In this document: positions 1 to 64,000 of the stretch, one piece after another
Position numbering within the stretch: position 1 is the first letter of the stretch
Layout: every line of letters starts with the position of its first letter
Source: Candidatus Nomurabacteria bacterium GW2011_GWE1_32_28
GTDB taxonomy: Bacteria; Patescibacteriota; Minisyncoccia; Phycocordibacterales; UBA9973
Length of the DNA stretch: 64,000 bases
Reading direction: 5' to 3'
NCBI GenBank assembly: GCA_000989515.1
Contig: LBOM01000003.1
Location: 111,833-175,832, forward strand
The notes under the pieces: generated by a model
What the model was told of the DNA's origin: nothing
Databases searched by the model: none
The model's input: the letters and a program-made list of their open reading frames with translations, nothing else
Program-made: the position numbers and the translations under genes

Positions 1-1319
1 CGTATTTGCCTTACGAGAAAGTTGTAAATAATCTAGTCCAACATCAAGCATAAATTGAAGTCGTGCTTCTATCTCACGAACGACTGGTAGAGATATTTCT
101 TTTTCTTGCTCTGAAAGTTTTAATGTCTTAAAAAATTCTACTGCATCTTCTATTGAAAGAGAAGAAATCTCTAAAATATTTTTACGCTTACTTTCTGTTC
201 CAGTTGAATACAAAAAAACATTTAAGGCTTCTTTGCGTAATCGCGCACCATTACAACCATCACATGGTTCATCTCCAAGAAAATATTTTGAACCTAATCC
301 ATGACAAACTTCACAAGCACCATATGGAGAATTAAAAGAAAAAAGACGTGGCTCAATTTCTGGAAAGGAAAAACCATCATTTTTGCATGCAAATTTTGCA
401 GACATAGTAAATTCACCCATAACAGAAACATCCTCAGAGGAGTATTCGCTATAACCAGATAAATCTTGCCCTTCCAAGATAGTGTGCGAACGACGGCGAG
501 AATGTTTCTGTTCTGGGGAATCAAAAGATACAGTAACCAATCCATCAGATTCAACAAGAGCTCGTTCTAATGCTTCTGCTAGTCTCATTCGACTTTCATC
601 TTTATTATTAGAAAATTCATGTACAGCAAAACAATCAACCAAAATATCAATATTGTGTGCTTTGTTTTTTGATAAAACTATTTGTTCACGTAGTTTCTTT
701 GTCTTTCCATCTAAGCGGATTTCTGAAAAACCCTTACCAAGTAGATCATAAAGCAATTGATAATATTCTCCCTTGCGCCCACGAACAACTGGAGAAAAAA
801 TGCTAATCTTTGTTTCATCCCATTTTACCCCCATGACTGATTTTTTATTCTTTTTACTTTTTTCAAAAGTCTTAACTTTTTCTAAAACAAAATTTAAAAT
901 TTCTTCATTGGAAAGTTTTTTAATTTCTTCACCACACAATGGACAGTGTGGATGACCAATACGTGCATACATTACTCTTAAATAATCATATATTTCTGTT
1001 ATTGTCGCTACAGTAGAACGAGGATTATTAGAACGAGATTTTTGATCTATAGAAATAGCTGGTGAAAGTCCAGTGATTTCGTCCACATCTGGCTTTGGCA
1101 TTTGATTTAAAAATTGCCTTGCATAAGAAGACAATGATTCAATATATCTTCTCTGCCCTTCGGCAAAGATGGTATCAAAAGCAAGAGAAGATTTTCCAGA
1201 ACCAGACACACCAGTAATTGCTACCATACTATTACGTGGTATCTCAATACTTATATTCTTTAGGTTGTGGGTTCTAGCCCCCTTAATTATTATTTTATCT
1301 ATATTTTTATCTGATTTCA
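1..1319 (-). CDS. uvrA: Excinuclease ABC subunit A, N-terminal part (runs off window start)
   Basis: Minus-strand translation from the ATG at 1317-1319 reads [30 protein letters not shown]...[34 protein letters not shown]...[10 protein letters not shown], which are classic UvrA N-terminal motifs. It is absent from the ORF track because there is no stop inside the window. It carries an in-frame GC-rich insertion at ~435-500. Confidence 0.85.
435..500 (-). repeat. Family-A GC-rich inserted element, in-frame in uvrA (encodes ...[23 protein letters not shown]...)
   Basis: ~66 nt GC-rich patch in an AT-rich gene. It is near-identical to 6705-6775 (polA) and 50836-50900 (cca). It contains the small hairpin ATCTTG-N6-CAAGAT. 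Confidence 0.7.
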
Positions 1320-1407
1320 TATAAATTTACTTTATACTTCTATACATAACAAAACTAACCCCGCCATCGTCCATAGGGGGTGTCTATCAATACAATTTAA
1401 CATATTG

Positions 1408-3660
1408 TTATTTTTTCTCCAATCGTGTTTTTAATACAACTATCTCATCGCGAAGTATTGCGGCTGTCTCGAAATCTAGTTCTTTAACTGCTTTATTCAT
1501 TTCTTTCTCTTTCATTTTTATTATTTTTTCATAGACAATTTTATTTCTTTCTTCATCTGAAAGCATTGTATTTTTTATAGAATCTGACTCATTTTTCCCC
1601 TTATTACTTTTATCTTTTATGAATGCTTTTTTAAACAATTCAATATCTAATTGAAGTTCTGTATTTACAGCTTTTCCATGTTCGCTTTCCATTTCTTGTG
1701 TGATATCTTTTATTTTTTTTATTATCGTTTTTGGAGTGATTCCATGTTTTTTATTATAAGCAAGTTGAATATTACGACGTCGAACAGTCTCTTCTATCGC
1801 CCTCTCCATAGAACCAGTAACTATATCTGCATAAAGAATAACTTTACCTTCACTATTACGAGCTGCACGTCCAATGGTTTGTATCAATGCTGTGTCTGAA
1901 CGCAGAAATCCTTCTTTGTCAGCATCCAATATTCCTATCAATGCTACTTCAGGTAAATCAAGTCCTTCGCGAAGAAGATTTACCCCCACCAAAACATCAA
2001 ACTCTCCTTTTCTAAATTGTGTTAATATTTTTATTCTATCTATTGTTTTTACATCACTATGTAAATATTCTGCTTTAATTTTTTTTTCTTTTAGATAAAG
2101 AGACAAATCTTCTGCCATTTTTTTTGTAAGCGTAGTCGCCAAAACTCGAAAACCTTTTTTAATTGTTTTTTCTGCTTCTTTTATAAAATCCTGAATCTGA
2201 CCAGGAAAAGGCAAAGACTTTTCTTTTTGGGGTGTCTCGCAGACTGACGAGTCGAGAGGCAGCGCTGAGCGAGCACGCTCAGACAGCGACCCCAAAAAGG
2301 AAGATTCTTTGCCTTTTCCTAAAATCATTTTTTCTGAAATTGGACGAACTAAAATCTCAGGATCTATAAGCCCTGTCGGACGAATAATTTGTTCTACCAT
2401 TTGTTCACTTAATGTGCGCTCTTGTTCGCTTGGTGTAGCGCTAGTATAGATAACTGGCCCTATCTTTTTACTAAATTCTTCATATTTTAAAGGTCTATTA
2501 TCTTTAGCAGAAGGTAAACGAAAACCATATTCTACAAGAGTATTCTTGCGAGAAGCATCTCCTGCATACATTCCCTGAAGTTGCGGTAATGTCACATGTG
2601 ATTCATCTATGATAGTTAAAAAATCAGGTTCCCCTTCACCTGGTGACGGGGAAAAGTGTGGAAAATAAGATAATAATGTCTCTGGTGGCTCACCTTCTTT
2701 TTTGTCAGACAAATGACGAGAATAATTTTCTATACCATTACAATAACCAACTTCTTTTATCATCGCCAGGTCATAATTTGTTCTTCTTTTTATTCTCTCA
2801 GCTTCTAAGAGCTTTCCTTCTTTCTCAAATTTTTTTAATTGTTTTGTTAATTCTTTTTTTATTTCTATTAAAGCCTTTTTCTTTTTAACATCCTCAGTAA
2901 TAAAATGTTTTGTTGGAAAAATAAAAATTTCTTCTTCTTCTTTTATTATCTGCGAAGAAATAGGGTCAATTTTTTTTATTTCTGATATTTTATTATTTAA
3001 TATTTCTATCTGATACATTATAGTATCTGAAACTGGCATAAATTCAACACGAGAGCCAATAGATCGAAATTGTCCAGGACTTAGGTCTGCATTTGTACGC
3101 TCAAAATGAATTTCAATCAATTTTTTCATTAAAGTCATTCTATCTATCTTCCTTTTAATCTTTAATTTTAAATTAACCTTTTTATATTCTTCAGGGGAAC
3201 CCAAACCATAAATACAAGAAACAGACGCAACTATTATTACATCACGTCTTGTAAGTAGTGCAGCTGTAGTAGCATGACGTAGGCGATCTATCTCTTTATT
3301 TATTTGTGCATCTTTTTCAATATAAGTATCAGAAGCCGGCATGTAAGCTTCTGGTTGATAATAATCATAATAAGACACAAAATAATGTACAGCAGCACTT
3401 GGAAAAAATTCTCTAAATTCAGAAGCAAGCTGTGCTGCAAGAGTTTTATTATGTGCTATTACAAGAGTCGGTTTATTATATTTTGCTATTACATTAGCAA
3501 TAGTAAAAGTCTTACCGGTCCCTGTGGCACCTATCAATGTCTGTTTGCTCATCCCTTTTTTAAGTCCATCTAAAAGCTCTAAAATAGCCCTAGGTTGATC
3601 ACCTGCGGGCTGAAATGGATTGTGTAATTTAAAAATATTTTTTTCTTTTTTTTGAATCAT
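1408..3660 (-). CDS. uvrB: Excinuclease ABC subunit B
   Basis: 750 aa. N-terminus HNPFQPAGDQPRAILELLDGL...LIGATGTGKTFTIANVI plus helicase motifs and a C-terminal UvrB/UvrC interaction helix (ILRDEIVVLK). It contains a GC-rich in-frame insertion at 2224-2298. Confidence 0.95.
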   Translation of the reverse strand: MIQKKEKNIFKLHNPFQPAGDQPRAILELLDGLKKGMSKQTLIGATGTGKTFTIANVIAKYNKPTLVIAHNKTLAAQLASEFREFFPSAAVHYFVSYYDYYQPEAYMPASDTYIEKDAQINKEIDRLRHATTAALLTRRDVIIVASVSCIYGLGSPEEYKKVNLKLKIKRKIDRMTLMKKLIEIHFERTNADLSPGQFRSIGSRVEFMPVSDTIMYQIEILNNKISEIKKIDPISSQIIKEEEEIFIFPTKHFITEDVKKKKALIEIKKELTKQLKKFEKEGKLLEAERIKRRTNYDLAMIKEVGYCNGIENYSRHLSDKKEGEPPETLLSYFPHFSPSPGEGEPDFLTIIDESHVTLPQLQGMYAGDASRKNTLVEYGFRLPSAKDNRPLKYEEFSKKIGPVIYTSATPSEQERTLSEQMVEQIIRPTGLIDPEILVRPISEKMILGKGKESSFLGSLSERARSALPLDSSVCETPQKEKSLPFPGQIQDFIKEAEKTIKKGFRVLATTLTKKMAEDLSLYLKEKKIKAEYLHSDVKTIDRIKILTQFRKGEFDVLVGVNLLREGLDLPEVALIGILDADKEGFLRSDTALIQTIGRAARNSEGKVILYADIVTGSMERAIEETVRRRNIQLAYNKKHGITPKTIIKKIKDITQEMESEHGKAVNTELQLDIELFKKAFIKDKSNKGKNESDSIKNTMLSDEERNKIVYEKIIKMKEKEMNKAVKELDFETAAILRDEIVVLKTRLEKK
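2224..2298 (-). repeat. Family-B GC-rich palindromic element, in-frame in uvrB
   Basis: tttttggggtgtctcgcagactgacgagtcgagaggcagcgctgagcgagcacgctcagacagcgaccccaaaaa has 10-bp terminal inverted repeats TTTTTGGGGT/ACCCCAAAAA. The core matches the reverse complement of 43124-43188 inside uvrD. Confidence 0.7.
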
Positions 3661-3684
3661 ATCCGTAAAAAATATTTTAATTAT

Positions 3685-3810
3685 TTATTGAAGATAGAGA
3701 CCTTCATCGGGAAAACTATCATATGCTCTTACTACAATCATATAAGCAAAAAGGGAGGCTATTATTGTAAGAATAAGCATATACATTAATGATTTGTTAA
3801 GTAATGACAT
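3685..3810 (-). CDS. Possible 41-aa small hydrophobic protein upstream of uvrB
   Basis: ATG..TAA ORF translating to MSLLNKSLMYMLILTIIASLFAYMIVVRAYDSFPDEGLYLQ, which is TM-like. It is below the ORF-track size cutoff and has no homology support. Confidence 0.2.
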   Translation of the reverse strand: MSLLNKSLMYMLILTIIASLFAYMIVVRAYDSFPDEGLYLQ

Positions 3811-3929
3811 TGCTATTTTAGTCTATCATTTATTTGTTACATTGTTAATATTTTTTAAATTACCTTGATTTTTGGTACTTTTTATTATATATTTGAATTA
3901 TTCTGTTTTTTGTGTGAAAATAAAAAAAT

Positions 3930-3958
3930 GCGCCCGTAGTTCAGTTGTAGCGGATTCA
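3930..3958 (+). pseudogene. tRNA 5' fragment (acceptor + D-arm copy of tRNA-Lys) 45 nt upstream of the intact tRNA-Lys
   Basis: gcgcccgtagttcagttgtagcgg matches gcgcccgtagctcagctggtagagca at the 5' end, then diverges with no anticodon or T arm. Confidence 0.4.
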
Positions 3959-4002
3959 ACTAACTACTCACAAAATGTTATTATTGTGTATAAGTAAGAA
4001 AT

Positions 4003-4075
4003 GCGCCCGTAGCTCAGCTGGTAGAGCAGATCCCTTTTAAGGATAAGGTCCTCGGTTCGATCCCGAGCGGGCGCA
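4003..4075 (+). tRNA. tRNA-Lys (anticodon UUU)
   Basis: Cloverleaf: acceptor GCGCCCG/CGGGCGC, D-arm AGCTCAGCTGGTAGAGC, anticodon loop CTTTTAA, T-arm CTCGGTTCGATCCCGAG, discriminator A. No CCA is encoded. Confidence 0.85.
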
Positions 4076-4106
4076 CAGAATTAAGAGAGACCTACTATAT
4101 AAATTT

Positions 4107-4754
4107 TTAAAAAGCCTCAAGTAAAAACTGTTCAAAAACAGACTCAGCATCTTTTGCTTCTTTTCTTGCTTCAGGTAATAAATAAGAAATTTTTGATATA
4201 AATTCTACAAGCTCTCTTTCAGAAAATTTTTTAAAGTCTTTTTTAAGAATCATATCTTTAGCTTTCCAAAAAAGAATACCAACAAGTTCCTCCATTCCCA
4301 CACCAACATTTATCGCTTGTCTAAAATGAATCCATAAATTTAATTTATCTCTTTTTTCAAAATCATATGCTAATAAAAAATTATTATACTTCTCTTTCTT
4401 TTCTTTTGATAATTCAAAAATATTAATTTCTGCTTTATTTTTTTTAAAAACATCTAAAATAGGTTTGCTTAATTTACTTTCTAAAAAAACAAAATCATTA
4501 TTAGATTCACTCATTAAATCTAATTTACTTAAAACAAAACTCAATATATCTTCTCTTTCAAAAATATTTGTAAAAACAACAATGCACTTGGCAAAAAAAA
4601 GTCCTGCCCCAGAATAAAAACTTTCCACAGTCATTGATTCAAAATTATTTTTACCAATAAAAAAAACCTCCATGTCACCTGAAATAGATTTTAAAAAAAT
4701 ATCATACCCGTTATGTTTATTTTTGGCGTCATCACCACAAAAAAGATAAATCAT
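4107..4754 (-). CDS. holA: DNA polymerase III delta subunit-like (short)
   Basis: 215 aa. The MIYLFCGDD start and overall helical pattern resemble HolA. Weak similarity only. Confidence 0.45.
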   Translation of the reverse strand: MIYLFCGDDAKNKHNGYDIFLKSISGDMEVFFIGKNNFESMTVESFYSGAGLFFAKCIVVFTNIFEREDILSFVLSKLDLMSESNNDFVFLESKLSKPILDVFKKNKAEINIFELSKEKKEKYNNFLLAYDFEKRDKLNLWIHFRQAINVGVGMEELVGILFWKAKDMILKKDFKKFSERELVEFISKISYLLPEARKEAKDAESVFEQFLLEAF

Positions 4755-4755
4755 C

Positions 4756-5244
4756 TTAAAATTTAACTGCTTTTTTATACTCTATATATGAATCACCATA
4801 TTTAAGAGTTAAAACTTCTTCCTCTTTTTTTATAAAAACTAATTTAGTAACAACAAAAGAAATTACTGAAATAATAATTAAAAATAAAGCATTTGCTAAA
4901 ATCCCAAAACCAAACATTAAAAAGAAAAGTCCAAAATGTGTTGGGGTCCTAGTATAACGATAAGGTCCACAAAAAAACATTTCTTTTTTAGAATTATCTA
5001 CTTTTAATTTGTGAGAAGACTTTTGTGACCAAATTATTAAAAAAGTTCCAAAAACTAAAAACACAAAACCTGTCGAGAGAATGGCAAGATTTTCAAAAAC
5101 TATAAGTGGAAAGATAAAATCTAGCAAAAGACCCACTAAAAATGAAACGAAAAAAAACAAATAGGAGTGTACTAAAATTCTATGTACTCTATTTTTATGA
5201 ATACTAATGTTATTAAATTCTTCTACTTTGTCTTCTATGTCCAT
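4756..5244 (-). CDS. Isoprenylcysteine carboxyl / phospholipid methyltransferase-family membrane protein
   Basis: 162 aa, multiple TM helices, with motif GPYRYTRTPTHFG matching the ICMT/PEMT signature (GxYxxVRHPxY). Confidence 0.55.
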   Translation of the reverse strand: MDIEDKVEEFNNISIHKNRVHRILVHSYLFFFVSFLVGLLLDFIFPLIVFENLAILSTGFVFLVFGTFLIIWSQKSSHKLKVDNSKKEMFFCGPYRYTRTPTHFGLFFLMFGFGILANALFLIIISVISFVVTKLVFIKKEEEVLTLKYGDSYIEYKKAVKF

Positions 5245-5269
5245 ATAATAATTATATCACAAAAAACAG

Positions 5270-7762
5270 CTACTTAACTTCTCCAAAATTATTTCCAAAA
5301 CCAGAATGTACTATCAATGGAATGTCTGTTTTATATTGCAAATAAGATCTCTGAAGAACAGATTCCATTGCATTTTTAATAATTATCTCGACATTTTCAA
5401 GAATATCTTCTTCTACTTCATAAACTAATTCATCGTGTATCTGAAGAACAAGATGGGCTTTCTCTAAAAATCCTTCCCTCTTTAAATCTTCTTCAGAATA
5501 TCTTATCGCGAGTTTTATTATATCAGCAGTCGCTGTACCCTGAATTGGTGCATTGATGGCTGTGCGTTCAGCCATATTTTTTAAAAATGGAATTCTAGAA
5601 TTTATATTAGGAAAGTATCTTCTTCTATTAAACAATGTCTCTGTATATAAATGTCTTGTCGCAAAAATCTTTACACTTTCTAAATAATTTTTTACACCAG
5701 AAAATTGATTAAAATAATTATCATAAAATTTCTGTGCTTCTTCACGAGTACCACCTAAGCTCTTGCGTAAAGATGAAACACCCATACCATAAATAATTCC
5801 AAAATTTATTACTTTTGCCTTACGGCGCATCTCACCATCTACTTTTTCAAGTGGAACACCAAAAACAAAAGAAGCTACTCCAGAATGAATGTCTTTACCA
5901 TCACAAAATATTTGTGTCATTTTTGGGTCTCCCGAGAGCATAGCAGCGACACGAAGCTCTATTTGACTATAATCAAAAGTCAAAAGTTTATATCCTTTTC
6001 CTGCTATAAAACCATTTCGTATCTTTTTACCTAATTCTGTTTTAATAGGTAAATTTTGCAAATTTGGATCTTGAGAAGAAAATCTCCCCGTTGTTGTGCC
6101 GTTTTGTAAAAATTTTGCATGCAAACGATCATCTTCATCTGTCATTTTAGGAATTACATCAATATAAGTAGAAAGTAATTTCTGTAATTCTCTATAAGCT
6201 AATATTTCTTTTATTATTGGATTATTTTCTTCAAGTTCTTCTAATACAGAAACTTTTGTAGAAAAAGACCCACTCGCATTTTTCTTTTTGCTTGATTTCA
6301 TTCCCATTTTATCAAACAAAACTTCTCCTAATTGTTTTGGGGAATTTATGTTAAATTCTAAACCAGACATCTTATATATCTTTTGAGTTAATTTATCTAA
6401 TTCCTTGTGATACTCTTTTGATAAATTTTCAAAATATTTCTTATCTATCAGAATTCCATGGTCCTGCATTTTTTTTACCATGGGTATTATAGGTTTTTCT
6501 ATTTCTTTATATATTTTTTCTAATCCCTTATCTTTTAATTCTTTAAACACATATTCTTTTGCTATTTCAAAAGAATCAGTATTTGCATAATGCAAAACAT
6601 CATCTAGTGTTGGATTTGTAATATCTGAATTTATAATCCAAAGTGCAATTGCTGTTTCTTGTAATTTGTTTTTATCTATAATAATTGGCTTTTGGTGGAC
6701 GTGCTCAGAGGAGTATTCGCTACTACCAGATAAATCTTGCCCTTCCAAGATAGAGTGCGAACGACGGCGAGCATCGTCGCCAGAAGCCAAATTATTATTT
6801 TCATCAAAAAAACTTTTTAATCTTGAATATAGACTTCTAAATTCAAACACTGAAAACATATTTTCAATTTTTTTCAAATCTGCATTCTCCCAAAAAGTTT
6901 TTTCTTGTAATTTAAAATCAACAGGTGCATCAGTTCTTATTTTTGCTAATGTTTTTGAAAATAAAGCTTCTTCTTCGTTATCTTTCAAAAGTTGTATTAT
7001 ACGATCTGTAAGTCCTAATTTTTTAAATTCTAATTCGTAATTCGTAATTCGTAATTGTCTATAAATTTCTTCTATTGTTCCAAAATTAACAATCAAATTC
7101 GTCGCCGTCTTCTCACCAATTCCTTTAATACCAATAATATTATCAGATGGATCTCCTCTCAATCCTTTATAGTCTGGCAACAACTTCGGTTTAAAACCAA
7201 ACCTATCAATCATTTTTTCTTCATCATATAAAATAGTGTCATTAATCCCCTTCTTTAAAGTATAAACTTGTACTTTTTTACCATCAACTAATTGCATCGT
7301 GTCCATATCTCCTGATGCAATAATTATATTTATATCTGGAATTTTTTTTCCGCCAGAGGCGGATCCGCCTCTGGCGGAAATTTTCTCTACAATCGTACCT
7401 AATACATCATCAGCCTCAAAGCCTGGCGCATCATAAATAGGAATATTAAATGCATCAAAGATTTGTCGAGAGTTTTTTAGTTGTAAAATTAAAGCATCTT
7501 CAGTTTTTGCTCTCCCTAATTTATACCCATCGTATGCTTCATGCCTAAAAGTCTTTTGCGGTAAATCATAACAAGCAACAATATAATCTGGTTTTAGATC
7601 AGTAATTATTTTCATTAACATACTAGAAAGACCATACAATGCCCCAGTAGGCTCACCCTTAGAAGACAAAAACTCAGGCAATGCATGATAAGCACGATGT
7701 ATTATCGCATGAGCATCTAATAATACTAATGTTTTTGATAAATTTTTATTATTTTTGACCAT
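5270..7762 (-). CDS. polA: DNA polymerase I (5'-3' exonuclease plus polymerase domains; 3'-5' exo domain reduced)
   Basis: 830 aa. N-terminal 5' nuclease (LVLLDAHAIIHRAYHAL...) and C-terminal pol motifs (DYSQIELR, RRKAKVINFGIIYGM, QIHDELVYEV). It carries three foreign in-frame segments: a perfect palindrome at 7347-7380, a family-A element at 6705-6775 and a heptad repeat at 7026-7057. Confidence 0.95.
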   Translation of the reverse strand: MVKNNKNLSKTLVLLDAHAIIHRAYHALPEFLSSKGEPTGALYGLSSMLMKIITDLKPDYIVACYDLPQKTFRHEAYDGYKLGRAKTEDALILQLKNSRQIFDAFNIPIYDAPGFEADDVLGTIVEKISARGGSASGGKKIPDINIIIASGDMDTMQLVDGKKVQVYTLKKGINDTILYDEEKMIDRFGFKPKLLPDYKGLRGDPSDNIIGIKGIGEKTATNLIVNFGTIEEIYRQLRITNYELEFKKLGLTDRIIQLLKDNEEEALFSKTLAKIRTDAPVDFKLQEKTFWENADLKKIENMFSVFEFRSLYSRLKSFFDENNNLASGDDARRRSHSILEGQDLSGSSEYSSEHVHQKPIIIDKNKLQETAIALWIINSDITNPTLDDVLHYANTDSFEIAKEYVFKELKDKGLEKIYKEIEKPIIPMVKKMQDHGILIDKKYFENLSKEYHKELDKLTQKIYKMSGLEFNINSPKQLGEVLFDKMGMKSSKKKNASGSFSTKVSVLEELEENNPIIKEILAYRELQKLLSTYIDVIPKMTDEDDRLHAKFLQNGTTTGRFSSQDPNLQNLPIKTELGKKIRNGFIAGKGYKLLTFDYSQIELRVAAMLSGDPKMTQIFCDGKDIHSGVASFVFGVPLEKVDGEMRRKAKVINFGIIYGMGVSSLRKSLGGTREEAQKFYDNYFNQFSGVKNYLESVKIFATRHLYTETLFNRRRYFPNINSRIPFLKNMAERTAINAPIQGTATADIIKLAIRYSEEDLKREGFLEKAHLVLQIHDELVYEVEEDILENVEIIIKNAMESVLQRSYLQYKTDIPLIVHSGFGNNFGEVK
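6705..6775 (-). repeat. Family-A GC-rich inserted element, in-frame in polA (encodes ...[25 protein letters not shown]...)
   Basis: Near-identical to 435-500 (uvrA), in the same orientation relative to the coding strand. Confidence 0.7.
7026..7057 (-). repeat. (AATTCGT)n heptad tandem repeat, in-frame in polA (encodes LRITNYELEF)
   Basis: aattctaattcgtaattcgtaattcgtaattg. It belongs to the dispersed heptad family seen in intergenic regions and other genes across the window. Confidence 0.8.
7347..7380 (-). repeat. 34-bp perfect GC-rich palindrome inside polA (encodes ISARGGSASGGKKI)
   Basis: TTTCCGCCAGAGGCGGATCCGCCTCTGGCGGAAA is a perfect inverted repeat centred on GGATCC. Confidence 0.8.
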
Positions 7763-7827
7763 TCTTTGTATTATAGCATTTTTACAGTTGGTTATTCACC
7801 ATAAAATATTGTATTATTAAAAGATAA

Positions 7828-9525
7828 ATGACGATATTTGACGAAGAAAAACAAAATAAACAATTAAATGAAATACGAAAACAAGAAGAAGAAGAACTCG
7901 TGGCCGTGTTGGCAGAATCAAAATATAAATTACCATATATTGATTTGTCTCGTTTGGGCATAGACAATGAGGCACTTAGACATATTTCTGAAAAAGATGC
8001 TCGTGAATTAAAAATTGGGCCCTTTAAACTTTTTGGTAAAAATATTTTTATAGCAATACATTCTCCTTCAGATAATCTCTTAATAAAATTAAAAGACGAA
8101 ATGGAAAGACAAAACTTAATTCCTACTTTTTATATGGTATCTACAGCTTCTTTGGAAAAAATTTGGGATAGATATAGTGAGCTTTCTTCTGCAGAAAATT
8201 CAAAGATTGGAGGTATTGATATTTCTGGAGAAGTTTTAAATAAAATTTCAAAAGATATAAAAATAATAGATGATATAGAAAAATTAATTACAGACACAAT
8301 GTCTGGGAGCTCTGTACACAAAATCTCTCATCTACTAGAAATAATATTAGCAGGAGCAATATCTATAAAAGCATCTGACATACACATAGAACCAGAAAAA
8401 GACAGAAGCAGATTGAGACTTAGACTGGATGGAATACTTCATGATGTTATATTTTTTGAAAATAATATTTATCATTTACTTAATTCACGAATTAAACTTT
8501 TATCTGGATTAAAATTAACTTCAAAAATAGCACAAGACGGACGTTTTAGTATTATGGAAGAAAAAGAAGAATTAAATATACGTACTTCTCTTATTCCCGG
8601 TGCCTATGGTGAATCAATAGTTATGAGAATTCTTGACCCAAAATCCATTCAGGTAAAGCTTGAGGAAATGGGAATAGAGCCTTTTTTGTTTTCTGTTATA
8701 GAAAAAGAAATAACAAAACCAAATGGAATGATTTTAGTTACAGGTCCTACTGGTTCAGGAAAAACGACTACACTATATGCTTTTTTAAGAAAAATATATT
8801 CACCAGAAATTAAAATAATAACAATTGAAGACCCAATAGAATATCATCTAAATGGAATAACACAGACACAAACAAACTCAGAAAAAGGATACACTTTTTT
8901 AGAAGGACTACGTTCGGCTCTACGCCAAGATCCAGATGTTGTCATGGTTGGAGAAATACGCGACATAGAAACTGCAAAAACTGCCATAGAATCAGCATTA
9001 ACTGGGCATATGGTATTCTCTACTCTTCACACCAACAATGCAGCTGGTGTCATTCCACGTTTAATTGATCTTGGTGTAAATCCTAAAATAATGGTCTCAG
9101 CATTATCATTATCAATAGCTCAACGTTTAGTGCGCAAACTTTGTTCGTCTTGTAAAATAGAAAAAATTCCAACAGAAAAAGAAACAACAACAATAAAACT
9201 AGTAATGGACAGCATAAAAGAAGAAGGAAAAAATCTTTTAAATTATAATATAAACCCAGATAATCCAATAAAATTATTTTCTCCTGTAGGTTGTGAAAAA
9301 TGCAACATGATAGGCTATAGAGGACGAGTAGGTATTTTTGAAGCTATTAAAACAGACGAGGCTATAGAAAAAATAATGCCACAAAACCCAAGTGAAAGAG
9401 AAATTAAAAAAGTTGCCAGGGCACAAGGAATACTTTCAATGCGCCAAGATGGTGTAGTAAAAATATTAAATGGTATCACATCTCTTGAGGAAGTATTAAG
9501 CGTCGTTGATCTAAATGAAGAATAA
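7828..9525 (+). CDS. pilB: Type IV pilus / type II secretion assembly ATPase (GspE/PilB family)
   Basis: 565 aa. Walker A LVTGPTGSGKTTTLYAFL, Asp/His boxes, and C-terminal tetracysteine CSSC...CEKC. Confidence 0.85.
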   Translation: MTIFDEEKQNKQLNEIRKQEEEELVAVLAESKYKLPYIDLSRLGIDNEALRHISEKDARELKIGPFKLFGKNIFIAIHSPSDNLLIKLKDEMERQNLIPTFYMVSTASLEKIWDRYSELSSAENSKIGGIDISGEVLNKISKDIKIIDDIEKLITDTMSGSSVHKISHLLEIILAGAISIKASDIHIEPEKDRSRLRLRLDGILHDVIFFENNIYHLLNSRIKLLSGLKLTSKIAQDGRFSIMEEKEELNIRTSLIPGAYGESIVMRILDPKSIQVKLEEMGIEPFLFSVIEKEITKPNGMILVTGPTGSGKTTTLYAFLRKIYSPEIKIITIEDPIEYHLNGITQTQTNSEKGYTFLEGLRSALRQDPDVVMVGEIRDIETAKTAIESALTGHMVFSTLHTNNAAGVIPRLIDLGVNPKIMVSALSLSIAQRLVRKLCSSCKIEKIPTEKETTTIKLVMDSIKEEGKNLLNYNINPDNPIKLFSPVGCEKCNMIGYRGRVGIFEAIKTDEAIEKIMPQNPSEREIKKVARAQGILSMRQDGVVKILNGITSLEEVLSVVDLNEE

Positions 9526-9526
9526 A

Positions 9527-9557
9527 AAAGTTGGTAGTATAAATACAACCAACTTTA
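9527..9557. terminator. Hairpin between convergent pilB and the 9555-9749 ORF
   Basis: AAAGTTGGT-N13-ACCAACTTT stem followed by an AT-rich tract. Modest stability. Confidence 0.4.
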
Positions 9558-9749
9558 ATAATTATTTAATTTTCTTTCTAAAATTTTGAAAAATACTCCT
9601 TCCTTCTTTAAAAAGGCCAAAATATTTCCAGTATTAACCTCTTCTATTTTTATTAAAGATATATCCTTTCCTTTCAAAATTTCAGCAAGACTTTTAAGCT
9701 TCCTGCTTAAAAGGAAATCTTCGTCAGAAGAATAGATTGAGTTACACAT
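9555..9749 (-). CDS. Hypothetical small protein
   Basis: 64-aa ORF with no recognisable motif. Confidence 0.25.
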   Translation of the reverse strand: MCNSIYSSDEDFLLSRKLKSLAEILKGKDISLIKIEEVNTGNILAFLKKEGVFFKILERKLNNY

Positions 9750-9855
9750 ATATACTCCAATTTGTTTTTATAATTTAAAAAACTATTTTTTATATCTACT
9801 TAAAGAATAAACCAATTATTCAACAAAGTTAATTTTTTTAACGTTTATCTTATAA

Positions 9856-9884
9856 TTGAGACTTTTTGTAAAATCTGTTAAAAT
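9856..9884 (+). promoter_or_regulatory. Sigma70-like promoter for the 9892 gene
   Basis: TTGAGA, 17-nt spacer, TAAAAT. The -10 ends 7 nt before the ATG, giving a leaderless-type arrangement. Confidence 0.4.
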
Positions 9885-9891
9885 ATGAAAT

Positions 9892-10551
9892 ATGATAAAA
9901 ATACAATCAATTGTACGAGATATTGTATTAGCAGAAATAGAGGCTTATTTTGCACTCACAAATGACTATATGAATATGAGTAGTTATGCATATCGTATAC
10001 GTCCAAAGGTAGAAGAACTTACAAAAAAACAAGTAACCATAACTAGTCTAGTGGTTTCACTGTCTCGTCTAAAAAAAGAATTTAAAAAGATGAAACCATT
10101 GATACATAATGTAGCTATAAAAAATATAACAACCAAGCTCCCTCTCTCAGAACTAATATATAAAAATACAAATGAGTTTATAAAAGAATTAGAGTCGCTT
10201 CATAAGAATATATCAATATCTCAAGAAGATTTTTTCACTACGACGATAAGTACAACAGAAATAGACATTCTCTGTTCTACTATACTAGAAGACAAAATAT
10301 TAAAACATTTTAAAAATAAACCAAAAACAACAAATCACAACCTTGCAGCGATAGGTATCTCTTTTGGGTCAGAAGTCTTTGATACTCCAAATGTTTTTTT
10401 CTCTCTCCTTTCTGTCACCGCCCGCGCAAGTATAAACATAGAAGAATTGGTTTCTACACCAACTGAATTTATTTTAATAGTTGCTGAAAAAGATTTCAGT
10501 AAAACCGTTGCTTTGTTTTCAAACCTATACAGAGAAGTAAATAAAATATAA
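9892..10551 (+). CDS. Hypothetical protein
   Basis: 219-aa ORF with coding-like composition and no recognisable family. Confidence 0.5.
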   Translation: MIKIQSIVRDIVLAEIEAYFALTNDYMNMSSYAYRIRPKVEELTKKQVTITSLVVSLSRLKKEFKKMKPLIHNVAIKNITTKLPLSELIYKNTNEFIKELESLHKNISISQEDFFTTTISTTEIDILCSTILEDKILKHFKNKPKTTNHNLAAIGISFGSEVFDTPNVFFSLLSVTARASINIEELVSTPTEFILIVAEKDFSKTVALFSNLYREVNKI

Positions 10552-10576
10552 AATTATTATCTACCCAATAAAAAAA

Positions 10577-10716
10577 GCATTAATCTCTAAACAATCCTTT
10601 TAAAGCTAAACCCTAAAAGTAACAAATTCTTGAAGGATAGACCCAGAAACCCAAAAGGTACCAAGACGTCCTACGCAAACCTATATAACCGATGGCTGAT
10701 TGCTTAGAGATTAATG
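10577..10716. repeat. 140-nt element with 20-bp terminal inverted repeats (candidate MITE or structured ncRNA) upstream of ruvB
   Basis: GCATTAATCTCTAAACAATC at 10577-10596 and GATTGCTTAGAGATTAATGC at 10697-10716 match 19/20 as an inverted repeat and flank a ~100-nt core. Confidence 0.4.
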
Positions 10717-10859
10717 CCCTCTTAAAACAAAAAAGGTCTTAAACCTCTGTAGATAATTATACTATATTATCAACTAATCAAATGCTATAATGTGTATAGC
10801 AATGTGGATAGCGTGTTAATAATTAGCTACATATAGAAGCATAGCATACTATAAAAAAA

Positions 10860-11894
10860 ATGTCAAGTAAAAATACTAATAAAAAAACAGAAGATAGAAA
10901 AAATAACAATGAAAACAATAATGATTCTGTTCTCGACCAAGTGCTACGTCCCTCTAGCTGGAATGAATACATAGGCCAAAAACACATAAAAGATAACATA
11001 AAAATTCTTTTAACAGCAGCAGAAGAGCGTGGTCACATACCAGAGCATATTTTATTTTATGGACCACCAGGACTAGGAAAAACAACGCTTGCACACCTTA
11101 TAGCAAAAGAAACTGGAAAACAAATGAAAATAACATCTGGTCCTGCTATTGAAAAAGTAGGAGATCTTGCCTCTATTCTTACAAATCTTTCTCCTGGTGA
11201 TATTCTTTTTATTGATGAAATTCATCGACTTAATAAAATGGTTGAGGAAATACTTTACCCAGCGATGGAATCTGGTGTTTTAGATATTATTATTGGAAAA
11301 GGTCCTTCTGCGAGAACAATCCAGCTAGATTTACCACCATTCACATTAATAGCAGCTACCACACGTGTAGCGCTCGTATCTTCCCCTCTTCGTTCACGTT
11401 TTTCTGGTGGAGTTTTTAGATTAGAATTTTATTCAAATGAAGAAATAGCAGAAATAGTGCGCAGGTCTAGCAAGTTGTTAAAAACAGAACTAGACGAAGG
11501 GGCACTAGAAGAAATAGCTAAACGAAGCAGGTTTACTCCTCGTACAGCAAATTATTTTTTAAAAAGGGCACGAGACTTTGCACAAGTGAACAAAAAAAAT
11601 CTAGATCAAAAAACAGTAAACGATGCACTCAATATGCTCGCAATTGATGATATTGGTTTAAATTCTTCTGATAGAAAATTTTTAGAAATATTAATTGAAA
11701 AATTTAATGGTGGACCAGTGGGATTAAAAACAATAGGGGCTGCAATGTCTGAAGAAGAAGCTACAGTAGAAGAAGTAATAGAACCATATTTAATACAACT
11801 TGGTCTACTAGAAAGAACAGCTCGTGGACGTGTCGCTACAGAGAAAGCTTATAATCATCTAGGTTTTGAATACAAACAAAATAAACTAATTTAA
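10860..11894 (+). CDS. ruvB: Holliday junction branch migration helicase RuvB
   Basis: LRPSSWNEYIGQ...ILFYGPPGLGKTTLAHLIA, AAA+ motifs and a C-terminal winged helix. Confidence 0.95.
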   Translation: MSSKNTNKKTEDRKNNNENNNDSVLDQVLRPSSWNEYIGQKHIKDNIKILLTAAEERGHIPEHILFYGPPGLGKTTLAHLIAKETGKQMKITSGPAIEKVGDLASILTNLSPGDILFIDEIHRLNKMVEEILYPAMESGVLDIIIGKGPSARTIQLDLPPFTLIAATTRVALVSSPLRSRFSGGVFRLEFYSNEEIAEIVRRSSKLLKTELDEGALEEIAKRSRFTPRTANYFLKRARDFAQVNKKNLDQKTVNDALNMLAIDDIGLNSSDRKFLEILIEKFNGGPVGLKTIGAAMSEEEATVEEVIEPYLIQLGLLERTARGRVATEKAYNHLGFEYKQNKLI

Positions 11895-11898
11895 TTAT

Positions 11899-12438
11899 AT
11901 GTCAGGACATAATAAATGGTCACAAATAAAACACAAAAAGGGCATCACAGATGCGAAAAAGAGTAAAATTTTTTCTAAACTTGTGCGTTTTATATCAGTA
12001 GAAGCAAAGCTTGCAAGCGGAGATGTAAATGCACCAGGACTTAGAGCTGCAATAGAAAAAGCCAAAAAAGTAAATATGCCTTCTGAAAACATAGAAAGAG
12101 CAATAAAGAAAGCCTCAGAAACAGGAGCACAAATGGAGTCTATTGTATACGAAACTTATGGGCCAGGAGGTGTTGGTATTATAATTGAAACATTAACAGA
12201 CAGTAGAAACAGAACAGCTCAAGACATAAAGCACATCCTGAGTAAAAATAATTTTATGCTCGGTGGAATAGGATCAGTAGCCTGGTCTTTTACTAAAGAA
12301 AAAACAGAAGAAGGAATATTGTGGAAACCAAATATGTTTATATCAATTTCTGATGATGATTTGGTGTTATTAGATAAACTTGTAGAAGAACTAGAAGAAA
12401 ATGATGATGTGCAAGATATCTACACAAATGCAGAATAG
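11899..12438 (+). CDS. yebC: YebC/PmpR-family transcriptional regulator (short form)
   Basis: MSGHNKWSQIKHKKG...KIFSKL at the N-terminus is diagnostic for YebC. Confidence 0.85.
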   Translation: MSGHNKWSQIKHKKGITDAKKSKIFSKLVRFISVEAKLASGDVNAPGLRAAIEKAKKVNMPSENIERAIKKASETGAQMESIVYETYGPGGVGIIIETLTDSRNRTAQDIKHILSKNNFMLGGIGSVAWSFTKEKTEEGILWKPNMFISISDDDLVLLDKLVEELEENDDVQDIYTNAE

Positions 12439-12443
12439 GAACA

Positions 12444-12476
12444 ATTACGAATTATCAATTACGAATTACGAATTTA
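12444..12476. repeat. Heptad repeat (AATTACG orientation) between yebC and ruvC
   Basis: caattacgaattatcaattacgaattacgaatt followed by TAAAATATAC and the ruvC ATG 11 nt later. Confidence 0.8.
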
Positions 12477-12486
12477 AAATATACTT

Positions 12487-12999
12487 ATGATAATTTTAGG
12501 AATAGATCCTGGTTTTGAGAGACTAGGAATCGCCATATTAGAAAAGAACAGTGGTGACAAAAAAGAAAAAGTACTATTTTCTAAATGTTTTTACACATCT
12601 GCAAAATTAGAGTTTTCTGAAAGATTGGTTTTAATAGGAAAAGAAGTAAAAAGTATAATAAAAGAATTTAAACCAGATATTTTATCTATTGAAACTTTAT
12701 TCTTAACAACTAATCATAAAACAGTAATGCATGTAGCAGAGGCACGTGGTGTTGTTATATATGAAGCATCTTGTCGCGGATTAAAAATATTTGAAGCTTC
12801 TCCTCCACAAATAAAAATAGCTACAACTGGTTATGGAAAAGCAAACAAAGAACAGATAATGAAAATGGTAAAAATATTGGTTGATATAAATCAAAACAAA
12901 ACCCATCCAAACAATAACTCCATGGTTAAAGAATCTGATGATGAGCTAGATGCTATTGCTATAGCACTAACTGCTTTTGCATACATTAAAAAAATGTGA
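12487..12999 (+). CDS. ruvC: Holliday junction resolvase RuvC
   Basis: MIILGIDPGFERLGIAILE... with the RuvC catalytic D/E pattern. Confidence 0.9.
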   Translation: MIILGIDPGFERLGIAILEKNSGDKKEKVLFSKCFYTSAKLEFSERLVLIGKEVKSIIKEFKPDILSIETLFLTTNHKTVMHVAEARGVVIYEASCRGLKIFEASPPQIKIATTGYGKANKEQIMKMVKILVDINQNKTHPNNNSMVKESDDELDAIAIALTAFAYIKKM

Positions 13000-13039
13000 T
13001 TTTTAAAAGCTTATTTTGGTTTTTTTATATTTCATTAGT

Positions 13040-13048
13040 TATCCACAT
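13040..13048 (+). promoter_or_regulatory. Perfect DnaA-box consensus TTATCCACA in the ruvC-tyrS intergenic region
   Basis: Exact 9-mer. The 15-mer ATTAGTTATCCACAT is repeated identically at 47171-47185. Confidence 0.4.
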
Positions 13049-13166
13049 ATTCTATCTTTACCTCTTGCTAAACAATTATATTTTTGATAAAAATAAAGAA
13101 AATAATTTTTATTATTAAAAAAATTGGTCGATTAATGTTTTTTTTAAAAAAAATATAAAATAATAT

Positions 13167-13295
13167 ATGAGTTACGATGATGAAGAAGAATTAACAATGG
13201 ATGATGAAATACTAGATGACGAAGAATCTTTGGATTTACCAAAGGAACCTTTGGAAGACGAAGAAGATTATGATCCAGAAAACAGATATCATTAA
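13167..13295 (+). CDS. Possible 42-aa highly acidic small protein
   Basis: ATG..TAA ORF translating to MSYDDEEELTMDDEILDDEESLDLPKEPLEDEEDYDPENRYH. It is followed directly by a strong terminator hairpin. Confidence 0.3.
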   Translation: MSYDDEEELTMDDEILDDEESLDLPKEPLEDEEDYDPENRYH

Positions 13296-13296
13296 A

Positions 13297-13331
13297 TAAA
13301 AAACCGCTCCAATTAAGGGGCGGTTTTTTAT
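13297..13331. terminator. Bidirectional rho-independent terminator (small ORF / tyrS)
   Basis: AAAAACCGCTCC-AATTA-AGGGGCGGTTTTTTAT hairpin flanked by A-run and T-run. It overlaps the tyrS stop codon. Confidence 0.7.
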
Positions 13332-14704
13332 TTAATCTTTATAAATTTTTTTTTACCTATTTTAAATTTCATTTTATTCTCTGGAACAAGATTAACATCT
13401 TCTATTTTTTTATTAGTATCAAGATCTGTAATAGCACCTTCTTCTACTAATCTTCTAAAATCACTTTTAGAAGATAAAATATTTGCCCTTACTAAAATAT
13501 CCATTAATGTTTCTTTGCTGTTTTTTTTAAGTTCTATCATTTCTTCAGGGACTTCCCTTTTTTGAAAAACATTAACAAAACTTTCTTCAGCTTTTTTGGC
13601 TTTATCTTCTCCGTGGTAAATAGCAACAATTTGACGAGCAAGATCCATTTTTAAATCCTTAGGATTAACTGATGCCTTTTCAAGTTTCTTTTTTATTTCT
13701 TCAACCTCATCTGTTGAAGTAAAGGTACATAATTCAAAATAATTTCCAATAGAAGAATCTGAAATAGACATTACTTTTCCATACATATCATTTGGTTCAT
13801 CAGTAATACCAATATAATTATCAAGGCTCTTAGACATTTTCTCTTTTCCGTCCGTTCCTTCGAGAAGCCTAAAAGAAAGAACTGACTGTGGTATTTTTTT
13901 ATTCATATCCATAACATCACGTCCAACAAGCATATTAAAAAGTTGATCAGTACCCCCAACCTCAAGATCACATGAACCATATATATTAGAAATAGCGTTT
14001 GAATCTATGCCTTGAATAACAGGATACATCATTTCATGCATAAAAACAGGCAAACCTTCCTTTATTCTATCTTGGAACATGTCTCTTTCAATTAGTCTAT
14101 TAAATGTAATTTTTCTTAAAATAGCTAATACACTTATTAAAGTATAACTATTAATATTATTCTTTTGCATTCTTGTAGCTTCCCAGTGGTGTGCCTTAGC
14201 TAAAATATGATTCCCTGGTAATACTGGTGTAGTAGCTACTGTTTTGTTTCCTATATTTATATTTATAATTTGATTATCTGGTGCAATAATATCATTAATA
14301 GAAACAAGCCAATCAGAATTCATTGTCCATGAAAAAACTTTCGGATCTTTAAGTAAAATTTTATCAACCTGATCTAAATAAGTTTTCATATTTTTTTGTA
14401 TTTCTATGTGTTCAATTTCTGGACGAATCTTACTTTTTCCTGTTGGATCTCCAATCATTGCTGTAATATCACCAACAAGAAAAACAACCCGACACCCCAA
14501 ATCTTGAAATTGTCGAAGTCTGTGCAAAACGACAGCATGACCTAAATGAATATCTGGACGATTTGGGTCAACACCAAATTTAATAACTATTTTTTCTGGA
14601 CTAGTCTCTAGTTTTTTACGAAAAATACCATTAGGATCAATGAATTCCCCTACCCCCCTACTAAATAACTCATCTATTTTTTCTTTATTTAAAGTTTTCC
14701 CCAT
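13328..14704 (-). CDS. tyrS: Tyrosyl-tRNA synthetase
   Basis: HLGH (DIHLGHAV) and KMSKS motifs, plus a C-terminal S4-like domain. Confidence 0.9.
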   Translation of the reverse strand: MGKTLNKEKIDELFSRGVGEFIDPNGIFRKKLETSPEKIVIKFGVDPNRPDIHLGHAVVLHRLRQFQDLGCRVVFLVGDITAMIGDPTGKSKIRPEIEHIEIQKNMKTYLDQVDKILLKDPKVFSWTMNSDWLVSINDIIAPDNQIININIGNKTVATTPVLPGNHILAKAHHWEATRMQKNNINSYTLISVLAILRKITFNRLIERDMFQDRIKEGLPVFMHEMMYPVIQGIDSNAISNIYGSCDLEVGGTDQLFNMLVGRDVMDMNKKIPQSVLSFRLLEGTDGKEKMSKSLDNYIGITDEPNDMYGKVMSISDSSIGNYFELCTFTSTDEVEEIKKKLEKASVNPKDLKMDLARQIVAIYHGEDKAKKAEESFVNVFQKREVPEEMIELKKNSKETLMDILVRANILSSKSDFRRLVEEGAITDLDTNKKIEDVNLVPENKMKFKIGKKKFIKIK

Positions 14705-14786
14705 AGAAAAGTATTATAACACAGATAAACAAATATATTAAAAAACAGATTACAAAATATTCATTTTTCTGATATGATTAAAGATA

Positions 14787-17303
14787 ATGAAAAAAAGATT
14801 TAATGGTACTAAAATTATTAAAAATACGCTATTTCTCGTGTTTGGTGTTTCTGTTTTAACAGCTGGAATAATAGTCTTTTGGCTTTCTACTTTAAAAATT
14901 CCAGATTTTCATTCTTTTGAAGACAGAAAAATTATAAATTCTACAAAAATTTATGATCGCACTGGAGAAATATTGCTATACGATATACACCAAGACATAA
15001 AAAGAACAAACATACCATTTGAAAAAATGGGTACAAATATTAAAAATACGACTATTGCCATAGAAGATTCTGAATTTTATAACCATGGAGGAATAAGAAT
15101 AACATCTATTATAAGAGCAGTTTTTTCTAATTTATTTAATATTGGAATAGGGGGTGGTGGTTCAACCATAACCCAACAGTTAGTTAAAAATACCCTTTTA
15201 ACACAAAAAGTGAGCTATATAAGAAAAATAAAAGAATGGTTTTTGGCAATCAAAATAGAAAAATCAATGTCTAAAGAAAAAATATTAGAAGCTTATCTAA
15301 ATGAAAATCCTTATGGAGGTAATATTTATGGAATAGCAGAAGCGTCTAAAACATATTTTAATAAAATTCCAGAAAATTTAACACTCGCAGAGGCTGCATA
15401 TTTAGCAGCAATACCACAGTCACCAACAGTACTTTCACCTTATGGTAAAAATAAAGACAAACTAGATACTAGAAAAAATCTAGTCCTTTCTAGGATGAAA
15501 ACACTTAACTTCATTTCTGAAGAAGAATATAATACTGCAAAAAATGAAGTTGTTGTCTTTACAACACAAGCAACTACTGGAATAAAAGCACCTCATTTTG
15601 TTTTTTTTATAAAAGACTATCTTGAACAAAAATATGGAAGTGATCTAATAGAAAAAGGAGGATTAAAAGTAATAACAACACTAGACTACACCCTACAAGA
15701 AAAAGGAGAAGCCATAGTAAAAGAAGGTGCTATTAAAAATGAAAAAGATTGGAATGGTAAAAATGCAGGACTTGTTGCAATAGACCCAAAAACAGGACAA
15801 ATATTAACAATGATCGGTTCAAGAGATTATTTTGATAAAACAATAGATGGTAACTATAACATAGCAACAGCATTGAGACAGCCAGGTTCTTCTTTTAAGC
15901 CATTTATATACGCCACAGCCTTCAATAAGGGGTTTACTCCGAATACAGTACTATTTGATTTACCTACTGAATTTCAAACGACCTGTAATGCTTATGGAAA
16001 TGCACTACCTGGACACAACCAAGGAGATTGTTATATGCCAGAAAATTATGATGGAAAAACAGTCGGACCAATAAGTCTTCGAAATGCATTAGCACAATCA
16101 AGAAATATTCCTGCTGTAAAACTTTTTTATCTATCAGGACTATCTGATTCACTAAAAACAGCAGAAGATATGGGAATCACTAGTTTAAAAGATATAAGTA
16201 GATATGGACTTACTCTTGTAATAGGAGGAGGTGAAGTATCCCTGCTTGATATAACATCAGCCTATGGGGTTTTTGCAAATGACGGTATAAGAAATAAACA
16301 TACAGGAATATTAAAAATTGAAGATATAAATGGAAATATTTTAGAAGAATATAATCCAAATGCAAAAGAAATATTACCAAAAAATACAGCGCTAACTATT
16401 TCCAATATACTTTCAGACAATATAGCACGTGCACCAACATTTGGATCATCTTCTGTGCTTTATATTCCTGGAAAAGATATTGCTGTAAAAACAGGAACAA
16501 CAAACAACAACAAGGATGCTTGGACAATAGGATATACACCATCAATATCTGTAGGTGTTTGGGCTGGCAATAATGACAATAATCCAATGAAAAAAGGTGG
16601 TTCTGCAGTAGCTGGACCAATTTGGAATGAATTTATTAATGAAGCACTAAAAATACTGCCAAATGAAAAATTTGAAAAACCAAATTTAGAAATAGATACA
16701 GCAACAACAAAACCAGTTATACGTGGATTTTGGCAAGGAAACGAAAACTTTTTTATAGACACAATTTCGGGCAAACTTGCGGGATATTTAACACCAAAAG
16801 AGACAAGGCAAGAAAAAATAATAACAAATGTTCATTCTATTCTTTATTGGATAGATAAAGACAATATCTTGGGCACAGCGCCATCAAACCCAGAAAACAA
16901 CCCACAGTTTAAACATTGGGAAATTCCAATCCAAAACTGGTGGTCAAAAAATGCATCAAAATACAAAATAACAACATGGTCAGAAAAGCCAACAGAAACA
17001 GACAATGTACATACAGAGTTATCAAAACCCATTATTTCAATAATCCAACCAGACACAACATCAGAATATTTTATAGACCAAAAAATACAACTTAAAATTT
17101 TAAGCTCTGGTTATTATCCACTACAAAAAATGGATATATTTATAAATAATACTTTTATAGATACAATAAAAGAACCCTTTAGTTTTTCTTTCATTCCAGG
17201 AGAGATAGAAAATATAAAAGAAAAAAATGAATTAAAAATAGTTTCTTATGATTCTATTTATAATAATTCAGAGAATGTAACTATATTCAAAATAAAACAA
17301 TAG
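14787..17303 (+). CDS. Class A penicillin-binding protein (glycosyltransferase + transpeptidase)
   Basis: N-terminal TM, GT51 motifs (EDSEFYNHGGI, TITQQLVKN) and transpeptidase SxxK (SSFKPFIYATAF), then a C-terminal extension. Confidence 0.9.
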   Translation: MKKRFNGTKIIKNTLFLVFGVSVLTAGIIVFWLSTLKIPDFHSFEDRKIINSTKIYDRTGEILLYDIHQDIKRTNIPFEKMGTNIKNTTIAIEDSEFYNHGGIRITSIIRAVFSNLFNIGIGGGGSTITQQLVKNTLLTQKVSYIRKIKEWFLAIKIEKSMSKEKILEAYLNENPYGGNIYGIAEASKTYFNKIPENLTLAEAAYLAAIPQSPTVLSPYGKNKDKLDTRKNLVLSRMKTLNFISEEEYNTAKNEVVVFTTQATTGIKAPHFVFFIKDYLEQKYGSDLIEKGGLKVITTLDYTLQEKGEAIVKEGAIKNEKDWNGKNAGLVAIDPKTGQILTMIGSRDYFDKTIDGNYNIATALRQPGSSFKPFIYATAFNKGFTPNTVLFDLPTEFQTTCNAYGNALPGHNQGDCYMPENYDGKTVGPISLRNALAQSRNIPAVKLFYLSGLSDSLKTAEDMGITSLKDISRYGLTLVIGGGEVSLLDITSAYGVFANDGIRNKHTGILKIEDINGNILEEYNPNAKEILPKNTALTISNILSDNIARAPTFGSSSVLYIPGKDIAVKTGTTNNNKDAWTIGYTPSISVGVWAGNNDNNPMKKGGSAVAGPIWNEFINEALKILPNEKFEKPNLEIDTATTKPVIRGFWQGNENFFIDTISGKLAGYLTPKETRQEKIITNVHSILYWIDKDNILGTAPSNPENNPQFKHWEIPIQNWWSKNASKYKITTWSEKPTETDNVHTELSKPIISIIQPDTTSEYFIDQKIQLKILSSGYYPLQKMDIFINNTFIDTIKEPFSFSFIPGEIENIKEKNELKIVSYDSIYNNSENVTIFKIKQ

Positions 17304-17308
17304 TATTT

Positions 17309-17566
17309 TTATACTATATTTTGTGGTGTTTTCTTGCCCAGATTTTCCCTTAATTTTAAAAAAATCTCGTCTTTCTTTAATAGAATTTCATTTTTATAAA
17401 TTGGTTTTATATTTAAATAAATTATATTATTTTTTATTTTTATGTCTTCTATTTTTATAGTTAGATTTAATACATCAAATAGTACACTTCTCAGTGTATC
17501 TATTTTTAAATTTTCAGAAATTAATAAATTATTAAATTTTAAAAGTAAATCTTTAATCTCTATCAT
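17309..17566 (-). CDS. Hypothetical small protein downstream of dnaN (possibly DUF721-like)
   Basis: 85-aa ORF. A DUF721 assignment rests only on its position after dnaN. Confidence 0.35.
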   Translation of the reverse strand: MIEIKDLLLKFNNLLISENLKIDTLRSVLFDVLNLTIKIEDIKIKNNIIYLNIKPIYKNEILLKKDEIFLKLRENLGKKTPQNIV

Positions 17567-17608
17567 TATTACTTTATACTTTATGAATTTTATAACCTTT
17601 TACTATAC

Positions 17609-18706
17609 TTATCTATTCATTGGCATTATAAGATAAGTAAATGAATTGTCAGAATTACCAGAGATTACCATTGGTTTAGAAGATTGATTTAATTTTATAG
17701 AAACACTATCTGTGTTTATGGACTGAAAACAATCAAGAAAATATTTATAATTAAAACCAAGAGTAGTATCACCACCCTTAACTGCAGCATCTAAATAAGT
17801 TTTATTTTCTCCAACGTCGTTATTTTGAGAAGATAATTCAAATACTTTTTCTTTTGTTTTAATTAAAAGATCTATTTGATTAAATTTGTCTGAAAAAATA
17901 TTTGAAAGCTTTAAAGCACTTAACAAGTCTTGCTTTAATACAATAGCCTCAACACCAAATTCTTTTGGGACTATTTGTCTATAGTCAGGAAATACACCAT
18001 CTATAATTCTAGATGTTAAATAAATATAATTAGAAGAAAAAGAAATTTGATTTTTGTTAAAACAAATTTTTATAGTATCCTGTACATCTCCAAAAATTCT
18101 TAATATTTCAGATATATTTTTAAAAGGTATAAGTATGCCCTTTATTTCTTCTATACCTTTAACCTTTATCTTCTTTTCAGCCAATCTAAAAGAATCAGTA
18201 GAAACAAATACTAAATTATCATCGTTTGTATAAATAAAAACACTAGAAATTTCTGGTTTTATATCTGATAAAGAAGAACTATAATATACAGATTTTATAC
18301 CTTCTATTAATTTTTTTGATTCTATTTCAAAAGTTGTTCCATCTACTATTGGTATTGTTGGAAAATCATCTGGAATTTGTCCTTTTAGTTTTATTCTACT
18401 TTTTTTTGATTTAATCATTAAATTACCATTTTCACTTTCAAGACTTACATTTTCATTTTGAAAAATATTAGAAAAAATTCCAGCCAATATTGTTCCAGAA
18501 ATAGCAACAATACCTTCTTTTTCAATTTTTGCAGGAATCTCTATTTCAATACCAAGACTTAAATTGGTTGCTCTAAGTTTTAATGATTTCCCTGATGCAA
18601 TTAATAATATTGAACTCAGAATGGGTAATGTTAAATTTTTACCCGTTATTTTTTCTACTTGCATAATTCCATTTTTAATTTTTTCTACTTCACAATCTAA
18701 TTTCAT
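17609..18706 (-). CDS. dnaN: DNA polymerase III beta sliding clamp
   Basis: 365 aa with a three-domain clamp pattern. N-terminus MKLDCEVEKIKNGIMQVEKI...LPILSSILL. Confidence 0.9.
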   Translation of the reverse strand: MKLDCEVEKIKNGIMQVEKITGKNLTLPILSSILLIASGKSLKLRATNLSLGIEIEIPAKIEKEGIVAISGTILAGIFSNIFQNENVSLESENGNLMIKSKKSRIKLKGQIPDDFPTIPIVDGTTFEIESKKLIEGIKSVYYSSSLSDIKPEISSVFIYTNDDNLVFVSTDSFRLAEKKIKVKGIEEIKGILIPFKNISEILRIFGDVQDTIKICFNKNQISFSSNYIYLTSRIIDGVFPDYRQIVPKEFGVEAIVLKQDLLSALKLSNIFSDKFNQIDLLIKTKEKVFELSSQNNDVGENKTYLDAAVKGGDTTLGFNYKYFLDCFQSINTDSVSIKLNQSSKPMVISGNSDNSFTYLIMPMNR

Positions 18707-18963
18707 ATGTTTATATATTATATATTTAATTTATTACTACTATTAGTGCTGTTGATAAGTGTATAAACTAAATATATCTTATTTTAAATGACTATTTTTA
18801 TAATTTATTTGTTAATTTTAATTATAATAACTATTTGTATTTTTTTATTTATTTTTTAAAATATATTTTTTTATATTTTATTTGTTTTTTATTAACAGTT
18901 TTTATTTAAATTATTCATTGTTTATTGTTGAGTTTTACTTAACTTTTACACACTTATAAACAG
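18707..18963. other. Candidate oriC: AT-rich dnaA-dnaN intergenic region with DnaA-box-like 9-mers
   Basis: 257-bp extremely AT-rich spacer between dnaA and dnaN. It has TGTTGATAA at 18750-18758 (one mismatch to TGTGGATAA) and TTTTACACA-like sites. Synteny is rpmH-rnpA-yidD-yidC-jag then dnaA-dnaN. Confidence 0.45.
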
Positions 18964-20307
18964 CTATTTAAACATAATTCTTATTTGCTCTATCTCTTGT
19001 AATAATTGTGGATCATTTTTTAGGTCTGTTTTTATTTTTAAATAGGAATGAATTACTGTTGTGTGGTCTTTTCCACCAAGTTTTTGTCCTATTAGTGGAT
19101 AGGACACATTAAAATCTTCTCTAAGAATATACATTACTATTTGTCTTGCTTTTACTATTTCTTTTCTTCTTGTCTTTTCATATATTGATGACTCCTCAAG
19201 AGAATAATAATCACTTATTGTTTTTACCACTTCTTTTATGGATACATTTTTCTTTTGTTTTATGTTATTTTTGAGTAAGTTTTTTACTTCTGGTATTGTA
19301 AGAGGTTTATTTTTGAGTCTATAGTGACAAACTATTGTATTTAAACTCCCCTCTAGCTCCCTTATGTTTCCTTGTATTGACTGTGCAACATATTCTATTA
19401 TTTCTTGACCCAAATCAATATTTTGTTCTTTTAATTTTACTTTTAATATTGCAAGACGTGATTCATATTCTGGTTCTGAAACATCAACTATCATTCCAGC
19501 TGCAAAACGGGATTTGAGACGATCTGCTAGTTCGGGAATATAGTTTGGATGTTTATCTGAAGAAAAAATAATTTGTTTATTGTTTTCGTAAAATGTATTA
19601 AATGTATGAAAAAGTTCTTCTTGTATTTTTTCCATTTTACCAATAAATTGTATGTCATCTATAATTAAAAGATCATATTTTCTATATTTTTCCTTAAAAG
19701 AGTTTGCTTTGTTATTTTGTAGTGAATTTACAAAATCAGTAGCAAATTTTTCTAGGGTTATATAGTGTACTTTTTTGTTTGGATATTTATCTTTTATTGA
19801 ATTCCCCACTGCTTGAATTAGATGTGTTTTTCCGAGCCCAGTTCCACCATAAACAAAGAAAGGGTTATACTTGGTACCAGGATTTTCTATTATTGCTTGA
19901 GATGCAGCGTGTGCGAGTTCATTAAAAGTTCCAACTATAAAAGAATTAAAATGATATCTAGGGTTTAGATTATCATCTGGATTTATATATAGATCTCTTA
20001 GTGGTAGTTCTTTGTTTACATAAGATTCGCTTACTTTTATTGGCTCTTGTTTATTTGTTTCTATCTTTGTAATAACATATTCTACCGCTCTCATGTTTTC
20101 ATATGAATCTGCTATGGTTTTTGTTATTAGTTTGTGATATTTATTTTTTAACCAATCACGTACAAACTCATTTGGTACTCCAACATAAACGATACCAATT
20201 TCCTCTTTTATAATACATGTATTTTTAAACCATGTGCTAAAGTTTGCCTTAGAAACACCACCTTCTATTTCTACTAGACAATTTTTCCAGAGTTGTTTTA
20301 TATCCAT
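18964..20307 (-). CDS. dnaA: Chromosomal replication initiator DnaA
   Basis: AAA+ Walker A GGTGLGKTHLIQAVGN, and a C-terminal DNA-binding domain with the DnaA signature (IGQKLGGKDHTTVIHS). Confidence 0.95.
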   Translation of the reverse strand: MDIKQLWKNCLVEIEGGVSKANFSTWFKNTCIIKEEIGIVYVGVPNEFVRDWLKNKYHKLITKTIADSYENMRAVEYVITKIETNKQEPIKVSESYVNKELPLRDLYINPDDNLNPRYHFNSFIVGTFNELAHAASQAIIENPGTKYNPFFVYGGTGLGKTHLIQAVGNSIKDKYPNKKVHYITLEKFATDFVNSLQNNKANSFKEKYRKYDLLIIDDIQFIGKMEKIQEELFHTFNTFYENNKQIIFSSDKHPNYIPELADRLKSRFAAGMIVDVSEPEYESRLAILKVKLKEQNIDLGQEIIEYVAQSIQGNIRELEGSLNTIVCHYRLKNKPLTIPEVKNLLKNNIKQKKNVSIKEVVKTISDYYSLEESSIYEKTRRKEIVKARQIVMYILREDFNVSYPLIGQKLGGKDHTTVIHSYLKIKTDLKNDPQLLQEIEQIRIMFK

Positions 20308-20480
20308 ATAGGTAAGATTATACTATAATATTTTTTAATACAAATTTATAAAAGGTATTAACTATGTTGATAAGCTGTGAATAAAAAGTCTTTTTATTAA
20401 TTTTATTTATGTATTAATAATGTTCTTTTAAAAGACATTAAGGGGTTGTATTATTTTCTTTGTTGTTATAGACTAATAGA

Positions 20481-20615
20481 ATGTCACAAACATATCAACC
20501 AAAAAAGAGAAAAAGAGCCAAAACTCATGGTTTTTTAGTTAGATCTAAAACCAAAACAGGTAAAAATGTACTCTTAAGAAGAAGGAGAAAGGGACGTGCC
20601 AAGCTTTCTGTTTAG
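20481..20615 (+). CDS. rpmH: 50S ribosomal protein L34
   Basis: [44 protein letters not shown], 44 aa, below the ORF-track cutoff. It sits at the canonical position before rnpA. Confidence 0.85.
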
Positions 20616-20684
20616 TTTTATCTGATGCTGAACTTTTAATTATTGGAAACATAAAAAGATTATTAATAAAGTTTTGTTTTTCAG

Positions 20685-21014
20685 ATGCTTTTAAAAAAAA
20701 ATAGAGTTGATAAAAGAGATATAGACCTTATTTTTAAAAAAGGAAATTTTATTAGTTTACCTAGTTTTACTTTTAAATTTATATTAAATAATAATAATTC
20801 TATCAAACCGCGTGTTTCTTTTATTGTATCTAAAAAAATAGTGAGACTCGCTGTTAGAAGAAACTCTTTAAGAAGAAGAGGTTATTCTGTTTTAAAAAAG
20901 TATATTAATCAATTCCCTCTTGGAATATTGGGTGTTTTTATTTTTAAAAAACCCCAGGAGAATATTTTAATAATCGAAAATGAAATTAAAGATACACTCA
21001 ATAAAATTAATTAA
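20685..21014 (+). CDS. rnpA: RNase P protein component
   Basis: 109 aa, basic. The FKF...RVSFIVSKKIVRLAVRRNSLRRR pattern (RNR motif region) is typical of RnpA. Confidence 0.8.
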   Translation: MLLKKNRVDKRDIDLIFKKGNFISLPSFTFKFILNNNNSIKPRVSFIVSKKIVRLAVRRNSLRRRGYSVLKKYINQFPLGILGVFIFKKPQENILIIENEIKDTLNKIN

Positions 21015-21228
21015 TTTTTATCAAAAGTTTTTATCACCTGTAATTACTGGGTTTTTGGATTATTTTGGATTATTAAAGAACAATTCATGTGTTTTTTATC
21101 CAACTTGCTCAGAATATACAAAAGAGGCTATAAAAAAGTATGGTATTTTGAAGGGCTCATGTCTTGGTTTTTTAAGAATTCTTCGTTGTCACCCATGGCA
21201 AAAGAACCACATAGATCAACTGAAATAA
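20980..21228 (+). CDS. yidD: Membrane protein insertion efficiency factor YidD
   Basis: FYQKFLSP...CVFYPTCSEYTKEAIKKYG...RILRCHPW is the YidD signature. The true start is probably an internal Met. Confidence 0.75.
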   Translation: MKLKIHSIKLINFYQKFLSPVITGFLDYFGLLKNNSCVFYPTCSEYTKEAIKKYGILKGSCLGFLRILRCHPWQKNHIDQLK

Positions 21229-21277
21229 TTAACAATTTCAAATTATGAATTATAAATTTAGAAATGTATTTGTATTT

Positions 21278-21312
21278 TAATTCGTAATTGATAATTCGTA
21301 ATTTGTAATTGA
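21278..21312. repeat. Heptad repeat between yidD and yidC (opposite orientation to the 12444 copy)
   Basis: tgtattttaattcgtaattgataattcgtaatttgtaattg, including the recurrent TGTATTTTAA flank. Confidence 0.8.
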
Positions 21313-21334
21313 ATCAATTTTCGTATAGAATAAG

Positions 21335-22066
21335 ATGATGTTAACTAATATTTGGGATACCATATTATATGGACCACTTTTAAATGCCTTGGCCTTTTTG
21401 GTTTCAATTATTCCTGGTGGTGATGTCGGTGTAGCTATTGTCATACTTACTCTTTTTGTTAAAACTATACTCTTTCCACTATCCCAGCGTTCTATTGAAA
21501 GCCAAATGAAGATGAATTTACTTGCCCCAGAACTTAAAAAAATAAAAGATAGTGGTAAAAGTAAAGAAGAACAAGCAAAACAAACTTTTGAATTATATAA
21601 GAATAATAAGACAAATCCTTTTTCTGGATGTCTTCTAGTTTTAATTCAAATTCCTATAATTTTTGCTCTTTATTATGTTTTTTTAAAAGGAATAAATCTT
21701 GAAAGTGGATTACTTTATTCGTTTATTAATCCACCAGAACATATAAATATGCTTTTTTTTGGTATTCTTGATATTGGTCAAAAAAGTATTGTTTTGGCTG
21801 TGCTTGCTGGTGTTTCTCAATATTTCCAGGCACGACTTATGCCTAAACCTGTCATTTCAGATGATAAAAATAGTTCTTTCCAAAATAATTTTGCCAAGAG
21901 TATGAGCACCCAAATGAAATATGTCTTTCCTTTTGTTATTGCATTTATTGCATACAGCATTTCTGGTGCGGTTGCATTATATTGGATTACGAGTAATATA
22001 TTTGCTGTAGGGCAACAGATGTATGCAAACAGAAAAAAGGAAATGGCACTTGAGGTTGTTAAATAA
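21335..22066 (+). CDS. yidC: Membrane protein insertase YidC (short form)
   Basis: 243 aa, multi-TM. The conserved hydrophilic-groove region is KQTFELYKNNKTNPFSGCLLVLIQIPIIFALY. Confidence 0.85.
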   Translation: MMLTNIWDTILYGPLLNALAFLVSIIPGGDVGVAIVILTLFVKTILFPLSQRSIESQMKMNLLAPELKKIKDSGKSKEEQAKQTFELYKNNKTNPFSGCLLVLIQIPIIFALYYVFLKGINLESGLLYSFINPPEHINMLFFGILDIGQKSIVLAVLAGVSQYFQARLMPKPVISDDKNSSFQNNFAKSMSTQMKYVFPFVIAFIAYSISGAVALYWITSNIFAVGQQMYANRKKEMALEVVK

Positions 22067-22070
22067 TATT

Positions 22071-22580
22071 ATGAATAAAAATGAAATTCAAAATTTAATA
22101 AAAGAACTTATAGAAAGGACCACAATATCTGTAAATAAAATTACCACAGATGAAGATAAGCCAGCCACTCTTCGTTCTGATCAAGACAATACTACGTGGT
22201 TTTCTGTGGAAGTAAATCAACCACATTATTTTTGGGATCGTGGAGGAGAAGCACTTTTTGCTATAAATCATTTAGTTCGCAGAATAATTGAAAACAAAAC
22301 TTCTCACAATGAAGAGTTAAACGAAAAACAACGTGGTCTTGGTATTCTGGTTGATGTTAATGGTTTTCAAAAGAAACGCATAGAGAATATTCATGCCACA
22401 GCACACATGATGGCAGAAAGAGCTAGATATTTTAAATCAAACATAGAGATTGATCCAATGCCAGCTTTTGAACGCAGGATAGTTCATGAATTTTTATCTG
22501 ACGCGACTGATTTGAAAACTGAATCACAAGGTGAGGGTTTTTCTCGTAGGGTAGTTATAAAGTACACGGGCTCAATTTAA
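22071..22580 (+). CDS. jag: Jag-like KH/R3H RNA-binding protein
   Basis: C-terminal R3H motif (RRIVHEFLSD...GEGFSRRVVIKY) in the canonical position after yidC. The start is taken at the ATG after the yidC stop. Confidence 0.75.
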   Translation: MNKNEIQNLIKELIERTTISVNKITTDEDKPATLRSDQDNTTWFSVEVNQPHYFWDRGGEALFAINHLVRRIIENKTSHNEELNEKQRGLGILVDVNGFQKKRIENIHATAHMMAERARYFKSNIEIDPMPAFERRIVHEFLSDATDLKTESQGEGFSRRVVIKYTGSI

Positions 22581-22650
22581 AATTACGAATTACGAATGAT
22601 CAATTGGGAATTCAAATTTAGGCATCTTTTTCAATTCGTAATTCGTAATT
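22581..22650. repeat. Inverted pair of heptad repeats forming a 17-bp-stem hairpin between convergent jag and the island's last gene
   Basis: AATTACGAATTACGAAT at 22581-22597 and ATTCGTAATTCGTAATT at 22634-22650 are perfect reverse complements, separated by 36 nt. Confidence 0.7.
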
Positions 22651-22682
22651 TGAAATTCTTAATTAATTAAAATAGATCTTAT

Positions 22683-24029
22683 TTATTTTGATTGTAGTTC
22701 CCAGAGATAAGAATCTTTTTTATTTATAAAAAATAGAAAATTTTCATCTTTATCTAATCCTAATTTTATACCATCTATCTCTTCCCCGTCCTCAACTGAA
22801 AGAGGGTCTATTATTTTTGTGGTAACTCCACTTTGAATATTTATTTTCCAGATTTCATCTGAGAAAGAAACTTCACCTTGATACCAAGAATCTGGATAAG
22901 TTAGATTATCTATATATTTAGGTACAGCACAATAAATAGTATCACTTTTGGATCCCCATGTACACTTTTCTGGTAGTGTCTTTAATCCGATCATATTATA
23001 ATCTCCTGTGCTTATATTAAAGACACTTAACGATAGGTTGTTGTCACCATAGAGAACTATTTCTCCGTTTGGGCTTGTTAAGGTAGTTAATCCATTTATT
23101 CCGCCCAATATTTTATCGAAGTCTTTTTTTTCTGTGTCTATTTTATACATATATCCAGGAACGTTGTATGAAGGTTTTGTTGTGACTGTAATTATTTTTT
23201 CATTAGGCCAGAAAGATAACCATTCTGTGAAAGATGAGTCAAATGCTTGAATTTTTGTATCTGATTGTAAAGATTGAATTATTCCAATTATATTATTTTC
23301 TACATTAAATAAATAAAATATTTTTTCTGTATTAGGAGAGATGCTTATATCAGAAACATTCTCTGGTAAAAATGAACCGTTTATTTCGTTCATTCCTATT
23401 GAATCTGCCCCTAAATATTCTTTTGGAAGAGTACCCATAAAAGTTTCTACTGTTTTATTATCTTTTTTAAAATATCTCATCATTATTGATTCTCCATTGT
23501 TTCCAAAAAAAGCATCATATACCTTAGGTATCATAGTAGAAGAGAATTTACGTTCATCTATTCTGTCTGCAAAAGTTTGATAAATATTTCCTGTAAATTT
23601 GTTTACATACCTTAATGCTGGTAAAAATTCTGTTGGTGGAGATATTGGTGTTGTTTCTACTTTTTCGATATTTGTTTTCTCTTCACCTGTATCGGTTGGT
23701 GTTGGGTTTGGATCTACTATGTTTTTAAATCTTTCTTTCGTAAATATTCCATAACCGGCTATTGGGAAGCTAGAAACCTTTTTTAATATTGAATTTTGAA
23801 TGTCTCCTTCTGATGTAGGTATATAACCAGAAACATCGACTGGTTGTGTTGTGTCTCCAGTGTTTGTATTTTTATTATTACCAAATGGTAAAAAATCTGA
23901 AAGGAAATTTATACTTTCTGTTACAACGCCACCTTGATTTGTTGGTTTATAAAAATAAAGAAATACAAAAGCACCGATTGTGATTATTAATAAAACTATT
24001 GTGAATAATATAATGTTTCTTTTTGACAT
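22683..24029 (-). CDS. Membrane-anchored secreted protein (N-terminal TM, Pro/Thr linker, beta-rich domain)
   Basis: 448 aa. Single N-terminal TM (ILFTIVLLIITIGAFVFLYFY), then a PTPTDTGEE linker. This is the first gene of the minus-strand island. Confidence 0.55.
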   Translation of the reverse strand: MSKRNIILFTIVLLIITIGAFVFLYFYKPTNQGGVVTESINFLSDFLPFGNNKNTNTGDTTQPVDVSGYIPTSEGDIQNSILKKVSSFPIAGYGIFTKERFKNIVDPNPTPTDTGEEKTNIEKVETTPISPPTEFLPALRYVNKFTGNIYQTFADRIDERKFSSTMIPKVYDAFFGNNGESIMMRYFKKDNKTVETFMGTLPKEYLGADSIGMNEINGSFLPENVSDISISPNTEKIFYLFNVENNIIGIIQSLQSDTKIQAFDSSFTEWLSFWPNEKIITVTTKPSYNVPGYMYKIDTEKKDFDKILGGINGLTTLTSPNGEIVLYGDNNLSLSVFNISTGDYNMIGLKTLPEKCTWGSKSDTIYCAVPKYIDNLTYPDSWYQGEVSFSDEIWKINIQSGVTTKIIDPLSVEDGEEIDGIKLGLDKDENFLFFINKKDSYLWELQSK

Positions 24030-24040
24030 AAAAATTAATT

Positions 24041-25417
24041 TTATTTAAAAGCCGAAGCACAAGCTGCTTTATCTCCAACCCAATCACCCTTGTTTGGATT
24101 TGCAGTAAGTAATTTTTTTGCTATGTTTAAGTTTGTCGCAGGATCTAATAATCTAGCCTTACAAGTATTATAAAGAGCTTCTTTTCCTGATAATAGACTA
24201 CACGTAAAACCACTAGTATATTTTGGTGCTATTGCGTCTTTTGATGATACTGGTCTATCAAACAAACCAACACAATCTGCTCCTGCAAGACTACCATTTG
24301 CTGCTAAATTAACCTGAAACAAACCAAAAGAAAAAGGTAGACTTTTTCCTGGTGGTTTACAATAGTCAGTACCACTACTAATAGGCCTACCCCCGCTTTC
24401 CATATTACAGATTTTTGACATAGCTGTTGCTGTTGCTGTATCGACTCCAAGAGCAGTGGTTAGATTTGTAACAGAACAAGGGCCTGATGTTAGTGGGGTA
24501 CAATTAATACTTTCACCACTTGCTTGTTTTGGATCATTTATACCTCTGTCATATAGAGGTTGTATTGTTATCTCTGCCTTAGGTAGATTATCCAAACAGG
24601 CGCTGAGCAATTGTGGATTTATTGTGTTTAAAATAAGGTAAGCACCCAATGCTATTAAAAGGCCGAATATCGCATTTTTTACTGTTTCTTTTCCAGCTTC
24701 TTTTCCTGATATTAATTCACTAGACATATACTCTACTCCCCCCATTGTGATCATTACCATGGCGAGTACTGCAGCCATACCAATGATTATTTTGATCATT
24801 ATGTTTAAATAGTTTCCAAACGGGCATGCATTTTTACTTGAATCTGTTTCAAATTCAGTTGGAAGTCCAGGTAAAGAAACCAGTGGAGTATATACTGTGT
24901 TTGTATCTATTCCTTTTCCATTATCTTTTATTGTTTCAGGTGCTGTACATACATTATTAATTATTTTTTCTGATGGGTCACAAACCTTTAGTGAAGTGGA
25001 GGCTGTATAAAAACCCTCGGATCCCTCTGTTGTTAAGGCTGTTGCTTCTATTTTTATGTCTCCAGAAAGTCCATCTGTGTTAAAACTAACATAGCAAGAT
25101 CTAACCCTTGGCGCTGTTGTTAATCCACTTGTGTTGGCTGAAATTGTGCATTTTGCATCTTCAGGTGTGAATCTAAGGTTGGTAAGCACCCCGGAGACAA
25201 TACCAAAAGAAATTGTTTCTCCACCAACAGGTGTAAAGATTTTAGCTGTTATTCTAGAACTCCCACCATTTATTACTGGTTGTTCTGCTTCTATTATAAA
25301 AGGAGTACTTTCATTTGGTTCTCCTGCATAAGTTTTATTAAAAGGAGTAAATAAACTAAATATAAATATTAGTAAATATGTAGAGGCTATTATTTTTTTA
25401 AATGTATTTAATTGCAT
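24041..25417 (-). CDS. Secreted protein with a TrbC/VirB2-pilin-like double-TM hairpin and a C-terminal SLT lytic transglycosylase-like (VirB1-like) domain
   Basis: Signal peptide. Central segment IIIGMAAVLAMVMITMGGVEYMSSELISGKEAGKETVKNAIFGLLIALGAYLIL has two hydrophobic helices with a short charged loop, as in conjugative pilins. The C-terminus has ICNMESGG...FSFGLFQVN, resembling the SLT E-S...GLMQ motif. Many Cys residues. Confidence 0.5.
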   Translation of the reverse strand: MQLNTFKKIIASTYLLIFIFSLFTPFNKTYAGEPNESTPFIIEAEQPVINGGSSRITAKIFTPVGGETISFGIVSGVLTNLRFTPEDAKCTISANTSGLTTAPRVRSCYVSFNTDGLSGDIKIEATALTTEGSEGFYTASTSLKVCDPSEKIINNVCTAPETIKDNGKGIDTNTVYTPLVSLPGLPTEFETDSSKNACPFGNYLNIMIKIIIGMAAVLAMVMITMGGVEYMSSELISGKEAGKETVKNAIFGLLIALGAYLILNTINPQLLSACLDNLPKAEITIQPLYDRGINDPKQASGESINCTPLTSGPCSVTNLTTALGVDTATATAMSKICNMESGGRPISSGTDYCKPPGKSLPFSFGLFQVNLAANGSLAGADCVGLFDRPVSSKDAIAPKYTSGFTCSLLSGKEALYNTCKARLLDPATNLNIAKKLLTANPNKGDWVGDKAACASAFK

Positions 25418-25422
25418 TATTT

Positions 25423-25484
25423 ATTCGTAATTAATTTTTTTGTATTTTAAATTCGTAATTCGTAATTGATAATTCGTAATTGAT
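25423..25484. repeat. Heptad repeat element upstream of the 24041-25417 gene
   Basis: ttttgtattttaaattcgtaattcgtaattgataattcgtaattgattt. In gene sense it reads ...AATTACGAATTACGAATTTAAAATACAAAA, resembling TTACGA-17nt-TAAAAT. Confidence 0.8.
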
Positions 25485-26474
25485 TTAAAAACTAACCTCT
25501 ATTTGTTTACTCATGCTTTGGAAAAGTGTATTTATATTGTTAATATCAATTTTAATTGTAGCATTTCCAGATTGTCCGGCTTCTGGTTTTATAGATAATA
25601 TATTTTTAGGATTTGGTGTTTCTATTTGTTCTTTATTTAAAAACCAATCAAACTTAAGACTTGAAGAATTTAAGTTTTTAGGAGAAAAAAAGTATGGTTC
25701 TATGGTAAGTATCTCTCCATTTGGGTTTATTCTGAATCCATTACTTAAAGCTGTTTCCCATCTTGTACCAGATTCTGGATCATTTTTATAAAAAATGATT
25801 TTAGGATTTGTTGTTTTTAGGGTTATTTTTCCAGAGGCATTTGTATATCCAGATATATCAGATACTTGTACTTCTATGACATTATCTTTATCTAGGTAGC
25901 TATTTATGAAAGTAAAAGAATTCTTACCCCACCCAGAAGATTTTGTCTGTATCTTGCCATCCTTTTTCCATGTGTAAGACAAATTGTTTATGTTTACTTT
26001 TCCATCTTGGTTTATCAAATTTGGTATTGCTGTTACTTTAAATGTTCCTTGACTTGGCGCTAATGCTTTTCCTTTATAAAATGGCGGGACATAAGAATCA
26101 GAGGCCTCCCATAGCATATCTACGTTTGCTGGGTTTATTGTTGTTGTTTTTAATATATTTTGTCCATCAATCGTATCTATTGATACAGACAAGATAGTAG
26201 AATATCCCATATCTTCCATCTTGAAATAAAAAGATTTTTTTCCAATGCCACTATTTTTTTCTTGACCATTTATTGACCAGACTATGTTTGCTTTATCAAG
26301 ATCGGTAGAGTAGCTGTTTAGTGTGGCAGTCACATCTTCTTTTGATTCTGGGTGTTCTGGTGAAATAGTTAAAACAAGATCTGTGCTACGTATTTGTGCA
26401 TTAGCAAAAAATCCTGCAAAAGCTATCATTAGTATGAGTGTAATTATTAAATTTTTATAATTTTTCTTCTGCAT
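25485..26474 (-). CDS. Secreted beta-rich protein
   Basis: 329 aa with an N-terminal signal peptide MQKKNYKNLIITLILMIAFAGFFANA. Confidence 0.5.
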   Translation of the reverse strand: MQKKNYKNLIITLILMIAFAGFFANAQIRSTDLVLTISPEHPESKEDVTATLNSYSTDLDKANIVWSINGQEKNSGIGKKSFYFKMEDMGYSTILSVSIDTIDGQNILKTTTINPANVDMLWEASDSYVPPFYKGKALAPSQGTFKVTAIPNLINQDGKVNINNLSYTWKKDGKIQTKSSGWGKNSFTFINSYLDKDNVIEVQVSDISGYTNASGKITLKTTNPKIIFYKNDPESGTRWETALSNGFRINPNGEILTIEPYFFSPKNLNSSSLKFDWFLNKEQIETPNPKNILSIKPEAGQSGNATIKIDINNINTLFQSMSKQIEVSF

Positions 26475-26493
26475 TTTTACTTTGTATCTTAAA

Positions 26494-26596
26494 CTCGTAA
26501 TTAATTTAATTATATCATTCGTAATTAATAATTCGTAATTGACCTCCCCTTTTTCTTTTTTAAATTCGTAATTCGTAATTGTTAATTCGTAATTGA
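26494..26596. repeat. Extended heptad repeat tract (~100 nt)
   Basis: aaactcgtaattaatttaattatatcattcgtaattaataattcgtaattgacc...taaattcgtaattcgtaattgttaattcgtaattgatt. Confidence 0.8.
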
Positions 26597-26606
26597 TTAT
26601 ATATTA

Positions 26607-28445
26607 TTATTTTCCGTCTGCTTCTTCTAGGTCTTGTTTTGCTTTTTTTATGGACAAAATTTGAGAAGGATCAGATGTTATTATTTGGTCTTCTGTGTAG
26701 GAGGATATTATTTTTATAGCAACATGTTTTAATCCTGCAAAAAATATTCCTTCCCCTACCCCAGACTCTAAAAGAAGATATTTTTCTTCGTCGGTAAGAT
26801 TGAATGTCTTTTGAAGAATATCTATGGTTGTTGGAGACTGTTTTAAAAGAATCTGTATGGAAGAGTTTGTTATTATAGGAATACCATAAGGAGATTTCAT
26901 AAAGTCTGCTGCATCTTGTGTAATAGTAGAAAGACCTAAATAATATTTTCTACCTCTTTTTGCCATAGAGTATAAGAAAGAAGCTGTATCTTCTGATTTC
27001 ATCATCCACCATGCTTCATCTACAACCAACAGGCGTTTTTTTAGATTTTTTCGTATTGTTATCCATATATAGTGCATGACTATATACATTGCAACTGGTT
27101 TTAATTCGTCTTCCATGTCTCTCACAGAAAATACTACAAATTTCTTATTTATGTCTACATTTGATGGTCTATTTAAAAAAGTAGACCAAGTGCCTTTTGT
27201 ATATTTTACCAATCTTTGCATAATAGAATCACTTCCCTCCATACCAGCTAGCACCATCTCAAAATCTGAAAGGAGCGGTGGTTCTATATTTGAAAAATTT
27301 GAATCAGGGGTTATGTCTTTCATTGCATAGGTCTCTGAAATAGCACGGTCAACCATTGAGTCTTCTTCTGGTGAGAGTCCTCCAAGCATTAGTCTAAAGA
27401 GCCCTACTAAGTTTATAATGTTTGACCTTAGTACATCTTCATTTGATTCGTCTTCACGTGGTATTGGTAAATCAAAAGGATTAATGTGGTGGTCTGAAGA
27501 AAGAGAAATATTGAAATACCTTCCACCGACAGCTTCAGCCAAATATTCATATTCCCTTTCAGGGTCTATTACTATTACATCTACGTCAAACATTAAAGAT
27601 CTTAATATTTCTAATTTTGTTGCATAACTTTTTCCTGAACCAGATTTTGCAAATGTTACAGAGTTGTAGTTTTCTAATGAAAATCTATCGAAAATAACTA
27701 AACTTGAATTGTGTCTATTTACACCATACAGTATTCCATTATCAGAAGTTAGATCAAAGGAAACAAATGGAAATACACTAGAAAGAGGCTCTGAATTTAA
27801 TTTCTGGTGAATATTTAGTAGATCATTACCGAGAGGCATTACACTTTTAAAACCTTCTTCTTGTTGGAAAATTGCTGGTTTAATATATATTAATTTTGAT
27901 TCTAGTATTGATTTTATTTCATTTTCAATTTTAAAAAGTTCGAGTTCATTGTCAGCATAGACTGTTATATAAATACTAACGTCAAACATTTTTTGTTGTG
28001 CTTGAATCAGGTTATCTCTCAAGCCTTCTAGGTCTTGGTATGCAGTATCAAGCATTGGGTCACGAACCATACCTTTCTTTTCACGTACATTTATTTGACT
28101 TTGTACCTCAGCTACCTTTTTTTGAAATTGTCGTAGTGCTAAAGATGTATCTATTGGGTGAATAAATATTGAAACATCAAAAACTTTATCTAGATTAATT
28201 ATTGGAGAAAACCAATTGTCACTTAAGAATCTAGGATAAGAAATAATAAAAAAAGTACGAGCTATCTTATCACCCAGATTAATAGATTTTGACTCTATTT
28301 TTAATGCCGAAGGGGCGACTATGTCTTGGAGCTCTAATTTTGCTGATTCATAGATTTCTTCTGGTAGTACTGCTAAAACTGAAGCATTTGCTCCTTTGTT
28401 TGTATCTGTATTCTTTTTTCCTAATAAGTTATCTAAAAATGACAT
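26607..28445 (-). CDS. VirB4/TrbE-family type IV secretion ATPase (C-terminal ATPase part)
   Basis: 612 aa. Walker A VTFAKSGSGKSYATKL and VirB4-type Walker B RLLVVDEAWWMM. Overall VirB4/CagE architecture. Confidence 0.8.
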   Translation of the reverse strand: MSFLDNLLGKKNTDTNKGANASVLAVLPEEIYESAKLELQDIVAPSALKIESKSINLGDKIARTFFIISYPRFLSDNWFSPIINLDKVFDVSIFIHPIDTSLALRQFQKKVAEVQSQINVREKKGMVRDPMLDTAYQDLEGLRDNLIQAQQKMFDVSIYITVYADNELELFKIENEIKSILESKLIYIKPAIFQQEEGFKSVMPLGNDLLNIHQKLNSEPLSSVFPFVSFDLTSDNGILYGVNRHNSSLVIFDRFSLENYNSVTFAKSGSGKSYATKLEILRSLMFDVDVIVIDPEREYEYLAEAVGGRYFNISLSSDHHINPFDLPIPREDESNEDVLRSNIINLVGLFRLMLGGLSPEEDSMVDRAISETYAMKDITPDSNFSNIEPPLLSDFEMVLAGMEGSDSIMQRLVKYTKGTWSTFLNRPSNVDINKKFVVFSVRDMEDELKPVAMYIVMHYIWITIRKNLKKRLLVVDEAWWMMKSEDTASFLYSMAKRGRKYYLGLSTITQDAADFMKSPYGIPIITNSSIQILLKQSPTTIDILQKTFNLTDEEKYLLLESGVGEGIFFAGLKHVAIKIISSYTEDQIITSDPSQILSIKKAKQDLEEADGK

Positions 28446-28448
28446 CTT

Positions 28449-28476
28449 CTTAATTCATAGTTCCTAATTGTTAATT
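28449..28476. repeat. Heptad-family repeat separating the two VirB4 parts
   Basis: ttaattcatagttcctaattgttaattcttaattga occupies the 32-nt gap between the stop of the N-terminal part (28478) and the ATG of the ATPase part (28445). The two parts are in different frames. Confidence 0.7.
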
Positions 28477-28477
28477 C

Positions 28478-29143
28478 TTAATTGATTTCAATTTTTCCCT
28501 CTAATTCTCCAGGGTTAAAAACTTTGTAGAATACTTCTACTACTTCTTCTGTTCCCAGCTGTGCTGATTTTATACCACAACGTGAAAGACCTTGTTGTAT
28601 TACACTCACTCTTTGTTCTAGTTGTGATCTTTTTTCTTCAAAATCAAGTTGGTTTTTCATTTCTTCTTCCTTTTTATTTCTTTTTGAAAACAAATTTGTA
28701 AACATTCCAGATTTTGGACCGAGGTTTGTGTGAGTATAAGGAATCACAACAAAGAAATTCTTTGTCATTATACTTACAGACTCCGTAAAGTTTTTTATAA
28801 ACTCCATATATTCTTTTGTTTGTAATTTGAGTAATGGTTCACTTTGTACTTTCATCCTATTTTCTAAAAGCAAGAGATATCTTCTGATGTCTAATTTTCT
28901 TGATTGTATGGATATTTGTACAGAAAAATCTAATGTGTTTAAAAAGTTTTGAAATTGAAGTATCGTTGCTCTTTGTTCATCGTCTGATTTTAAAGACAAA
29001 TTTACTGAATTTGCAAGTATAATTGCCCTGATTCCTCCATCTTTTAAAACGACAATACCATCACGGACTTCCTTGATTGGTACAAATTCTTGAGTTGGTT
29101 TTGCATTTATCATTTTTTTAAGTCTAGGACATCTAAGCTCCAA
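28478..29143 (-). CDS. VirB4 N-terminal domain-like protein (split from the ATPase part, or a genuine two-gene arrangement)
   Basis: 221 aa. PIKEVRDGIVVLKDGGIRAIILANSVNLSLKSDDEQRA matches the conserved VirB4 N-terminal region. Together with the next ORF it totals 833 aa, a typical VirB4 length. Confidence 0.55.
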   Translation of the reverse strand: MELRCPRLKKMINAKPTQEFVPIKEVRDGIVVLKDGGIRAIILANSVNLSLKSDDEQRATILQFQNFLNTLDFSVQISIQSRKLDIRRYLLLLENRMKVQSEPLLKLQTKEYMEFIKNFTESVSIMTKNFFVVIPYTHTNLGPKSGMFTNLFSKRNKKEEEMKNQLDFEEKRSQLEQRVSVIQQGLSRCGIKSAQLGTEEVVEVFYKVFNPGELEGKIEIN

Positions 29144-29520
29144 GCTAAATCTCTTAATTTGCTTCCACTTAATTGTCTTCTATCATTCGTAATTATCTTC
29201 TCTTTATTCGTAATTCGTAATTGTTCATTCGTAATTTTATTCATATGTCTTTTCCAGATATAAAGTTTGTCTTGCATTGCGAATTTCAATCCAGATTCAA
29301 TCATATCAATGAAAGGTTTACCATTTGGATGATAAAATGTGAGCAAGGCTGATAATCCTGCAATTATTAGTATTGGTATGGCACCGAGCCATATTCCTAA
29401 TGATTTAAATAATATATAACATATTCCAGCACCACCTGCTAAATAGGCAAATTCTTTAAAAGTGAATGGGCCAAAAATTTTGTCTTCTATTTCTAAAAAT
29501 TGTGGAACCTTGAATTGCAT
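29110..29520 (-). CDS. VirB3-like small membrane protein, with C-terminus extended by translated heptad repeat
   Basis: 136 aa. Two TM helices (EFAYLAGGAGICYILFKSLGIWLGAIPILIIAGLSALLTF) lie directly upstream of VirB4. The C-terminal ...ITNEQLRITNKEKIITND is encoded by AATTCGT repeats and overlaps the next gene. Confidence 0.4.
   Translation of the reverse strand: MQFKVPQFLEIEDKIFGPFTFKEFAYLAGGAGICYILFKSLGIWLGAIPILIIAGLSALLTFYHPNGKPFIDMIESGLKFAMQDKLYIWKRHMNKITNEQLRITNKEKIITNDRRQLSGSKLRDLAWSLDVLDLKK
29184..29237. repeat. Heptad repeat inside the 3' end of the VirB3-like ORF
   Basis: cattcgtaattatcttctctttattcgtaattcgtaattgttcattcgtaatttt. Confidence 0.8.
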
Positions 29521-29581
29521 ACTGGGTAGTTAAAAGTTTATAAAGTTTGTAAAGTCATAAAGTTAACTGATGAAGTTTAAA
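29521..29581. repeat. Second repeat family: (AAAGTTTAT / CATAAAGTT)-type nonamer tandem
   Basis: aaagtttataaagtttgtaaagtcataaagttaactgatgaagtttaaaag. Related tracts lie at 29950-29990 (actttatgaactttatgaactttatgaac) and 34190-34230. Confidence 0.7.
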
Positions 29582-29601
29582 AGATAATTAAGTTAATAAT
29601 A

Positions 29602-29949
29602 TTAATCTAGAGACTTGATAAAACCTGATAATAACTTAGAAATCTCTATGCTTAAATTATACATTATTTTGAAATCTTTTTCATGGATATACTTTAATTC
29701 TAATCCCAAATCTAACATAGATCTAGTTTCTCCAGTAGATCCTTTTGCTATAAAAAGAAAGTTTCTTAATTCTTTATTTGTTCTTCTTTCAAATCCTTCT
29801 GCAATATTGTTCATTATCGAGACAGAGGCTCTTTCTATTTGATTTTTAAAACTGAAATCTTTACATGTTTTGAATACACTATAGACAAGAAGTGTTAATT
29901 CCTTTCCTTTTTTCCAAGCTATGATATCTTCAAATTTTTCTATTTTCAT
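29602..29949 (-). CDS. Four-helix-bundle protein of the 23S rRNA IVS / Avd family
   Basis: 115 aa. ASVSIMNNIAEGFERRTNKELRNFLFIAKGSTGE matches the PF05635-type signature (ASxSIxxNIAEG...F..A.GS). Confidence 0.65.
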   Translation of the reverse strand: MKIEKFEDIIAWKKGKELTLLVYSVFKTCKDFSFKNQIERASVSIMNNIAEGFERRTNKELRNFLFIAKGSTGETRSMLDLGLELKYIHEKDFKIMYNLSIEISKLLSGFIKSLD

Positions 29950-29990
29950 TTGCTTTCTACTTTATGAACTTTATGAACTTTATGAACTTT
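29950..29990. repeat. Nonamer tandem repeat (ACTTTATGA)x3-4 directly upstream of the Avd-like gene
   Basis: ctactttatgaactttatgaactttatgaacttttt. Confidence 0.75.
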
Positions 29991-30716
29991 TTACTCTATG
30001 GGCATTCTATAAGGGTCAACTCGTGTAAGTTCAGGTTTATTTCTTTCAGAAATTTTAGTAACATTTGGAATTGAATGATTCGTCTCAACTGTTGGAATAT
30101 TAAAAGATCCTGAAAGTTTTTGTGACAATAATGAAGGTGTATCTTTCTTTTTTTCTTCTAAATTTGTAATTGGTAATTGACCATTCGTAATTGATTTATC
30201 TTTTCCATCTGTTATTTCTAATTCGAAATTTGTAATTCCTAATTGTTTTTTATCTTTATCTTCATTCGTAATTCGTAATTCGTAATTGTTAATTGATTGT
30301 GTGTTTTCAATATGTTTTAACATTTCCTCCCTGCTTTCTATTAAATTTTCATTTATGTTTTCTGTGTTTTTGTTAGTTTTTTTATTTTTTTCAACACGCA
30401 TTACAAGTTCTTCGCGGATTTTTCTAAAAACTTTTTCGTTTATTTCATTTACTAGTTCATCTATTTGAGCTTTTGGTAGATTCATTCTAGTCTCCAATTC
30501 TTTTGGATAGTTTTCTGTATTAGTGAGCCCACAAAGCAATAATTCTGTTTCAATTTCAAGATTTTCTAGTTGTTCAAAGCTATATCCTTTTTCTTCTCGC
30601 ATTTTTATTATTATTGATTTCCAATCAACTGCATCAATAGCTTCTATCGTTTCTTTTGGCAATTCTTCTCTAGCTTTATTTATTTTTATTTGTAGCAAAT
30701 CTATTGTTGTATTCAT
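29991..30716 (-). CDS. Hypothetical acidic protein with a C-terminal segment encoded by heptad repeats
   Basis: 241 aa. C-terminal NNYELRITNEDKDKKQLGITNFELEITDGKDKSITNGQLPITNLEEK is translated from AATTCGT-family repeats at 30161-30296. Confidence 0.5.
   Translation of the reverse strand: MNTTIDLLQIKINKAREELPKETIEAIDAVDWKSIIIKMREEKGYSFEQLENLEIETELLLCGLTNTENYPKELETRMNLPKAQIDELVNEINEKVFRKIREELVMRVEKNKKTNKNTENINENLIESREEMLKHIENTQSINNYELRITNEDKDKKQLGITNFELEITDGKDKSITNGQLPITNLEEKKKDTPSLLSQKLSGSFNIPTVETNHSIPNVTKISERNKPELTRVDPYRMPIE
30161..30296. repeat. Three patches of heptad-family repeats (AATTNNT units) inside the 29991-30716 ORF
   Basis: aaatttgtaattggtaattgaccattcgtaattga ... tctaattcgaaatttgtaattcctaattg ... 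cattcgtaattcgtaattcgtaattgttaattgattg. Confidence 0.8.
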
Positions 30717-30740
30717 AATGTTTATTATATATTAATTATT

Positions 30741-33272
30741 TTATTTTTTTTCTTCTTTTATCCCTGAAAGAATTTTATTAGATGCTTCTCTTTCACCAGC
30801 AAATGAATGTTGCCCACCGGACATTATGAAACTAATAGTTTGTGCCACAGGAGTTAGGTTTGACTTAGCAAAATTTTCTCTTCTTGTTCTGTTTTCTGAA
30901 ATAATTAAGTTTTCAGCTATTTTTAGTGCTTTTTCAGCATCCTTTATAGGTCTTTCAGCAGTCTTGAGATTAGTTTTTGCTTCATCTAAACCTCCTACAC
31001 CAGAAGTAAGGTTGTCTCTTATATTAACTTTAGCAGTTCTATTGGCTCTAGCGGTATCTGCTTCGGTGCTTGCAGCACCAAACTTGTCTATTGTATCTTT
31101 TAATTCTCTTTCAGCTTTTATAACTTCTCTATCTGCTAAAGCAACATCTTTTTCTCTGTCTGCTATATCTTTTGTATATTGTGTTATATTAGCTTGGGTT
31201 GTTAAATCAGATTTTGCTTTATCAAGATCATTTTGTTTAGCGTGTACATCTTGTTTTAGTGTTTCATCTTCACCAACTTCTAATTCTTTTGCTCTCTTTT
31301 GTCTCTTTTCTACTTGGTCTGCTCGTCTCTTTACAAAACCACCCTCATTTTGTTTACCAAAAGTATTTACCTTAAGTCCTGTTGAAGCTAAATCTTTACC
31401 AGCAATTTTAATTCCACGAGCATCAAAACTTCCACTGCCAGTAAATTTACTAAAGCTTCTAAGTTGTTTAGCACCAAAAACTCCTCTAGCTTCTGCTGAT
31501 TTTAGTGTAGCTGAGTTTGCCATTGCAGCACCAGCTCTACCAAGTGTTGCTCTTCCTGCCATTGCCATTCCACCCGTAGCAGCACCGAGAGCTACGCCAC
31601 CTATCATTTTTGCTCCAGTCATTACAGCCTTCCCCATTTCACCAGAATATTTTACTACTAGTGACTTTGACTTTGTTAGGAGCATCATAAGTATAATAAA
31701 AGGTATTGTTATGCTCATCACATGCTGCATTGCATTCTGCCAAGAACTCATATCTGGATTATCTGCATATTTTACGACACTAGTAAGAAAACCAGTAAAC
31801 ATTACTATTATATAAAGCATAAAAGTGAATAGTGGTGCGAGGAATGCATTTTTTAGTAGATCATCCCACCATTCTTTGTGTCCAAAACCAGGAATATCAA
31901 AAGGTACTGTATATGAAACAAAAGCAAGTGGAGAGAATATCATAGAAATCCAAAGTGAAACAACTCTAGCCACAAAAAGAATAGCAATAGAGAAAAATAT
32001 ATATGCAGCATAGAGAGTGATGGCAATAAGTAAAAGTACTATAAAAATAGCATAACCCAATCCAAGGCCAGCGTTGTATGCATCTGAGACAATAGACTGA
32101 GGATTAAATTTACTAATTAGCCCTACTGAGATGGACTTTTGTCCACCAGCTTCAGCTTCAGATGTGTTTCCTTTTGTATCTTTTGAAACTATATTATTAT
32201 AAAATATTTTTGCCAGGATGTTTGATCCATCTATGACGATTTTTGTAGTGAATAAACTGAAATTTATAATTAGAGCTATTATAACAACGTATCCAATTAA
32301 TTTTTTATTATCTGTGACATTTAGATTAAGTATTGTCTTTATAGCCACGTAAAGAAGAGCAACTATGAAGAATATATTTGCTACATCTCTCACAGCACTC
32401 CATGCTTTTTCAATAAATATATTGCTATAAGAGGAGCTATTTGTTGCATAATAAACAAAAAAATCTAAAAAAGATCCTGCTAACATACCAACAAAAAAAG
32501 ATGCTTTCCAAATATAGTTAAATCCTTCTAAAATACAACCTCCAACGTTAACTGGATAAACAAAACTACAATTAAAACTTTCTGTTACATCTGTTCCAGT
32601 ATTACTGTATGAGTTTGATGTATCTGTAAAATTATTTTTTTCATCAGTAGGATTATATGCAGTTGTTGTGAATTCTTGTGATTTTATTATATCCTCATTA
32701 GTAAAATCAACCCAGTTCCAAATACTTTGTTTGGTTCCTGTCCCTTCATAAACCTCGAGTGATAATATATATGTAGTATTTGGTTTAAATGGAAATTTAT
32801 CTGTTCCAGTTTGTAAGTTTATGATTTCATTACTTGATGTACCCAACAAAAAAGGCAAAGCTAGTTCTCTCCAAGATAGACATTTTGGATCGTTTGGGTC
32901 ACTTTTTTCTTTATAACATATAAAGACTCCTTCTTGAGATATATTTTCTATTGCACCCTCTATTAAAAGGTAAGCATCATATATTGGTACTTTATTAGTA
33001 TCAATTTCACGTTGTGTATTAAATTCTTTATCATTAGTATCTTCGCTAATAATAACGCCTGCACTAAAGTTTACTGAGTTAGAACTTATAGAATTAATTT
33101 TTATATAAGAATTTTTATCTAAATATTCTGCTATATTTATTGCTTCAGCTTTTTTTATTTCTATTCCGAGGGTTAAATATTTATCACTTATTTTAATGTT
33201 TAAAGAAATAGGCACTATAAAAATAGCTACCATGACTATCGATATTAGAATTTTTGATAAATATTTTTGCAT
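30741..33272 (-). CDS. Large polytopic membrane protein, VirB6/TrbL-like candidate (signal/TM, extracellular domain, >=6 TM, C-terminal Gly-rich coiled-coil)
   Basis: 843 aa. TM cluster FFVGMLAGSFLDFFVYYA...IALIINFSLFTTKIVIDG...AIFIVLLLIAITLYAAYIFFSIAILFVARVV...PLFTFMLYIIVMFTGFL, then Gly/Ala-rich GAKMIGGVALGAATGGMAMAG and a coiled-coil tail. The VirB6 assignment is by topology only. Confidence 0.4.
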   Translation of the reverse strand: MQKYLSKILISIVMVAIFIVPISLNIKISDKYLTLGIEIKKAEAINIAEYLDKNSYIKINSISSNSVNFSAGVIISEDTNDKEFNTQREIDTNKVPIYDAYLLIEGAIENISQEGVFICYKEKSDPNDPKCLSWRELALPFLLGTSSNEIINLQTGTDKFPFKPNTTYILSLEVYEGTGTKQSIWNWVDFTNEDIIKSQEFTTTAYNPTDEKNNFTDTSNSYSNTGTDVTESFNCSFVYPVNVGGCILEGFNYIWKASFFVGMLAGSFLDFFVYYATNSSSYSNIFIEKAWSAVRDVANIFFIVALLYVAIKTILNLNVTDNKKLIGYVVIIALIINFSLFTTKIVIDGSNILAKIFYNNIVSKDTKGNTSEAEAGGQKSISVGLISKFNPQSIVSDAYNAGLGLGYAIFIVLLLIAITLYAAYIFFSIAILFVARVVSLWISMIFSPLAFVSYTVPFDIPGFGHKEWWDDLLKNAFLAPLFTFMLYIIVMFTGFLTSVVKYADNPDMSSWQNAMQHVMSITIPFIILMMLLTKSKSLVVKYSGEMGKAVMTGAKMIGGVALGAATGGMAMAGRATLGRAGAAMANSATLKSAEARGVFGAKQLRSFSKFTGSGSFDARGIKIAGKDLASTGLKVNTFGKQNEGGFVKRRADQVEKRQKRAKELEVGEDETLKQDVHAKQNDLDKAKSDLTTQANITQYTKDIADREKDVALADREVIKAERELKDTIDKFGAASTEADTARANRTAKVNIRDNLTSGVGGLDEAKTNLKTAERPIKDAEKALKIAENLIISENRTRRENFAKSNLTPVAQTISFIMSGGQHSFAGEREASNKILSGIKEEKK

Positions 33273-33310
33273 TTTGTTTCTAACTTTTTTCCTTCTCTAT
33301 TTATTTACTT

Positions 33311-33356
33311 TCTGTATTTTAAATTCGTAATTCGTAATTGTTAATTCGTAATTGAC
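33311..33356. repeat. Heptad element with conserved flank TTCTGTATTTTAAATTCGTAATTCGTAATTGTTAATTCGTAATTGAC
   Basis: The 50-nt string is identical to 34236-34282 and closely related to 40769-40800, 26556-26596 and 25441-25470. It lies ~45 nt upstream (gene sense) of the 30741-33272 start. Confidence 0.85.
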
Positions 33357-34183
33357 TTACCTTTTTTCTTCTCCAAGAAGTTATCTTTTGTAACCACTGA
33401 ATGTCCTAACCTTTTTTCTAATTTTTTACGTGCTCCACCAGCTATATTTCCTCCTGCTTTTGCATCAGATTTTAATTTTGAAATTCCTTTGGAATGCTCT
33501 TTCTTGTGTATTTCTGTCGTTGCTGTTTCAGCAAGCATATTTAACACAAGTTCAAGATTCGTCATATTATCTCTCAGACTTTGTTTTTTTAATTCTTTAA
33601 GATTTTTATATTCTTTTGTCGTGAGTCCTGCCCAAGCCTTCGTGATCTCATCTGTTAGTATAGCAAATTCTTTGCCTTCCTTTACTCCACGGTTTTCCCA
33701 TTCATCAGTTAATGATTTTCGGATTTCAATACTTTTTAATCTTTGATTTATCCAGTTTTGACTATATCCTTTTTGTAGATATGTTTTTAACGCACGATTT
33801 ATAGAAAGCTCTGGGTCTGCTGTTTCTTCTAATCTCTCATAGCCTACACGAGCAAGCCAGAGTTTAAATGGTTCAGCTTTTGGTGATGGAATAGATTGAA
33901 TTAAACGGAACATTACTTCTGTGTCAGCTACATCAGTAATATAATATTTACCATCTGATGCTTGCATTTTCAGATGGTGACATTTTGTCACCATCTCACT
34001 ACCTTCGTCACGAAGTCTTTGAGCTAGCTTGTTCCAGTATTTTCTTGCATCAATACTTTCTGTTAAAACTTTAACTACATCAACAACCGAAAAATACCAT
34101 AATTCTTTTTCAGCATCCCAGTGTCTGCGAATTTCTTTGTTGTCAAAAATTGCTATTTTATTTTTTGTATTTTTCTTTTGCAT
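33341..34183 (-). CDS. Bro-N / DinD-family protein (phage antirepressor-like, DNA-damage-inducible protein D family)
   Basis: 280 aa. N-terminal Bro-N pattern KIAIFDNKEIRRHWDAEKELWYFSVVDVVKVLTES. The C-terminal half parallels E. coli DinD. Paralog of 62223-63065. Confidence 0.65.
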   Translation of the reverse strand: MQKKNTKNKIAIFDNKEIRRHWDAEKELWYFSVVDVVKVLTESIDARKYWNKLAQRLRDEGSEMVTKCHHLKMQASDGKYYITDVADTEVMFRLIQSIPSPKAEPFKLWLARVGYERLEETADPELSINRALKTYLQKGYSQNWINQRLKSIEIRKSLTDEWENRGVKEGKEFAILTDEITKAWAGLTTKEYKNLKELKKQSLRDNMTNLELVLNMLAETATTEIHKKEHSKGISKLKSDAKAGGNIAGGARKKLEKRLGHSVVTKDNFLEKKKGKSITN

Positions 34184-34235
34184 TTTACTTTCTAACTTTA
34201 TAAACTTTATGACTTTCTACTCTCTCCTGTTCTTT

Positions 34236-34282
34236 TTCTGTATTTTAAATTCGTAATTCGTAATTGTTAATTCGTAATTGAC
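34236..34282. repeat. Heptad element (identical copy of 33311-33356)
   Basis: ttctgtattttaaattcgtaattcgtaattgttaattcgtaattgactta. Confidence 0.85.
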
Positions 34283-36712
34283 TTATCGTTTTTTGAAGTA
34301 GTATTCGTAATCAGAAGCATCTTTGAGTATCGTAGATGTGTTTCTTATGTCTATAATCTTATCATAATAATATTCATACACTGTTAATTTATTTCCAATG
34401 AGCTGGAGCTGATATGCTGCCACGTCTGGTTCACTTACACGTATTTCTCTACCGTCTTCAGTGACATAACCAAACATCCTTGCAATTTGATCTGATAGAT
34501 ACCATGCAAAATTTTGTAAATCTGTGCCTTCTTCATAGCCATATAATTTAGCGAATTCTTTGTCTGCCATTATTTGTCTTGTAAAAACTGTTTCTATTCC
34601 TTCATGATATCGCACAACATCACCTTCTCGTGGAGTCACTTTTTGTCCCAATGTAAGAGGTGTTGTATTTATTATACCAGTATTGTTTGTATTATTATTT
34701 CCAGTATTGTTTGTATTGTTGCCGGTTACTCCAGGGATCCAAACACCAGCTACCCATGTTCCAGGAGTCCAAGCATCGTCTACCCAAGATACTGGAGTCC
34801 AAGCACCATCCATCCAAGCTGTAGGAATCCATGTATTGTTTTCCCAAATCTCAGCAATCCATGTACCATTTTCCCAAGATCCATTAGTCCATCCATCGTC
34901 TCCAGTCCAGTCTGTGTCTCCGTTGGTATCAACATAAATATATGCATTGCCACTTGCTGTTCCCTTGTCTCCATTACAAGATACAGAAAAAGATGTTGAA
35001 GATGCAGGACGAACTCTTTGTTGTCCATTTAGACCAACAGAGATTCCATCAAATTTACAAGAAGTAGTGTTTTCAGATGACCAAGTTATCGTTGCTGGGC
35101 CATCTTTTTCTGATAGATAATAAGAGTCTGCTGTTACTCTGACCTTGGGTAATGATTTATAATAATCATCTTCGCCATCTCCACCCTCTCCTTCTCCGCT
35201 AGTATTAACATAAACATATGCATTAGCACTTGCTGTTCCGTTAGGGCCACTACATGTTATTGAATAAGAAGTAGATGATGTAGGTTGAACAATCGCTGGT
35301 TTTCCTGCGCTATTTGTTGCTACTGTATTTTTTACTTCTTTATCTCCAAAAGAACAGGAAGTGGTGTTTGTTGATGTCCAATTTATTGTTGAAGAATCAC
35401 CAGGAGAAATTGTATAAGGATTTGCTGAAAGGATTACTGTAGGGAAAATATTATTATAGATACAAAAAGTTTTTGATTCATTTAAAATATATGGAGGAGT
35501 ACATGTAGGAGTATATCCATAACTATCACACGTAGGATAATTAATAGCACCATTTGTACAATAATCCCAACCAGTACCATTATCACTTCCATCACCCCAA
35601 TTAGAGCCATCGTCTCCTCCATAAGGAGTATTCTTCGGTGCAGCTTTTGTTGTGAAACTAAAAGTAGAACCAGTAATTTTTACAGTATCTTCTCCTGTCG
35701 CCATAAAAATATATTTTGTAGATGGTCTTAATCCTGATAATGAAAAACTTATATTTCCATAAATATTACTACGGTTACCTATGGTGTAAGATTTTTCTCC
35801 GACATCCTTCCAAGAGGGAGCTACTTCTTTAAATGCATATATTTCAGTATATGGTCTATCTTCTTTATATCGGAAATAAGTTTTTAGGTCCTTAACGGAA
35901 TTATAAGAACCATTTAATTTTGCGGACGTTGAAGTTATTTGTGTCGCATCTTTTGTTTCAATTATTGTTTTTAATGGGGCTGTGCGGAAGTCTTTTACTA
36001 TACTGTCTCCACCATAGGCTATATTATTCTTATTAGAAATAATTGCACAATAATAATAAGTAGTATCTGGTATTAAGTTTTCAATTTCTTGAGAAAAAGT
36101 CTGTTCTCCTGTAATTAATTTTAAAAATAAATCTTTTGTTGATTTCATTTTTGTTCCATAGATATCATTACAAAAAATAGGGGCTATTTTTTCTTTTGAA
36201 TATCTAAAATATGCAGTAATTGGGAGTGTTGGATTTGTAGTAGTATAGCCACCCTTTCCCCATAATCTTGCGGTAGTTTGTGTTACCTCATCTGCACCTA
36301 TTGTTTGTATGGAGAGCTTAGAAGTATCTGAAGGAGAAGATACTGGTATATTTTTTACATTTATTGTTATTGTTCTTGGTCCTACTTCTACTTCTGTATT
36401 TCTTTCTTCGTCATACCCATAACAATTAAGTGTGTATACACTTTCTTTTTCATTTGGGGTAACTACTAAATTTCCACTTCCACTTAATGACGACGTATCA
36501 TTTATTTTACAAGATGTTGAATAGTCAGATGAAGACGAAGACCAAGAAAGAGTGACTGACTCTCCATTGTTTATTGAGTAAGAAGAAGCTACAAAGTTAT
36601 TTATATAAAGAAAAAAGGTGTTGTATTCTTGTTGTGCAGAAACATTGTTTATATAAAATGCACTTAAAATAAATATGAATATTATTAGAATTTTTAGTAT
36701 GTTTTTTTTCAT
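34283..36712 (-). CDS. Large secreted repeat protein (Ig/FN-like modules, Trp-rich tandem repeats)
   Basis: 809 aa with a signal peptide. Repeated Cys-containing modules (YTLNCYGYDEE / YSITCSGPNGTASANAYVYV / FSVSCNGDKGTASGNAYIYV) and a W-rich tract WIAEIWENNTWIPTAWMDGAWTPVSWVDDAWTPGTWVAGVWIPG. Confidence 0.55.
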   Translation of the reverse strand: MKKNILKILIIFIFILSAFYINNVSAQQEYNTFFLYINNFVASSYSINNGESVTLSWSSSSSDYSTSCKINDTSSLSGSGNLVVTPNEKESVYTLNCYGYDEERNTEVEVGPRTITINVKNIPVSSPSDTSKLSIQTIGADEVTQTTARLWGKGGYTTTNPTLPITAYFRYSKEKIAPIFCNDIYGTKMKSTKDLFLKLITGEQTFSQEIENLIPDTTYYYCAIISNKNNIAYGGDSIVKDFRTAPLKTIIETKDATQITSTSAKLNGSYNSVKDLKTYFRYKEDRPYTEIYAFKEVAPSWKDVGEKSYTIGNRSNIYGNISFSLSGLRPSTKYIFMATGEDTVKITGSTFSFTTKAAPKNTPYGGDDGSNWGDGSDNGTGWDYCTNGAINYPTCDSYGYTPTCTPPYILNESKTFCIYNNIFPTVILSANPYTISPGDSSTINWTSTNTTSCSFGDKEVKNTVATNSAGKPAIVQPTSSTSYSITCSGPNGTASANAYVYVNTSGEGEGGDGEDDYYKSLPKVRVTADSYYLSEKDGPATITWSSENTTSCKFDGISVGLNGQQRVRPASSTSFSVSCNGDKGTASGNAYIYVDTNGDTDWTGDDGWTNGSWENGTWIAEIWENNTWIPTAWMDGAWTPVSWVDDAWTPGTWVAGVWIPGVTGNNTNNTGNNNTNNTGIINTTPLTLGQKVTPREGDVVRYHEGIETVFTRQIMADKEFAKLYGYEEGTDLQNFAWYLSDQIARMFGYVTEDGREIRVSEPDVAAYQLQLIGNKLTVYEYYYDKIIDIRNTSTILKDASDYEYYFKKR

Positions 36713-36735
36713 TTTTTGTTTGAGATTCTTTCTGT

Positions 36736-39639
36736 TTAATAAATTCCTATAATACTTTCAAATTGACCACTTTGGTATTTGCCATATATATTTGTTCCTA
36801 AGGCTCTTTTTATATTACCCCTAAATGCTTCTTCTTCATCATTTCCAGTAGACCCTTTTCCATCGTGTATTTTTAATGGTATCAAATCACCAATTAGTAG
36901 TCTGTCAGGGAAATCAGAAAAATTACTACCTTGGAACAATACAAAGCTTAAGAATCCTGGGCCCAGTTTATCATTTGTTTCAACCTCAGTCGTTTCTGGC
37001 ATTTTATTTTTAAAACCTACTTCTCCTTCTTTTGTCCAAGGATCTGGTATATCACTTCCATTTTCATAAAGATTATAATCGTAGAGTATAGGGAAAGGAT
37101 ATGTCATTCTCTTTACAGATAGGACGTTGTATCCAATCCATGGAGTTTTGCTTACTATTTCTTTCGTTTCTTCTCTTGATGGGGTGGCGTATCTGTCTGC
37201 GCTATAGGTGTAGGTTTTGTAGTCTTTTGAGATTGTAAATCCTTTTTGTTCTGATTCCGCAAGAGATTTTTCACAACCGTAAGGTCCTTTTAGTAGGTTT
37301 TTATATATATCATCTTTTTTATCTTTGATTTGTTGTAATAGATCGTCTGCACTCGCTATGTCATTTCCATTTACCATATTCATAGACAGTCTACCAAAAG
37401 TATCTATTTGTAGTTTTAATTCATTTTCATAATTTTCTCCACCATCTGGATATTTCTTGTTTAAGTTGTTTACTTCTTCTTTTATTTGACCTAATATATT
37501 TACGATACTTTTTATTTGAACTATTTTATCTTCATTGTTTTTTACCATCTGCCCATAGCCAGTTAATCGATTGAAATTTAATGCTGCTGCTTTTGCAGCT
37601 TCAGGTAATAATTCTGATTTATTTGAAAAATATGTATCATTCATAATTTCAATATATCTGTCTAAAATTCGATTTAACACATTTACGACACCTCCCTTGC
37701 TTGAGATGTTGAGTGCAGCTGAACGGTTTGGTGACCCGTAGTCAGCCAGGATACCAGTAAAGGCTTTAATAATTGATGAATAATAAATTCTGACTTTTCT
37801 TGCATCTGCATCTGAATCATCAGAAAATAAGCTTGTGATGTAACCTATTACTACCCCAAGCGCTGCACCTATTATTGTACCTACGATTGGGACTGCTGAT
37901 CCAAGTGTTGCACCGAGAGCCGCACCACCCAACCATCCTGCTATTACTGTCGCACCGACAGCTGCACCAGCCATTGGTAATAGAGATTGTACTAATCCGC
38001 CAACCTTATCTTCACTTATGTTTTTAAGGCTATTTTCTGTTTCTGGTAAAATGGTATCTGTCACAGCGGCCAATACTTTTCTAGAATCATTCTCCCATCC
38101 TGGATGAGGACCTGGTATACAATAATCTAATTGAGATATTAACGGTATGAGTCCATATGCATTAGATTGTCCATACGTGGCCGAGTTTTTATCAGTATTA
38201 ATTGCGTAGTTTTTCCCGTCCGTTGTAGAAAAGAGTTCTTTGTTTTGTTCTTCAAGTTTATCAGAATATGTTCGCTGTTCATCTATTAAGGCTTGTGTGA
38301 GGTCTGTACGAATATCAAAATTTGGATTGGCTTTTAGCCAAGAACTTGAAAGCTGAGATGGCATAAAATCTTTTTCTGTTTTACTTCTATATTTTTCAGT
38401 TGAACCACTTGTATCAAAGACGAGATTTCCATTAGATCCATCATTTCCTATATTTGCAAATCCTTTTTCCATAATATTAGAAGAGAATTGAGCCAAAAGA
38501 GCATCTAATACAGCAGCAACTGAATCATTTAAATCTTCTACATTTAAATAAGAATTATTTGGATAGTCTATGACATTTGTGGCTGCATCGGAAATCATTT
38601 TTCCTGGAGTTACATATTCCCAATTTCCTCCTCTTGCCTTACATGGATCTTCTTCTCCTGCTTCTAGCGCGGCGTCTACATCAGTTTGTGTCATTTTAGA
38701 ATCGACACTGCAACGCATGTCACCCAAGAACCCATTTGCCTGAGACAGTGCTTCGTGTACATTTTCTGCAGTAGATTGTACTGTTCCTTGTAGTCTACTT
38801 TGTATTTCATTATCAGCCATTATTTTAAAACCAATAGGGTTATTTGCTGGAGATTGTGTCATAGCTGTCCATGCGTCCCACCCACCCTGGCTGAAATCTA
38901 GTTGAAAAGTTTTAGCAGAGTATTCTGGATTAGTGTTTTGAATAAGTTCATTAAGGGAATATCGTGCATTGTCTTGGAATTTATTATTGAAAGCTGTAGC
39001 TGTATTTTGCATCCAAGCTTTTCCAAATGGAAATAATTCTGGATTATTTATTTCTGCACCAAATTGTAGTATTTCATTTTTTGCTATGTCATTAAAAAAT
39101 TTTCCAGGATTTTGTATAAATGCAGGACTGCCATCAAAACCACTATTAATCCAATTGACAGTACTCACTGTTAATTTTTGTAAAAGCATTTTGATGATTA
39201 ATCTTCCAATGCTTTGAATACAAGTAGAGTTTGCATTTAATGAAGCAGTACTTGTTTCAATCTTATCTATTTTTGCTTTGATTTCGTTAAGTTTTTCTGT
39301 ATTAGTAGGATCATTGACTTGAATAGATTCAAAATCTGTTGTTAAGGTTTCTGCTTCTTGTTCCAAGAGTCTTTTTTCTATATCAGCATTATGTTCAGCA
39401 TAAAAATCACCAAGTCCGTCTGTAAGTCCACTTCCGATTCCACTAAATAGATCATTTATTCCACTATTTATTATTTCTTGGCATTGTGGCAAGGCGGCGA
39501 TAGCAGGAGCAAGACCACTCGTGTAAGCTCCAAAACTTTGTGCTTCTACTTTCTTAGGCAAAAAACCTAAAGGCATCAAGGTTATACTTAAGACAAGAAT
39601 AAAAGAAATTATTGAATTTTTAAAATTTTTCTGTTGCAT
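36736..39639 (-). CDS. Large secreted/membrane protein with central glycine-zipper TM segment
   Basis: 967 aa with a signal peptide. Central LLPMAGAAVGATVIAGWLGGAALGATLGSAVPIVGTIIGAALGVVIGYITSLF. No enzymatic motif recognised. Confidence 0.55.
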   Translation of the reverse strand: MQQKNFKNSIISFILVLSITLMPLGFLPKKVEAQSFGAYTSGLAPAIAALPQCQEIINSGINDLFSGIGSGLTDGLGDFYAEHNADIEKRLLEQEAETLTTDFESIQVNDPTNTEKLNEIKAKIDKIETSTASLNANSTCIQSIGRLIIKMLLQKLTVSTVNWINSGFDGSPAFIQNPGKFFNDIAKNEILQFGAEINNPELFPFGKAWMQNTATAFNNKFQDNARYSLNELIQNTNPEYSAKTFQLDFSQGGWDAWTAMTQSPANNPIGFKIMADNEIQSRLQGTVQSTAENVHEALSQANGFLGDMRCSVDSKMTQTDVDAALEAGEEDPCKARGGNWEYVTPGKMISDAATNVIDYPNNSYLNVEDLNDSVAAVLDALLAQFSSNIMEKGFANIGNDGSNGNLVFDTSGSTEKYRSKTEKDFMPSQLSSSWLKANPNFDIRTDLTQALIDEQRTYSDKLEEQNKELFSTTDGKNYAINTDKNSATYGQSNAYGLIPLISQLDYCIPGPHPGWENDSRKVLAAVTDTILPETENSLKNISEDKVGGLVQSLLPMAGAAVGATVIAGWLGGAALGATLGSAVPIVGTIIGAALGVVIGYITSLFSDDSDADARKVRIYYSSIIKAFTGILADYGSPNRSAALNISSKGGVVNVLNRILDRYIEIMNDTYFSNKSELLPEAAKAAALNFNRLTGYGQMVKNNEDKIVQIKSIVNILGQIKEEVNNLNKKYPDGGENYENELKLQIDTFGRLSMNMVNGNDIASADDLLQQIKDKKDDIYKNLLKGPYGCEKSLAESEQKGFTISKDYKTYTYSADRYATPSREETKEIVSKTPWIGYNVLSVKRMTYPFPILYDYNLYENGSDIPDPWTKEGEVGFKNKMPETTEVETNDKLGPGFLSFVLFQGSNFSDFPDRLLIGDLIPLKIHDGKGSTGNDEEEAFRGNIKRALGTNIYGKYQSGQFESIIGIY

Positions 39640-39647
39640 TTTAGTTT

Positions 39648-39778
39648 ACAATTCGTAATTGATTTTATTATATCATTCCTAATTACTAATTTGTAATTAG
39701 TTTCCCACTTTTTTGTATTTTCAATTCGTAATTTGTAATTGACTTCCACTCTTCTTTTTTTTCTAATTCGTAATTGAC
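39648..39778. repeat. Extended heptad repeat tract (~130 nt) between island genes
   Basis: caattcgtaattgatttt...cattcctaattactaatttgtaattag...tgtattttcaattcgtaatttgtaattgacttcc...ttctaattcgtaattgacc. Confidence 0.8.
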
Positions 39779-39781
39779 CTC

Positions 39782-40711
39782 CTATTGTTTTAATAAATAT
39801 TTTTCTAAATCTATTACAGCTTTTATTAGATCTTCACTGTATTTTTGATATTGAGAAAGTCCAGAAAGACCTATGATCGTATCATCTGCAATTTTTTCCA
39901 TATTAGAGACGCTTATTCCAGTATTATTGGAGCTATTTGCTATTTGTAGATGATAGTATTTTAAACTTTTTGGTACATTTGTTTTTATAACTTCTTTCGC
40001 AAAATTCTGATAAGAAATTGCTATTGTTGATAATTCGTTATATTTATCACCGTCATTTGATGTTTTACTTGAAGCAAGTCCGTTGCTTACAATGCTTAGC
40101 TCTCTTCCTATTCCTTCTGTTTGATATTTTTTAAATATTTTTTTTATATTTATGTAATATTCCTCTCTTGAGGTAGTGTCGTCTTTTTCATTTATTTTTA
40201 TATCTATTTCTGAATAACGATCAATCAAATTAGGGTCTATTATTTTTTGTCCCAAAGCATTGGAAAAGCTATCTATCGTATCTTTATCAACTTCCCCCGA
40301 TGATCTCATTGCATTATAACTAGTAAAGAATTGTCTAGCGAATTTTTCAGTTTCTGTTAATTTTGTTTCATTGATGCTTGTTTTTTGTTCTATATTTAAT
40401 TCTTTCTTTTTGTTTTCTATGTATGTTGCATCTGTCATGTCACCGAAAGTTATTTTTGTATTTTTATCTGTACCCCACAAAGCTTCTTCCCAATCAGCTA
40501 TGCCATCACCATCGGTATCATTTTGTATTAATTCTGAAATAGTCTGATTCTCTACTTTAAGTTTGGCTGAACTTTTTTTATTTTCAGTAAGAAAATTCTC
40601 ACCTGAAGATGACATAAAGAAAACTATAAAAACAATTATTCCTAAAATAACAATACCCACTGTTATTAATATAAATTTTTTACTTGGTAGATATTTAAAA
40701 TATTTTTGCAT
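39782..40711 (-). CDS. Membrane-anchored protein with a DxDGDG calcium-binding-like motif
   Basis: 309 aa. N-terminal TM. NDTDGDGIADWEEALWGTD is a thrombospondin-type-3/dockerin-like motif. Confidence 0.5.
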   Translation of the reverse strand: MQKYFKYLPSKKFILITVGIVILGIIVFIVFFMSSSGENFLTENKKSSAKLKVENQTISELIQNDTDGDGIADWEEALWGTDKNTKITFGDMTDATYIENKKKELNIEQKTSINETKLTETEKFARQFFTSYNAMRSSGEVDKDTIDSFSNALGQKIIDPNLIDRYSEIDIKINEKDDTTSREEYYINIKKIFKKYQTEGIGRELSIVSNGLASSKTSNDGDKYNELSTIAISYQNFAKEVIKTNVPKSLKYYHLQIANSSNNTGISVSNMEKIADDTIIGLSGLSQYQKYSEDLIKAVIDLEKYLLKQ

Positions 40712-40768
40712 TTTGATTAGTAATTAATTTATTTTTTATTCTCTTCTTTAAATTCCTGATTGATTTTT

Positions 40769-40800
40769 TTCTGTATTTTAAATTCGTAATTCGTAATTGA
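40769..40800. repeat. Heptad element with TTCTGTATTTTAAATTCG flank
   Basis: ttctgtattttaaattcgtaattcgtaattga. Confidence 0.85.
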
Positions 40801-40801
40801 C

Positions 40802-41194
40802 CTACCTGCTTGTTCCAAAAAGGTCTATTCTCTCTAGTGAGACCATTTTTGATGGCCCTGATTCATGAAAACAAGTTATTAATTCTATTCCCCCGTACCT
40901 ACCTAGTATGAGTTGCCCTGTTCTTAATGCATTTCCAGTTTTTGATATTGTGCTATATGGAATGAAGTAATTCATTGGTGTTCCAGGGGGTGAACCGATC
41001 GTTGAAATCGAGATCGAAGTACCAGGCACATAACAGAGATAGCCAGCACCTTCTAGTGTTTCTATCTCAATGGCTTTTGTGCTTAGTATCTTTCCTCCAA
41101 AAAATCCACCAAAAGAAGAATAAGCAAGAACTATTTTTGTTCCAATAAATAAAAATGAAATAGTTAGCAAAAATAAAATGATGCCTTTTTTCAT
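40802..41194 (-). CDS. Small secreted protein
   Basis: 130 aa with signal peptide MKKGIILFLLTISFLFIGTKIVLA. This is the start-proximal gene of the island. Confidence 0.45.
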   Translation of the reverse strand: MKKGIILFLLTISFLFIGTKIVLAYSSFGGFFGGKILSTKAIEIETLEGAGYLCYVPGTSISISTIGSPPGTPMNYFIPYSTISKTGNALRTGQLILGRYGGIELITCFHESGPSKMVSLERIDLFGTSR

Positions 41195-41226
41195 GTATAT
41201 ATTATAACAATATTAAAAGAACAGTG

Positions 41227-42174
41227 CTACTCTTTTTTGTTGATATCTATGATTTTTGTGAGATTGATCCAATCTGAGAGAGTTAAATTTTCTGCTCTTT
41301 TGTTTCCAAGAGATTCTAACTTAATCATCGAGTCAAGGGCGGAGGCAATTCCTCCGCCCTTGAGAAATGTTTTTAAATTTGAGGAGAGTTTTTTTCTTTT
41401 ATGGGCAAAGCCAGTATGTATTATTTCCCAAAATTTCTCTTCATTTAGTTTATTTTTGATAAAAATTTTTCTTGAGATGTTTTTTATAGCGATTATTGCG
41501 GAATCTACCTTTGGGGCAGGAGAAAAATACCTTGAAGGCACCTTCATAATTATTTTAGGGCTCCCATATGCCTTTACTGATATGGATAAAATACTTTCCT
41601 TGCCGTCGCGTGCGACTATTCTCTTTGCTACTTCGTTTTGTACCATCAAGATCATCATCTCTGGTTGTTCTTTTTCTGAAAGAAACTTTTTCAATATGGC
41701 ACCAGTTATATTATAGGGAATATTAGCGATAATTTTATAAGAAAAATAATGAGGAATATTATTTTTAAAACCACACATATTTCCCTGCTGGGAAATTGCT
41801 ATGCTCGGCTCGACAGCCTGCGCAATGCTTTTAAAAACAACATTCCTCATTATTTTTCTAATTTGTAATTTGTAATTTGTAATTTGTAATTTTAGTATGT
41901 CATCATTTATTAAAATTAATTTCTGGTTTTTTATTTCTTCAGAGAATTTAATTTTTAGAAGTTCATAAAGTTCGTAGTCTTTTTCTATGGCTACAACACA
42001 GCCTGCTTTTTCTAAAAGTTTTTCTGTTAAGGCACCCTTTCCGGGTCCTATTTCTAGTATAATATCTCGAGAAGAAACTTCTCCAGCCTCTACTATTTTT
42101 TTTAATGCGATAGTAGATTTTAAGAAATTTTGACCTAATGATTTTTTTGCTTTGTGTATTTTCTGCATTTTCAA
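41227..42174 (-). CDS. rsmA: 16S rRNA (adenine1518/1519-N6)-dimethyltransferase
   Basis: SLGQNFL...ILEIGPGKGALTEKL... is the KsgA family signature. It has two foreign in-frame segments: a palindrome at 41333-41363 (encodes LKGGGIASAL) and an (AATTTGT)n repeat at 41858-41892 (encodes LKLQITNYKLQI). Confidence 0.9.
   Translation of the reverse strand: MKMQKIHKAKKSLGQNFLKSTIALKKIVEAGEVSSRDIILEIGPGKGALTEKLLEKAGCVVAIEKDYELYELLKIKFSEEIKNQKLILINDDILKLQITNYKLQIRKIMRNVVFKSIAQAVEPSIAISQQGNMCGFKNNIPHYFSYKIIANIPYNITGAILKKFLSEKEQPEMMILMVQNEVAKRIVARDGKESILSISVKAYGSPKIIMKVPSRYFSPAPKVDSAIIAIKNISRKIFIKNKLNEEKFWEIIHTGFAHKRKKLSSNLKTFLKGGGIASALDSMIKLESLGNKRAENLTLSDWINLTKIIDINKKE
41333..41363 (-). repeat. 31-bp GC-rich palindrome inside ksgA
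   Basis: TCAAGGGCGGAGG-CAATT-CCTCCGCCCTTGA is a perfect 13-bp inverted repeat. Confidence 0.8.
41858..41892 (-). repeat. (AATTTGT)5 heptad tandem repeat, in-frame in ksgA
   Basis: ctaatttgtaatttgtaatttgtaatttgtaatttt. Confidence 0.8.
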
Positions 42175-42206
42175 TTCGTAATTCGTAATTCGTAATTGTT
42201 AATTTG
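42173..42206. repeat. Heptad repeat between uvrD end and ksgA start
   Basis: caattcgtaattcgtaattcgtaattgttaatttg begins immediately after the ksgA start codon. Confidence 0.8.
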
Positions 42207-42210
42207 TAGT

Positions 42211-44244
42211 TTATATATAAATTGTTTTTATTCCTCCTTCCTCACCTTCTTTCTCTAGTATATCACTTGGAATATCTGAAATAAATTCAGATGGAGCATT
42301 TATTTGTCTAGAGCCAAATATTGTACGGAAATTTGCAAATGATAAAAATAATTTTTCACGAGCTCTTGTGATTGCTACGTAAAAAAGTCTACGTTCTTCT
42401 TCTTTGTCTTCTCCATTTTTACTCTCATTATTTCTTCTGTGTGGAAAAAGTCCATCTTCTAATCCTGTAGTAAAAATATATTTAAATTCAAGACCTTTTG
42501 ATGCATGCACTGTCATTAATTTGACAGCATTTGTTTCTGTTTTTTTATTTTCAGCAATCATCATTGAGTCTTGATCTGAGGCTAATGACGCATCTTCTAA
42601 AAGTTTCTCTATTCCCAATCCGTCCTTTGAATTATCATATTTTAGAGCCAATGTTACTAATTCTTTTATGTTTTCTAATCTTTCCATGTCTTCTTCTGTG
42701 CCGGTTGAAAGCTCCGTCTCTATTCCAGATTTTTTTACTGCGAACCTAATGACTTCAGATGCTTTTGAACTTTTAATTTTTTCTTTTATTTCTTCTAATA
42801 TTTTATAAAAATTATCTATCTTTATTTTTACTTTTATTGGTAGATTTTCCTTTTCTCCAGAAAAAAGTTTTATCAATGTTACTTTCCCTATTCCCCTAAC
42901 AGGGAAATTTATTATTCTTTTTATTTCAGAAAGACTTTCAGGATTTAGTGCGCAACGTAAATAAGCGAGAGTATCTTTTATTTCTTTTCTTTCAAAAAAT
43001 TTAACACCCAAAACTTGGTATGGAATATTGTATCGTAGCAATGCTTCTTCTAGAGCGCGGGATTGAAAATTTGCACGATAGAGGATGGCAACGTCAGACA
43101 AAATTATGGATGCTACCTTAGAAGGGTCGCTGTCTAGGTCTGTTGACCTAGCGCTGCCTCTCGGCTCGTCAGCCTGCGAGACACCCTTCAAAGGTACATC
43201 CGTAATTTTGTCTAAAAGTTCTAAAATTTTTGTTGCGACGAAATCAGCTTCATCATTTTCATCTAATGCTTCATATAGTCCTATCTTCTCTCCAGTTTTA
43301 TTTTTGGTAAATAAATTTTTATCAGGCCTGTATACATTCTTTTTTATTACCTCATTTGCTGCCTCTAATATGTTTTGAGTTGATCTATAATTCTCTTCAA
43401 GTAATATTATTTTTGTTTCTTTTCCATAATCTTTTTCAAAACTTAAAATATTTTTTAAATTTGCTCCACGCCAAGAATAAATATTTTGATCGGCATCTCC
43501 AACTACACAAATATTTTTATTTTTTTCAGAAAGCAAACGTGACATCAAATATTGTACTTCATTTGTGTCTTGATATTCATCTATGTGTATGTATTCCCAT
43601 TTTTCTTGATAGATTTTTCTTATTTCTTCTTTTTCTTTTAATAGTTTTGTTGCTTTTAAAAGTAGATCATCAAAATCTAAAGAATTCTCTTTAGCTTTTT
43701 TCTTTTCATATAGGGCCCAGACTTGAGCTACTAGTTTACTTAAATAGTCATACACTTTTTCCTCATAATCTTTTAAATGTGTGAATTTACCTTTTTCTCT
43801 ACTTATTATATTTTTTATTTTTCTAGGATCATATTGTTTTGGATCTATTCCTAATTCTTTTAGTGATTCTTTGATCAATGTAGTGGAATCAGAATCATCT
43901 AATATTGTAAAATGTCTAGTAAGACCCAAAATATGGGCATTTTCTTTGATTATATAGACTCCTAGTGAGTGAAAAGTAGACACAAAAGGAACAGAATCTT
44001 GACCTTTTATATGTTTTTTTATTTCTGAAATTATTCGTTCACGCATTTCTTTTGCTGCCTTGTTTGTGAATGTCACAGCTAAGATTTTATCTGGAGATAT
44101 TCCATTTTTAATTAAATTCAATATTCTATGTGTTATTGTCTTCGTTTTTCCTGCACCAGCTCCAGCGACAATCAAAATAGGACCATTCATATGAATGGCA
44201 GCTTCTCTTTGCATAGCATTTAGTCCTTTTAAGTGTTCTTCCAT
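42211..44244 (-). CDS. uvrD: UvrD/PcrA-family ATP-dependent DNA helicase
   Basis: LNAMQREAAIHMNGPILIVAGAGAGKTKTITHRI... with helicase motifs I-VI. The start is taken at MEEHLKG (ATG 44242-44244) immediately after TATAAT. The ORF-track start is at 44268. It has a family-B GC-rich insertion at 43124-43188. Confidence 0.9.
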   Translation of the reverse strand: MEEHLKGLNAMQREAAIHMNGPILIVAGAGAGKTKTITHRILNLIKNGISPDKILAVTFTNKAAKEMRERIISEIKKHIKGQDSVPFVSTFHSLGVYIIKENAHILGLTRHFTILDDSDSTTLIKESLKELGIDPKQYDPRKIKNIISREKGKFTHLKDYEEKVYDYLSKLVAQVWALYEKKKAKENSLDFDDLLLKATKLLKEKEEIRKIYQEKWEYIHIDEYQDTNEVQYLMSRLLSEKNKNICVVGDADQNIYSWRGANLKNILSFEKDYGKETKIILLEENYRSTQNILEAANEVIKKNVYRPDKNLFTKNKTGEKIGLYEALDENDEADFVATKILELLDKITDVPLKGVSQADEPRGSARSTDLDSDPSKVASIILSDVAILYRANFQSRALEEALLRYNIPYQVLGVKFFERKEIKDTLAYLRCALNPESLSEIKRIINFPVRGIGKVTLIKLFSGEKENLPIKVKIKIDNFYKILEEIKEKIKSSKASEVIRFAVKKSGIETELSTGTEEDMERLENIKELVTLALKYDNSKDGLGIEKLLEDASLASDQDSMMIAENKKTETNAVKLMTVHASKGLEFKYIFTTGLEDGLFPHRRNNESKNGEDKEEERRLFYVAITRAREKLFLSFANFRTIFGSRQINAPSEFISDIPSDILEKEGEEGGIKTIYI
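43124..43188 (-). repeat. Family-B GC-rich element, in-frame in uvrD (encodes ...ADEPRGSARSTDLDSDPSK...)
   Basis: gggtcgctgtctaggtctgttgacctagcgctgcctctcggctcgtcagcctgcgagacaccc matches the reverse complement of the uvrB insertion at 2224-2298, apart from the internal mini-hairpin. Confidence 0.7.
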
Positions 44245-44319
44245 AATTATAATATTAGCACATAACAAAAATAGCCCACCATTTTTTATTATGAGTTATT
44301 TTTGAGTAAGTTTTTTAGA

Positions 44320-46704
44320 TTATTTTAATCTAAGGTCTTCTAATTTACCCATTTCTCCAGCTTTATGTAGTGCACGATTTACGTATTTGTGTACTGTTTC
44401 TGATGATTGAAAGAATGAGCCTTCTTTAGGTTTAAGTCCAGTTACTTCTTGTAGTTTATGTAAATAAGTATTTAATCCAGTAAGTTGTCCAGGATTTTCT
44501 GCTTTCAATACATCTCTTGCTGAAAGTCCTCCTTTTTCTAACCAATCACCTGATGGAAAAAGATGTTTAATATTTTTTATATATACATCTTGTCCGTGTT
44601 CTTCTACATTTTCAAAATTTGGTTTTACCTTATTGTTTTCAATTAAGGTTTTTTCTCCTGTATCAATAGAATTATTTTCTATATCTGGACCTGTTCCTGT
44701 GTTGTCTCCATATTCAATTATATTTGTATGATCTCCACTTACAGCTTCTTGTGTTTTATCTATCTGATTTAATATTTCTTGACCACTTCCAGTTTCAACA
44801 CTATTGTCTGTTGTTACACCACCATATTCCTCGGGTATGCTATCTAATGCTGAAGTATATCTTGTGGTGGTTGAAGTATTATGTGAATATTCATAAGGAC
44901 TATTTACTCCACCAGTCCCCGATGGTTTGCCTTCAAAATATTCTTGTATTGAGGGTTTTCCAGAAGCATCTATATCAAGCACATAAGCAGGGTTTCCTTT
45001 TGGTCCAGTTTCACCCATATCCTGCACCCATGATTCTGTTCCTCCCTTTATATATCCTTGATCTATCGCTATAAGATGTGCTTTTCCTCCAGACCATTCG
45101 TGAATTGCTGTTTTGTCTCCTATATCCCCATCGAATCCAAATTTTTCTGGACTCATTTCAAGTTGACGTCTAAGTACATGTTCTACCCCTTCTCCATTAC
45201 CTATTGTGGCTATTTTTAGGTCGTTTGGGTTTAGTTCTGGTCTAGATGTTTTTGGTAGTACTTCTGTTTCAGGTGGTATAACACCTCCTTCTTTATGTGG
45301 AGTATTTTCTGGTGTATCTGTTGTCATTCCTCCATGTGCGGGGAAAATACCAAGCATTCCTGGACCAGCAAGCCAATCTGCTGTCATCTGTGCACCCTTT
45401 CCTCCCGCCACACCAGCGACTACTGTACCAAGGACATTGTTTGCAATGAAATATTTTTTATCTCTACGTATTCTTTCTGAATATTTAGCACATAATTCAA
45501 TATTAAAGTCAGCTATTTTGCCTAGTATTTTTTCTCTTTCTGTTGGGTCTGTTTCGCCCCTTGAAAGTTCTTCAAAGTGGGTCATTTCTTTTGATGTAGT
45601 TGCTTCTTCTTGTTGAGCTTTTAATGTTTTAGCAGAATCATGCTCGTATGCTTTTCTTGCTATTGGTTGAAAAACTTTTTTTGAAAGAAAATAACCAAAT
45701 GTACCACCCATAAGACTACGTGCCATTTTATATCCTACAAAAGCTGCCGCACTAGCACCAGCTGCGACAGAAGCAGGAAGCCATAATGCAGTACCTGCTC
45801 CGATGATTGCAGCATTTAGTGCCATTCTTTTTCCTCTTCCCATTCCCATATATCCTTTTGACAATTTATTTTCAGATATTCCACCTATTCCTCTTTTGAA
45901 GAAATTCTTTACATGGTCCCACCCAGTTGGATTAAGTGCACTGTTTGAAGAAATTTTTGCATCTTGATATCGGATTGTTTCTGTTTGTATCATAGAAAGT
46001 GCAAAAAGTTCAGCATCTTCTGTCTTTTCTTTAAAATCCGCATGATCACGGTATTTTTCTAAGTTTATTAGTTGGCTATCTAGGTTTGCTATTTTGAGTT
46101 CACGAAGAAGCGGATTATAGTCATTATCTATAAGTCGTATTTCTCTTTTTATATTTTGAATTTGTTGATCATATTTAGCTTTTACTGTAGATATTTCTGC
46201 ATTTGGATTATCTCTCGCTGTTTTATATTCTTCCTTTATTCTTTTTAGGCGATCTTCAAGACCAAACATTTCATTTCTTTTTCCAGAAACATTAACAGCT
46301 GCTGTTATCTCTCTTTCAGAATGTTTTTCTTTCAGTTCAAGGAGAGCTCTTTCTTGTGCTATTTGTTGTTCTTCTGGTGTTTTATTAAAAAATGCAGCTG
46401 GGTTGTATTTACAGAAAATTTCTGCAGCATTTAAGAGCTCTTCACGAGAATATTGTTCTTTGTTTTCTTTTGTTTCTTTTTTGTCAGTATTATTTTCTTC
46501 TTTTGTAACTGTTTTGGTTTCTTCTGTTTCAGTTTCAATTACCTCTTTTATTTCTTTACCCTCAATATTGTTTTCTTTTTTCCATGCAATGTTTCCATCT
46601 ACTGCCAATGGCTGTTTTGATTTTTTATCATCTTGTACTAATTTTTCATTTTTAGGATTTGGTGTTATTCTATTTTTTGATTCTGGTATTTGTTCTTTTG
46701 GCAT
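44320..46704 (-). CDS. Hypothetical large protein (Lys/Glu-rich coiled-coil N-terminus, one central TM, Gly-rich C-terminal domain)
   Basis: 794-aa ORF with TM NAAIIGAGTALWLPASVAAGASAAAFVGY. Confidence 0.5.
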   Translation of the reverse strand: MPKEQIPESKNRITPNPKNEKLVQDDKKSKQPLAVDGNIAWKKENNIEGKEIKEVIETETEETKTVTKEENNTDKKETKENKEQYSREELLNAAEIFCKYNPAAFFNKTPEEQQIAQERALLELKEKHSEREITAAVNVSGKRNEMFGLEDRLKRIKEEYKTARDNPNAEISTVKAKYDQQIQNIKREIRLIDNDYNPLLRELKIANLDSQLINLEKYRDHADFKEKTEDAELFALSMIQTETIRYQDAKISSNSALNPTGWDHVKNFFKRGIGGISENKLSKGYMGMGRGKRMALNAAIIGAGTALWLPASVAAGASAAAFVGYKMARSLMGGTFGYFLSKKVFQPIARKAYEHDSAKTLKAQQEEATTSKEMTHFEELSRGETDPTEREKILGKIADFNIELCAKYSERIRRDKKYFIANNVLGTVVAGVAGGKGAQMTADWLAGPGMLGIFPAHGGMTTDTPENTPHKEGGVIPPETEVLPKTSRPELNPNDLKIATIGNGEGVEHVLRRQLEMSPEKFGFDGDIGDKTAIHEWSGGKAHLIAIDQGYIKGGTESWVQDMGETGPKGNPAYVLDIDASGKPSIQEYFEGKPSGTGGVNSPYEYSHNTSTTTRYTSALDSIPEEYGGVTTDNSVETGSGQEILNQIDKTQEAVSGDHTNIIEYGDNTGTGPDIENNSIDTGEKTLIENNKVKPNFENVEEHGQDVYIKNIKHLFPSGDWLEKGGLSARDVLKAENPGQLTGLNTYLHKLQEVTGLKPKEGSFFQSSETVHKYVNRALHKAGEMGKLEDLRLK

Positions 46705-46719
46705 ATTTTTATTTTAAAA

Positions 46720-47034
46720 TTATTTAACTTTTGCCAATAACATGGATTTATAATTTGCGACTTCTTCTTTCGCTAGATCTTCATAATTTGGTATCTCTTT
46801 TTTAATAAAATTTGCAATAGCTTCAGCATTTTCAGAGTCATTTTTTAATATATTTGCGAGTTCGTTTTGTTTTTCTTCACTTAGGCTTTCTATTATTTTG
46901 ATCCAAATACCTCGAGTGATTACATACCCGGCATCATCTAAAATAGTTTGTTTAATTTCTGGTTCAATATCTTCAAGATTAAGTTCTTTGAATAGGTCTG
47001 TGCTTAAAAGTTTTTCTATTTCTTTTTTATCCAT
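46720..47034 (-). CDS. Hypothetical small acidic protein
   Basis: 104-aa ORF, tightly linked downstream of 44320-46704. Confidence 0.4.
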   Translation of the reverse strand: MDKKEIEKLLSTDLFKELNLEDIEPEIKQTILDDAGYVITRGIWIKIIESLSEEKQNELANILKNDSENAEAIANFIKKEIPNYEDLAKEEVANYKSMLLAKVK

Positions 47035-47177
47035 ATATTTATATTTTTTATCTTAATTTTTAATAACTTTATTATAACACTACCCAAAAAAATGCCAAGC
47101 TTCTTTGAGATAAGAAGAAAAAGGGACTTTTTTAGGTCTAATTAGTACACATTGTTTAGTTTAATCTGTCAAATTAG

Positions 47178-47186
47178 TTATCCACA
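47178..47186 (+). promoter_or_regulatory. Perfect DnaA-box consensus TTATCCACA in the ~400-bp untranslated region upstream of the M23 peptidase gene
   Basis: Exact 9-mer. Same 15-mer context as 13034-13048. Confidence 0.4.
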
Positions 47187-47432
47187 TTTGAGTTGACTTG
47201 TGGCTCTCCTTGAGCTACCCTAATAGTATCCCTGGGCAAGAAGTATGGTACAAGTTAGCAGAATAAACAGAAATGACAGTAACCATCGTAAGAACCTTAT
47301 TCTACAGTACAATTCGGTCGTCCTGTAATTCTATCCTTATTTTAAAAGGCTAGAAAAGAAATCTTACGGTAATTAGTTTGTTTTATAAAACCTAAATTTA
47401 ACATATTCAGCTCTATTCTATCCTCTTTCATA

Positions 47433-48497
47433 TTGTTTGGAATGCTTTTTACGCCTATTGGCGCGAAGGCAAGTTTCTTATCTTCAATTTTAGGGAATGA
47501 GGTTTCTGCTGACACTGTTGAATCTATAAGTAGTGCTGAAATTGTAAATAATTCTCAAACCATAGCTCTTCTTCAGGCTGATGTTTCGTCTGCTTCATTT
47601 TTAGAAGAGAAAACAGCTGAAATAAAAGAAAGCATTAGTACAAATATTGTTTCTGAGAATGCTCTTTTGGCAACAGCCAGTCCGATGAGTCTATCAAGTG
47701 GACTTATGGAAGATAGTATTCCCTTTTCTGATCAGATGAGTGTATATGTGGTAAGAAAAGGAGATTCTATTTCTCAAATAGCTGAAATGTTTGGTGTTTC
47801 TGTAAATACTATACTTTGGGCTAACGATATGAAGAAAAACGACAAGCTGTCTCCTGATGATTTACTTTTTATCTTACCAATTTCTGGACTAGAGCATACT
47901 ATTACAAAAGGACAGACCTTAAATAGCATCGCCAAGCTCTACAAGGCAGATATTTCAGATATAGCTCGATTTAATGGTATTACAGAAGAAACGAAGCTTA
48001 ATATTGGAGATAAGATCATTGTTCCAGGTGGAGAAATATATGTTGATGGTCCTACTACTACACAAAAGACTACTTCAGTTAATAAAACATATCCAAAAAC
48101 ATCAGTTAAAAACCTAGCTGGATACTTTATTAATCCAGTCCCTGGTTATGTCAAAACTCAAGGACTTCATGGTAAAAACGCTGTAGATCTAGCTGCTCCA
48201 ATAGGCACACCTATATATGCTGCTGCTTCAGGAACAGTTTTGCTTGCACGTACTGGTTGGAATGGTGCTTATGGAAATATGGTAATCATTCAACATCCAA
48301 ATGGTACAAAAACCCTATATTCTCACCTTTCAAAATTAGGAAGTAAAACTGGCCAAGCTGTAAAACAAGGTGAAATAATAGGCTATGTTGGTAATACAGG
48401 ACGAGTAAGGCCATCTAAGGGTGGAAATGGAGCACATTTACACTTTGAAGTTTATAATGCAAAGAATCCTGGTGTTGATGGATCTTGGAAGTATTAA
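47433..48497 (+). CDS. LysM-domain M23 family peptidase
   Basis: Two LysM motifs (VYVVRKGDSISQIAEMFGVS..., HTITKGQTLNSIAKLYKADISDIARFNGI) and a C-terminal M23 domain (GLHGKNAVDLAAPIGTPIYAAASG...HLHFEV). Confidence 0.85.
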   Translation: MFGMLFTPIGAKASFLSSILGNEVSADTVESISSAEIVNNSQTIALLQADVSSASFLEEKTAEIKESISTNIVSENALLATASPMSLSSGLMEDSIPFSDQMSVYVVRKGDSISQIAEMFGVSVNTILWANDMKKNDKLSPDDLLFILPISGLEHTITKGQTLNSIAKLYKADISDIARFNGITEETKLNIGDKIIVPGGEIYVDGPTTTQKTTSVNKTYPKTSVKNLAGYFINPVPGYVKTQGLHGKNAVDLAAPIGTPIYAAASGTVLLARTGWNGAYGNMVIIQHPNGTKTLYSHLSKLGSKTGQAVKQGEIIGYVGNTGRVRPSKGGNGAHLHFEVYNAKNPGVDGSWKY

Positions 48498-48525
48498 ATA
48501 TCTAAATAAAAAATATAAAATAAAA

Positions 48526-48560
48526 AATACCCCCGACTACTACTGTCGGGGGTATTTTTT
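48526..48560 (+). terminator. Rho-independent terminator after the M23 peptidase gene
   Basis: TACCCCCGAC-TACTACT-GTCGGGGGTA followed by TTTTTT. Confidence 0.8.
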
Positions 48561-48648
48561 AAGTTGTTTATTTTAAAAACTAGAGCTTAATAATATCATT
48601 TAACTAATACGTGAACATAATTATACATATAATATTATTATTGTATTG

Positions 48649-48719
48649 TGCGGGATGGGAGAATCGAACTCCCAACCTCAGTTTGGAAAACTGACGTTTT
48701 ACCATTAAACTAATCCCGC
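48649..48719 (-). tRNA. tRNA-Gly (anticodon UCC)
   Basis: Minus-strand cloverleaf GCGGGAT..GTTTAATGGTAAAAC..TCAGTTTTCCAAACTGA..GGGAGTTCGATTCTCCC..ATCCCGC-A. No CCA. Confidence 0.85.
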
Positions 48720-48765
48720 TTTCGCTAAAGCTTCAGCGAGGCAGACCCGCAACGGCTTTAACTGG

Positions 48766-48836
48766 TCGGGCTGCTGGGAATCGAACCCAGTCTAAACGCT
48801 CCCAAAGCGCTTGTACTACCGGTATACTACAGCCCG
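48766..48836 (-). tRNA. tRNA-Pro (anticodon UGG)
   Basis: Minus-strand cloverleaf CGGGCTG..anticodon stem AGCGC/GCGTT with loop TTTGGGA..CTGGGTTCGATTCCCAG..CAGCCCG-A. Confidence 0.8.
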
Positions 48837-48870
48837 AAAATTAATTATTATATTCTAGTTTTTGATTATA

Positions 48871-49329
48871 TCATAAAATAATATCACTTACCACTTTTAT
48901 TCTTACTTTTTTTTCTTTTGGACACAAATATACAACAAGTAAATCAACTTGCCATTCTTTTTCTTCGTCAACATTCTTATTTAGGAGATAAGTTTGAATT
49001 GTCCTTGATAAACGTTTCATTTTCCATGGGTGCATATTGTCTTCAGCTCGATAAGAATCTTTTTCTTCACTTCTATCAATATTTTCTATATTTTTTTTAT
49101 TAAGTAGCGGTTCACGTGTAACATCAACAGTTAAAGTTTCACAAGAAACACTTTTTACTTCAACAAAATAGAGTTTCCCTTCTTTTTCTGCGACTATATC
49201 TATTTCGCCCCATTTTTTGGTGTAGTTACGATCTAAAATTGAAAAATTGTGTTTCATGAGGAACCTTGTAGCAATGCTTTCACCTATTTCCCCAGTTTTT
49301 TGTGTTTCTGATGTAAAAACTTTAGGCAT
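48871..49329 (-). CDS. yraN: YraN/UPF0102-family endonuclease
   Basis: GEIGESIATRFLMKHNFSILDRNYTKKWGEIDIVAEKEGKLYFVEVKS is the UPF0102 signature (GE.AE..A..YL...G..IL.RN.R...GEIDII...VFVEVK). Confidence 0.7.
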   Translation of the reverse strand: MPKVFTSETQKTGEIGESIATRFLMKHNFSILDRNYTKKWGEIDIVAEKEGKLYFVEVKSVSCETLTVDVTREPLLNKKNIENIDRSEEKDSYRAEDNMHPWKMKRLSRTIQTYLLNKNVDEEKEWQVDLLVVYLCPKEKKVRIKVVSDIIL

Positions 49330-49339
49330 AATAGTAATC

Positions 49340-49363
49340 GATTACGAATTAATAATTACGAAT
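49340..49363. repeat. Short heptad repeat (AATTACG orientation) upstream of yraN
   Basis: gattacgaattaataattacgaat. Confidence 0.7.
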
Positions 49364-49428
49364 AAAAAAGATAGATATTTGGTTCCTTTTTGTCTTTCAG
49401 GAAGTAGTTTCATAAGAAACATCTTTAA

Positions 49429-49450
49429 TTTCGTTTCACGTGAAACGAAA
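49429..49450. promoter_or_regulatory. 22-bp perfect palindrome TTTCGTTTCACGTGAAACGAAA (candidate operator)
   Basis: Perfect dyad centred on CACGTG, ~100 bp upstream of the yraN start. Confidence 0.35.
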
Positions 49451-49562
49451 GGCTTAATTTTATGTCTTTTATTAAAATATCCTTATTTTGTAAGGTATTC
49501 TTATCAAAAAGGTCTTTACAGACAAGAATTTTTAGTGTCCTTTATAAACAGTACCAACATGG

Positions 49563-49571
49563 TTATCCACA
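49563..49571 (+). promoter_or_regulatory. Perfect DnaA-box consensus TTATCCACA
   Basis: Exact 9-mer (GGTTATCCACAG) in the intergenic region next to tRNA-Gly(GCC). Confidence 0.35.
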
Positions 49572-49636
49572 GTTTTTGATAAAATCCTTATAAACTAAGA
49601 TTAAAATAAAAGGACAGACCTTTAAGATATTTTTTG

Positions 49637-49707
49637 TGCGGCTAGGGAGAATCGAACTCCCGTCTCATCCTTGGCAAGGACGTGTTCTACCACTAAACCA
49701 TAACCGC
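49637..49707 (-). tRNA. tRNA-Gly (anticodon GCC)
   Basis: Minus-strand cloverleaf GCGGTTA..GTTTAGTGGTAGAAC..CGTCCTTGCCAAGGATG..GGGAGTTCGATTCTCCC..TAGCCGC-A. Confidence 0.85.
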
Positions 49708-49840
49708 TTTTTTAAAAAAAATAAATATAATTTATATTTTTAGATTATATTCTATTATAATATTTTAATTAAACTATTGCAATTTTTTTGTGGAATTTTA
49801 ATAAAAGTGTATAATTATATTATTATTAAATAATAAAAAA

Positions 49841-49912
49841 GCACCCGTGGTGAAATGGATATCATAACTGCCTTCGAAGCAGTCGTTCCAGGTTCGACCC
49901 CTGGCGGGTGCA
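49841..49912 (+). tRNA. tRNA-Arg (anticodon UCG)
   Basis: GCACCCG..GTGAAATGGATATCAT..ACTGCCTTCGAAGCAGT..CCAGGTTCGACCCCTGG..CGGGTGC-A. No CCA. It ends 10 nt before the cca start codon. Confidence 0.85.
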
Positions 49913-49922
49913 CAAAATATAG

Positions 49923-51512
49923 ATGAGCCCTTTAGAACTCAAAAACTTAATATCTAAAATTCCCAAAAAAGTTTTATTTGTAACGGACACGCTTGAAGAA
50001 GCAGGTTTTGAAGCGTACCTTGTTGGTGGGTGTATAAGGGATATTCTTATAGGTAGAGAACCAAAGGATTGGGACATAACGACAAATGCTAAACCAGAAC
50101 AAATTATTGGGCTTTTTGAAAAAACGGTATATGAGAATGAATTTGGTACTGTAATGGTTATTCAAGAAGATGTTTCACAAGAAACATTACGTCAAATAGA
50201 GGTTACACCATATAGAATTGAGGCAAAATATACTGATTTTAGGCACCCAGACGGGGTTTTATTTAGTAATGACATAGAAGATGATCTTAAGAGACGTGAT
50301 TTTACAGTAAATGCAATGGCTTTTAGACCTAAAGGACATGATAAAAACTTTGTAGATATATTTGGTGGTCTAAAGGACATAAAAGATAAAATATTAAAAG
50401 CGGTAGGCGAGCCTGATGATCGTTTTGTCGAAGATCCGCTTCGGATGCTTCGAGCCATTCGTATTGCTTTACAGCTTGGTTTTTCTATATCCTATGAAAG
50501 CAGTGAAAGTATTTTAAAAAATGCAGACTTAATAAAAAAAATATCACCAGAAAGAATTCGTGATGAATTTATAAAAATAATTATTTCACCAAATCCATCT
50601 GTTGGAATAGTGATGTTGCAAAAATTTGGATTATTAAAAAACATTATTCCAGAACTAGAAGAGGGAATAGGTTGTGAACAATCTGGGGAACATATCTATG
50701 ATGTGTGGAACCATTTACTTCATGCATTACAACATGCGGCAGATAAAGATTGGCCTTTAGAAGTAAGGCTCGCAGCCCTTTTTCATGATATTGGAAAACC
50801 AAAATCTAGGAGATCTATAGAAATAGAAGGAAATGCTCTCCGTCGTTCGCACACTATCTTGGAAGGGCAAGATCAAAAACTTTCGCAGCGAATACTCCTG
50901 CAAGCACATCCTTCTATTTCTAAGAAAAAATATACTTTTTATGGTCATGAAGTGATAGGGTACAGAATGGCAAAGAAAATATTAGAACGATTAAAATTTT
51001 CAAAAAAAGAAATTGAATTAATTGAAAAACTTGTTCGCAATCATATGTTTTTTTCTGATACAGAATTGATTACGCTTTCTGCTGTACGTAGAATTATTTC
51101 AAAAGTAGGAAAAGAAAATATTTGGCTTCTTATGGATGTCCGTGAGTGTGATAGAGTAGGCATGAAAAAAAAGGAAGCACCCTATCGTCTACGTAAATAT
51201 TTTGCAATGATAGAGGAAGCTCTACATGATCCTATATCTGTAGGACAGCTAAAAATAGATGGAGAATTCATGATTAAGGAACTTAAAATTAAGCCAGGCC
51301 CTAGAATGGGATGGATTTTACACGCTCTTTTGGAAGAAGTCTTAGATGACCCAACGAAGAATGATAAAGGACATCTTAGCCTTTTAGTTGAATCATTAAA
51401 TATGCTCGGTGATAATGAATTAAGGACATTGGGTGAAAGGGGAAAAGAAAAAAAGGATGAGCTAGAGATAGAAGAGATCGATAAATTAAAAAAGAGACAT
51501 GGAGTGAAGTAA
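49923..51512 (+). CDS. cca: CCA-adding tRNA nucleotidyltransferase with HD domain
   Basis: Pol-beta NTase head LVGGCIRDILIGREPKDWDITT, HD motif LFHDIGKP. It has a family-A GC-rich in-frame insertion at 50836-50900 (encodes ...[26 protein letters not shown]...). Confidence 0.9.
   Translation: MSPLELKNLISKIPKKVLFVTDTLEEAGFEAYLVGGCIRDILIGREPKDWDITTNAKPEQIIGLFEKTVYENEFGTVMVIQEDVSQETLRQIEVTPYRIEAKYTDFRHPDGVLFSNDIEDDLKRRDFTVNAMAFRPKGHDKNFVDIFGGLKDIKDKILKAVGEPDDRFVEDPLRMLRAIRIALQLGFSISYESSESILKNADLIKKISPERIRDEFIKIIISPNPSVGIVMLQKFGLLKNIIPELEEGIGCEQSGEHIYDVWNHLLHALQHAADKDWPLEVRLAALFHDIGKPKSRRSIEIEGNALRRSHTILEGQDQKLSQRILLQAHPSISKKKYTFYGHEVIGYRMAKKILERLKFSKKEIELIEKLVRNHMFFSDTELITLSAVRRIISKVGKENIWLLMDVRECDRVGMKKKEAPYRLRKYFAMIEEALHDPISVGQLKIDGEFMIKELKIKPGPRMGWILHALLEEVLDDPTKNDKGHLSLLVESLNMLGDNELRTLGERGKEKKDELEIEEIDKLKKRHGVK
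50836..50900 (+). repeat. Family-A GC-rich inserted element, in-frame in cca
   Basis: ctccgtcgttcgcacactatcttggaagggcaagatc...cgcagcgaatactcctgcaag is the reverse complement of the uvrA/polA copies. Orientation relative to the coding strand is the same in all three genes. Confidence 0.7.
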
Positions 51513-51581
51513 AAACAGAATAAAAAATAAATTAGTAATGACTATACGAGTGTCTAGTATTTTTATTGTTTTTATAATATG

Positions 51582-51610
51582 TTGACAAATAGAGCAACAT
51601 GTGCTAATGT
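51582..51610 (+). promoter_or_regulatory. Sigma70-like promoter TTGACA-17-TAATGT for the 51683 gene
   Basis: Consensus -35 TTGACA at 51582-51587, 17-nt spacer, TAATGT at 51605-51610. GGAG lies 8 nt before the ATG. Confidence 0.5.
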
Positions 51611-51682
51611 TTTGTTTAGAATTGTGAGCATAGCTCGTCCAAGGTGGATTAGGTGTTCATTGTTAAAAGAATGGAGTAAAGA

Positions 51683-52225
51683 ATGAAAAGAATGTTTGTA
51701 TTTGTTGTTGCTGTTCTTTTTTTGGTAGTTATGCCATTAAAAGCTCAGTATGTAAAAACTGGTGAAATACTTTCACTTGATTATTTATGGGCGTTGTTAA
51801 ATATTGTGTTTTTTTCTATTTTTATGGTTGGATATATATATTATAAAAAAAATCCAACTGAGTGGAGACCTGTTGTTATTGGTGGTCTAAAAAACAAGGA
51901 AGATACATTAATTATCTTTTCCCAACAATCTAAGGACAAGGAATTCTCTCTCGTTCTTGGTAGTCAAAGAAGAGTTCGTATTTCTGGTTTTTGGAATACA
52001 CAGCATCCTGGAATTTTAGTGTCAATTCTTCATCATTATGATCAAGAAAAAGCTTGGGTTGCAAGATTTCGTGGTAGTGATGGCCTTGAAGAAGAAAGAT
52101 ATATACTTCAGTCATGTGGCAATAGTGTTCTGAGGGCTTGGCATATTCTTTCAATTGGTGCTTCTGTATTAGAAGGTTGGAATGAGAAGACAGATTATGT
52201 TAATTTTAAAGTATGTTACAACTAA
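51683..52225 (+). CDS. Secreted hypothetical protein
   Basis: 180 aa. Signal peptide MKRMFVFVVAVLFLVVMPLKAQ plus a further TM. Confidence 0.5.
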   Translation: MKRMFVFVVAVLFLVVMPLKAQYVKTGEILSLDYLWALLNIVFFSIFMVGYIYYKKNPTEWRPVVIGGLKNKEDTLIIFSQQSKDKEFSLVLGSQRRVRISGFWNTQHPGILVSILHHYDQEKAWVARFRGSDGLEEERYILQSCGNSVLRAWHILSIGASVLEGWNEKTDYVNFKVCYN

Positions 52226-52231
52226 TATTTT

Positions 52232-52273
52232 GAACCAGAAATTTCTAAAGAAATTTCTGGTTCTTTTTTTTTT
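52232..52273 (+). terminator. Rho-independent terminator
   Basis: GAACCAGAAATTTCT-AA-AGAAATTTCTGGTTC is a perfect 15-bp stem followed by T10. Confidence 0.85.
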
Positions 52274-52378
52274 ATATAAATTAAATTTACATAAACCCTG
52301 ATAATTTTTTTATATATTTTAGAATTTTTTTTGAATATAACAATATTACTAATTTTAAAATATGCTATTATTTATAAT

Positions 52379-53338
52379 ATGAAAATTGGGATTTTTGATT
52401 CGGGGTTAGGAGGATTAATTATTGCGAAGGCAATAAGAAAAGTGATGCCAGAATATGACTATGTATATTTGGGAGACACAAAAAGAGTGCCTTATGGTAA
52501 TAGGTCGCATGAAGCTATTTATGAATTTACTCGTGAGGCGGTAGATTATTTATTTAAAAAAGAAGATTGCGCGATTATTATTATTGCTTGCAACACTGCA
52601 TCTGCAAGAGCACTAAGAAGAATTCAACAAGAATATTTAGTTGAATACAATGCGACACGTAGATTGATGGGGGATTATGAAAGAAAAATATTAGGTGTAC
52701 TTATTCCAGCTGCAGAAGAAGCTGCAAGATATAAGAGAGTAGGAATATTAGGAACTTTGGGAACAGTAAATTCAAATTCTTTTCCTAATGAAATTCAAAA
52801 AATAAATTTAGAAAAGAAAAAAAAATTAGAAAAAAATAATTATTTGTCCTTTTTTCAGCATACGCAACATTGTATTAGTAAACCATATTCAGGTTCGAGT
52901 GCGGGCTGTGAAAAAGGAGCAAATACTTATTTTTTAGATGAGATTGAAAATGATACAAAAGTATTTCAAAATTCTGCACCATTGCTCGTGCCTTTAATAG
53001 AAGAAGGGGAGAAAGTTTTAGCAGTACAATTTATTAAAAAATATTTGAAAACACTTCAAGTTAAAAAACTTGATGCATTAGTTCTCGGCTGTACACATTA
53101 TCCTTTTTATAAAAAAGAGATTAAAAAGATACTTGGTTCTAAAATTAAAGTAATCTCTCAAGATGAAATTGTTCCTAAAAAATTGAAAGATTATTTTGTT
53201 AACTATCCTGAAATTGAGAAAAAACTTTCTAAAAATAAAAAAGCAAAAATATTAGTGACAGATATAACTCCTAATATAAAAAAGTTATCTCAAAAATGGT
53301 TTGGGAAAAATACAGAATTGGAATTAATTGAATTTTAA
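52379..53338 (+). CDS. murI: Glutamate racemase, with a ~45-aa internal insertion
   Basis: MKIGIFDSGLGGLIIAK...ACNTASA...GCTHYP. The start is taken at the ATG right after TTTATAAT. The insertion SKPYSGSSAGCEKGAN is encoded by GC-rich element family E at 52883-52916. Confidence 0.85.
   Translation: MKIGIFDSGLGGLIIAKAIRKVMPEYDYVYLGDTKRVPYGNRSHEAIYEFTREAVDYLFKKEDCAIIIIACNTASARALRRIQQEYLVEYNATRRLMGDYERKILGVLIPAAEEAARYKRVGILGTLGTVNSNSFPNEIQKINLEKKKKLEKNNYLSFFQHTQHCISKPYSGSSAGCEKGANTYFLDEIENDTKVFQNSAPLLVPLIEEGEKVLAVQFIKKYLKTLQVKKLDALVLGCTHYPFYKKEIKKILGSKIKVISQDEIVPKKLKDYFVNYPEIEKKLSKNKKAKILVTDITPNIKKLSQKWFGKNTELELIEF
52883..52916. repeat. Family-E GC-rich element, in-frame in murI
   Basis: ccatattcaggttcgagtgcgggctgtgaaaaag matches the reverse complement of 55121-55155 (the intergenic hairpin arm) at 30/34 positions. 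Confidence 0.65.
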
Positions 53339-54123
53339 ATCTCTATCCAAATAGGGCAGTGGTCTGAGCCATGATAATCGGAAAGTATTCCTGTTTTTTT
53401 TATTCCTGTTTTTTTATTAAGAAAGTATTTGTCTGCAAAAAAGTAGTCTAGACGCCAGCCAACATTTCTGTCTCTTGCTCGAGTTTTTTGATCCCAGTAA
53501 GTATAAGAATCTTTTTTCTCTGGATAAAAATATCTAAAAACATCTATAAAATTATTTTTTATTACTTTACTAATCCATGCACGTTCTATGGGCAAGAATC
53601 CAGTATTCTCTTCATTTGCTTTTGGACGTGCGAGGTCTATCGCTTCGTGTGCTGTGTTTATATCTCCACAAAAAATAACGTGCTCGCCATTTTTGCGAAG
53701 TTTTAAAATAAATTTTAAGAAAGCATCATAAAATTCTAATTTGTATTTTAATCTATGTGGACCACTTCCACCGTTTGGAAAATACCCAGTGATGATTGTT
53801 GTTTTTTTATTTTTGTTTTCATATTTGGCAATTAATAATCTGCCTTCATCGTCGAATTTTTTTATTCCCATTCCATATAAAACTTCCTTTGGTTTTTCTT
53901 TTGAATAAATTCCCACACCACTATATCCTTTTCTTAATTTAGAATATGCAAAGTAAGAATGATATGGAGGAATGTTTCTCACATCTTCGTGTAACTGGTC
54001 TGGTTCTACTTTTGTTTCTTGTAAGCATAAAATATCTACTTTCCCTTTATCAAATAAGGGTATAAGAAAGCCTTGTTTTGCCGTTGCCCTTAATCCATTT
54101 GTGTTCCACGAAACTATTTTCAT
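53335..54123 (-). CDS. xth: Exodeoxyribonuclease III
   Basis: MKIVSWNTNGLRA...DILCLQETK...GDINTAH...SDHCP are the ExoIII/APE1 catalytic motifs. Confidence 0.9.
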   Translation of the reverse strand: MKIVSWNTNGLRATAKQGFLIPLFDKGKVDILCLQETKVEPDQLHEDVRNIPPYHSYFAYSKLRKGYSGVGIYSKEKPKEVLYGMGIKKFDDEGRLLIAKYENKNKKTTIITGYFPNGGSGPHRLKYKLEFYDAFLKFILKLRKNGEHVIFCGDINTAHEAIDLARPKANEENTGFLPIERAWISKVIKNNFIDVFRYFYPEKKDSYTYWDQKTRARDRNVGWRLDYFFADKYFLNKKTGIKKTGILSDYHGSDHCPIWIEI

Positions 54124-54124
54124 A

Positions 54125-55042
54125 TTATTTTTTAGAATGAAACTTTCTGTGAACTTCTTGCAATTGTTTGTCGGTCACGTGTGTGTAGATTTGTGTCGTT
54201 GCTATATTAGAATGTCCCAACATTATTTGCACACTTCTTATGTCTGCACCATTTTGTAAAAGATCAGTAGCAAAACAATGTCTTATAATATGAGGAGTAA
54301 CTTTTTTTGAGATACCAGCTTTTATAGCATAATGTTTTACTATCCTCTCTATCGATCTTCTTGCTAGTCCTTCTTTTTCATTTATACTTTTTTCTTTTGA
54401 TACTTTTACAAACAGAGCATCATCCATATCTTTTCTATTTTTTAAATATTCATTTATACATTTATTTGCTTCTTCTGAAACAAAAACTACTCTGACCTTG
54501 CTTCCTTTTCCTCGTATTGAAAATTCCCCAGCAGAGAAAGCCATATCTCTGGTGAGTGAACATAATTCAGAGACACGAAGACCAGTAGAAAAAAGTAATT
54601 GTAGTATCGCTCTGTCACGAAGTGATTTGATATCGTTTCCTTCTGGCGCAGAGAGTAGACGTTCGAGTTCTGTATGGGTTATCAAGTCAAGTTGTCTCTC
54701 AGGTACTTTTGCTAATTCTATTCTTTCAGCAGGAAGGGACTCTATCTTTTTCTTTGCTAAATATTTGAGAAATCCTCGTATACCTATCAGATAATAATTT
54801 TGAGTTTTCTTTTTTAATGTTTCACCATTTTGTCTGTTATTCCCGGCGCATTGTCTGTTTAGAAAAAGTCTAAATTCTCTCACGTTTTCATCGGTTATAT
54901 CTTTTACATCTTTTACTTTTATAAATTCTAAAAAACGAGTTATGTATCTGTCGTAATTTTCTACAGTTTTTAAACTTGAGCCTTTTTCAATTTCTAAATA
55001 TTCTAAAAATTCTCTTTTTAATTTATACACATCAGAGATCAT
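54125..55042 (-). CDS. xerD: Tyrosine site-specific recombinase XerC/XerD family
   Basis: C-terminal catalytic region PHIIRHCFATDLLQNGADIRSVQIMLGHSNIATTQIYTH (R..H..R...Y) and an N-terminal core-binding domain. Confidence 0.85.
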   Translation of the reverse strand: MISDVYKLKREFLEYLEIEKGSSLKTVENYDRYITRFLEFIKVKDVKDITDENVREFRLFLNRQCAGNNRQNGETLKKKTQNYYLIGIRGFLKYLAKKKIESLPAERIELAKVPERQLDLITHTELERLLSAPEGNDIKSLRDRAILQLLFSTGLRVSELCSLTRDMAFSAGEFSIRGKGSKVRVVFVSEEANKCINEYLKNRKDMDDALFVKVSKEKSINEKEGLARRSIERIVKHYAIKAGISKKVTPHIIRHCFATDLLQNGADIRSVQIMLGHSNIATTQIYTHVTDKQLQEVHRKFHSKK

Positions 55043-55109
55043 TTATTGATTATATCATGCCTGCCTGCCTTCTAGTGGGTTGCACAATATTTAAAGAATT
55101 TATTAAAAA

Positions 55110-55201
55110 TTGCAAGGTAGTATTTTTCACGGCCCGCACTCGAACTTGAACATGGTTTATCATCTTTATGAAGCGTATGCCGAAAAAACACTACCTTGCA
55201 A
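55110..55201. repeat. ~92-nt hairpin element (19-bp terminal inverted repeats) in the xerD-rpsO divergent intergenic region, containing family-E sequence
   Basis: TTGCAAGGTAGTATTTTTC ... GAAAAAACACTACCTTGCAA. The internal cacggcccgcactcgaacttgaacatgg is shared with the murI insertion. Confidence 0.6.
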
Positions 55202-55230
55202 TTTCTTCAGCTTTATGCTAAGATAATCCA

Positions 55231-55494
55231 ATGTTAACTACAAAGAAAAAGCAGTTAGTTATAAAGAAAAATCAAGTTCACGAAAAAGACACAGGATCTT
55301 CTGTTGTTCAAGTTGCTATATTGTCTACTCAAATAGACGAACTAGCAAAGCATTTAAAGAAGCACAAAAAAGATAATAATTCTCGTCGTGGTCTTATCAA
55401 AATGGTAGCAGATAGACGAATTCATTTAAAATATTTAGAACGAAAAAATAAACCTCAATACAATGCAGTTGTTAAAAAAATGAAACTTGCTTAA
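55231..55494 (+). CDS. rpsO: 30S ribosomal protein S15
   Basis: 87 aa. ...GSSVVQVAILSTQIDELAKHLKKHKKDNNSRRGLIKMVADRRIHLKYL is the S15 signature. Confidence 0.9.
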   Translation: MLTTKKKQLVIKKNQVHEKDTGSSVVQVAILSTQIDELAKHLKKHKKDNNSRRGLIKMVADRRIHLKYLERKNKPQYNAVVKKMKLA

Positions 55495-55500
55495 TTGATC

Positions 55501-55532
55501 GAGCCCCCTGTCGGGGGCTTTTGTTTCTTTTG
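55501..55532 (+). terminator. rpsO terminator / attenuator hairpin
   Basis: GAGCCCCC-TGTC-GGGGGCTT followed by TTGTTTCTTTT. Confidence 0.7.
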
Positions 55533-55573
55533 CAAGATAGAGTTGAGACAGACTTCTGTGTTATAATAAATAT

Positions 55574-56083
55574 ATGACAGTTATAAAAAATAAAGAACAG
55601 AGAGTGGGTGTTTTTATTGATACTCAAAATTTATATCATTCAGCTCGCAACTTGTATAAGGCGAGAGTAAATTTTGGTGCTGTTTTGAAAGAAGCAGTAG
55701 CTGGCAGAAAGCTTGTTCGTGCGGTAGCTTATGTTATCACTTCTGAGGCAGGAGATGAAAAGAATTTTTTTGAAGCACTTGAAAAGTTGGGAATTGAAAC
55801 TAAGACAAAAGACTTACAGGTGTATTATGGTGGTTTTAAAAAAGGTGATTGGGACGTCGGTCTTGCTGTCGATGCTATTAAATTTGCACCGAAGCTCGAT
55901 GCTGTCGTATTAGTCGCTGGTGATGGGGATTATGTGCCTATGGTAGAATATATTCAGAGTATGGGAGTACAAGTAGAGGCAATTTCATTTGGTAAATCAA
56001 CTTCTGGTAAGCTTCGTGAAGCAGTTGATGATTTTATAGATCTTTCTTTGAATCCAAAGAAATATTTAATAGGAATGAGGTAG
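55574..56083 (+). CDS. NYN-domain (LabA-like / DUF88) protein inserted between rpsO and pnp
   Basis: 169 aa. GVFIDTQNLYHS...GDWDVGLAVDAI...VLVAGDGDYVPMVEYIQSMGVQVEAI is the NYN/LabA PIN-like pattern. Confidence 0.7.
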   Translation: MTVIKNKEQRVGVFIDTQNLYHSARNLYKARVNFGAVLKEAVAGRKLVRAVAYVITSEAGDEKNFFEALEKLGIETKTKDLQVYYGGFKKGDWDVGLAVDAIKFAPKLDAVVLVAGDGDYVPMVEYIQSMGVQVEAISFGKSTSGKLREAVDDFIDLSLNPKKYLIGMR

Positions 56084-56199
56084 TAATTATAAATTAATCG
56101 GTTCGCGTTTAGACAGAAAGTAGTGTTCTCAATATTGAGGAACAATACTGTAGTCTCAACACGAACCAAAACCTTGAATTTTTTTGAGGTAAAAATAAT

Positions 56200-58344
56200 A
56201 TGCAAAAAAAAGAGTATTCGGTAGAGATAGGTGGTAAGATATTAACCGCTATTTTCTCAAATTTAGCAGAACAAGCACATGGTTCAGTAATTTTAAAATA
56301 TGGTGAGACTATTGTGCTCGCTACGGCTTGTATGTCTAAAGACAGACAAGATGGTTTAGGGTTTTTTAATTTAACAGTAGATTATTTAGAAAAATATTAT
56401 GCTGTTGGAAAAATTTTAGGTTCTAGGTTTATGCACAGAGAAGGTAAACCATCAGAGGATGCAGTGCTCGCTTGTCGAGTAATAGACAGGACACTACGTC
56501 CACTTTTTGATCAGTCCATGCGTCATGCAGTGCAGATAATAGTTTCTGTCCTATCCTTAGACCAGGAAGATCCTACTATTTTGGCTGTGAATGCAGCTTC
56601 TCTTGCTCTTGCTGTCTCTGATATTCCTTGGGCAGGTCCTGTAGGAGCTGTACGTATTGGTAAATATGATAGTGATATTTTAACAGTGAGTCCCGCACAG
56701 AGTCTGAGAGAAGATGATTCTAAATATAAATTTGATCTTACTATTTGTGGAAAGGGTGGCAATATAAACATGATTGAAGCTGCTTCTCATCAGGTAAGAG
56801 AAGAAGAATTAGAAGAAGCATTTAAAAAAGCAAGTGAAGAAATAACAAAATTAGAAGATTTTCAAAAAAAGATAGTTGCAGAAATAGGTATCCCTAAAAG
56901 AGTAATAGAAAAAGAAAAGATAAGTGAAGAATCTATAAAATTATTTAATGAAAATATTTTGCCTAAAATGGAAGGAGCTTTGTTTTATGGTGTTGGTAAA
57001 AAGAAAATAGACGAATTACATAGTATTTGGAATAAAATGGTAAAGGATAATTATCCAGATAGGAAAGATTTTTCTCCTGAAGATGATCTTTTTGATAATA
57101 CAGAAAACGAAATGTTGCATAAAAAAGCTATTGATGAAGATAAGCGTGCTGATGGTAGAAAAATGGATGAACTTCGTGATCTATATGCTCAAGCTGGAGG
57201 ACTTTCTTCTATATTGCATGGTAGTGGGATTTTTTATCGTGGTGGAACACATGTACTTTCTGTTCTTACTCTTGGTGGTCCAGAGGATAAACTTTTGATA
57301 GATGGAATGGAAGCAAAAGAAGAAAAAAGATTTATGCATCATTATAATTTTCCTCCTTACTCAGGTGGTGAAGTCGGACGTACCGGTAATACTAATCGTA
57401 GAGAAGTAGGACATGGTGCTCTTGCTGAAAAAGCCTTGGCGATGGTACTGCCCTCTGTGGAAGAATTTCCTTATACTATGCGTTTAGTTTCTGAATCTAT
57501 GGCTTCCAATGGTTCTACCTCTCAAGCTTCTATTTGTGCTTCTGTTCTTGCACTTATGGATGGTGGAGTACCAATAAAAGCACCAGTTGGTGGTATTGCT
57601 ATGGGACTTATGATGGAATCAATTACGAATGAGCAATTACGAATTACGAAAGAACCTAGATACAAAATACTTACAGACATACAAGGACCAGAAGACCATC
57701 ATGGTGATATGGATTTTAAAGTTGCTGGTACAAGAGAAGGAGTGACAGCTATTCAACTTGATGTAAAAGTGGAAGGAGTACCAATAAAAATATTAGCTGA
57801 AGCTATGATTCAAGCTAAAATTGCAAGACTTGCTATTATAGATAGAATTGAAAAAGAAATTCCAAAAGCTAGAACTGAAATTTCTAAAAATGCCCCAAAG
57901 ATTTTAATTATAAAAATTAAGCCAGACCAAATAGGTATGGTTATAGGTGGAGGTGGAAAAACTATTAAAGATATAAAAGAAAGAACTGGTGCTGAAATAA
58001 CTATTGAAGATGATGGAACGGTATATCTAACAGGAAAAGATGATAAGGCAGAAATGGCAAAGAAAATAATTGAAGAAATGACACATGAATTTAATATTGG
58101 AGAAATTCTAAAAGGTGAAGTTGTAAGAATTGCAGATTTTGGAGCTTTCGTGAGACTTAATCCTTTTACTGATGGTATGGTTCATATTTCTGAAATGGCA
58201 CCATTTCGCGTAGAAAGAGTTAGTGATATTATAAAGGAAGGTATGATAGTGCCTGTGAAGATTTTGAAAGTTGATAGAGAGCAAGGCAAAATAAGTTTGT
58301 CTATCAAAGAAGCAGATAAAGATTTCTTCGCACCTAAAAAGTAA
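56200..58344 (+). CDS. pnp: Polynucleotide phosphorylase
   Basis: 714 aa. Two RNase PH domains, KH (IGMVIGGGGKTIK) and S1 (GEVVRIADFGAFVRL). It carries an in-frame heptad repeat at 57619-57650 encoding ESITNEQLRITKE. Confidence 0.95.
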   Translation: MQKKEYSVEIGGKILTAIFSNLAEQAHGSVILKYGETIVLATACMSKDRQDGLGFFNLTVDYLEKYYAVGKILGSRFMHREGKPSEDAVLACRVIDRTLRPLFDQSMRHAVQIIVSVLSLDQEDPTILAVNAASLALAVSDIPWAGPVGAVRIGKYDSDILTVSPAQSLREDDSKYKFDLTICGKGGNINMIEAASHQVREEELEEAFKKASEEITKLEDFQKKIVAEIGIPKRVIEKEKISEESIKLFNENILPKMEGALFYGVGKKKIDELHSIWNKMVKDNYPDRKDFSPEDDLFDNTENEMLHKKAIDEDKRADGRKMDELRDLYAQAGGLSSILHGSGIFYRGGTHVLSVLTLGGPEDKLLIDGMEAKEEKRFMHHYNFPPYSGGEVGRTGNTNRREVGHGALAEKALAMVLPSVEEFPYTMRLVSESMASNGSTSQASICASVLALMDGGVPIKAPVGGIAMGLMMESITNEQLRITKEPRYKILTDIQGPEDHHGDMDFKVAGTREGVTAIQLDVKVEGVPIKILAEAMIQAKIARLAIIDRIEKEIPKARTEISKNAPKILIIKIKPDQIGMVIGGGGKTIKDIKERTGAEITIEDDGTVYLTGKDDKAEMAKKIIEEMTHEFNIGEILKGEVVRIADFGAFVRLNPFTDGMVHISEMAPFRVERVSDIIKEGMIVPVKILKVDREQGKISLSIKEADKDFFAPKK
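57619..57650 (+). repeat. Heptad repeat (AATTACG orientation), in-frame in pnp
   Basis: tcaattacgaatgagcaattacgaattacgaa. Confidence 0.8.
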
Positions 58345-58387
58345 TTATATTTACTAAATATATTCACAAGTTGAACTTGCCTGAGTT

Positions 58388-59305
58388 TTGGGTTTTTTGA
58401 GTAAATTTTCTATAAATGTTAAAATAAACAAAATGGAAAGTGATAACAAATTAAAAAATAAAAATGTAGAAACTTTTGCTGGAGATATGGTGAAAGCTAT
58501 AGAAAGCGATAGGGGTGGATTAATTAAAAAAATAATTCAGGAAGAAGAAAAAAAAGAAGCTCAAAAGAAAAATTTATCTCCAAAATCAGCTCAGAATAAA
58601 ACTTTCTTGATTGTAGGTTTTTTACTTTTAATAATAACCTTTTTAATTTTGATATTTTTGTTTGTTTTTAATAAAAATGTTGGTACAGCATTAATCCCAT
58701 TACAACATACTTCAGTTATTTTTACTGATCAAACAATTTTTAAGGAGATTGATAGTTTGTCAAAAGACAAGATAGCGAATGTCGTTCTGAATGAAAAAAA
58801 TAATACTAAAACAAAGATTGGAGGTATTGAAAGTATTTATCTTACAGAAAATAAAAAAGTTATAGATTTTAGTAGATTTATCTTGCTTATAAAAGGTAGT
58901 TTAAATTCTGACCAACTTCGTCTTTTTTATGATAATTTTTTGCTTGGTATATTTAAAAGTGGTTTAAACTCTTCTTCTCCTGATGCAGGAGATTTATTTA
59001 TTTTATTAAAGGTCAAATCTTTTACTGATATATTTCCCATAATGCAGGTCTGGGAAAATAAAATGTTGTATGATTTCTATGAGTTTTTTGAAATAAAAAT
59101 TTCTCCAGAAACTAATTATTTGTTTACCAAAGATTGGGAAGAAGATATTGTTAGTAATAAAAATGCACGAATTCTTAGAGATAATACTGGAAAAATTATT
59201 TTGATGTATGTATATGCTGATGATAATTCTATTATTGTAACTGATTCAGAAAATGCAATAAACGAAGTAGTTTTAAGGCTTAATTCTAGTAAGATAAAGA
59301 AATAA
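58388..59305 (+). CDS. Hypothetical single-TM membrane protein
   Basis: 305 aa with TM FLIVGFLLLIITFLILIFLFVF. The start may be the internal Met at 58433. Confidence 0.45.
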   Translation: MGFLSKFSINVKINKMESDNKLKNKNVETFAGDMVKAIESDRGGLIKKIIQEEEKKEAQKKNLSPKSAQNKTFLIVGFLLLIITFLILIFLFVFNKNVGTALIPLQHTSVIFTDQTIFKEIDSLSKDKIANVVLNEKNNTKTKIGGIESIYLTENKKVIDFSRFILLIKGSLNSDQLRLFYDNFLLGIFKSGLNSSSPDAGDLFILLKVKSFTDIFPIMQVWENKMLYDFYEFFEIKISPETNYLFTKDWEEDIVSNKNARILRDNTGKIILMYVYADDNSIIVTDSENAINEVVLRLNSSKIKK

Positions 59306-59375
59306 AAATAATGGAAAAAGGTCTTTTCTTGAAGAGTATCCGCCAGCTGGTGGAGATGGGAAAAAGAAAGACCTT

Positions 59376-62156
59376 GTGGAGTTTGTGTGGTATTATTTAT
59401 TTATGGATAAAGAGCTTGTAAAACAGAATGTTCAAAAACTTGTAGAAAAATATGAAATTGTAAAGAGAGATGGAAAATTAAGAACTTATTCCGAAGAGGA
59501 TACGATTCAAGGATTTGTTTTACCTCTTCTTGAAATACTTGGTTGGAATATTAGAGATAAAAACGAAGTTTCTTCTCAAGATCATATAAAAGGTTCTGGT
59601 AGACCTGATCACACACTTAAAATAAATGGAATAACTCAATTTTACTTAGAATCAAAAAAACTCAGTGTTGATTTAGATGACGAAATATTTTCAAAACAAG
59701 TAATAAATTATTCTTGGAATACTGGTGTAACCTATGCTATTTTAACTGATTTTGAAAGTATTAAGGTTTTTAATGCACAAAGAATAGATAAGACTGATTT
59801 AATGGACAAACTTGTTTTTGAACTTTCTTATAATAAATACGTTTCAGATTTTGAAATTTTATGGCTTCTATCAAAAGAATCTTTTCAAAAGAAAACTTTA
59901 GATGAATATGCTGAAAAAATTGGGAAAAAAGAAAAATCTGTGCAAGTTTCCACTGTTATAAAAAAAATTAATGAGGATATTCAAGATTGTAGAGAATGGC
60001 TCACTAACGAATTTAAAACTTGGAATGAAAAGCTAAATCTTTCAAAAGATATGATTGATGAAGGAGTACAAAAACTCTTAGATAGGTTAATTTTTCTTCG
60101 TGTTGCCGAAGATAGAGAGGTAGAACCAAATATTTTAAAAAATTTATTGAGAGAAGCTGAAAAAAGTAAAAGTTATAAGCCATTTCAGGCGATGTCTATA
60201 ATTTTTAGAGAGTTAGATAAAATTTATAACTCTAATCTTTTTTCACCTCATCCTTTCGAAAGTTGGGAAATAGTAGATGACAAAGGATTTGAAAAAATGA
60301 TAGAAAAACTTTATGGCAAGAAAGGTCAATATGAATATAATTTTAAAGAAATGCCCGCTGATGTACTAGGGACTGTTTATGAAAATTATTTAAATTATAA
60401 ACTTACTCAATCAAAAAAAGGTGTAAATGTTGAAAAAGATGTTAAAAAAAGAAAAGAGCAGGGAATTTTTTATACTCCCACTTTTGTGGTGGATTATATT
60501 GTTAGAAATGCGTTAAAACCAGTTTTAGATAATTGCAAAAGTGTGGCTGACCTGAAAAAGATAAAGGTATTAGATCCTGCTTGTGGTTCTGGGTCTTTTC
60601 TTATTAGAGCACTTGAAGCTATCACAGAAAAGTATAAAGAATTTGGAATTGATGGATCTGTAAAAAGACAAATAATTTTAGAAAATCTTTTTGGTGTTGA
60701 TTTAGATATGCAAGCAGTAGAGATTGCTCGTCTTAATTTACTTATCAATTCTCTTGATTTAAAAGAAATTTTACCAAAATTAAATAATAATATAAAAAAT
60801 GGAAATTCTCTAATTTCTGGAACTGATGAAGAAATGGAAAAACAATTTGGCAAAAATTGGAAAGATAAAAAACCATTCAATTGGCAAGAAGAATTTCCTG
60901 ATGTGTTCAAACAGGGTGGTTTTGATGTAATTATCGGTAATCCTCCTTATGTTAGGCAAGAAGAAATAAAAGAAGACAAAGAAATATTTTCACAACTTTT
61001 TCCAAATGTGGCGAATGGTACCGCTGATTTGTATGTTTATTTTTTTGAAAGAGCGATACAACTATTAAAAAATAGTGGATATCTAGGTTTTATCATTTCA
61101 AATAAATTTATAAAAGCTGGATATGGGAAGAATTTAAGGAAATATTTAAAAGAAAGTTTGAGTATTAAACAACTAATTGATCAATTTAATAAAAAGGTTT
61201 TTGAAGATGCAGTTGTTGATCCTTGTACGATTATAATTAAGAAAGAAAAACCACTAAAAAATAGCCATATTTTATACAATTATGAAACAAATATTCTACA
61301 AGCTAATCTTAATGAAAGTGGATGGACTTTTGCAAATGAAGAATCTTTAGATTTAAAAAGTAAAATTGAAGAAAAAGGTAAAAAAATAAAAGATTGGGAG
61401 GGGGTCAATATAAGAAGAGGAATTGTTACAGGATTAAATGAAGCTTTTATATTAAATTTAGACAACAAAGAGAGGTTTATTGAAGAAGATAAAAATTGTG
61501 ATGTTTTAATAAAACCTTTATTAGCTGGAAGAAACATAAAAAGGTATCTTGCTGGTTTTGATAATAAATTTTTGTTAAAAATTATTCAAGGGAGCAATAT
61601 TGATGATTGTGAACCTATAAAAAATCACTTATTAAAGTTTAAAGATGAATTGTCTGAACGATGGGAACCAAAAAATGGAAAAATAAAATGGTTTGAGTTA
61701 AGGTCATGTGTTTACTATGAAGAATTTGAAAAACCAAAAATAATTTATCCTGATATATCTGATACTGGTGGTTTTTATTGGGACGATGAAGGATATTTTT
61801 TAAATAATACTATATATATGATTACTGGTAATATTAAAAAATCATGGGTTGGTTTATTAAATTCTAGATTAATTAGTTGGTATTATAAAAAGATAGCTTC
61901 TGGCCTTGGTGAAGGAGGAGTGAGATATTTCACTCAATTTGTTAAAGAATTACCAATTCCAGAAAATACTGAATCATTAGATAATTTGACTCAAAAAATG
62001 CTTGATTTAAATAAAGAATTAAAAAAAATATTAGAAAACTCAAATGAATGGGAAAATATAAAATCTGAAATTGAAAAAACTGATAAAAAGATTAATGAAG
62101 AAGTTTATGGTCTTTATGGATTAAATGAAAAAGAAATAAAAATTATAGAGAAATAA
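59376..62156 (+). CDS. Type IIG/IIL restriction-modification fusion enzyme (MmeI-like: N-terminal PD-(D/E)xK nuclease, gamma-class N6-adenine methyltransferase, C-terminal target-recognition domain)
   Basis: 926 aa. N-terminal ...GRPDHTL...FYLESKKL (D...ExK). MTase motif I VLDPACGSGSFL and motif IV IIGNPPYV. Size and architecture match single-chain MmeI-family enzymes. Confidence 0.7.
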   Translation: MEFVWYYLFMDKELVKQNVQKLVEKYEIVKRDGKLRTYSEEDTIQGFVLPLLEILGWNIRDKNEVSSQDHIKGSGRPDHTLKINGITQFYLESKKLSVDLDDEIFSKQVINYSWNTGVTYAILTDFESIKVFNAQRIDKTDLMDKLVFELSYNKYVSDFEILWLLSKESFQKKTLDEYAEKIGKKEKSVQVSTVIKKINEDIQDCREWLTNEFKTWNEKLNLSKDMIDEGVQKLLDRLIFLRVAEDREVEPNILKNLLREAEKSKSYKPFQAMSIIFRELDKIYNSNLFSPHPFESWEIVDDKGFEKMIEKLYGKKGQYEYNFKEMPADVLGTVYENYLNYKLTQSKKGVNVEKDVKKRKEQGIFYTPTFVVDYIVRNALKPVLDNCKSVADLKKIKVLDPACGSGSFLIRALEAITEKYKEFGIDGSVKRQIILENLFGVDLDMQAVEIARLNLLINSLDLKEILPKLNNNIKNGNSLISGTDEEMEKQFGKNWKDKKPFNWQEEFPDVFKQGGFDVIIGNPPYVRQEEIKEDKEIFSQLFPNVANGTADLYVYFFERAIQLLKNSGYLGFIISNKFIKAGYGKNLRKYLKESLSIKQLIDQFNKKVFEDAVVDPCTIIIKKEKPLKNSHILYNYETNILQANLNESGWTFANEESLDLKSKIEEKGKKIKDWEGVNIRRGIVTGLNEAFILNLDNKERFIEEDKNCDVLIKPLLAGRNIKRYLAGFDNKFLLKIIQGSNIDDCEPIKNHLLKFKDELSERWEPKNGKIKWFELRSCVYYEEFEKPKIIYPDISDTGGFYWDDEGYFLNNTIYMITGNIKKSWVGLLNSRLISWYYKKIASGLGEGGVRYFTQFVKELPIPENTESLDNLTQKMLDLNKELKKILENSNEWENIKSEIEKTDKKINEEVYGLYGLNEKEIKIIEK

Positions 62157-62222
62157 TTAAAGTATTATTTGAGACAGATAAATTAATGAAAAAAATTGAT
62201 GAAATTGAGGTATAATAGATTT

Positions 62223-63065
62223 ATGAAAACTGAAATAATAAAATCACTTTTAAATAAATTTGAATCTTGTGCCCACAAAACGGATCAAGGGATAGAATTT
62301 TGGTTGGCAAGAGACTTGCAACAACTTTTAGGTTATACAAAATGGGATAATTTTTTAGCTGTTATTTCAAAGGCTAAAATATCTTGTGAAGTAATGGAAC
62401 ATAAGGTATTAGACCATTTTGCTGATGTCGGGAAAATGGTCAAAATAGGATCTGAAAGTGAAAGAGAAATAGACGATATAATGCTTACAAGACTTGCTTG
62501 TTATTTTGTTGCTCAGAACGGAGATTCTAGAAAAGAAGAAATTGTTTTTGCAAAAAATTATTTTGCTGTTCAAGCTAGGAAGTTTGAAATAATTGAAAAA
62601 AGAATACAAGAGTTTGAAAGAGTTAGAGCTAGACATAAATTAATTGAAACAGAAAAAGAATTATCTAGTGTTATTTATCAACAAACAAAAAATGATAAAA
62701 ACTTCGGATTAATTCGTAGTAAAGGAGATAAGGCTTTGTTTGGATATACAACTCAAGAAATGAAAAGTCGGTTAAAAATTCCCGATAATCGTGCTTTGGC
62801 AGATTTTCAACCAACTATTTTATTGAAAGCTAAAGACTTTGCAACAGAAATAACAATTTTTAATACAAAAAATAAAGAATTAAAAACTGAACAAGCAATC
62901 TCGGAAGAACACATTATAAATAATAGAAGTGTCAGAAAAACTTTGATTAGTCGTGGTATCCGTCCAGAAAATTTACCAATAGAAGAAGATATTAAAAAAA
63001 TTGAAAGAAAAATTGAATCTGAAAATAAAAAAAGTTTAAAAAAGCCGGATAAATTAGAAAAGTGA
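62223..63065 (+). CDS. dinD: DNA-damage-inducible protein D (DinD, Bro-N family)
   Basis: EFWLARDLQQLLGYTKWDNFLAVISKA and LTRLACYFVAQNGDSRKEEIVFAKNYFAVQARKFEI align with the E. coli DinD blocks (EFWSARELAPLLDYRDWRNFQKVLARA; LSRYACYLVVQNGDPAKP...TYFAIQTRRQEL). The start is taken at the ATG 7 nt after TATAAT. The ORF-track start is at 62196. Confidence 0.8.
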   Translation: MKTEIIKSLLNKFESCAHKTDQGIEFWLARDLQQLLGYTKWDNFLAVISKAKISCEVMEHKVLDHFADVGKMVKIGSESEREIDDIMLTRLACYFVAQNGDSRKEEIVFAKNYFAVQARKFEIIEKRIQEFERVRARHKLIETEKELSSVIYQQTKNDKNFGLIRSKGDKALFGYTTQEMKSRLKIPDNRALADFQPTILLKAKDFATEITIFNTKNKELKTEQAISEEHIINNRSVRKTLISRGIRPENLPIEEDIKKIERKIESENKKSLKKPDKLEK

Positions 63066-63102
63066 TAGTTTCAGTTGCCTTTTTAATTGAAAGTGTTAGT
63101 AT

Positions 63103-63465
63103 TTGTGTATGTTAGATAAGAAAAAAATTAAAGAAAAGTTGGAGAAAGAGAGAGATATGCTTCTTGGGCAGATTCGTGATATTGGAAAATTAAATCCTGA
63201 GACAAATGAATGGGAAGCAATTCCAGAAGAAAGAGATTGTAGAGAATCAGATCAAAATGATATGGCTGATAGATTTGAAGATTTTGAAGCTAGAAGTACT
63301 ATGATAAAAGTTTTAGAAACTAGATTAAATAACATTTTGGGTTCGCTTGATGGATTAAATAAAGTATCTTTTGGTAAATGTGAGGTATGTAAAAAAGATA
63401 TTGAGATGGCTCGCATGGAAGTTAACCCTGCTGCAAAAACATGCAAAAAGCATTTGAATAATTAG
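63103..63465 (+). CDS. DksA/TraR-family C4 zinc-finger protein
   Basis: 120 aa. N-terminal coiled-coil, acidic tip (EERDCRESDQND) and C-terminal CEVCKKDIEMARMEVNPAAKTCKKH. Confidence 0.65.
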   Translation: MCMLDKKKIKEKLEKERDMLLGQIRDIGKLNPETNEWEAIPEERDCRESDQNDMADRFEDFEARSTMIKVLETRLNNILGSLDGLNKVSFGKCEVCKKDIEMARMEVNPAAKTCKKHLNN

Positions 63466-63587
63466 TATAAGAATATCTAAAACAAACTACAAAATTCAAA
63501 AAATTTTTAAGCCTTCATCCCTAGAGCAAGAAGGACAGGGGACCCGTGACTTTAAAAATTTTTTAATCTTATGGTTTCTATAAAATT

Positions 63588-64000
63588 ATGAGTTTTGCAA
63601 AAGTTTATTCAGCACAAGTAAATCTTCTATATGGACAAATTGTAACGGTTGAAGTTGATTTGTCGAAGGGTATGCATACATTTAATGTGGTGGGTCTTCC
63701 TGATAAGGCAGTAGATGAATCTAAAGACAGGGTAAGTTCAGCTATTAAAAATTCTGGTTTTAAATCACCTAAAGCTAAGAATCAAAAGATAATAGTTTCA
63801 CTTTCACCTGCTGATCTTAAAAAAGAAGGGCCATTTTTTGATCTTGCTATTGCTCTTGCCTATATGCTTGCATCTAATTATTTAAAATTTAATCCAGAGA
63901 AAAAGATTTTTTTAGGTGAGCTTGGACTTGATGGAACATTACGATGTATTAGGGGTGCATTGCCTCTTGTAATGGAAGCTAAACGTGCTGGATATGAAGA
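63588..64000 (+). CDS. comM: YifB/ComM-family Mg-chelatase-like ATPase (N-terminal part, runs off window end)
   Basis: MSFAKVYSAQVNLLYGQIVTVEVDLSKGMHTFNVVGLPDKAVDESKDRV...LSPADLKKEGPFFDLAIALA is the ComM/YifB N-terminal Lon-like domain. Confidence 0.8.
   Translation, partial: MSFAKVYSAQVNLLYGQIVTVEVDLSKGMHTFNVVGLPDKAVDESKDRVSSAIKNSGFKSPKAKNQKIIVSLSPADLKKEGPFFDLAIALAYMLASNYLKFNPEKKIFLGELGLDGTLRCIRGALPLVMEAKRAGYE

Follow-up and report, generated by a model that had tools for sequence, protein, structure and literature searches.

The window, a 64-kb stretch of DNA, is part of a bacterial chromosome with dnaA, dnaN and ruvABC. Three of its open reading frames contain a GC-rich element referred to here as Family A: those of UvrA (partial, running off the window start, minus strand), PolA (5270-7762, minus strand) and Cca (49923-51512, plus strand). 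The GC-rich segments described in these genes by a first-pass annotation are all present, in frame and within long reading frames. That annotation had also called the three genes essential, which does not apply to uvrA, normally a non-essential gene. A 34-nt core pattern gave three exact matches in the window versus none expected from 100 shuffles.

The Family A core measures 70 nt in uvrA and polA and 71 nt in cca, with a GC content of 0.53, where the window as a whole has about 0.30. A variable centre of 13-14 nt separates its two conserved blocks, and the core is built up from three inverted repeats nested in one another, GCTC/GAGC, TTCGC/GCGAA and ATCTTG/CAAGAT. Three features reported earlier, namely the ATCTTG-N6-CAAGAT hairpin, the variable centre between conserved ends and a GC content far above the surroundings, were thus recovered. 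The tetranucleotides CGTC and GTAG were also seen by inspection inside the core, as a lead only. The core is flanked by arms that are inverted repeats of each other, 16-18 nt long in the window and 15-19 bp across all copies, with a sequence specific to each site. Since every copy bears such arms, the full palindrome comes to about 104 nt; the 65-70 nt first reported leave out the arms.

In uvrA, the unit of arm, core and arm occupies 416..517 on the minus strand, and the segment inserted relative to the empty allele of relatives spans 418-519 (102 nt, 34 aa). The core lies at 432..501 (nhmmer, 82.9 bits) with its P3 hairpin, ATCTTG-GAAGGG-CAAGAT, at 463-480. The downstream arm in the sense of the element, ATGTTTCTGTTATGGG (416..431), forms an inverted repeat with the upstream arm CCCAGAACAGAAACAT (502..517) and covaries with the orthologous copy in L036. 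The polA unit (6685..6790, minus strand) is found in the linker that joins the 5'-nuclease domain to the polymerase domain; the insert falls within residues 290-413, which do not align to Taq polymerase. Its core (6703..6772, 91.4 bits, hairpin at 6734-6751) is 93% identical to that of uvrA and is enclosed by the inverted-repeat arms ACGTCCACCAAAAGCCAA (downstream in the sense direction, 6685..6702) and TTGGCTTCTGGCGACGAT (upstream, 6773..6790), the latter having homologues, which differ by compensating changes, in the arms of L008, L014 and L015. Finally, the cca unit (50818..50922, plus strand) occupies a loop of the HD domain, bounded by HDIGKPKSRR and KKKYTFYGHE, and amounts to a 31-aa insert compared with the empty allele. 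Its core is at 50835..50905 (85.0 bits, hairpin at 50856-50873), between an upstream arm AGAAATAGAAGGAAAT (50819..50834) and a downstream arm ACATCCTTCTATTTCT (50906..50921) that pair as an inverted repeat.

The peptide RRSH(T/S)ILEGQD is encoded by all three copies, as first described, and is followed by SEYSSE in uvrA and polA or by QRILLQAHP in cca. The variable centre of the cca copy is one nucleotide longer, so that the conserved 3' block GCGAATACTCCT is read in the other frame (QRILL versus SEYSS). In the proteins, UvrA residues 266-296 have no counterpart in the structure 2R6F and fall in a gap between its residues 255 and 256. Cca residues 299-335 have a pLDDT below 50 in the AlphaFold2 model and are flanked by two strands of an HD domain whose fold is modelled with confidence, and the PolA insert belongs to an inter-domain linker. 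The insertion points are therefore permissive surface or disordered loops, a point that had been marked for checking. Judged from the sequence, the insert would be translated as a hydrophilic, disordered loop of 31-34 residues, and the peptide itself is probably functionless.

Distribution, allele states and conservation of Family A

Family A was found in Patescibacteria contigs only, as 26 distinct full copies and one truncated copy, most of them ascertained by an exact 18-mer match. Relatives carry the core at the same sites as the window and at further ones, which gives five sites in total: the polA linker, two sites in uvrB, uvrA and cca. In each of the 26 full copies the reading frame of the host gene continues through the element without a stop. 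Each contig holds one to four copies that are locally clustered, uvrA, uvrB and polA lying within about 8 kb of each other, and copies within a genome reach an identity of 0.97. A profile of the three peptides searched against 1.84 billion representatives returned four matches, of which three were true (Cca, PolA and UvrB fragments); the peptide is thus rare and restricted to these host proteins. The three true matches are all of Patescibacteria type, and the earlier proviso that orthologues from unrelated phyla might carry the same peptide was not borne out in this search. No true copy was present in the viral contigs searched, which leaves a phage vector without evidence. A literature search of incomplete coverage found no earlier description in the candidate phyla radiation, which does not prove novelty.

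Presence and absence of the element are polymorphic. The uvrA copy is carried only by the window and L036 and is absent from 120 of 120 closest UvrA homologues listed. The empty uvrA allele, as in L047, reads ACT ATA AAA ATT GGC GAA GAT GAA TTT, and the filled allele of the window reads ...TTT GAT [TCC CCA ... GTT ATG] GGT GAA TTT. In the same way, many Cca homologues have an empty site, and the empty cca alleles occur at 75-83% protein identity. At a flank identity of about 85%, genomes with the empty, the sense and the inverted allele are intermingled. Inverted copies were observed at the cca site in L026 and P0047 and at the polA site in L047; the common orientation relative to the coding strand noted at first holds for the three window copies and not as a rule for the family. 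A broken relic in L124 has decayed toward AT. L047 has many split genes and the L017 contig a frame-breaking truncation. Taken with the relatives, the empty alleles and the loop positions, the initial proposal of a small non-autonomous element, mobile or spread by recombination and tolerated in proteins, gains support. Several features were absent from that proposal: the site-specific arms, the lack of a target duplication, the inverted copies and the other GC-rich palindrome families at the same sites.

A hot spot of such families is the cca site, which hosts at least five other GC-rich families, together with truncations and chimeras in which the left part of Family A is joined to family D or C. 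The so-called Family E corresponds to family D inverted (39 of 44 positions), and Family B has opposite orientations in uvrB and in a uvrD-like gene.

The nucleotide sequence of Family A is conserved and the encoded peptide is not. Core identity exceeded that of the flanking coding sequence in 67 of 67 orthologous pairs, with mean values of 0.88 versus 0.77 in polA, 0.93 versus 0.81 in cca, 0.87 versus 0.75 in uvrB and, for the single uvrA pair, 0.84 versus 0.83; these core values are inflated by the exact 18-mer used for ascertainment, and identity outside the 18-mer is still about 0.84-0.91 by arithmetic on the pairwise means. Moreover, the conserved 3' block is read in two frames among the copies (cca versus the others), and the peptides that result from inverted copies at the same cca and polA sites are unrelated. 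Two sense frames are open, of which the sense copies all use one; this would call for selection against the other, hydrophobic frame.

It could be asked whether the peptide is itself the conserved item, as a docking, regulatory or degradation tag on nucleic-acid enzymes. RRSHSILEGQD does occur in UvrA, UvrB, PolA and Cca, in one frame for the sense copies. Nevertheless, the frame shift changes the C-terminal half in cca, inverted copies put unrelated peptides at the same site, close orthologues have no peptide or have other inserts, and the segment is predicted to be disordered. Conservation also acts at the nucleotide level, synonymous positions included. The frame-shifted and inverted copies already go most of the way to refuting this reading, and its probability is minimal. 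Even less credit can be given to an artefact of assembly or binning. The sources are without exception metagenome assemblies, and the split genes and the truncation mentioned above would fit such an origin, but an identical insert-bearing Cca is found on 10 contigs from several archives and orthologous copies with diverged flanks recur in dozens of independent assemblies. The earlier concern that the three copies might be assembly chimeras is answered by the same observations.

Arm pairing and a proposed mechanism of spread

The arms are partly made of host codons and of their inverted copy, and the two sides covary. Over the 26 full copies, 85% of the first 16 arm positions are Watson-Crick paired. 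In the outer helix, 18 of 21 pairs change on both sides and 88.6% of the cells pair; for the whole structure the figure is 90.5%, against about 40% once the 3' partners are shifted along. In the inner helices decay is seen and compensating changes are not. A hairpin variant of L044, GTCCTG...CAAGAT, was considered as covariation and rejected, being not compensatory.

In uvrB, the downstream arm consists of the conserved PDFL codons, and the upstream arm follows their synonymous differences among L001, L008, L031 and L002. For families C and D at cca, the native LAEP codons are paired with their own inverted copy downstream, and in L016 the native LAE codons of cca have become FLE by overwriting, which makes them complementary to the KK codons downstream. 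At the empty and filled junctions of uvrA and cca, one flank is present as an inverted copy and no direct repeat is seen; the target-site duplication suggested as a check at the outset is thus missing there. What all sites have in common is limited to GCTC/GAGC and a few bases beside it, the core-proximal bases of the arms being similar (...GGAACAT|GCTC), and the outer parts of the arms differ. In the uvrA copy both arms look inserted and not host-derived, so that some of each arm may move together with the element.

The explanation to which we give a probability of about two thirds is that Family A is a non-autonomous selfish coding palindrome whose arms arise and stay paired through template switching during replication. 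The heritable unit would be the 70-nt GC-rich quasi-palindromic core, residing in genomes of Nomurabacteria/Paceibacteria type and surviving only when it has landed in frame in a permissive surface loop. Its hairpin would promote intramolecular template switching, by fold-back priming, during replication, and the adjacent host flank would be copied inverted onto the other side of the core. Arms of 15-19 bp would result, with host codons on one side and their reverse complement on the other, and repeated switching would keep them paired in a form of concerted evolution. The same process may overwrite host codons, flip the core between its arms and make truncations and chimeras at the hairpin. 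New sites would be seeded rarely and mostly nearby, probably by replication or recombination rather than by a classical cut-and-paste transposase. That template switching generates perfect inverted repeats and lets their arms evolve in concert is established; it has been discussed for coding palindromes (PMC6649704) and for hairpins arising de novo (bioRxiv 10.1101/2023.04.19.537475). For Family A, the conservation at the nucleotide level, the presence/absence polymorphism, the position in loops, the host origin of the arms and their covariation, the inversions, the chimeras and the hot spots are directly observed; template switching as the mechanism, translation of the insert and flipping of the core in situ are what the sequence comparisons suggest, and the route by which new sites are seeded is likewise proposed from them. 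Selection for a DNA or RNA hairpin could alternatively maintain the pairing of the arms.

A bolder form of this explanation makes the element a parasite independent of any transposase, for which the term 'fold-back coding palindromes' may be used. Such a parasite would spread and persist purely by template switching, recruit host codons as arms and overwrite them, flip in place and be a competitor of other core families for the small number of permissive loops in proteins of the candidate phyla radiation. This stronger version is less likely than not.

A conventional MITE mobilised in trans by a transposase encoded elsewhere, its terminal inverted repeats being the arms, would also account for a palindromic element that is itself non-coding, polymorphic in presence and present in several copies per genome. 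The similarity of the core-proximal arm bases across sites and the apparent insertion of both uvrA arms point the same way. On the contrary, the arms differ at each site and their outer parts are host codons, no target-site duplication was found at the uvrA or cca junctions, and there are only one to four, locally clustered copies per contig. The 48 scanned ORFs of the 64-kb window contained no transposase, IS, Y1/HUH enzyme or reverse transcriptase, one Xer-like tyrosine recombinase being the sole related match; an enzyme acting in trans may be encoded outside these 64 kb. Given also that other families reuse the same sites in both orientations, a MITE seems unlikely. A functional DNA site, for example a cruciform, a site bound by a protein or a coding cassette whose inversion would switch the loop between two peptide forms, would agree with a core better conserved than the neighbouring coding sequence, with the two orientations at one site and with the RuvB, RuvC and Xer-like recombinase encoded in the window. 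It is difficult to reconcile with the empty alleles of many close relatives, with unrelated cores filling the same sites and with the decay of broken copies, the arms vary too much for a site-specific recombinase, and no switch within a population has been observed. Such a site is accordingly judged highly improbable.

A functional structured RNA within the mRNA, for instance an RNase III target or regulatory hairpin, a ribozyme, an excised intervening sequence or a translational bypass, would place the pairing of the arms under RNA selection. The long and strongly covarying outer stem is what it predicts, the sense-strand fold of uvrA is more stable than its shuffles (z = -2.2), and the hosts uvrA, uvrB and polA belong to one pathway. 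The sense folds of polA and cca are nevertheless ordinary (z = -1.2 and -0.7), and the inner helices decay with no compensation. Mismatches in the arms on the sense strand comprise 26 A.C against 10 G.U, the opposite of what RNA pairing leads one to expect and no sign of a sense-strand bias, and at a given site the element can lie either way round with respect to the mRNA. Rfam reported only tRNAs at gathering score over the window and no match in 390-550 at E up to 10, and known ribozymes and introns were rejected on this ground. A segment that is excised or bypassed would have no need of the open, stop-free frame seen in all 26 full copies. Loss of the whole hairpin, by excision or by ribosomal bypass, was rejected as well, because native PDFL (UvrB) and LAEP (Cca) would go with it. 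A structured RNA is therefore very unlikely.

Relation to known palindromic repeats and significance

Among known systems, the Rickettsia palindromic elements (RPEs; Ogata et al. 2000, via PMC10969869) come closest in description. They are likewise short palindromes lying in frame in unrelated housekeeping genes of a small AT-rich genome, with several families per genome, at fold-compatible positions, read into protein and with no transposase of their own. Family A resembles them in its long hairpin, its in-frame location in unrelated genes and its fold-compatible insertion points. RPEs are about 150 bp long with tens of copies, compared with a 70-nt core and one to four copies per contig, and Family A further differs in phylum and sequence, in outer arms that are site-specific and partly host-derived, and in sites reused by several families in both orientations. 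In addition, RPEs lose repeat identity with time, whereas the arms of Family A stay paired (PMC6649704). Likened by description, and with all copies in Patescibacteria, Family A would be an analogue of the RPEs rather than a member.

The palindromic GC clusters of yeast mitochondria and related double-hairpin elements (PMC4478555) are also GC-rich palindromes of an AT-rich genome, with rapid turnover, merging of families into chimeras and horizontal or recombinational spread. A high GC content in an AT-rich genome, a sporadic distribution and the merging of families are shared by Family A. The clusters are nonetheless organellar, mostly intergenic, 30-50 nt long and associated with a putative AG/TA target duplication, whereas Family A is bacterial, intragenic, in frame and free of duplication. 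The coding inverted repeats of Nematomorpha likewise have both arms coding and translated, with concerted paired substitutions, and template switching has been proposed for their origin and maintenance. These repeats are perfect and up to 284 bp long, they code for conserved parts of proteins, and no mobile core is common to them; in Family A, what is repeated is the conserved core, flanked by arms of 15-19 bp. Finally, MITEs and REP/BIME sequences (PMC10969869; PMC3733652) are small non-autonomous hairpin-forming repeats as well. Unlike MITEs, Family A lacks terminal inverted repeats that are conserved among copies, shows no target duplication and has no IS in the window. The REP/RAYT system consists of extragenic palindromes of 20-40 bp with a terminal GTAG/CGTC tag, often clustered and accompanied by a RAYT gene; Family A, by contrast, is intragenic, has a 70-nt core, forms no such clusters and has no Y1/HUH gene in the window.

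The candidate phyla radiation (CPR) is a huge and poorly understood group of bacteria with tiny genomes. If the proposed interpretation is true, selfish palindromes inserted in frame would extend beyond Rickettsia and organelles and would take part in shaping the housekeeping proteins of the CPR. They would partly explain the odd insertions seen in CPR proteins, and such segments should then be masked as non-homologous loops in annotation and structure prediction. The many allele states per site (empty, sense, inverted and chimeric) would constitute a data set for the study of template switching and of the way in which one sequence can both code for protein and form DNA secondary structure. 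Elements of the Family A type would also be handy as strain-level markers.

Family A in the window: core, arms and host genes

The GC-rich segments that the first-pass annotation had described in uvrA, polA and cca were all found at those places in the window, where GC content is ~30%. A 34-nt core pattern gave exactly three matches in the 64 kb, for a chance expectation of none. The hosts are a partial UvrA ORF running off the window start (- strand; PDB match 2R6F), the PolA ORF (5270-7762, - strand) and that of the HD-domain CCA-adding enzyme Cca (49923-51512, + strand). This Cca is 100% identical to an NCBI protein from a Candidatus Nomurabacteria MAG and is present on 10 contigs. As announced, the three copies share one orientation, sense and in frame, and encode RRSH(S/T)ILEGQD followed by SEYSSE or QRILLQAHP.

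The size of 65-70 nt initially proposed suits the core, which spans 70 nt in the aligned copies and 71 nt in cca, but not the whole unit. The core consensus reads GCTC-TCCGTCG-TTCGC-ACTCT-ATCTTG-GAAGGG-CAAGAT-(13-14 variable)-GCGAA-TACTCCTCC-GAGC and consists of three nested inverted repeats with an asymmetric interior. Every copy carries outside the core an extra 15-19 bp inverted repeat whose sequence depends on the site, so that the true unit is a ~104-nt palindrome (416-517 in uvrA, 6685-6790 in polA and 50818-50922 in cca).

In the alignment of 26 copies, 88.6% of the outer helix cells pair and both sides change in 18 of 21 pairs, a covariation that no shuffle reached. For the whole structure, 90.5% of cells pair, and sliding the 3' partners lowers this value to ~40%. 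No covariation was observed in the inner helices of the same alignment, which are either invariant or broken. On the sense strand, A.C mismatches in the arms outnumber G.U ones (26 vs 10), which does not favour pairing within the mRNA; sense-strand folding was unremarkable in two of the three window copies.

Comparison with empty alleles, i.e. the same sites in relatives without the insert, shows that the arms are partly host sequence. In UvrB, the downstream arm corresponds to the native ...CCT GAT TTT TT... codons (PDFL) that the window's own UvrB retains, and the upstream arm, which is inserted, is the reverse complement of these codons and tracks their synonymous differences in four relatives (L001, L008, L031 and L002). 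In the same way, the native TTA GCT GAG CCC codons (LAEP) of Cca pair with downstream TGGGCTCAGCTAA in family C and with GCGGAGCCG in family D, two other GC-rich palindrome families. In the relative L016, TTCTTGGAAGC (FLE) replaces the native LAE codons and is complementary to downstream GCTTCCAAGAA. The uvrA arms of the window and L036 also differ by paired changes in both arms. No direct target-site duplication was detected between empty and filled alleles at uvrA or cca.

Distribution, recipient loops and level of conservation

The 18-nt hairpin was used to scan the JGI metagenomes and 185,579 species genomes, and an nhmmer profile of the cores was then run. This yielded 26 distinct full copies and a truncated one, all on Patescibacteria-type contigs of 30-42% GC. 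They occupy five sites only: the PolA inter-domain linker, two positions in UvrB (immediately ahead of the DESH motif and ahead of PGQIQDF), the UvrA beta-hairpin and the Cca HD-domain loop. The uvrA, uvrB and polA genes lie within ~8 kb of each other in the window and in contigs L036, L002 and L047, and Family-A copies are thereby locally clustered.

The remaining hairpin matches had no flanking core and were attributed to chance; no copy was found in the viral contigs searched. L002 (CAYPAN010000001.1) is labelled Candidatus Saccharibacteria but resembles the Paceibacterota contig L008 in its uvrB and polA genes and in their Family-A arms: the uvrB flanks of the two are 74-76% identical, and the arms at the first uvrB site are almost the same. 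Misbinning or a wrong taxonomic label may be the cause. In L017, a 2.4-kb contig, the polA copy (1135-1265) is missing 18 nt at the 5' end together with the upstream arm. The deletion puts the polymerase part out of frame with the 5'-nuclease part, and either polA is naturally split there or the contig is misassembled. L047 (ENA contig_21250) is syntenic with the window; long-read indel errors are the probable reason why several of its genes, polA, uvrB and uvrA among them, are each broken into 2-4 ORFs.

The suggestion that UvrA orthologues might lack the insert was borne out in all 120 of the closest homologues listed (up to 78% identity), where LVTIKIGEEEFVMSAKFAC directly closes the hairpin. 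Only the window and L036 carry the uvrA insert, and UvrA residues 266-296 have no counterpart in the G. stearothermophilus protein. The stretch between HDIGKPKSRR and KKKYTFYGHE varies in length from 25 to 78 residues across 120 Cca homologues (69-84% identity). The empty form is LAEPG, ~45 homologues carry Family A, and frame variants, inverted copies and a hairpin-loop truncation (P0037) were also observed. At least five further GC-rich families occupy this site in the same homologues, and chimeras joining the left part of Family A (ALRRSH-I) to another family occur in P0012, P0027, P0105 and P0113. Carriers of empty, sense and inverted cca alleles are intermixed at ~85% flank identity.

Location in loops, another expectation, was consistent with the structure that AlphaFold2 predicts for the window's Cca from an alignment of 52 sequences. 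Residues 299-335, located between two short strands, have pLDDT <50 and no secondary structure, and the rest of the HD domain is confidently modelled. In PolA, the insert falls inside a region not alignable to Taq polymerase.

Sequence comparison indicates that nucleotide sequence, not peptide, is what Family A conserves. The cca centre is 1 nt longer, which shifts the reading frame of the conserved block GCGAATACTCCT. In L026 and P0047 the element is inverted at the same cca site and the other strand is translated as ...SCPSKIECERRR..., and at the polA site of L047 an inverted core precedes the remnant of a sense copy's 3' end. Core identity between orthologous copies exceeded that of the 300-nt functionally constrained coding stretches on both sides in 67/67 pairs (0.88 vs 0.77 in polA, 0.93 vs 0.81 in cca and 0.87 vs 0.75 in uvrB); the core still reaches ~0.84-0.91 once the 18 bases imposed by ascertainment are discounted by arithmetic on these means. 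Within one genome, L008, the uvrB and polA copies are 0.97 identical in spite of their different genes. Four of six core frames are open and the hydrophilic one is used in 24/24 sense copies, which suggests selection on tolerability only.

Other repeats and features of the window

Family B is found at 2203-2320 in uvrB and at ~43100-43215 in a UvrD-like helicase (ORF 42211-44268), both genes being on the - strand. Its two copies are mutually inverted with site-specific arms of ~30 nt, and it also occupies the cca hot spot in P0124. At 2629-2655 in uvrB, a 27-nt GC-rich palindrome, TTTTCCCCGTCACCAGGTGAAGGGGAA, lies between His and Pro codons at the exact site of Family A in L001, L002, L008 and L031; it is a footprint or a small element of another kind. 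In polA, the perfect 34-nt GC-rich palindrome TTTCCGCCAGAGGCGGATCCGCCTCTGGCGGAAA (within 7336-7391) encodes in frame SARGGSASGGK in the 5'-nuclease domain, where Taq polymerase is gapped. The ksgA-like rRNA dimethylase gene contains two in-frame GC-rich palindromes (41320-41369 and 41737-41862), one with 37-nt arms. A further family is represented by mutually inverted repeats at 52831-52935, in a racemase-like ORF (52331-53338), and at 55107-55204, just upstream of a Xer-like recombinase (54125-55042). They share a ~66-nt core with GGTTCGAGTGCGGGC, which resembles a tRNA T-arm; the arms, 16-27 nt long, are particular to each copy, and one of the two copies appears intergenic. Intragenic GC-rich palindromes form a wider class in this genome. 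'Family E' of the cca site is family D inverted (39/44 positions match), and flipping and site reuse are hence properties of the class.

Heptamer AATTACG/AATTCGT arrays (e.g. CAATTACGAATTATCAATTACGAATTACGAATTTAAAATA) are located immediately upstream of many start codons in gene orientation, at 7012-7070, 12435-12481, 21266-21324, 22574-22678, 25437-25495, 26496-26608, 33309-33367, 34235-34293, 39650-39756, 40768-40826, 42160-42232 and 57613-57650. They resemble a promoter or operator module common to these genes and are particularly frequent in a T4SS-like gene cluster (26-46 kb). The chromosomal origin region (17609-22580) is marked by dnaN, dnaA, rnpA, yidC and an R3H protein. It is followed at 26607-46704 by large unannotated proteins, including VirB4/TraG-like and PrgI-like ones, along with a 23S-rRNA-IVS protein and BRO-N proteins, which may form a conjugation-like or pilus system.

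Proposed mechanism and relation to known elements

The anatomy of the unit fits fold-back template switching. Once the quasi-palindromic core has been copied, the nascent strand would fold back and copy its own upstream flank, leaving an inverted duplicate on the far side of the core; the opposite replication direction would duplicate the other flank. Repeated switching could perfect and lengthen the palindrome, convert mismatches in both arms and allow the asymmetric interior to invert, the hairpin becoming a breakpoint. Template switching has been discussed in the case of the coding palindromes of Nematomorpha mitochondria (PMC6649704), and a preprint proposes it for hairpins that arise de novo (bioRxiv 10.1101/2023.04.19.537475). 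Among the 48 window ORFs scanned, which include RuvB, RuvC and one Xer-like recombinase, there was no transposase, HUH enzyme or reverse transcriptase. Local clustering and the absence of duplications favour a replicative or recombinational route over cut-and-paste for the spread of the core to new sites.

The initial view of Family A as a small non-autonomous mobile or recombination-spread element tolerated inside proteins is supported. Its closest bacterial analogue is the Rickettsia palindromic element (RPE; PMC10969869), which is also in frame, in unrelated genes, fold-compatible and divided into several families. Yeast mitochondrial GC clusters (PMC4478555) share GC-richness in an AT-rich genome, fast turnover and merging families. 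In contrast, Family A differs from MITEs, having neither conserved terminal repeats nor target duplication, and does not qualify as a REP element. Rfam holds no family for it, and the literature searched, whose coverage was incomplete, contained no earlier account of elements like these from the candidate phyla radiation. Family A is best classed as an RPE-like or GC-cluster-like selfish coding palindrome. It is distinguished by arms that derive from the host and co-evolve, by flip-flop of its orientation and by the competition of several families for a hot spot.

Follow-up and report, generated by a model that had tools for sequence, protein, structure and literature searches.

In-frame palindromic "selfish DNA" within essential genes has so far been regarded largely as a Rickettsia curiosity, accompanied by scattered intragenic REPs. 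RPE-1 to RPE-10 (Ogata et al. 2000, as summarised in PMC10969869) are described as palindromes of about 100-150 nt that fall into several families in a small AT-rich genome, and both RPEs and REPs lie within uvrA, uvrB, uvrD and polA in phyla other than the one considered here (PMC10969869, PMC3733652). GTAG- and CGTC-tagged REPs (Di Nocera et al. 2013, PMC3733652) are 20-40 nt long and carry a CCA tail as well as a terminal tag, GTAG or CGTC, that stays unpaired. They are located inside uvrA, uvrB, uvrD/rep, polA and recBCD of several phyla and as dimers fold into larger structures; CGTC REPs have no dedicated transposase, while some REPs are accompanied by RAYT transposases. MITEs such as Correia, ERIC, Nezha and the Coxiella QMITE are non-autonomous, multi-copy hairpins that are sometimes fused in frame to ORFs (PMC5896051).

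The window analysed here is a 64-kb stretch of about 30% GC from Candidatus Nomurabacteria GW2011_GWE1_32_28, a tiny groundwater bacterium. It contains three copies of one GC-rich hairpin element of about 118 bases, termed family B, that are read in frame within uvrB, uvrD/pcrA and a third gene, which we take to be ksgA/rsmA on account of conserved KsgA motifs (Table 1).

Table 1. Host genes and family B elements in the window (positions within the window)
Feature	Position	Strand	Basis and remarks
uvrB host gene, 750 aa	1408..3660	-	100% match to UvrB of Candidatus Nomurabacteria GW2011_GWE1_32_28; PDB UvrB E=3e-224
Family B element in uvrB, whole hairpin	2203..2320	-	core 2229-2293; fold, covariance model, ortholog comparison
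ksgA/rsmA host gene (presumed name)	41227..42174	-	translation; orthologs adjoin uvrD in 13 loci
Diverged family-B-like element in ksgA	41740..41859	+	inverted-repeat search, fold, covariance model
uvrD/pcrA host gene	42211..44268	-	probable start ATG at 44244; translation; PDB PcrA E=5e-152
Family B element in uvrD/pcrA, whole hairpin	43096..43213	+	core 43124-43186; fold, covariance model, empty sites in relatives

A sequence-only reading of the window had described the uvrB segment as flanked by 10-bp inverted repeats, and TTTTTGGGGT (2224-2233) and ACCCCAAAAA (2289-2298) are indeed present; the palindrome is real but was drawn too small, with inverted repeats that reach 25-31 bp per side. 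That the uvrD segment (43124-43186) is the reverse complement of the uvrB segment, an internal mini-hairpin excepted, was borne out by a repeat search pairing 2223-2303 with 43113-43193 as an 81-nt inverted repeat of 77% complementarity, and relative to its host gene the uvrD copy is oriented opposite to the uvrB copy. The 19-mer CTCGRCYCGWCAGYCTGCG occurs at exactly three sites in the window, 2238-2256(-), 41804-41822(+) and 43160-43178(+), where shuffles expect 0.00. The ksgA segment had rightly been called a relative, but it is a full-length diverged copy of the same architecture rather than a partial one, with an outer stem of 31 bp (AAAATAATGAGGAAT.../...ATTCCTCATTATTTT). A covariance model scores the uvrB copy at 101.9 bits (2223-2299(-)), the uvrD copy at 96.6 bits (43117-43193(+)) and the ksgA copy at 35.6 bits (41762-41837(+), E=5e-7), the best E-values among the window copies being 1e-23 to 1e-24.

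On the plus strand, the uvrB copy carries hairpin A as GACT-GACG-AGTC (2242-2253) and hairpin B as GAGCG-AGCA-CGCTC (2267-2280). The uvrD copy has hairpin B as AGGTC-TGTT-GACCT (43136-43149) and hairpin A as GGCT-CGTC-AGCC (43163-43174), and the ksgA copy ATTTCCC-TGCT-GGGAAAT and GGCT-CGAC-AGCC for hairpins B and A, respectively. Folding of the element, which had been proposed along with the sequence-only reading, gave z-scores of -6.5 to -10.8 on both strands for the three copies: -62 to -68 kcal/mol and z -6.5/-7.4 for uvrB, -63.6/-65.1 kcal/mol and z -10 for uvrD, and z -8.4/-10.8 for ksgA. The uvrB and uvrD segments both lie within intact ORFs that yield the peptides quoted earlier, ..GKGKESSFLGSLSERARSALPLDSSVCETPQKEKSLPFP.. 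for the uvrB copy in the "S" orientation and ..DVPLKGVSQADEPRGSARSTDLDSDPSKVAS.. for the uvrD copy, and the stretches spanning the inserts encode SALPLDSSVCETPQK in UvrB and GVSQADEPR in UvrD; translation itself, taken for granted in that reading, we infer from the constraints on frame and length described below.

Across copies, a 25-31 bp outer stem of varying sequence is capped by a conserved, Y-shaped core of about 65 nt that consists of a three-way junction and two mini-hairpins with the loops GACG and AGCA on one strand (median hairpin 112 nt with 24 outer pairs, n=108 copies). In an alignment of 94 distinct copies, the paired fraction of cells is 94.4% versus 79.6% in shuffles, and the covariation score of 0.36 versus 0.097 was reached by none of 500 shuffles. 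Hairpin B, noted before only as "different" between two copies, is in fact a hypervariable yet always paired stem of 5 bp with a conserved TGCT loop: 53 stem variants are found in the 94 copies, all four Watson-Crick types occur at each of its five pairs, and at pair 40-66, 64 copies have GC and 27 have CG. Covariation in hairpin A was also seen in copies collected without the search pattern, which score 23-99 bits. Conservation among the copies of AT-rich genomes is confined to the centre; the arms diverge to 50% identity with pairing kept. Mismatches in the arms are unevenly distributed on one strand, whichever strand is the mRNA (A.C 131 vs G.T 50; Y.Y 211 vs R.R 41), counts that are not phylogenetically independent and for which mutation bias could be an alternative source. 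Family B had been called an independent family, which holds only in part, because other families at the same sites, although otherwise unrelated, have its Y architecture and its loop motifs GACG and (C)AGCA(G).

A pattern scan recovered at least 118 further copies in other genomes, at no fewer than 14 sites in housekeeping genes (10 representatives Pfam-scanned), which supports the proposal of a repeated GC-rich palindromic family residing in frame within ORFs. The host genes include UvrA/B/D, PolA, Tgt, TsaD, Fmt, Def and aminoacyl-tRNA synthetases, with an enrichment in informational and repair genes. The titles of these loci are of Patescibacteria type or unclassified, apart from one mislabelled or mis-binned record, and none is from Rickettsia; the GC content of the element-bearing organisms ranges from 31 to 62%. 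Relatives with higher GC carry the element as a repeat dispersed over intergenic DNA, and within single such genomes units of 133-223 nt are 92-99% identical at different non-coding places, arms included, showing recent multi-copy spread.

Comparison with orthologs reveals the element as an insertion. UvrB residues 442-483 have no counterpart in the solved UvrB structure, and the segment is missing from three orthologs, one of them a close relative with 82% identity; residues 448-482 have an AlphaFold pLDDT below 50 in a model of only moderate quality (mean pLDDT 62.7), which predicts a disordered loop. Solved PcrA has 6 residues where the window UvrD has about 37, and UvrD relatives have 30-36 nt at the site versus 111 or more in the window, with two loci empty. 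The ksgA site is empty in seven orthologs and occupied by different families in others. One AT-decayed copy of the element was also found. The segment is thus absent from close orthologs, as the idea of a lineage-specific insertion had it, but the family spans Patescibacteria instead of being confined to this genome; a lack of other copies and a segment shared with orthologs, both named beforehand as speaking against the reading, were each contradicted. Single protein loops are either empty or hold family B in either orientation or one of up to seven other families. Both orientations occur at the Fmt, TsaD, Tgt, UvrD and UvrB sites, and the arms travel with the core. Neither the comparison of filled with empty uvrB sites nor the ends of recent copies revealed a recognisable target-site duplication.

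The constraint on frame and length is strict. Although five core frames are open, the 85 copies in long ORFs use frames S1 and A2 only, whose peptides read GSLS..ALPLGSSACETP or GVSQADEPRGSA..DSDP. All 60 UvrD loci have a site length divisible by three, no in-ORF copy contains a stop in its reading frame, and this frame is open in 98-100% of copies, as is the frame produced by a flip in 88-100%. The left arm is one nucleotide longer in 49 of 71 in-ORF copies compared with 4 of 24 non-coding ones.

We regard family B as a non-autonomous, hairpin-dependent mobile repeat of the RPE or intragenic-REP kind, its translation product being a disordered loop, a reading to which we assign a probability of roughly 60%. 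The Y core would be the functional unit on a long outer stem, recognised by a putative trans-acting enzyme, probably as folded single-stranded DNA of one strand, that copies or moves the element. In the gene-dense, AT-rich Nomurabacteria, copies would survive where they hit surface loops of housekeeping proteins that tolerate them, provided that their length is divisible by three and their frame encodes a disordered peptide rich in Gly/Ser/Pro/Asp, and would therefore be translated through. After insertion, the arms may evolve in concert by arm-to-arm conversion, and the whole palindrome may be replaced by its own reverse complement, a flip on which the permitted frames would interconvert because the arms differ by one nucleotide in length. 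The lack of a recognisable target-site duplication speaks against this reading, as do arms that, unlike those of a classical MITE, vary between copies in AT-rich genomes.

The element might instead benefit its host. Some conserved factor of Patescibacteria would bind the Y core or read it as a signal, for instance in organising the nucleoid, replication or repair, or in controlling translation or decay at the mRNA level; with hardly any intergenic space in these genomes, purifying selection would keep copies inside essential genes. The core is 93% identical across 18 orthologous copies at the UvrD site, a value partly fixed by how the copies were found, where codon positions 1 and 2 of the conserved coding region alongside reach 88.7% and position 3 only 48.5%; such conservation agrees with long-term purifying selection, and hence with a possible host function, no less well than with selfish turnover. 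Arms that stay paired at 50% identity, loops recurring in unrelated families and the preference for informational and repair genes point the same way. Close relatives, however, are polymorphic for presence and absence, unrelated families replace the element, decayed copies exist and some genomes show bursts of near-identical non-coding copies. Moreover, core conservation is inflated by pattern ascertainment, pattern-free copies score 23-99 bits, and both orientations at one site make an mRNA-sense function unlikely, so that we consider a host-beneficial module rather unlikely overall.

Removal from the RNA or bypassing, for instance by stem cleavage and religation, would leave the host proteins without the peptide, and the very stable stem (-60 to -68 kcal/mol) does juxtapose the exon ends. 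CPR rRNA genes reportedly carry insertions that are missing from the mature rRNA (Brown et al. 2015). Such removal would lift any coding constraint, though, and is improbable given the use of only two of six frames, the site lengths divisible by three in 60 of 60 loci, the open reading and flip frames, and the lack of any Rfam ribozyme or intron match. Restriction to two frames with conserved peptides could also reflect a functional protein module under protein-level selection that is spread by recombination. We hold this to be very improbable, as a single site may hold, according to orientation, one or the other of two unrelated peptides, or else peptides of unrelated families or nothing at all, while core synonymous positions are conserved, the stems covary at the nucleotide level, the peptides belong to no Pfam or NCBIfam family and the loop is predicted to be disordered. 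All sequences stem from metagenome assemblies, but chance resemblance or an assembly or binning artefact is practically negligible, being excluded by the zero matches expected in shuffles, by the covariance-model E-values and by independent assemblies from many studies and sites that place the element at orthologous positions.

Returning to the mobile repeat, the finding reveals a rich superfamily of such elements, distinct in structure, across Patescibacteria (Candidate Phyla Radiation), a very large and uncultivated share of bacterial diversity. It explains many puzzling length differences and low-complexity loops in CPR orthologs and thereby affects their annotation, alignments and phylogenies. 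The roughly 100 copies, conserved at the centre, with covarying stems, in both orientations and strict as to frame, offer an unusually clean data set for studying the movement of hairpin repeats that have no known transposase and the concerted evolution of palindrome arms. The conserved core also predicts a conserved partner protein that should be findable by phylogenetic profiling. We tentatively entertain, at well below even odds, that the core with its GACG and AGCA loops is the recognition module of an undescribed Patescibacteria-wide system acting on folded single-stranded DNA, with the palindromes in essential genes under purifying selection; such a system might be a host factor or a novel mechanism of hairpin-guided mobilisation or flip-flop, and the palindromes could then form an "ambisense-coding" superfamily in which flips give two alternative protein loops per site.

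Family B was not met with in the literature searched. Against Rfam 15, only tRNAs in the window reach the gathering threshold, and E-value scans of the three copies turn up nothing beyond weak matches to generic hairpins (miRNA), far below gathering scores. The T-shaped inverted terminal repeats of AAV, viral telomeres with a long stem and two small hairpins in two orientations (flip/flop), and the attC sites of integrons, with conserved structure and R/L boxes, variable stem sequence, extra-helical bases and use of one strand, resemble family B in form only; their defining sequence motifs are missing from it, and they may serve as analogies for a possible mechanism, not as evidence of membership. 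Yeast mitochondrial GC clusters are likewise GC-rich, palindromic, mobile and polymorphic in a very AT-rich genome and sometimes in frame (var1), but they are organellar, shorter and unrelated in sequence. With MITEs, family B shares a non-autonomous, hairpin-forming and multi-copy nature, and copies in higher-GC Patescibacteria match over their whole length; the defining features of MITEs, however, are conserved terminal inverted repeats and target-site duplications, whereas terminal conservation in family B is found within higher-GC genomes (92-99%) and not across copies in AT-rich genomes. REPs are likewise GC-rich imperfect palindromes with strand-asymmetric features, yet the family B unit of about 112 nt, with a three-way junction in a core of about 65 nt plus arms, is no 20-40 nt stem-loop with a terminal tag: in the 94-copy alignment CGTC is the loop of hairpin A, and GTAG is absent. 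From RPEs, family B differs in its unrelated sequence and phylum, its GC-rich Y core with conserved centre and paired but non-conserved arms, the sharing of one protein loop by up to eight families and both orientations, and hosts of 31-62% GC; judged on peptide models and record titles, no homology is apparent, as searches with the insert peptides return no model from NCBIfam or Pfam at E<=10 and no title is from Rickettsia. In kind, the RPEs are nonetheless close: family B is a palindrome in their size range (median 112 nt) with several copies per genome (3 in 64 kb), lies in frame in housekeeping genes and is absent from orthologs. As far as the summary of RPEs goes, both have no known transposase, occur in non-coding DNA as well, and sit in frame in unrelated housekeeping genes, where they are presumed to be translated at tolerant sites.

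The window has a GC content of 25–36 %, and a search for 40-nt stretches of at least 60 % GC singled out tRNAs, a few coding stretches rich in Gly/Ala and, within ORFs, a set of short GC-rich islands, among them the three copies of the hairpin element family B in uvrB, uvrD/pcrA and ksgA. What an earlier sequence-only reading had stated about these three genes was borne out on re-reading the sequence: the uvrB and uvrD copies, described there as reverse complements, were recovered by a repeat search as an 81-nt inverted repeat with 77 % complementarity, while all three copies lie inside intact ORFs and yield the quoted peptides on conceptual translation; the translated inserts include SALPLDSSVCETPQK in UvrB and GVSQADEPR and STDLDSDPSK in UvrD. 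The 19-mer CTCGRCYCGWCAGYCTGCG is present once each in uvrB, ksgA and uvrD, giving three occurrences in the window where dinucleotide shuffles expect 0.00. The elements exceed the extent originally assigned, as an additional inverted repeat of 25–31 bp, different in sequence in each copy, flanks the core on each side. On folding, the three hairpins reach −44 to −68 kcal/mol (z −6.5 to −10.8 versus shuffles, either strand) and share one layout, in which a three-way junction bearing two mini-hairpins sits on top of a long outer stem. Hairpin A reads GRCT-GACG-AGYC on one strand, and hairpin B has a variable stem of 5–7 bp with the loop AGCA on the strand carrying the GACG of hairpin A and TGCT on the other. 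A covariance model trained on copies of other genomes and the two strong window copies (uvrB, uvrD) matched the window exactly three times, scoring 101.9 bits for uvrB, 96.6 bits for uvrD and 35.6 bits (E=5e-7) for ksgA. The ksgA copy, previously taken for a partial relative, is therefore indeed related, but as a complete, diverged member; it has a B-type hairpin A and a hairpin B close to that of the element at locus L053.

Positions of family-B copies and other features in the window
Feature	Position	Strand	Remark
Family B in uvrB, whole hairpin	2203-2320
Family B in uvrD, whole hairpin	43096-43213
Family B in ksgA, whole hairpin	41740-41859
uvrB/uvrD inverted repeat	2223-2303 and 43113-43193
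uvrB host ORF	1408-3660	minus	100 % identical to UvrB of Candidatus Nomurabacteria bacterium GW2011_GWE1_32_28 (Candidate Phyla Radiation / Patescibacteria)
RRRSH(S/T) family in uvrA	428-503
RRRSH(S/T) family in polA	6699-6774
RRRSH(S/T) family in CCA-adding enzyme gene	50833-50873
Perfect GC-rich palindrome in polA	7347-7380		ccgccagaggcggatccgcctctggcgg, read as SARGGSASGGK
Perfect GC-rich palindrome in ksgA 3' part	41333-41363		caagggcggaggcaattcctccgcccttg, read as KGGGIASAL
Small palindromic insert in uvrB	~2640-2662	minus	ccccgtcaccaggtgaagggg, peptide SPSPGEGE
Tandem AATTCGT heptamers	7012-7070, 12435-12472, 21266-21324, 25437-25495, 26550-26608, 33309-33367, 34235-34293, 42160-42232, 57613-57650		ACGAATT on the other strand
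Heptamer variant AATTTGT x4 in ksgA	41852-41880		in frame
GC skew sign change	~48000-50000
tRNA gene cluster	48649-48836, 49637-49912

Conservation of the structure was assessed in an ungapped alignment of 94 distinct copies. Standard pairs fill 94.4 % of the cells of the proposed Y structure as compared with 79.6 % in shuffles, and the covariation score of 0.36 (0.097 shuffled) was reached by none of 500 shuffles; slid controls pair at 32–51 %. Columns 42–64 were fixed by the DNA-pattern ascertainment of the first set and are uninformative either way. All four Watson–Crick types are found at each of the five pairs of hairpin B, whose 53 stem variants enclose a constant TGCT loop, and the junction pair 40–66 is G-C in 64 copies and C-G in 27. 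Hairpin A shows a G-C to A-T change at pair 48–57, and copies gathered by protein similarity add further compensated stems (GGCC..GGCC, GGTC..GACC) around a constant CGTC loop. The finding is real and beyond chance. A hammerhead or other small ribozyme, considered because CUGACGAG in the core resembles the hammerhead CUGANGA box, was ruled out: the next stem is not followed by GAAA, the position of the box is inside a hairpin instead of at a junction, and Rfam gave no match.

When one genome per species was scanned with an exact pattern, the matches listed amounted to at least 118 family-B loci, with the consensus core GGGGTCGCTGTCT-(5 bp, TGCT, 5 bp)-AGCGCTGCCTCTCGGCTCGTCAGCCTGCGAGACACCCC and a median whole hairpin of 112 nt with 24 outer base pairs. 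Among the matches listed, locus GC ranges from 31 to 62 % and all titles but one are of Patescibacteria type or unclassified, namely Nomurabacteria, Paceibacterota, Kaiserbacteria, Zambryskiibacteriota, Moraniibacteriota, Minisyncoccia and Parcubacteria, besides automated 'Saccharibacteria' labels and plain 'bacterium'. The exception, a contig of a Burkholderiales-labelled MAG (JAMPXW010000003.1, locus L104), is probably mis-binned, because the locus has 32 % GC and a Nomurabacteria-like fmt carrying the element. A phage vector was rejected, the three viral contig matches to a looser pattern being chance hits in DNA of 60–65 % GC without extended similarity. Kaiserbacteria MFLU01 holds four copies with 133–223 nt in common at 92–98 % identity, and CAYVZB01 holds four copies (L037, L045, L056, L113), 96–99 % identical, of a composite unit of ~135–145 nt that joins the Y element to the perfect 20-nt palindrome AATACAAATGCATTTGTATT. 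As these near-identical copies each occupy a different, apparently non-coding place, family B behaves as a dispersed repeat that recently multiplied in some lineages.

Although five of the six frames of the core are open, no more than two of them are used by 85 of the 91 copies assigned to long ORFs: 49 are in sense orientation (frame S1, peptide GSLSxxAxxALPLGSSACETP) and 36 in antisense orientation (frame A2, peptide GVSQADEPRGSAxxxxxDSDP). This choice is far from chance, given three and two open frames for the respective orientations; the remaining six are GC-rich loci (47–62 % GC), where chance long open frames arise. The used frames encode Gly/Ser/Pro/Asp-rich peptides, the unused ones Arg/Cys/Leu-rich peptides. 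This pattern argues for translation of the element by read-through and against its removal from the RNA. At least 14 different host sites carry in-ORF copies, located in Tgt (two), UvrD (two), TsaD, Fmt, Def, UvrB, the CCA-adding enzyme, a class I aminoacyl-tRNA synthetase of IleRS/ValRS type, a LeuRS-type anticodon-binding domain, a RecG-like helicase, an RluA-type pseudouridine synthase and a prenyltransferase-like repeat protein. Hosts were identified by Pfam scan for ten representatives, by the 100 % match and structures for UvrB and by PcrA structures for UvrD, while host alignments served to locate the second site in Tgt and in UvrD.

That the UvrB, UvrD and KsgA segments are insertions was confirmed by empty sites in orthologs and solved structures. 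Solved UvrB structures align to residues 4–441 and 484–655 of the window protein with contiguous chain numbering, so residues 442–483 are without counterpart; an AlphaFold model of moderate quality (mean pLDDT 62.7) gives residues 448–482 a pLDDT of 33–36 and no secondary structure. In 120 UvrB orthologs (75–87 % identical), the site lies between VRPVSE and YPGQIQDF and holds nothing (e.g. P0008, P0012), family B, reversed family B (VSQADEPRGSA in P0017) or an unrelated insert of at least four families. In L122, one of the empty alleles, the DNA runs gaaaaa-ggaaactataaa-ggccag in place of the 126-nt segment of the window, and comparison of these two alleles revealed no clean target duplication. 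At the UvrD site, PcrA has 6 residues in its solved structure and the window protein ~37. Among 60 UvrD loci gathered by protein similarity, this site measures 30–36 nt in all distant relatives and 33–258 nt, always a multiple of three, in close relatives, where at least eight families occur. Five loci (L124, L130, L137, L167, L174) bear two inserts each; in L129 and the four in which two families are identifiable (L124, L130, L137, L167), the fold consists of separate side-by-side hairpins with their own arms. Insertion of a new element into the tip of an older palindrome, whose arms would become the outer stem, was therefore rejected, as elements sharing a site adjoin without nesting. An AT-decayed copy at the UvrD site, L127:1144-1220 (KDISQTDKPRNITPKIDEDGNLNQ, 23 bits with the covariance model), shows that copies can erode in place. 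Seven KsgA orthologs have nothing at the corresponding site, and four carry members of two other families there. At TsaD and UvrD the outer arm ends overlap conserved host codons, which is suggestive of arms that may have arisen by inverted duplication of flanking host sequence.

The same genes and sites receive other palindromic families. Another GC-rich family read in frame (ATCTTGCCCTTCCAAGATAGWGTGCGAACGACGGCGAG, peptide RRRSH(S/T)...) has site-specific palindromic arms, and orthologs carry it at the UvrB site more often than any other insert; its copy in the CCA enzyme of the window lies where L012 has family B, and on inspection the outer arms of the two appear homologous. Two further families with ERTLGRSGDGDGQRKFSAENFRGESEN and LEKRLGSATARARGIFQQKNIR peptides share the Y layout of family B, with GACG-looped and CAGCAG-looped hairpins. 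At least seven families beyond family B reside in a single protein loop at UvrD site 1 (L123–L202), with peptides including ERTLGRSGDGDGQRKFSAENFRGESEN, LEKRLGSATARARGIFQQKNIR, GLAGxGTRRTEDL, NFSSLRPSPEYRGGTLGKLK, SPLExYS..STPSRKRATPQEGN and FSQVLGSPRPS..ARPAHSK, and some have GACG and CAGCAG loops as in family B. In a sequence sample drawn without any pattern, the tetraloops most often borne by GC-rich 5-bp stems were AGCA/TGCT (12 of 104), and the most frequent non-AT hexaloop was CAGCAG. Within the window (including 1-7762 and 41227-44268), palindromic inserts are present in uvrA, uvrB, polA, uvrD, ksgA and cca; the small uvrB insert corresponds to a 10-residue gap against solved UvrB and to low pLDDT at residues 337–344. 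Tandem AATTCGT heptamers of 2–4 units, which may be a promoter or 5'-leader motif, stand in short spacers just upstream of many start codons, and a variant adjoins the hairpin in ksgA, where L110 has AATTACG x3 at the corresponding place. The GC skew changes sign beside the tRNA gene cluster, possibly marking a replication origin or terminus.

Both orientations occur at one site across genomes in Tgt, UvrD, TsaD, Fmt and UvrB. In Fmt, the outer peptides SGKD...SLPD are identical in both orientations and the imperfect arms move with the core, so that one allele is the in-place reverse complement of the other. Plain inversion of a symmetric palindrome was rejected as it would bring the core into the sole frame with a TGA stop; without the 1-nt difference between the arms the flip would not work. 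In 49 of 71 in-ORF copies, as against 4 of 24 non-coding ones, the left arm (on the GGGGTCGC side) exceeds the right by 1 nt, and by our arithmetic this offset turns frame S1 into A2 upon flipping. Consistent with this link, the frame that a flip would bring into use is open in 88 % of the copies in sense and 100 % of those in antisense orientation, compared with 29–70 % for other frames.

Arms vary among host sites and even among genomes at one site, while pairing is kept within each copy. In 18 UvrD-site copies, mean pairwise identity is ~50 % for each arm and 93 % for the core without the hairpin-B stem, a value partly fixed by ascertainment, as compared with 48.5 % at third and 88.7 % at first and second codon positions of the adjacent conserved coding region; copies gathered without a pattern score 23–99 bits with the covariance model. 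The arms would thus appear to evolve in concert through arm-to-arm conversion, and the core would be under strong sequence constraint, due either to a conserved partner or to its being renewed continually from intact copies. Arm mismatches on the GGGGTCGC strand, in counts that are not phylogenetically independent, are skewed to A.C over G.T (131 versus 50) and to pyrimidine–pyrimidine over purine–purine (211 versus 41). The complementary strand, with GACG and AGCA loops, would therefore fold better. The asymmetry is alike whether the GGGGTCGC strand is mRNA, mRNA complement or non-coding, and it points to a single-stranded form of one fixed element strand rather than to host mRNA; a mutation bias is an alternative source of the same skew.

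Overall, the interpretation of the sequence-only reading is supported, and we consider family B a non-autonomous, hairpin-dependent mobile repeat, tolerated in protein loops and translated there, with a probability of roughly 0.6. Its main rival, a structured module maintained by the host, shares the compensated stems and the constrained core; set beside empty and eroded alleles and the multiplied non-coding copies, we regard it as unlikely.

Rfam gave no match for the element with gathering scores or permissive E-value scans, nor did Pfam and NCBIfam for the insert peptides, and in the full-text literature searched no account of elements of this kind was found for CPR, Patescibacteria, Parcubacteria or Nomurabacteria. 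The nearest kinds are the Rickettsia palindromic elements (RPEs), palindromic repeats of ~150 bp that lie in frame and form ten families (PMC10969869), and the GTAG/CGTC-tagged REPs described inside uvrA, uvrB, uvrD/rep, polA and recBCD of several phyla, whose CGTC class is without known transposase (Di Nocera et al., PMC3733652). The inserts in repair and replication genes of the window echo these REPs inside excision-repair and replication genes. Family B, however, shows no homology to RPE models; CGTC forms a loop in it whereas that of REPs is a terminal tag, and its unit is ~3 times longer than a REP, with a three-way junction. As regards the hallmarks of MITEs, no target duplication was recognisable, and the termini differ between copies in AT-rich genomes but are shared within higher-GC genomes. 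As the defining sequence features of RPEs and REPs are missing, we place family B outside every named family and file it as a new form of a known kind, the 'in-frame palindromic repeats'.

Follow-up and report, generated by a model that had tools for sequence, protein, structure and literature searches.

The question raised by this locus is why one AATTCGT-like heptamer recurs in tandem both between genes and, in frame, within genes such as polA and pnp of a Candidatus Nomurabacteria (CPR) bacterium whose genome is ~30% GC. For tandem heptanucleotide repeats (the cyanobacterial STRRs, TAACTGA), neither origin nor function has come to light in decades, and the S23p/23S-IVS four-helix-bundle family is widespread, likewise without a known function. 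Our data tie one major heptamer family to the four-helix-bundle gene family through complementary arms found in many phyla and in phages. In the CPR genome such arms form hairpins that enclose no gene, stand alone at operon junctions, or are inserted in frame into proteins, Pnp and PolA among them.

A dispersed heptad family

The window analyzed here is a stretch of 64,000 nucleotides, and the original prediction that it contains a dispersed AATTCGT-type family is borne out. With AATTCGTAATTCGT, a two-unit probe of the AATTCGT repeat, 50 matches were found in the 64-kb window at up to two mismatches, against 0.97 expected (largest shuffle, 4), and 23 of the 24 period-7 tracts have at least three units, compared with 0.63 in shuffles. 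TRF recovered the same period-7 arrays. Head-to-tail copies of a 7-nt unit stand at many dispersed loci, as in heptanucleotide tandem repeats generally. The predicted tract positions are right to within ~25 nt, the offset being flank that had been counted in, and the longer flank said to be shared by intergenic copies is also present: TTCTGTATTTTAAATTCGTAATTCGTAATTG occurs seven times at up to three mismatches, three times exactly, against 0 expected. An Rfam scan of the window returned tRNAs only. Misassembly is not the source of the tracts; 10 to 11 contigs, each assembled independently, carry the same proteins, and over 20.9 kb the sequence shares 100% identity with a JGI contig (that of P0010, which is the same genome with another start codon called).

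The tracts are copies of a discrete element

Rather than free microsatellites, the tracts are ~20 copies of a single polar element, discrete and 35 nt long, whose five 7-base units have the consensus RTCAATT-ACGAATT-AWCAATT-ACGAATT-ACGAATT; TAAAATACAGAA often follows it. At nine mismatches or fewer, 20 copies of this element were found in the window and none in 10 shuffles. The modal tract length is five units, exactly five being present in 14 of 24 tracts. The units keep a fixed order and polarity, and there is conservation of the first and the last of them; the outer unit reads ATCAATT or GTCAATT, whereas two units, ACGAATT ACGAATT, make up the inner end. A solo element has no hairpin (fold z +1.1) and is a direct array, not a palindrome of ~100 to 150 bp.

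The element is present in three settings in the window: as a hairpin without a gene (twice), as a solo arm at a junction between genes (at least 10 times), and in frame within ORFs (six times or more). Most copies are solo arms, which lack the ability to form a hairpin. The features, together with the window's own four-helix-bundle cassette, are as follows.

7025..7059, minus strand: in-frame copy in polA, GACAATT ACGAATT x3 AGAATTT, encoding LRITNYEL
12440..12474, plus strand: solo element with one mismatch to the consensus, directly 3' of the yebC stop codon and 12 nt ahead of ruvC
21224..21313, no strand assigned: gene-less inverted pair (RF hairpin, 20-nt loop) in the rnpA/yidC interval; arms 21224-21258 and 21279-21313; RNA fold z -2.9/-2.7
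22571..22667, no strand assigned: gene-less inverted pair (RF hairpin, likewise with a 20-nt loop) between convergent jag and ORF 22683-24029; arms 22571-22612 and 22633-22667; RNA fold z -4.1/-4.0
25438..25484, minus strand: perfect 35-nt element with inner flank TAAAATACAAAA, beginning immediately 3' of the ORF 25485-26474 stop codon
26509..26597, minus strand: two elements within one 132-nt junction, the inner copy running into the extended -10-like TGATATAAT
28452..28486, minus strand: degenerate element across the stop codon of a TraC-like ORF and the spacer ahead of a VirB4-like gene
29205..29239, minus strand: in-frame copy in a PrgI-family ORF (ITNEQLRITN)
29533..29990, minus strand: four-helix-bundle (TIGR02436/PF05635) gene 29602-29949 with inverted 9-mer tandem arrays at 29533-29564 and 29959-29990
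30161..30297, minus strand: three in-frame copies in ORF 29991-30716
33310..33356, minus strand: perfect element with TAAAATACAGAA, the stop codon of a Bro-N ORF lying inside the element
34236..34282, minus strand: perfect element with TAAAATACAGAA, immediately 3' of the ORF 34283-36712 stop codon
39650..39775, minus strand: three to four short copies clustered in one 142-nt junction; a cluster also at the orthologous junction of the relative L204
40769..40801, minus strand: three-unit copy with TAAAATACAGAA, missing at the orthologous junction of L204
41860..41894, minus strand: in-frame (ACAAATT)4 in ksgA; (ACGAATT)3 at the same place in the relative L203
42173..42214, minus strand: copy filling the uvrD-ksgA spacer, with an inner flank that includes the ksgA start codon
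49337..49371, plus strand: degenerate copy upstream of UPF0102, the sole intergenic solo copy antisense to local genes
57618..57652, plus strand: in-frame copy in pnp, ATCAATT ACGAATG AGCAATT ACGAATT ACGAAAG

The copy upstream of yidC, which had been singled out as inverted, is one arm of the inverted pair 21224-21258/21279-21313. Gene 48871-49329, adjoining the 49337 copy, is UPF0102 rather than yidC.

The region from 21 to 42 kb holds 16 of the 20 element copies, and no further copies were found when the contig was extended by 16.7 kb beyond the window (8.6 kb to the left and 8.1 kb to the right). Arrays upstream of genes end 25 to 100 nt before the ATG, with a sense-strand bias in the window of at least 10 to 1. 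Since GC skew and gene direction flip at the same place, ~48 to 50 kb, models based on replication and on transcription account for orientation equally, with one exception each: the 12440 copy follows the genes and the 49337 copy follows the replichore.

In-frame copies in Pnp, PolA, KsgA, and other ORFs

Translation confirms the in-frame peptides LRITNYELEF in PolA, LQITNYKLQI in KsgA, and ITNEQLRITKE in Pnp, as well as KITNEQLRITNKEKIITND in the PrgI-family ORF 29110-29520 and NNYELRITNED..ITNFELEITDG..ITNGQLPITNL in ORF 29991-30716. The inserts in Pnp, PolA, and the PrgI-family ORF keep the unit order of the element. That all copies within ORFs have the same sense orientation is forced by stop codons, because (AATTCGT)n has TAA in all three frames and (ACGAATT)n is stop-free.

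Whether these segments are insertions, as had been proposed for all three conserved proteins, was judged from alignments with orthologs, and the proposal stands for Pnp. There the segment is an 11-amino-acid, lineage-restricted insertion, a clean 33 nt with the unit order of the element, lacking in about three-quarters of the 120 closest orthologs, including the nearest at 87% identity. The PolA segment adds only two amino acids relative to close orthologs (seven relative to Taq), and the heptad-coded loop of KsgA adds no length to that of orthologs without heptads; in both, the heptad peptide replaces native residues, with no clean addition of 35 nt. An in-frame insertion that orthologs of a conserved gene lack, as in the Rickettsia palindromic elements (RPEs), is thus found in Pnp, in part in PolA, and not in KsgA. 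Exact ITNYELR was found again in distant CPR lineages in the KsgA comparison.

Other elements, which are RPE-like, also occur in the window: ksgA contains a hairpin of 121 nt, and there are further elements in uvrD and uvrB. A 19-nt core of the ksgA hairpin matches in uvrD, pointing to a second in-frame element there; no further full copy of the hairpin was found within the window.

Gain, loss, and change between related genomes

The comparisons show that copies of the element are gained and lost between related genomes. Besides the Pnp insertion, present in some orthologs and absent in others, the spacer at the ORF130-ORF309 junction is 90 nt in the window, with element and flank, versus 24 nt in L204, in agreement with the portability that had been predicted. 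The L204 junction orthologous to 39650..39775 keeps its element cluster, even though the flanking proteins are just 59 to 68% identical. The units of an array can also change in concert, as in ksgA, where all units differ together between the window and L203. In the uvrD-ksgA spacer, a relative carries an array of another heptamer at this position. A search for a transposition enzyme, a target-site duplication, or a near-identical pair of empty and filled sites found none. The free length variation expected of STRRs or long simple repeats is not what the five-unit mode of these arrays suggests, and every protein with an in-frame tract forms a single-member 90% cluster across the 10 to 11 contigs (probably one population), with no sign of the slippage and length polymorphism originally envisaged.

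The heptamer in other phyla and in viral contigs

Exact (AATTCGT)3 is carried at more than 120 genome loci of 31 to 65% GC, in Nostocales (the largest group among these matches), Bacteroidota, Acidobacteriota, Chloroflexota, Planctomycetota, and viral contigs; the variant unit ATCAATT likewise occurs in several phyla, at up to 65% GC. Fifty-seven viral stretches carry exact (AATTCGT)3, with occurrences clustered at consecutive gene junctions in L211, L219, L223, and L230. Outside this genome, the tracts have no orientation bias toward downstream genes (38 versus 35) and are commoner between convergent (32) than divergent (10) genes. Gene-less hairpins favor the RF configuration (14 versus 4), as do the cassettes with a four-helix-bundle gene. 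Both this occurrence across phyla and the role of the heptamer as inverted arms around 23S IVS protein genes were missed by the original prediction, and our literature search on the heptamer, ITNYELRIT, and four-helix-bundle/S23 proteins with heptamers found no description of this family.

Arms around four-helix-bundle genes

The link to a gene came from reading the ORFs between inverted tracts, followed by a small HMM. In L014, L079, L119, and L252 a four-helix-bundle gene of the S23p family (TIGR02436/PF05635), which is related to Avd, is directly flanked by heptamer arrays. Only these four of the ~177 loci picked by heptamer have such a gene directly between arrays, so that the arrays carry it now and then but do not require it. 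Approached from the gene, the association is far tighter. Among 71 independent metagenome four-helix-bundle loci, a period-7 array lies upstream in 53, downstream in 55, and on both flanks in 46, whereas control windows 700 to 900 nt away gave 1, 2, and 0 of 41, respectively; this generality rests on one four-helix-bundle subfamily (alignment A3). The arrays on the two flanks are reverse complements in 41 of the 46. They represent 25 distinct units, ACGAATT being the commonest, and 33 of the loci have an AATT core; the two arms stay complementary though the unit differs from locus to locus. Arms around these genes have 2 to 10 units and end 4 to 30 nt before the ATG. Those of L127 and L138 read xTCAATT ACGAATT AAAAATT ACGAATT ACGAATT, one to three mismatches from the window consensus.

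In the window, gene 29602-29949 matches PF05635 at 4e-31 and TIGR02436 at 7.7e-30, and this IVS-type cassette has 9-mer arms, not heptamer arms. With its protein alone, phmmer found a single relative among 120 loci, and a search of viral contigs with the alignment of the window subtype (A2) gave no matches. The heptad tracts of the window enclose no PF05635/TIGR02436 gene. Reverse-complement period-7 arms are found in the pairs 21224-21313 and 22571-22667 and not in the solo copies. We have accordingly filed the window tracts as arm-type repeats of the IVS family, not as complete cassettes. S23p homologs are pentameric, with five chains each in 2GSC and 2RLD, and S23p of Xanthomonas is a homopentamer (PMC4990558).

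Origin and possible function

On balance, we think it somewhat probable that the tracts belong to an IVS-like family of selfish repeats that crosses phyla, some as solo and some as paired arms, any role in this genome being hypothetical. A complete copy has two inverted arrays with a small four-helix-bundle gene (TIGR02436/PF05635) between them; in far more cases, only a short loop separates the two arrays. We imagine that copies spread at the DNA level by templated copying or a process like gene conversion, with the repeat itself as the homology, and that they would be retained only at sites where they do no damage, namely operon junctions and permissive surface loops. Within ORFs, only the ACGAATT orientation would survive, because the opposite one has TAA in every frame. 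By analogy with the Coxiella IVS, paired arms may fold in the transcript into a stem of 20 to 30 bp that RNase III could cut, and the solo arms, unable to form such a stem, may be remnants or half-elements. Several observations stand against this reading: the solo arms of the window share one orientation relative to genes and form no hairpin; 9-mer arms, not heptamer arms, flank the window's own four-helix-bundle gene; few loci picked by heptamer contain such a gene; neither a transposition enzyme nor a target-site duplication nor a near-identical pair of empty and filled sites was found; and the heptad peptide of KsgA and PolA replaces native residues. The clustering at 21 to 42 kb and the retention at the L204 junction are at least as well explained by a local function as by neutral junk. 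Any role of the solo arms in expressing the T4SS-like gene cluster is hypothetical.

One such function, a portable promoter or operator, was part of the original prediction, and we consider it unlikely. The element with TAAAATACAGAA would provide -35 and -10 sequences (TTAACA-17-TAAAAT), or an array of sites for one regulator, co-regulating the T4SS-like cluster. Consistent with this, it lies 25 to 100 nt upstream of at least nine consecutive same-strand genes, in sense orientation; copies are concentrated at 21 to 42 kb; the diverged L204 keeps the cluster; and an extended -10-like TGnTATAAT adjoins the arrays near 26.5 and 39.67 kb, as well as at the corresponding position in L204. A sigma-70-type score of 10/12 is indeed reached, by two copies only. 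Promoter-like sites in the island are not enriched (86 found, 92.5 expected), and TAAAAT is not conserved, being absent from about half of the copies and replaced by AAAAAG in the L204 modules. A promoter also sits poorly with the same element in frame inside pnp, polA, and the PrgI-family ORF, with the lack of orientation bias and the excess between convergent genes elsewhere, and with arms ending just 4 to 30 nt ahead of the ATG in four-helix-bundle cassettes; a 7-bp spacing would moreover be awkward for a protein that binds double-stranded DNA. Quite unlikely, in our estimate, is that the arrays work as sequence-specific sites in RNA or another single-stranded nucleic acid, where a candidate CSD, S1, or four-helix-bundle protein would bind (ACGAAUU)n in the transcript and control processing or translation. 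A similar model was put forward by MacGregor for the TAACTGA repeats (PMC4679880). The sense-strand bias in the window would fit, as would the arrays between cistrons in CPR and phage-like contigs, the last array, which is downstream of TGnTATAAT and therefore in a 5'UTR, and the match of five units per element to pentameric S23p homologs (2GSC, 2RLD; PMC4990558). Such binding is purely putative, however, and arms of 2 to 10 units, the absence of orientation bias in other genomes, and the 9-mer arms of the window gene all argue against it.

Birth in situ as microsatellites, in which slippage in AT-rich DNA makes and homogenizes arrays that are neither mobile nor functional, is very improbable to our minds; long simple sequence repeats are reportedly a subject of work by Mrazek. 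The concerted change of all ksgA units, the different heptamer in the same uvrD-ksgA spacer of a relative, and the replacement of native A/T-rich sequence of similar length in PolA and KsgA are what such a process would yield. In many bacteria, heptamers are also the most frequent class of long simple repeats (PMC4679880). It would hardly produce the same unit and its variant ATCAATT in several phyla at up to 65% GC, a fixed order and polarity of five units, a clean 33-nt Pnp insertion with that order, or complementary arms tightly tied to one gene family. The slippage-prone contingency loci of the original prediction, with the number of 7-nt units switching genes on and off, seem to us scarcely credible. 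A change of one unit would shift the reading frame, and heptamer copy number upstream of S23p does vary among Coxiella strains (PMC4990558). Here, however, the 10 to 11 assemblies, probably of one population, contain no length variants, all clusters being single-member; the arrays are short, contain interruptions, and most often have five units; and a frameshift at the in-frame copies in essential genes would be lethal.

One can also envision, as a long shot, that pentameric S23p/Avd-like proteins bind heptamer arrays as their specific nucleic-acid sites, five units matching five subunits, and that gene and arrays form a mobile protein-repeat system that crosses phyla and is akin to RAYT-REP; solo arrays before T4SS-like genes would then be trans-acting sites by which the protein controls the processing or translation of host operons. 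If true, the STRR-type heptamers, now 30 years old, and the S23p family of "function unknown" would share one explanation. With the heptamer family tied to this gene family, an oddity becomes a set of testable questions: whether a pentamer binds five heptads, whether RNase III acts at the stems, and how arms are copied. For annotators, peptides of the ITNYELR type and "promoter-like" junction modules in CPR genomes should be taken as repeat-derived.

Comparison with known systems

The STRR (short tandemly repeated repetitive) heptamers of cyanobacteria were reportedly described by Mazel et al. in 1990. Like them, the arrays here are dispersed, tandem, heptanucleotide, mainly intergenic, and without known function; the classic units are CCCCAGT, TTGGTCA, and CAACAGT, whereas the host here is a CPR bacterium of ~30% GC. 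Direct repeats of the heptamer TAACTGA occur in marine Beggiatoaceae, Cyanobacteria, and Bacteroidetes (MacGregor 2015, PMC4679880). They too are short arrays (2 to 6 copies) of one heptamer, mainly intergenic and "forward" upstream of start codons in one genome, with occasional copies in ORFs, a patchy distribution across phyla, and no known mechanism of transfer. They differ in that the unit here is of the ACGAATT family and the arrays lie 25 to 100 nt from the ATG, those of TAACTGA lying over the ribosome-binding site; the arrays here also have a fixed five-unit polar layout. Neither inverted pairing nor a link to a four-helix-bundle gene was described for TAACTGA.

RPEs are palindromes of 100 to 150 bp restricted to Rickettsia. 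The resemblance to RPEs originally suggested holds for the phenomenon, small repeats lying between genes and in frame at permissive loops of housekeeping genes, of which Pnp is a clean example. It fails for structure, the heptad element being a 35-nt direct array with a fold z of +1.1 and not a palindrome of ~100 to 150 bp. The RPE-like objects of the window are the 121-nt ksgA hairpin and the uvrD and uvrB elements, not the heptads. REP/BIME and MITE repeats are likewise noncoding, hairpin-forming, and dispersed, enriched at 3' ends and between convergent genes, with paired and solo forms; unlike in those systems, no terminal inverted repeats, target-site duplications, or RAYT-like or transposase partner were seen here, and the stems are tandem heptamers.

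It is with the 23S rRNA IVS (Leptospira, Coxiella, and the Xanthomonas-type S23p) that we would group these repeats, with differences. The elements here lie outside rRNA, between protein genes or within ORFs; an entire array of heptamers makes up each arm, and most copies are without an ORF, mostly as single arms in the window. RNase III excises the Coxiella IVS (PMC4990558); for the present stems, such a cut is putative. What is shared is the protein family and an ORF in the loop of a stem with inverted flanks. In Coxiella, tandem heptamers also stand beside the ORF, S23p being preceded by two to three copies of GACAGAT that vary among strains, and the IVS has been called a selfish element and is regarded as horizontally moved (PMC4990558). 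In CPR bacteria themselves, 23S_rRNA_IVP ORFs are present in rRNA insertions (PMC11270868).

RESULTS

The heptad tracts proved real, in numbers that greatly exceed chance. In the window, AATTCGTAATTCGT at up to 2 mismatches gave 50 matches (0.97 expected), and a period-7 scan gave 24 tracts, 23 of them with at least three units, compared to 0.63 in shuffles; TRF recovered the same arrays. The longer flank described in the original prediction was matched seven times at up to 3 mismatches, three times exactly, with none expected. Exactly five units were present in 14 of the 24 tracts, the first usually being AATTCGT and the last AATTGAT or AATTGAC; the consensus in local gene sense is RTCAATT ACGAATT AWCAATT ACGAATT ACGAATT. 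At up to 9 mismatches, 20 non-overlapping copies of this consensus were found in the window and none in ten shuffles, and five copies have 0 or 1 mismatch. The tracts are not free microsatellites; they represent a discrete, polar element of 35 nt. Sixteen of the 20 copies sit within 21-42 kb, and no copy was found in 16.7 kb of extra sequence beyond both window ends. The host is a Candidatus Nomurabacteria bacterium (Parcubacteria, Candidate Phyla Radiation [CPR]), and an assembly artefact can be dismissed, since proteins identical to those of the window occur in GW2011_GWF1_31_48 and related MAGs, spread over 10-11 contigs with lengths reaching 410 kb, and a JGI contig is 100% identical across 20.9 kb.

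The features needed below are as follows.
22.6-42.2 kb (dense region, or island): T4SS-like set with a VirB4/TraG-type ATPase, a TraC-like ORF, a PrgI-family ORF, a Bro-N protein and large unknown proteins
29602-29949: TIGR02436/PF05635 four-helix-bundle gene, the single such gene in the dense region
Between rnpA and yidC: inverted pair 1
Between jag and the first island gene: inverted pair 2

The genes ksgA and uvrD come after the T4SS-like region. On the other side, dnaA (18964-20307) lies with dnaN, rpmH, rnpA, yidC and jag at 17.6-22.6 kb; because the cumulative GC skew reaches its minimum at ~48-50 kb, where gene direction also flips, the replication origin may not be adjacent to dnaA.

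At their outer end, elements within the island touch or overlap the stop codon of the preceding gene; past the inner end come TAAAATACAGAA-like sequence and, 25-100 nt further on, the next ATG. Elsewhere, an element begins one base past the stop codon of a YebC/PmpR homologue (11899-12438) that has only 179 aa (profiles, ~240) and aligns in two stretches. In both inverted pairs, ACGAATT-type units precede AATTCGT-type units across 20-nt loops; the pairs fold with z of -2.7 to -4.1, whereas a solo element does not fold (z +1.1).

Translation bore out the in-frame peptides in PolA, KsgA, Pnp, the PrgI-family ORF and ORF 29991-30716. In-frame copies keep the unit order of the element (in Pnp, ATCAATT ACGAATG AGCAATT ACGAATT ACGAAAG). 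Their orientation is forced: every frame of (AATTCGT)n contains TAA, while (ACGAATT)n is free of stop codons and reads TNYELRI throughout.

Not all of these segments are the insertions that had been proposed. That of Pnp is: it adds 8-11 residues relative to solved PNPases, and roughly three-quarters of its 120 closest orthologues (78-87% identity), the nearest (87%) among them, show a short loop, GLMYESDDKYK. About 17 of the 120 carry ITN(D/E/G)(E/Q)LRI(K/T)(K/N)EP-type inserts, and a few further orthologues have degenerate variants, such as ISNSQFSISKEP or MTNDKFPMTKEP. In PolA, LRITNYEL adds seven residues relative to Taq polymerase but only two relative to close orthologues, which have KKIKKDEK there; the heptad-coded version, intact or decayed, is present in about one-quarter of orthologues. 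The KsgA segment is no insertion, since the loop F-x-I-T-N-Y-E-L-R-x-Y has the same length in orthologues without heptads; exact ITNYELR recurs in KsgA of distant CPR lineages.

Other inserts occur in the same genes. At the Pnp loop (57600-57660), orthologues P0131-P0249 show at least three unrelated insert types across CPR lineages (the heptad type, TSPQPSPYKGEGEIP and GKISARSGQ / SKTKSRAGEGYDDSQNF); the loop is an insertion hot spot or very permissive. The 34 extra residues of the window KsgA derive from a separate hairpin element, not from heptads. This element (41737-41862) is 121 nt long and in frame, with 18-37-nt inverted ends and an RNA fold of -57 kcal/mol. Among 120 CPR KsgA orthologues, related inserts lie in the same loop in different frames and both orientations, ...ANFQQKI... 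in some being the reverse complement of ...KFSAENF... in others. This hairpin is an RPE-like in-frame palindromic element, recurrent at one site. Further in-gene inverted-repeat elements of ~100-120 nt lie at 43096-43213 (uvrD; a 19-nt GC-rich core is common to this and the ksgA element), 2203-2320 (uvrB; UvrB has 750 aa and aligns in two stretches), 416-517 and 50818-50922 (CCA-adding enzyme gene). A perfect 34-nt GC-rich palindrome in polA (7347-7380; TTTCCGCCAGAGGCGGA/TCCGCCTCTGGCGGAAA) codes for ...GGSASGGK..., a segment that Taq polymerase lacks; in certain other CPR PolA orthologues, it is the heptad site that carries a similar peptide (SAQGGSASGGK / AKGGPASGGK). Another GC-rich palindrome, in ksgA (41333-41363; 13-bp stem, nine G-C pairs), lies in coding sequence of a 30% GC genome, with no length change relative to Bacillus subtilis KsgA.

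The family occurs across phyla. Exact (AATTCGT)3 was present in at least 120 stretches of the genome collection, at 31-65% GC; among the matches listed, the hosts included Nostocales (the largest group), Bacteroidota, Ignavibacteria, Acidobacteriota, Chloroflexota, Planctomycetota, Verrucomicrobiota and one Shapirobacteria MAG. By crude ORF calls, the tracts listed from other genomes were mostly intergenic and had no preferred orientation with respect to the gene downstream (38 versus 35), and 32 lay between convergent genes versus 10 between divergent genes; in-ORF copies were all in ACGAATT sense. Many were inverted pairs with loops of 10-100 nt, the order ACGAATT then AATTCGT being preferred (14 versus 4 of the matches listed). 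Exact (AATTCGT)3 was also found in 57 viral stretches. In four phage-like IMG/VR contigs (L230, L223, L211 and L219; 41-64% GC), several gene junctions in a row contain inverted pairs or arrays of the ACGAATT type, which resembles the arrangement in the T4SS-like cluster of the window.

The tracts are associated with a gene. Four-helix-bundle ORFs lie between inverted tracts in Nostoc (L079), a Planctomycetota MAG (L119), Bacterium BMS3Bbin03 (L014) and a 119-kb viral contig (L252). Others have inverted arrays of different units: CACAGTT (L073), CCTCCTG (L047) and, in the window itself, TCATAAAGT-type 9-mers in tandem at 29533-29564 and 29959-29990. An exact two-unit copy of the 9-mer lies beside a heptad element at the 34.2-kb junction (34195-34211). 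Of 80 metagenome loci that encode this four-helix-bundle subfamily and were sampled independently, 71 had full flanks, and a period-7 array lay within 200 nt upstream in 53, downstream in 55 and on both sides in 46 of the 71. Control windows displaced 700-900 nt gave 1, 2 and 0 of 41, respectively. The consensus units of the two sides were mutually reverse complementary in 41 of the 46 two-sided loci, which had 25 distinct units, an AATT core in 33 and ACGAATT as the commonest. The cassettes are packed tightly between host genes, and the arms of two loci (L127 and L138) have a five-unit layout identical to that of the window element. The window protein has two homologues of solved structure, 2GSC and 2RLD, and each entry contains five chains.

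Copies are gained and lost between relatives. In two Nomurabacteria contigs (L203 and L204; KsgA 79% identical), the ORF130-ORF309 junction is a 24-nt spacer, versus 90 nt with an element in the window; the next junction has an element cluster in both genomes, the flanking proteins being just 59-68% identical. The uvrD-ksgA spacer of L203 (9961-10000) reads GGCACTA GGCGTTA GGCTCTA GGCGTTA where the window has an ACGAATT-type element. Within ksgA, the relative has (ACGAATT)3 and the window (ACAAATT)4 at unchanged total length, with the identical change in every unit. The final heptad array ahead of the ATG is closely preceded by an extended -10-like motif (TGATATAAT / TGGTATAAT, gene sense) in the window (~39664-39680 and ~26503-26516), and the motif is conserved in the diverged relative (L204, ~7455-7470); with the motif in this position, that array would fall in the 5′ UTR.

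DISCUSSION

The best-supported reading is that the window tracts are arm-type copies of an intervening sequence (IVS)-like selfish repeat family. The analysis shows an element that is discrete, spans phyla, is associated with the four-helix-bundle gene, has complementary arms and is gained and lost between relatives. Arm complementarity is retained although the unit sequence varies among loci, as would be expected where the stem as such is important or where one arm homogenises the other. We infer the status of the single copies as solo arms, the processing of paired forms by RNase III and the mechanism by which the arms are copied.

The observation behind the original prediction holds and has been sharpened, and its interpretation is supported in part. 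The element may act as a promoter or operator module in the island, as originally suggested. The clustering of copies there, their sense bias and the junction cluster conserved in the relative would fit such a role, but neither a promoter scan nor -10 conservation nor the behavior of the family elsewhere supported it. The idea of a slippage-prone contingency locus found no support: no tract length variants were found among assemblies of the window genome, although, as these probably represent one population, this is weak evidence against slippage.

In the literature searched, which covered few subscription journals, we found no description of the ACGAATT family or of a general link between heptamer arrays and the four-helix-bundle gene. 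The closest described parallel to the window heptads is the TAACTGA repeat, common to Beggiatoaceae, Cyanobacteria and Bacteroidetes (PMC4679880). On the side of the gene, the 23S rRNA IVS of Coxiella burnetii is described as a selfish element with an S23p ORF, the ORF being preceded by two or three tandem GACAGAT heptamers in strain-variable number, and is excised by RNase III; S23p of Xanthomonas is a homopentamer (PMC4990558). 23S_rRNA_IVP ORFs are present in CPR rRNA insertions (PMC11270868). Heptanucleotide STRR-like repeats and IVS-type S23p elements are the known kinds to which the window element belongs, and it provides a testable lead linking the two.
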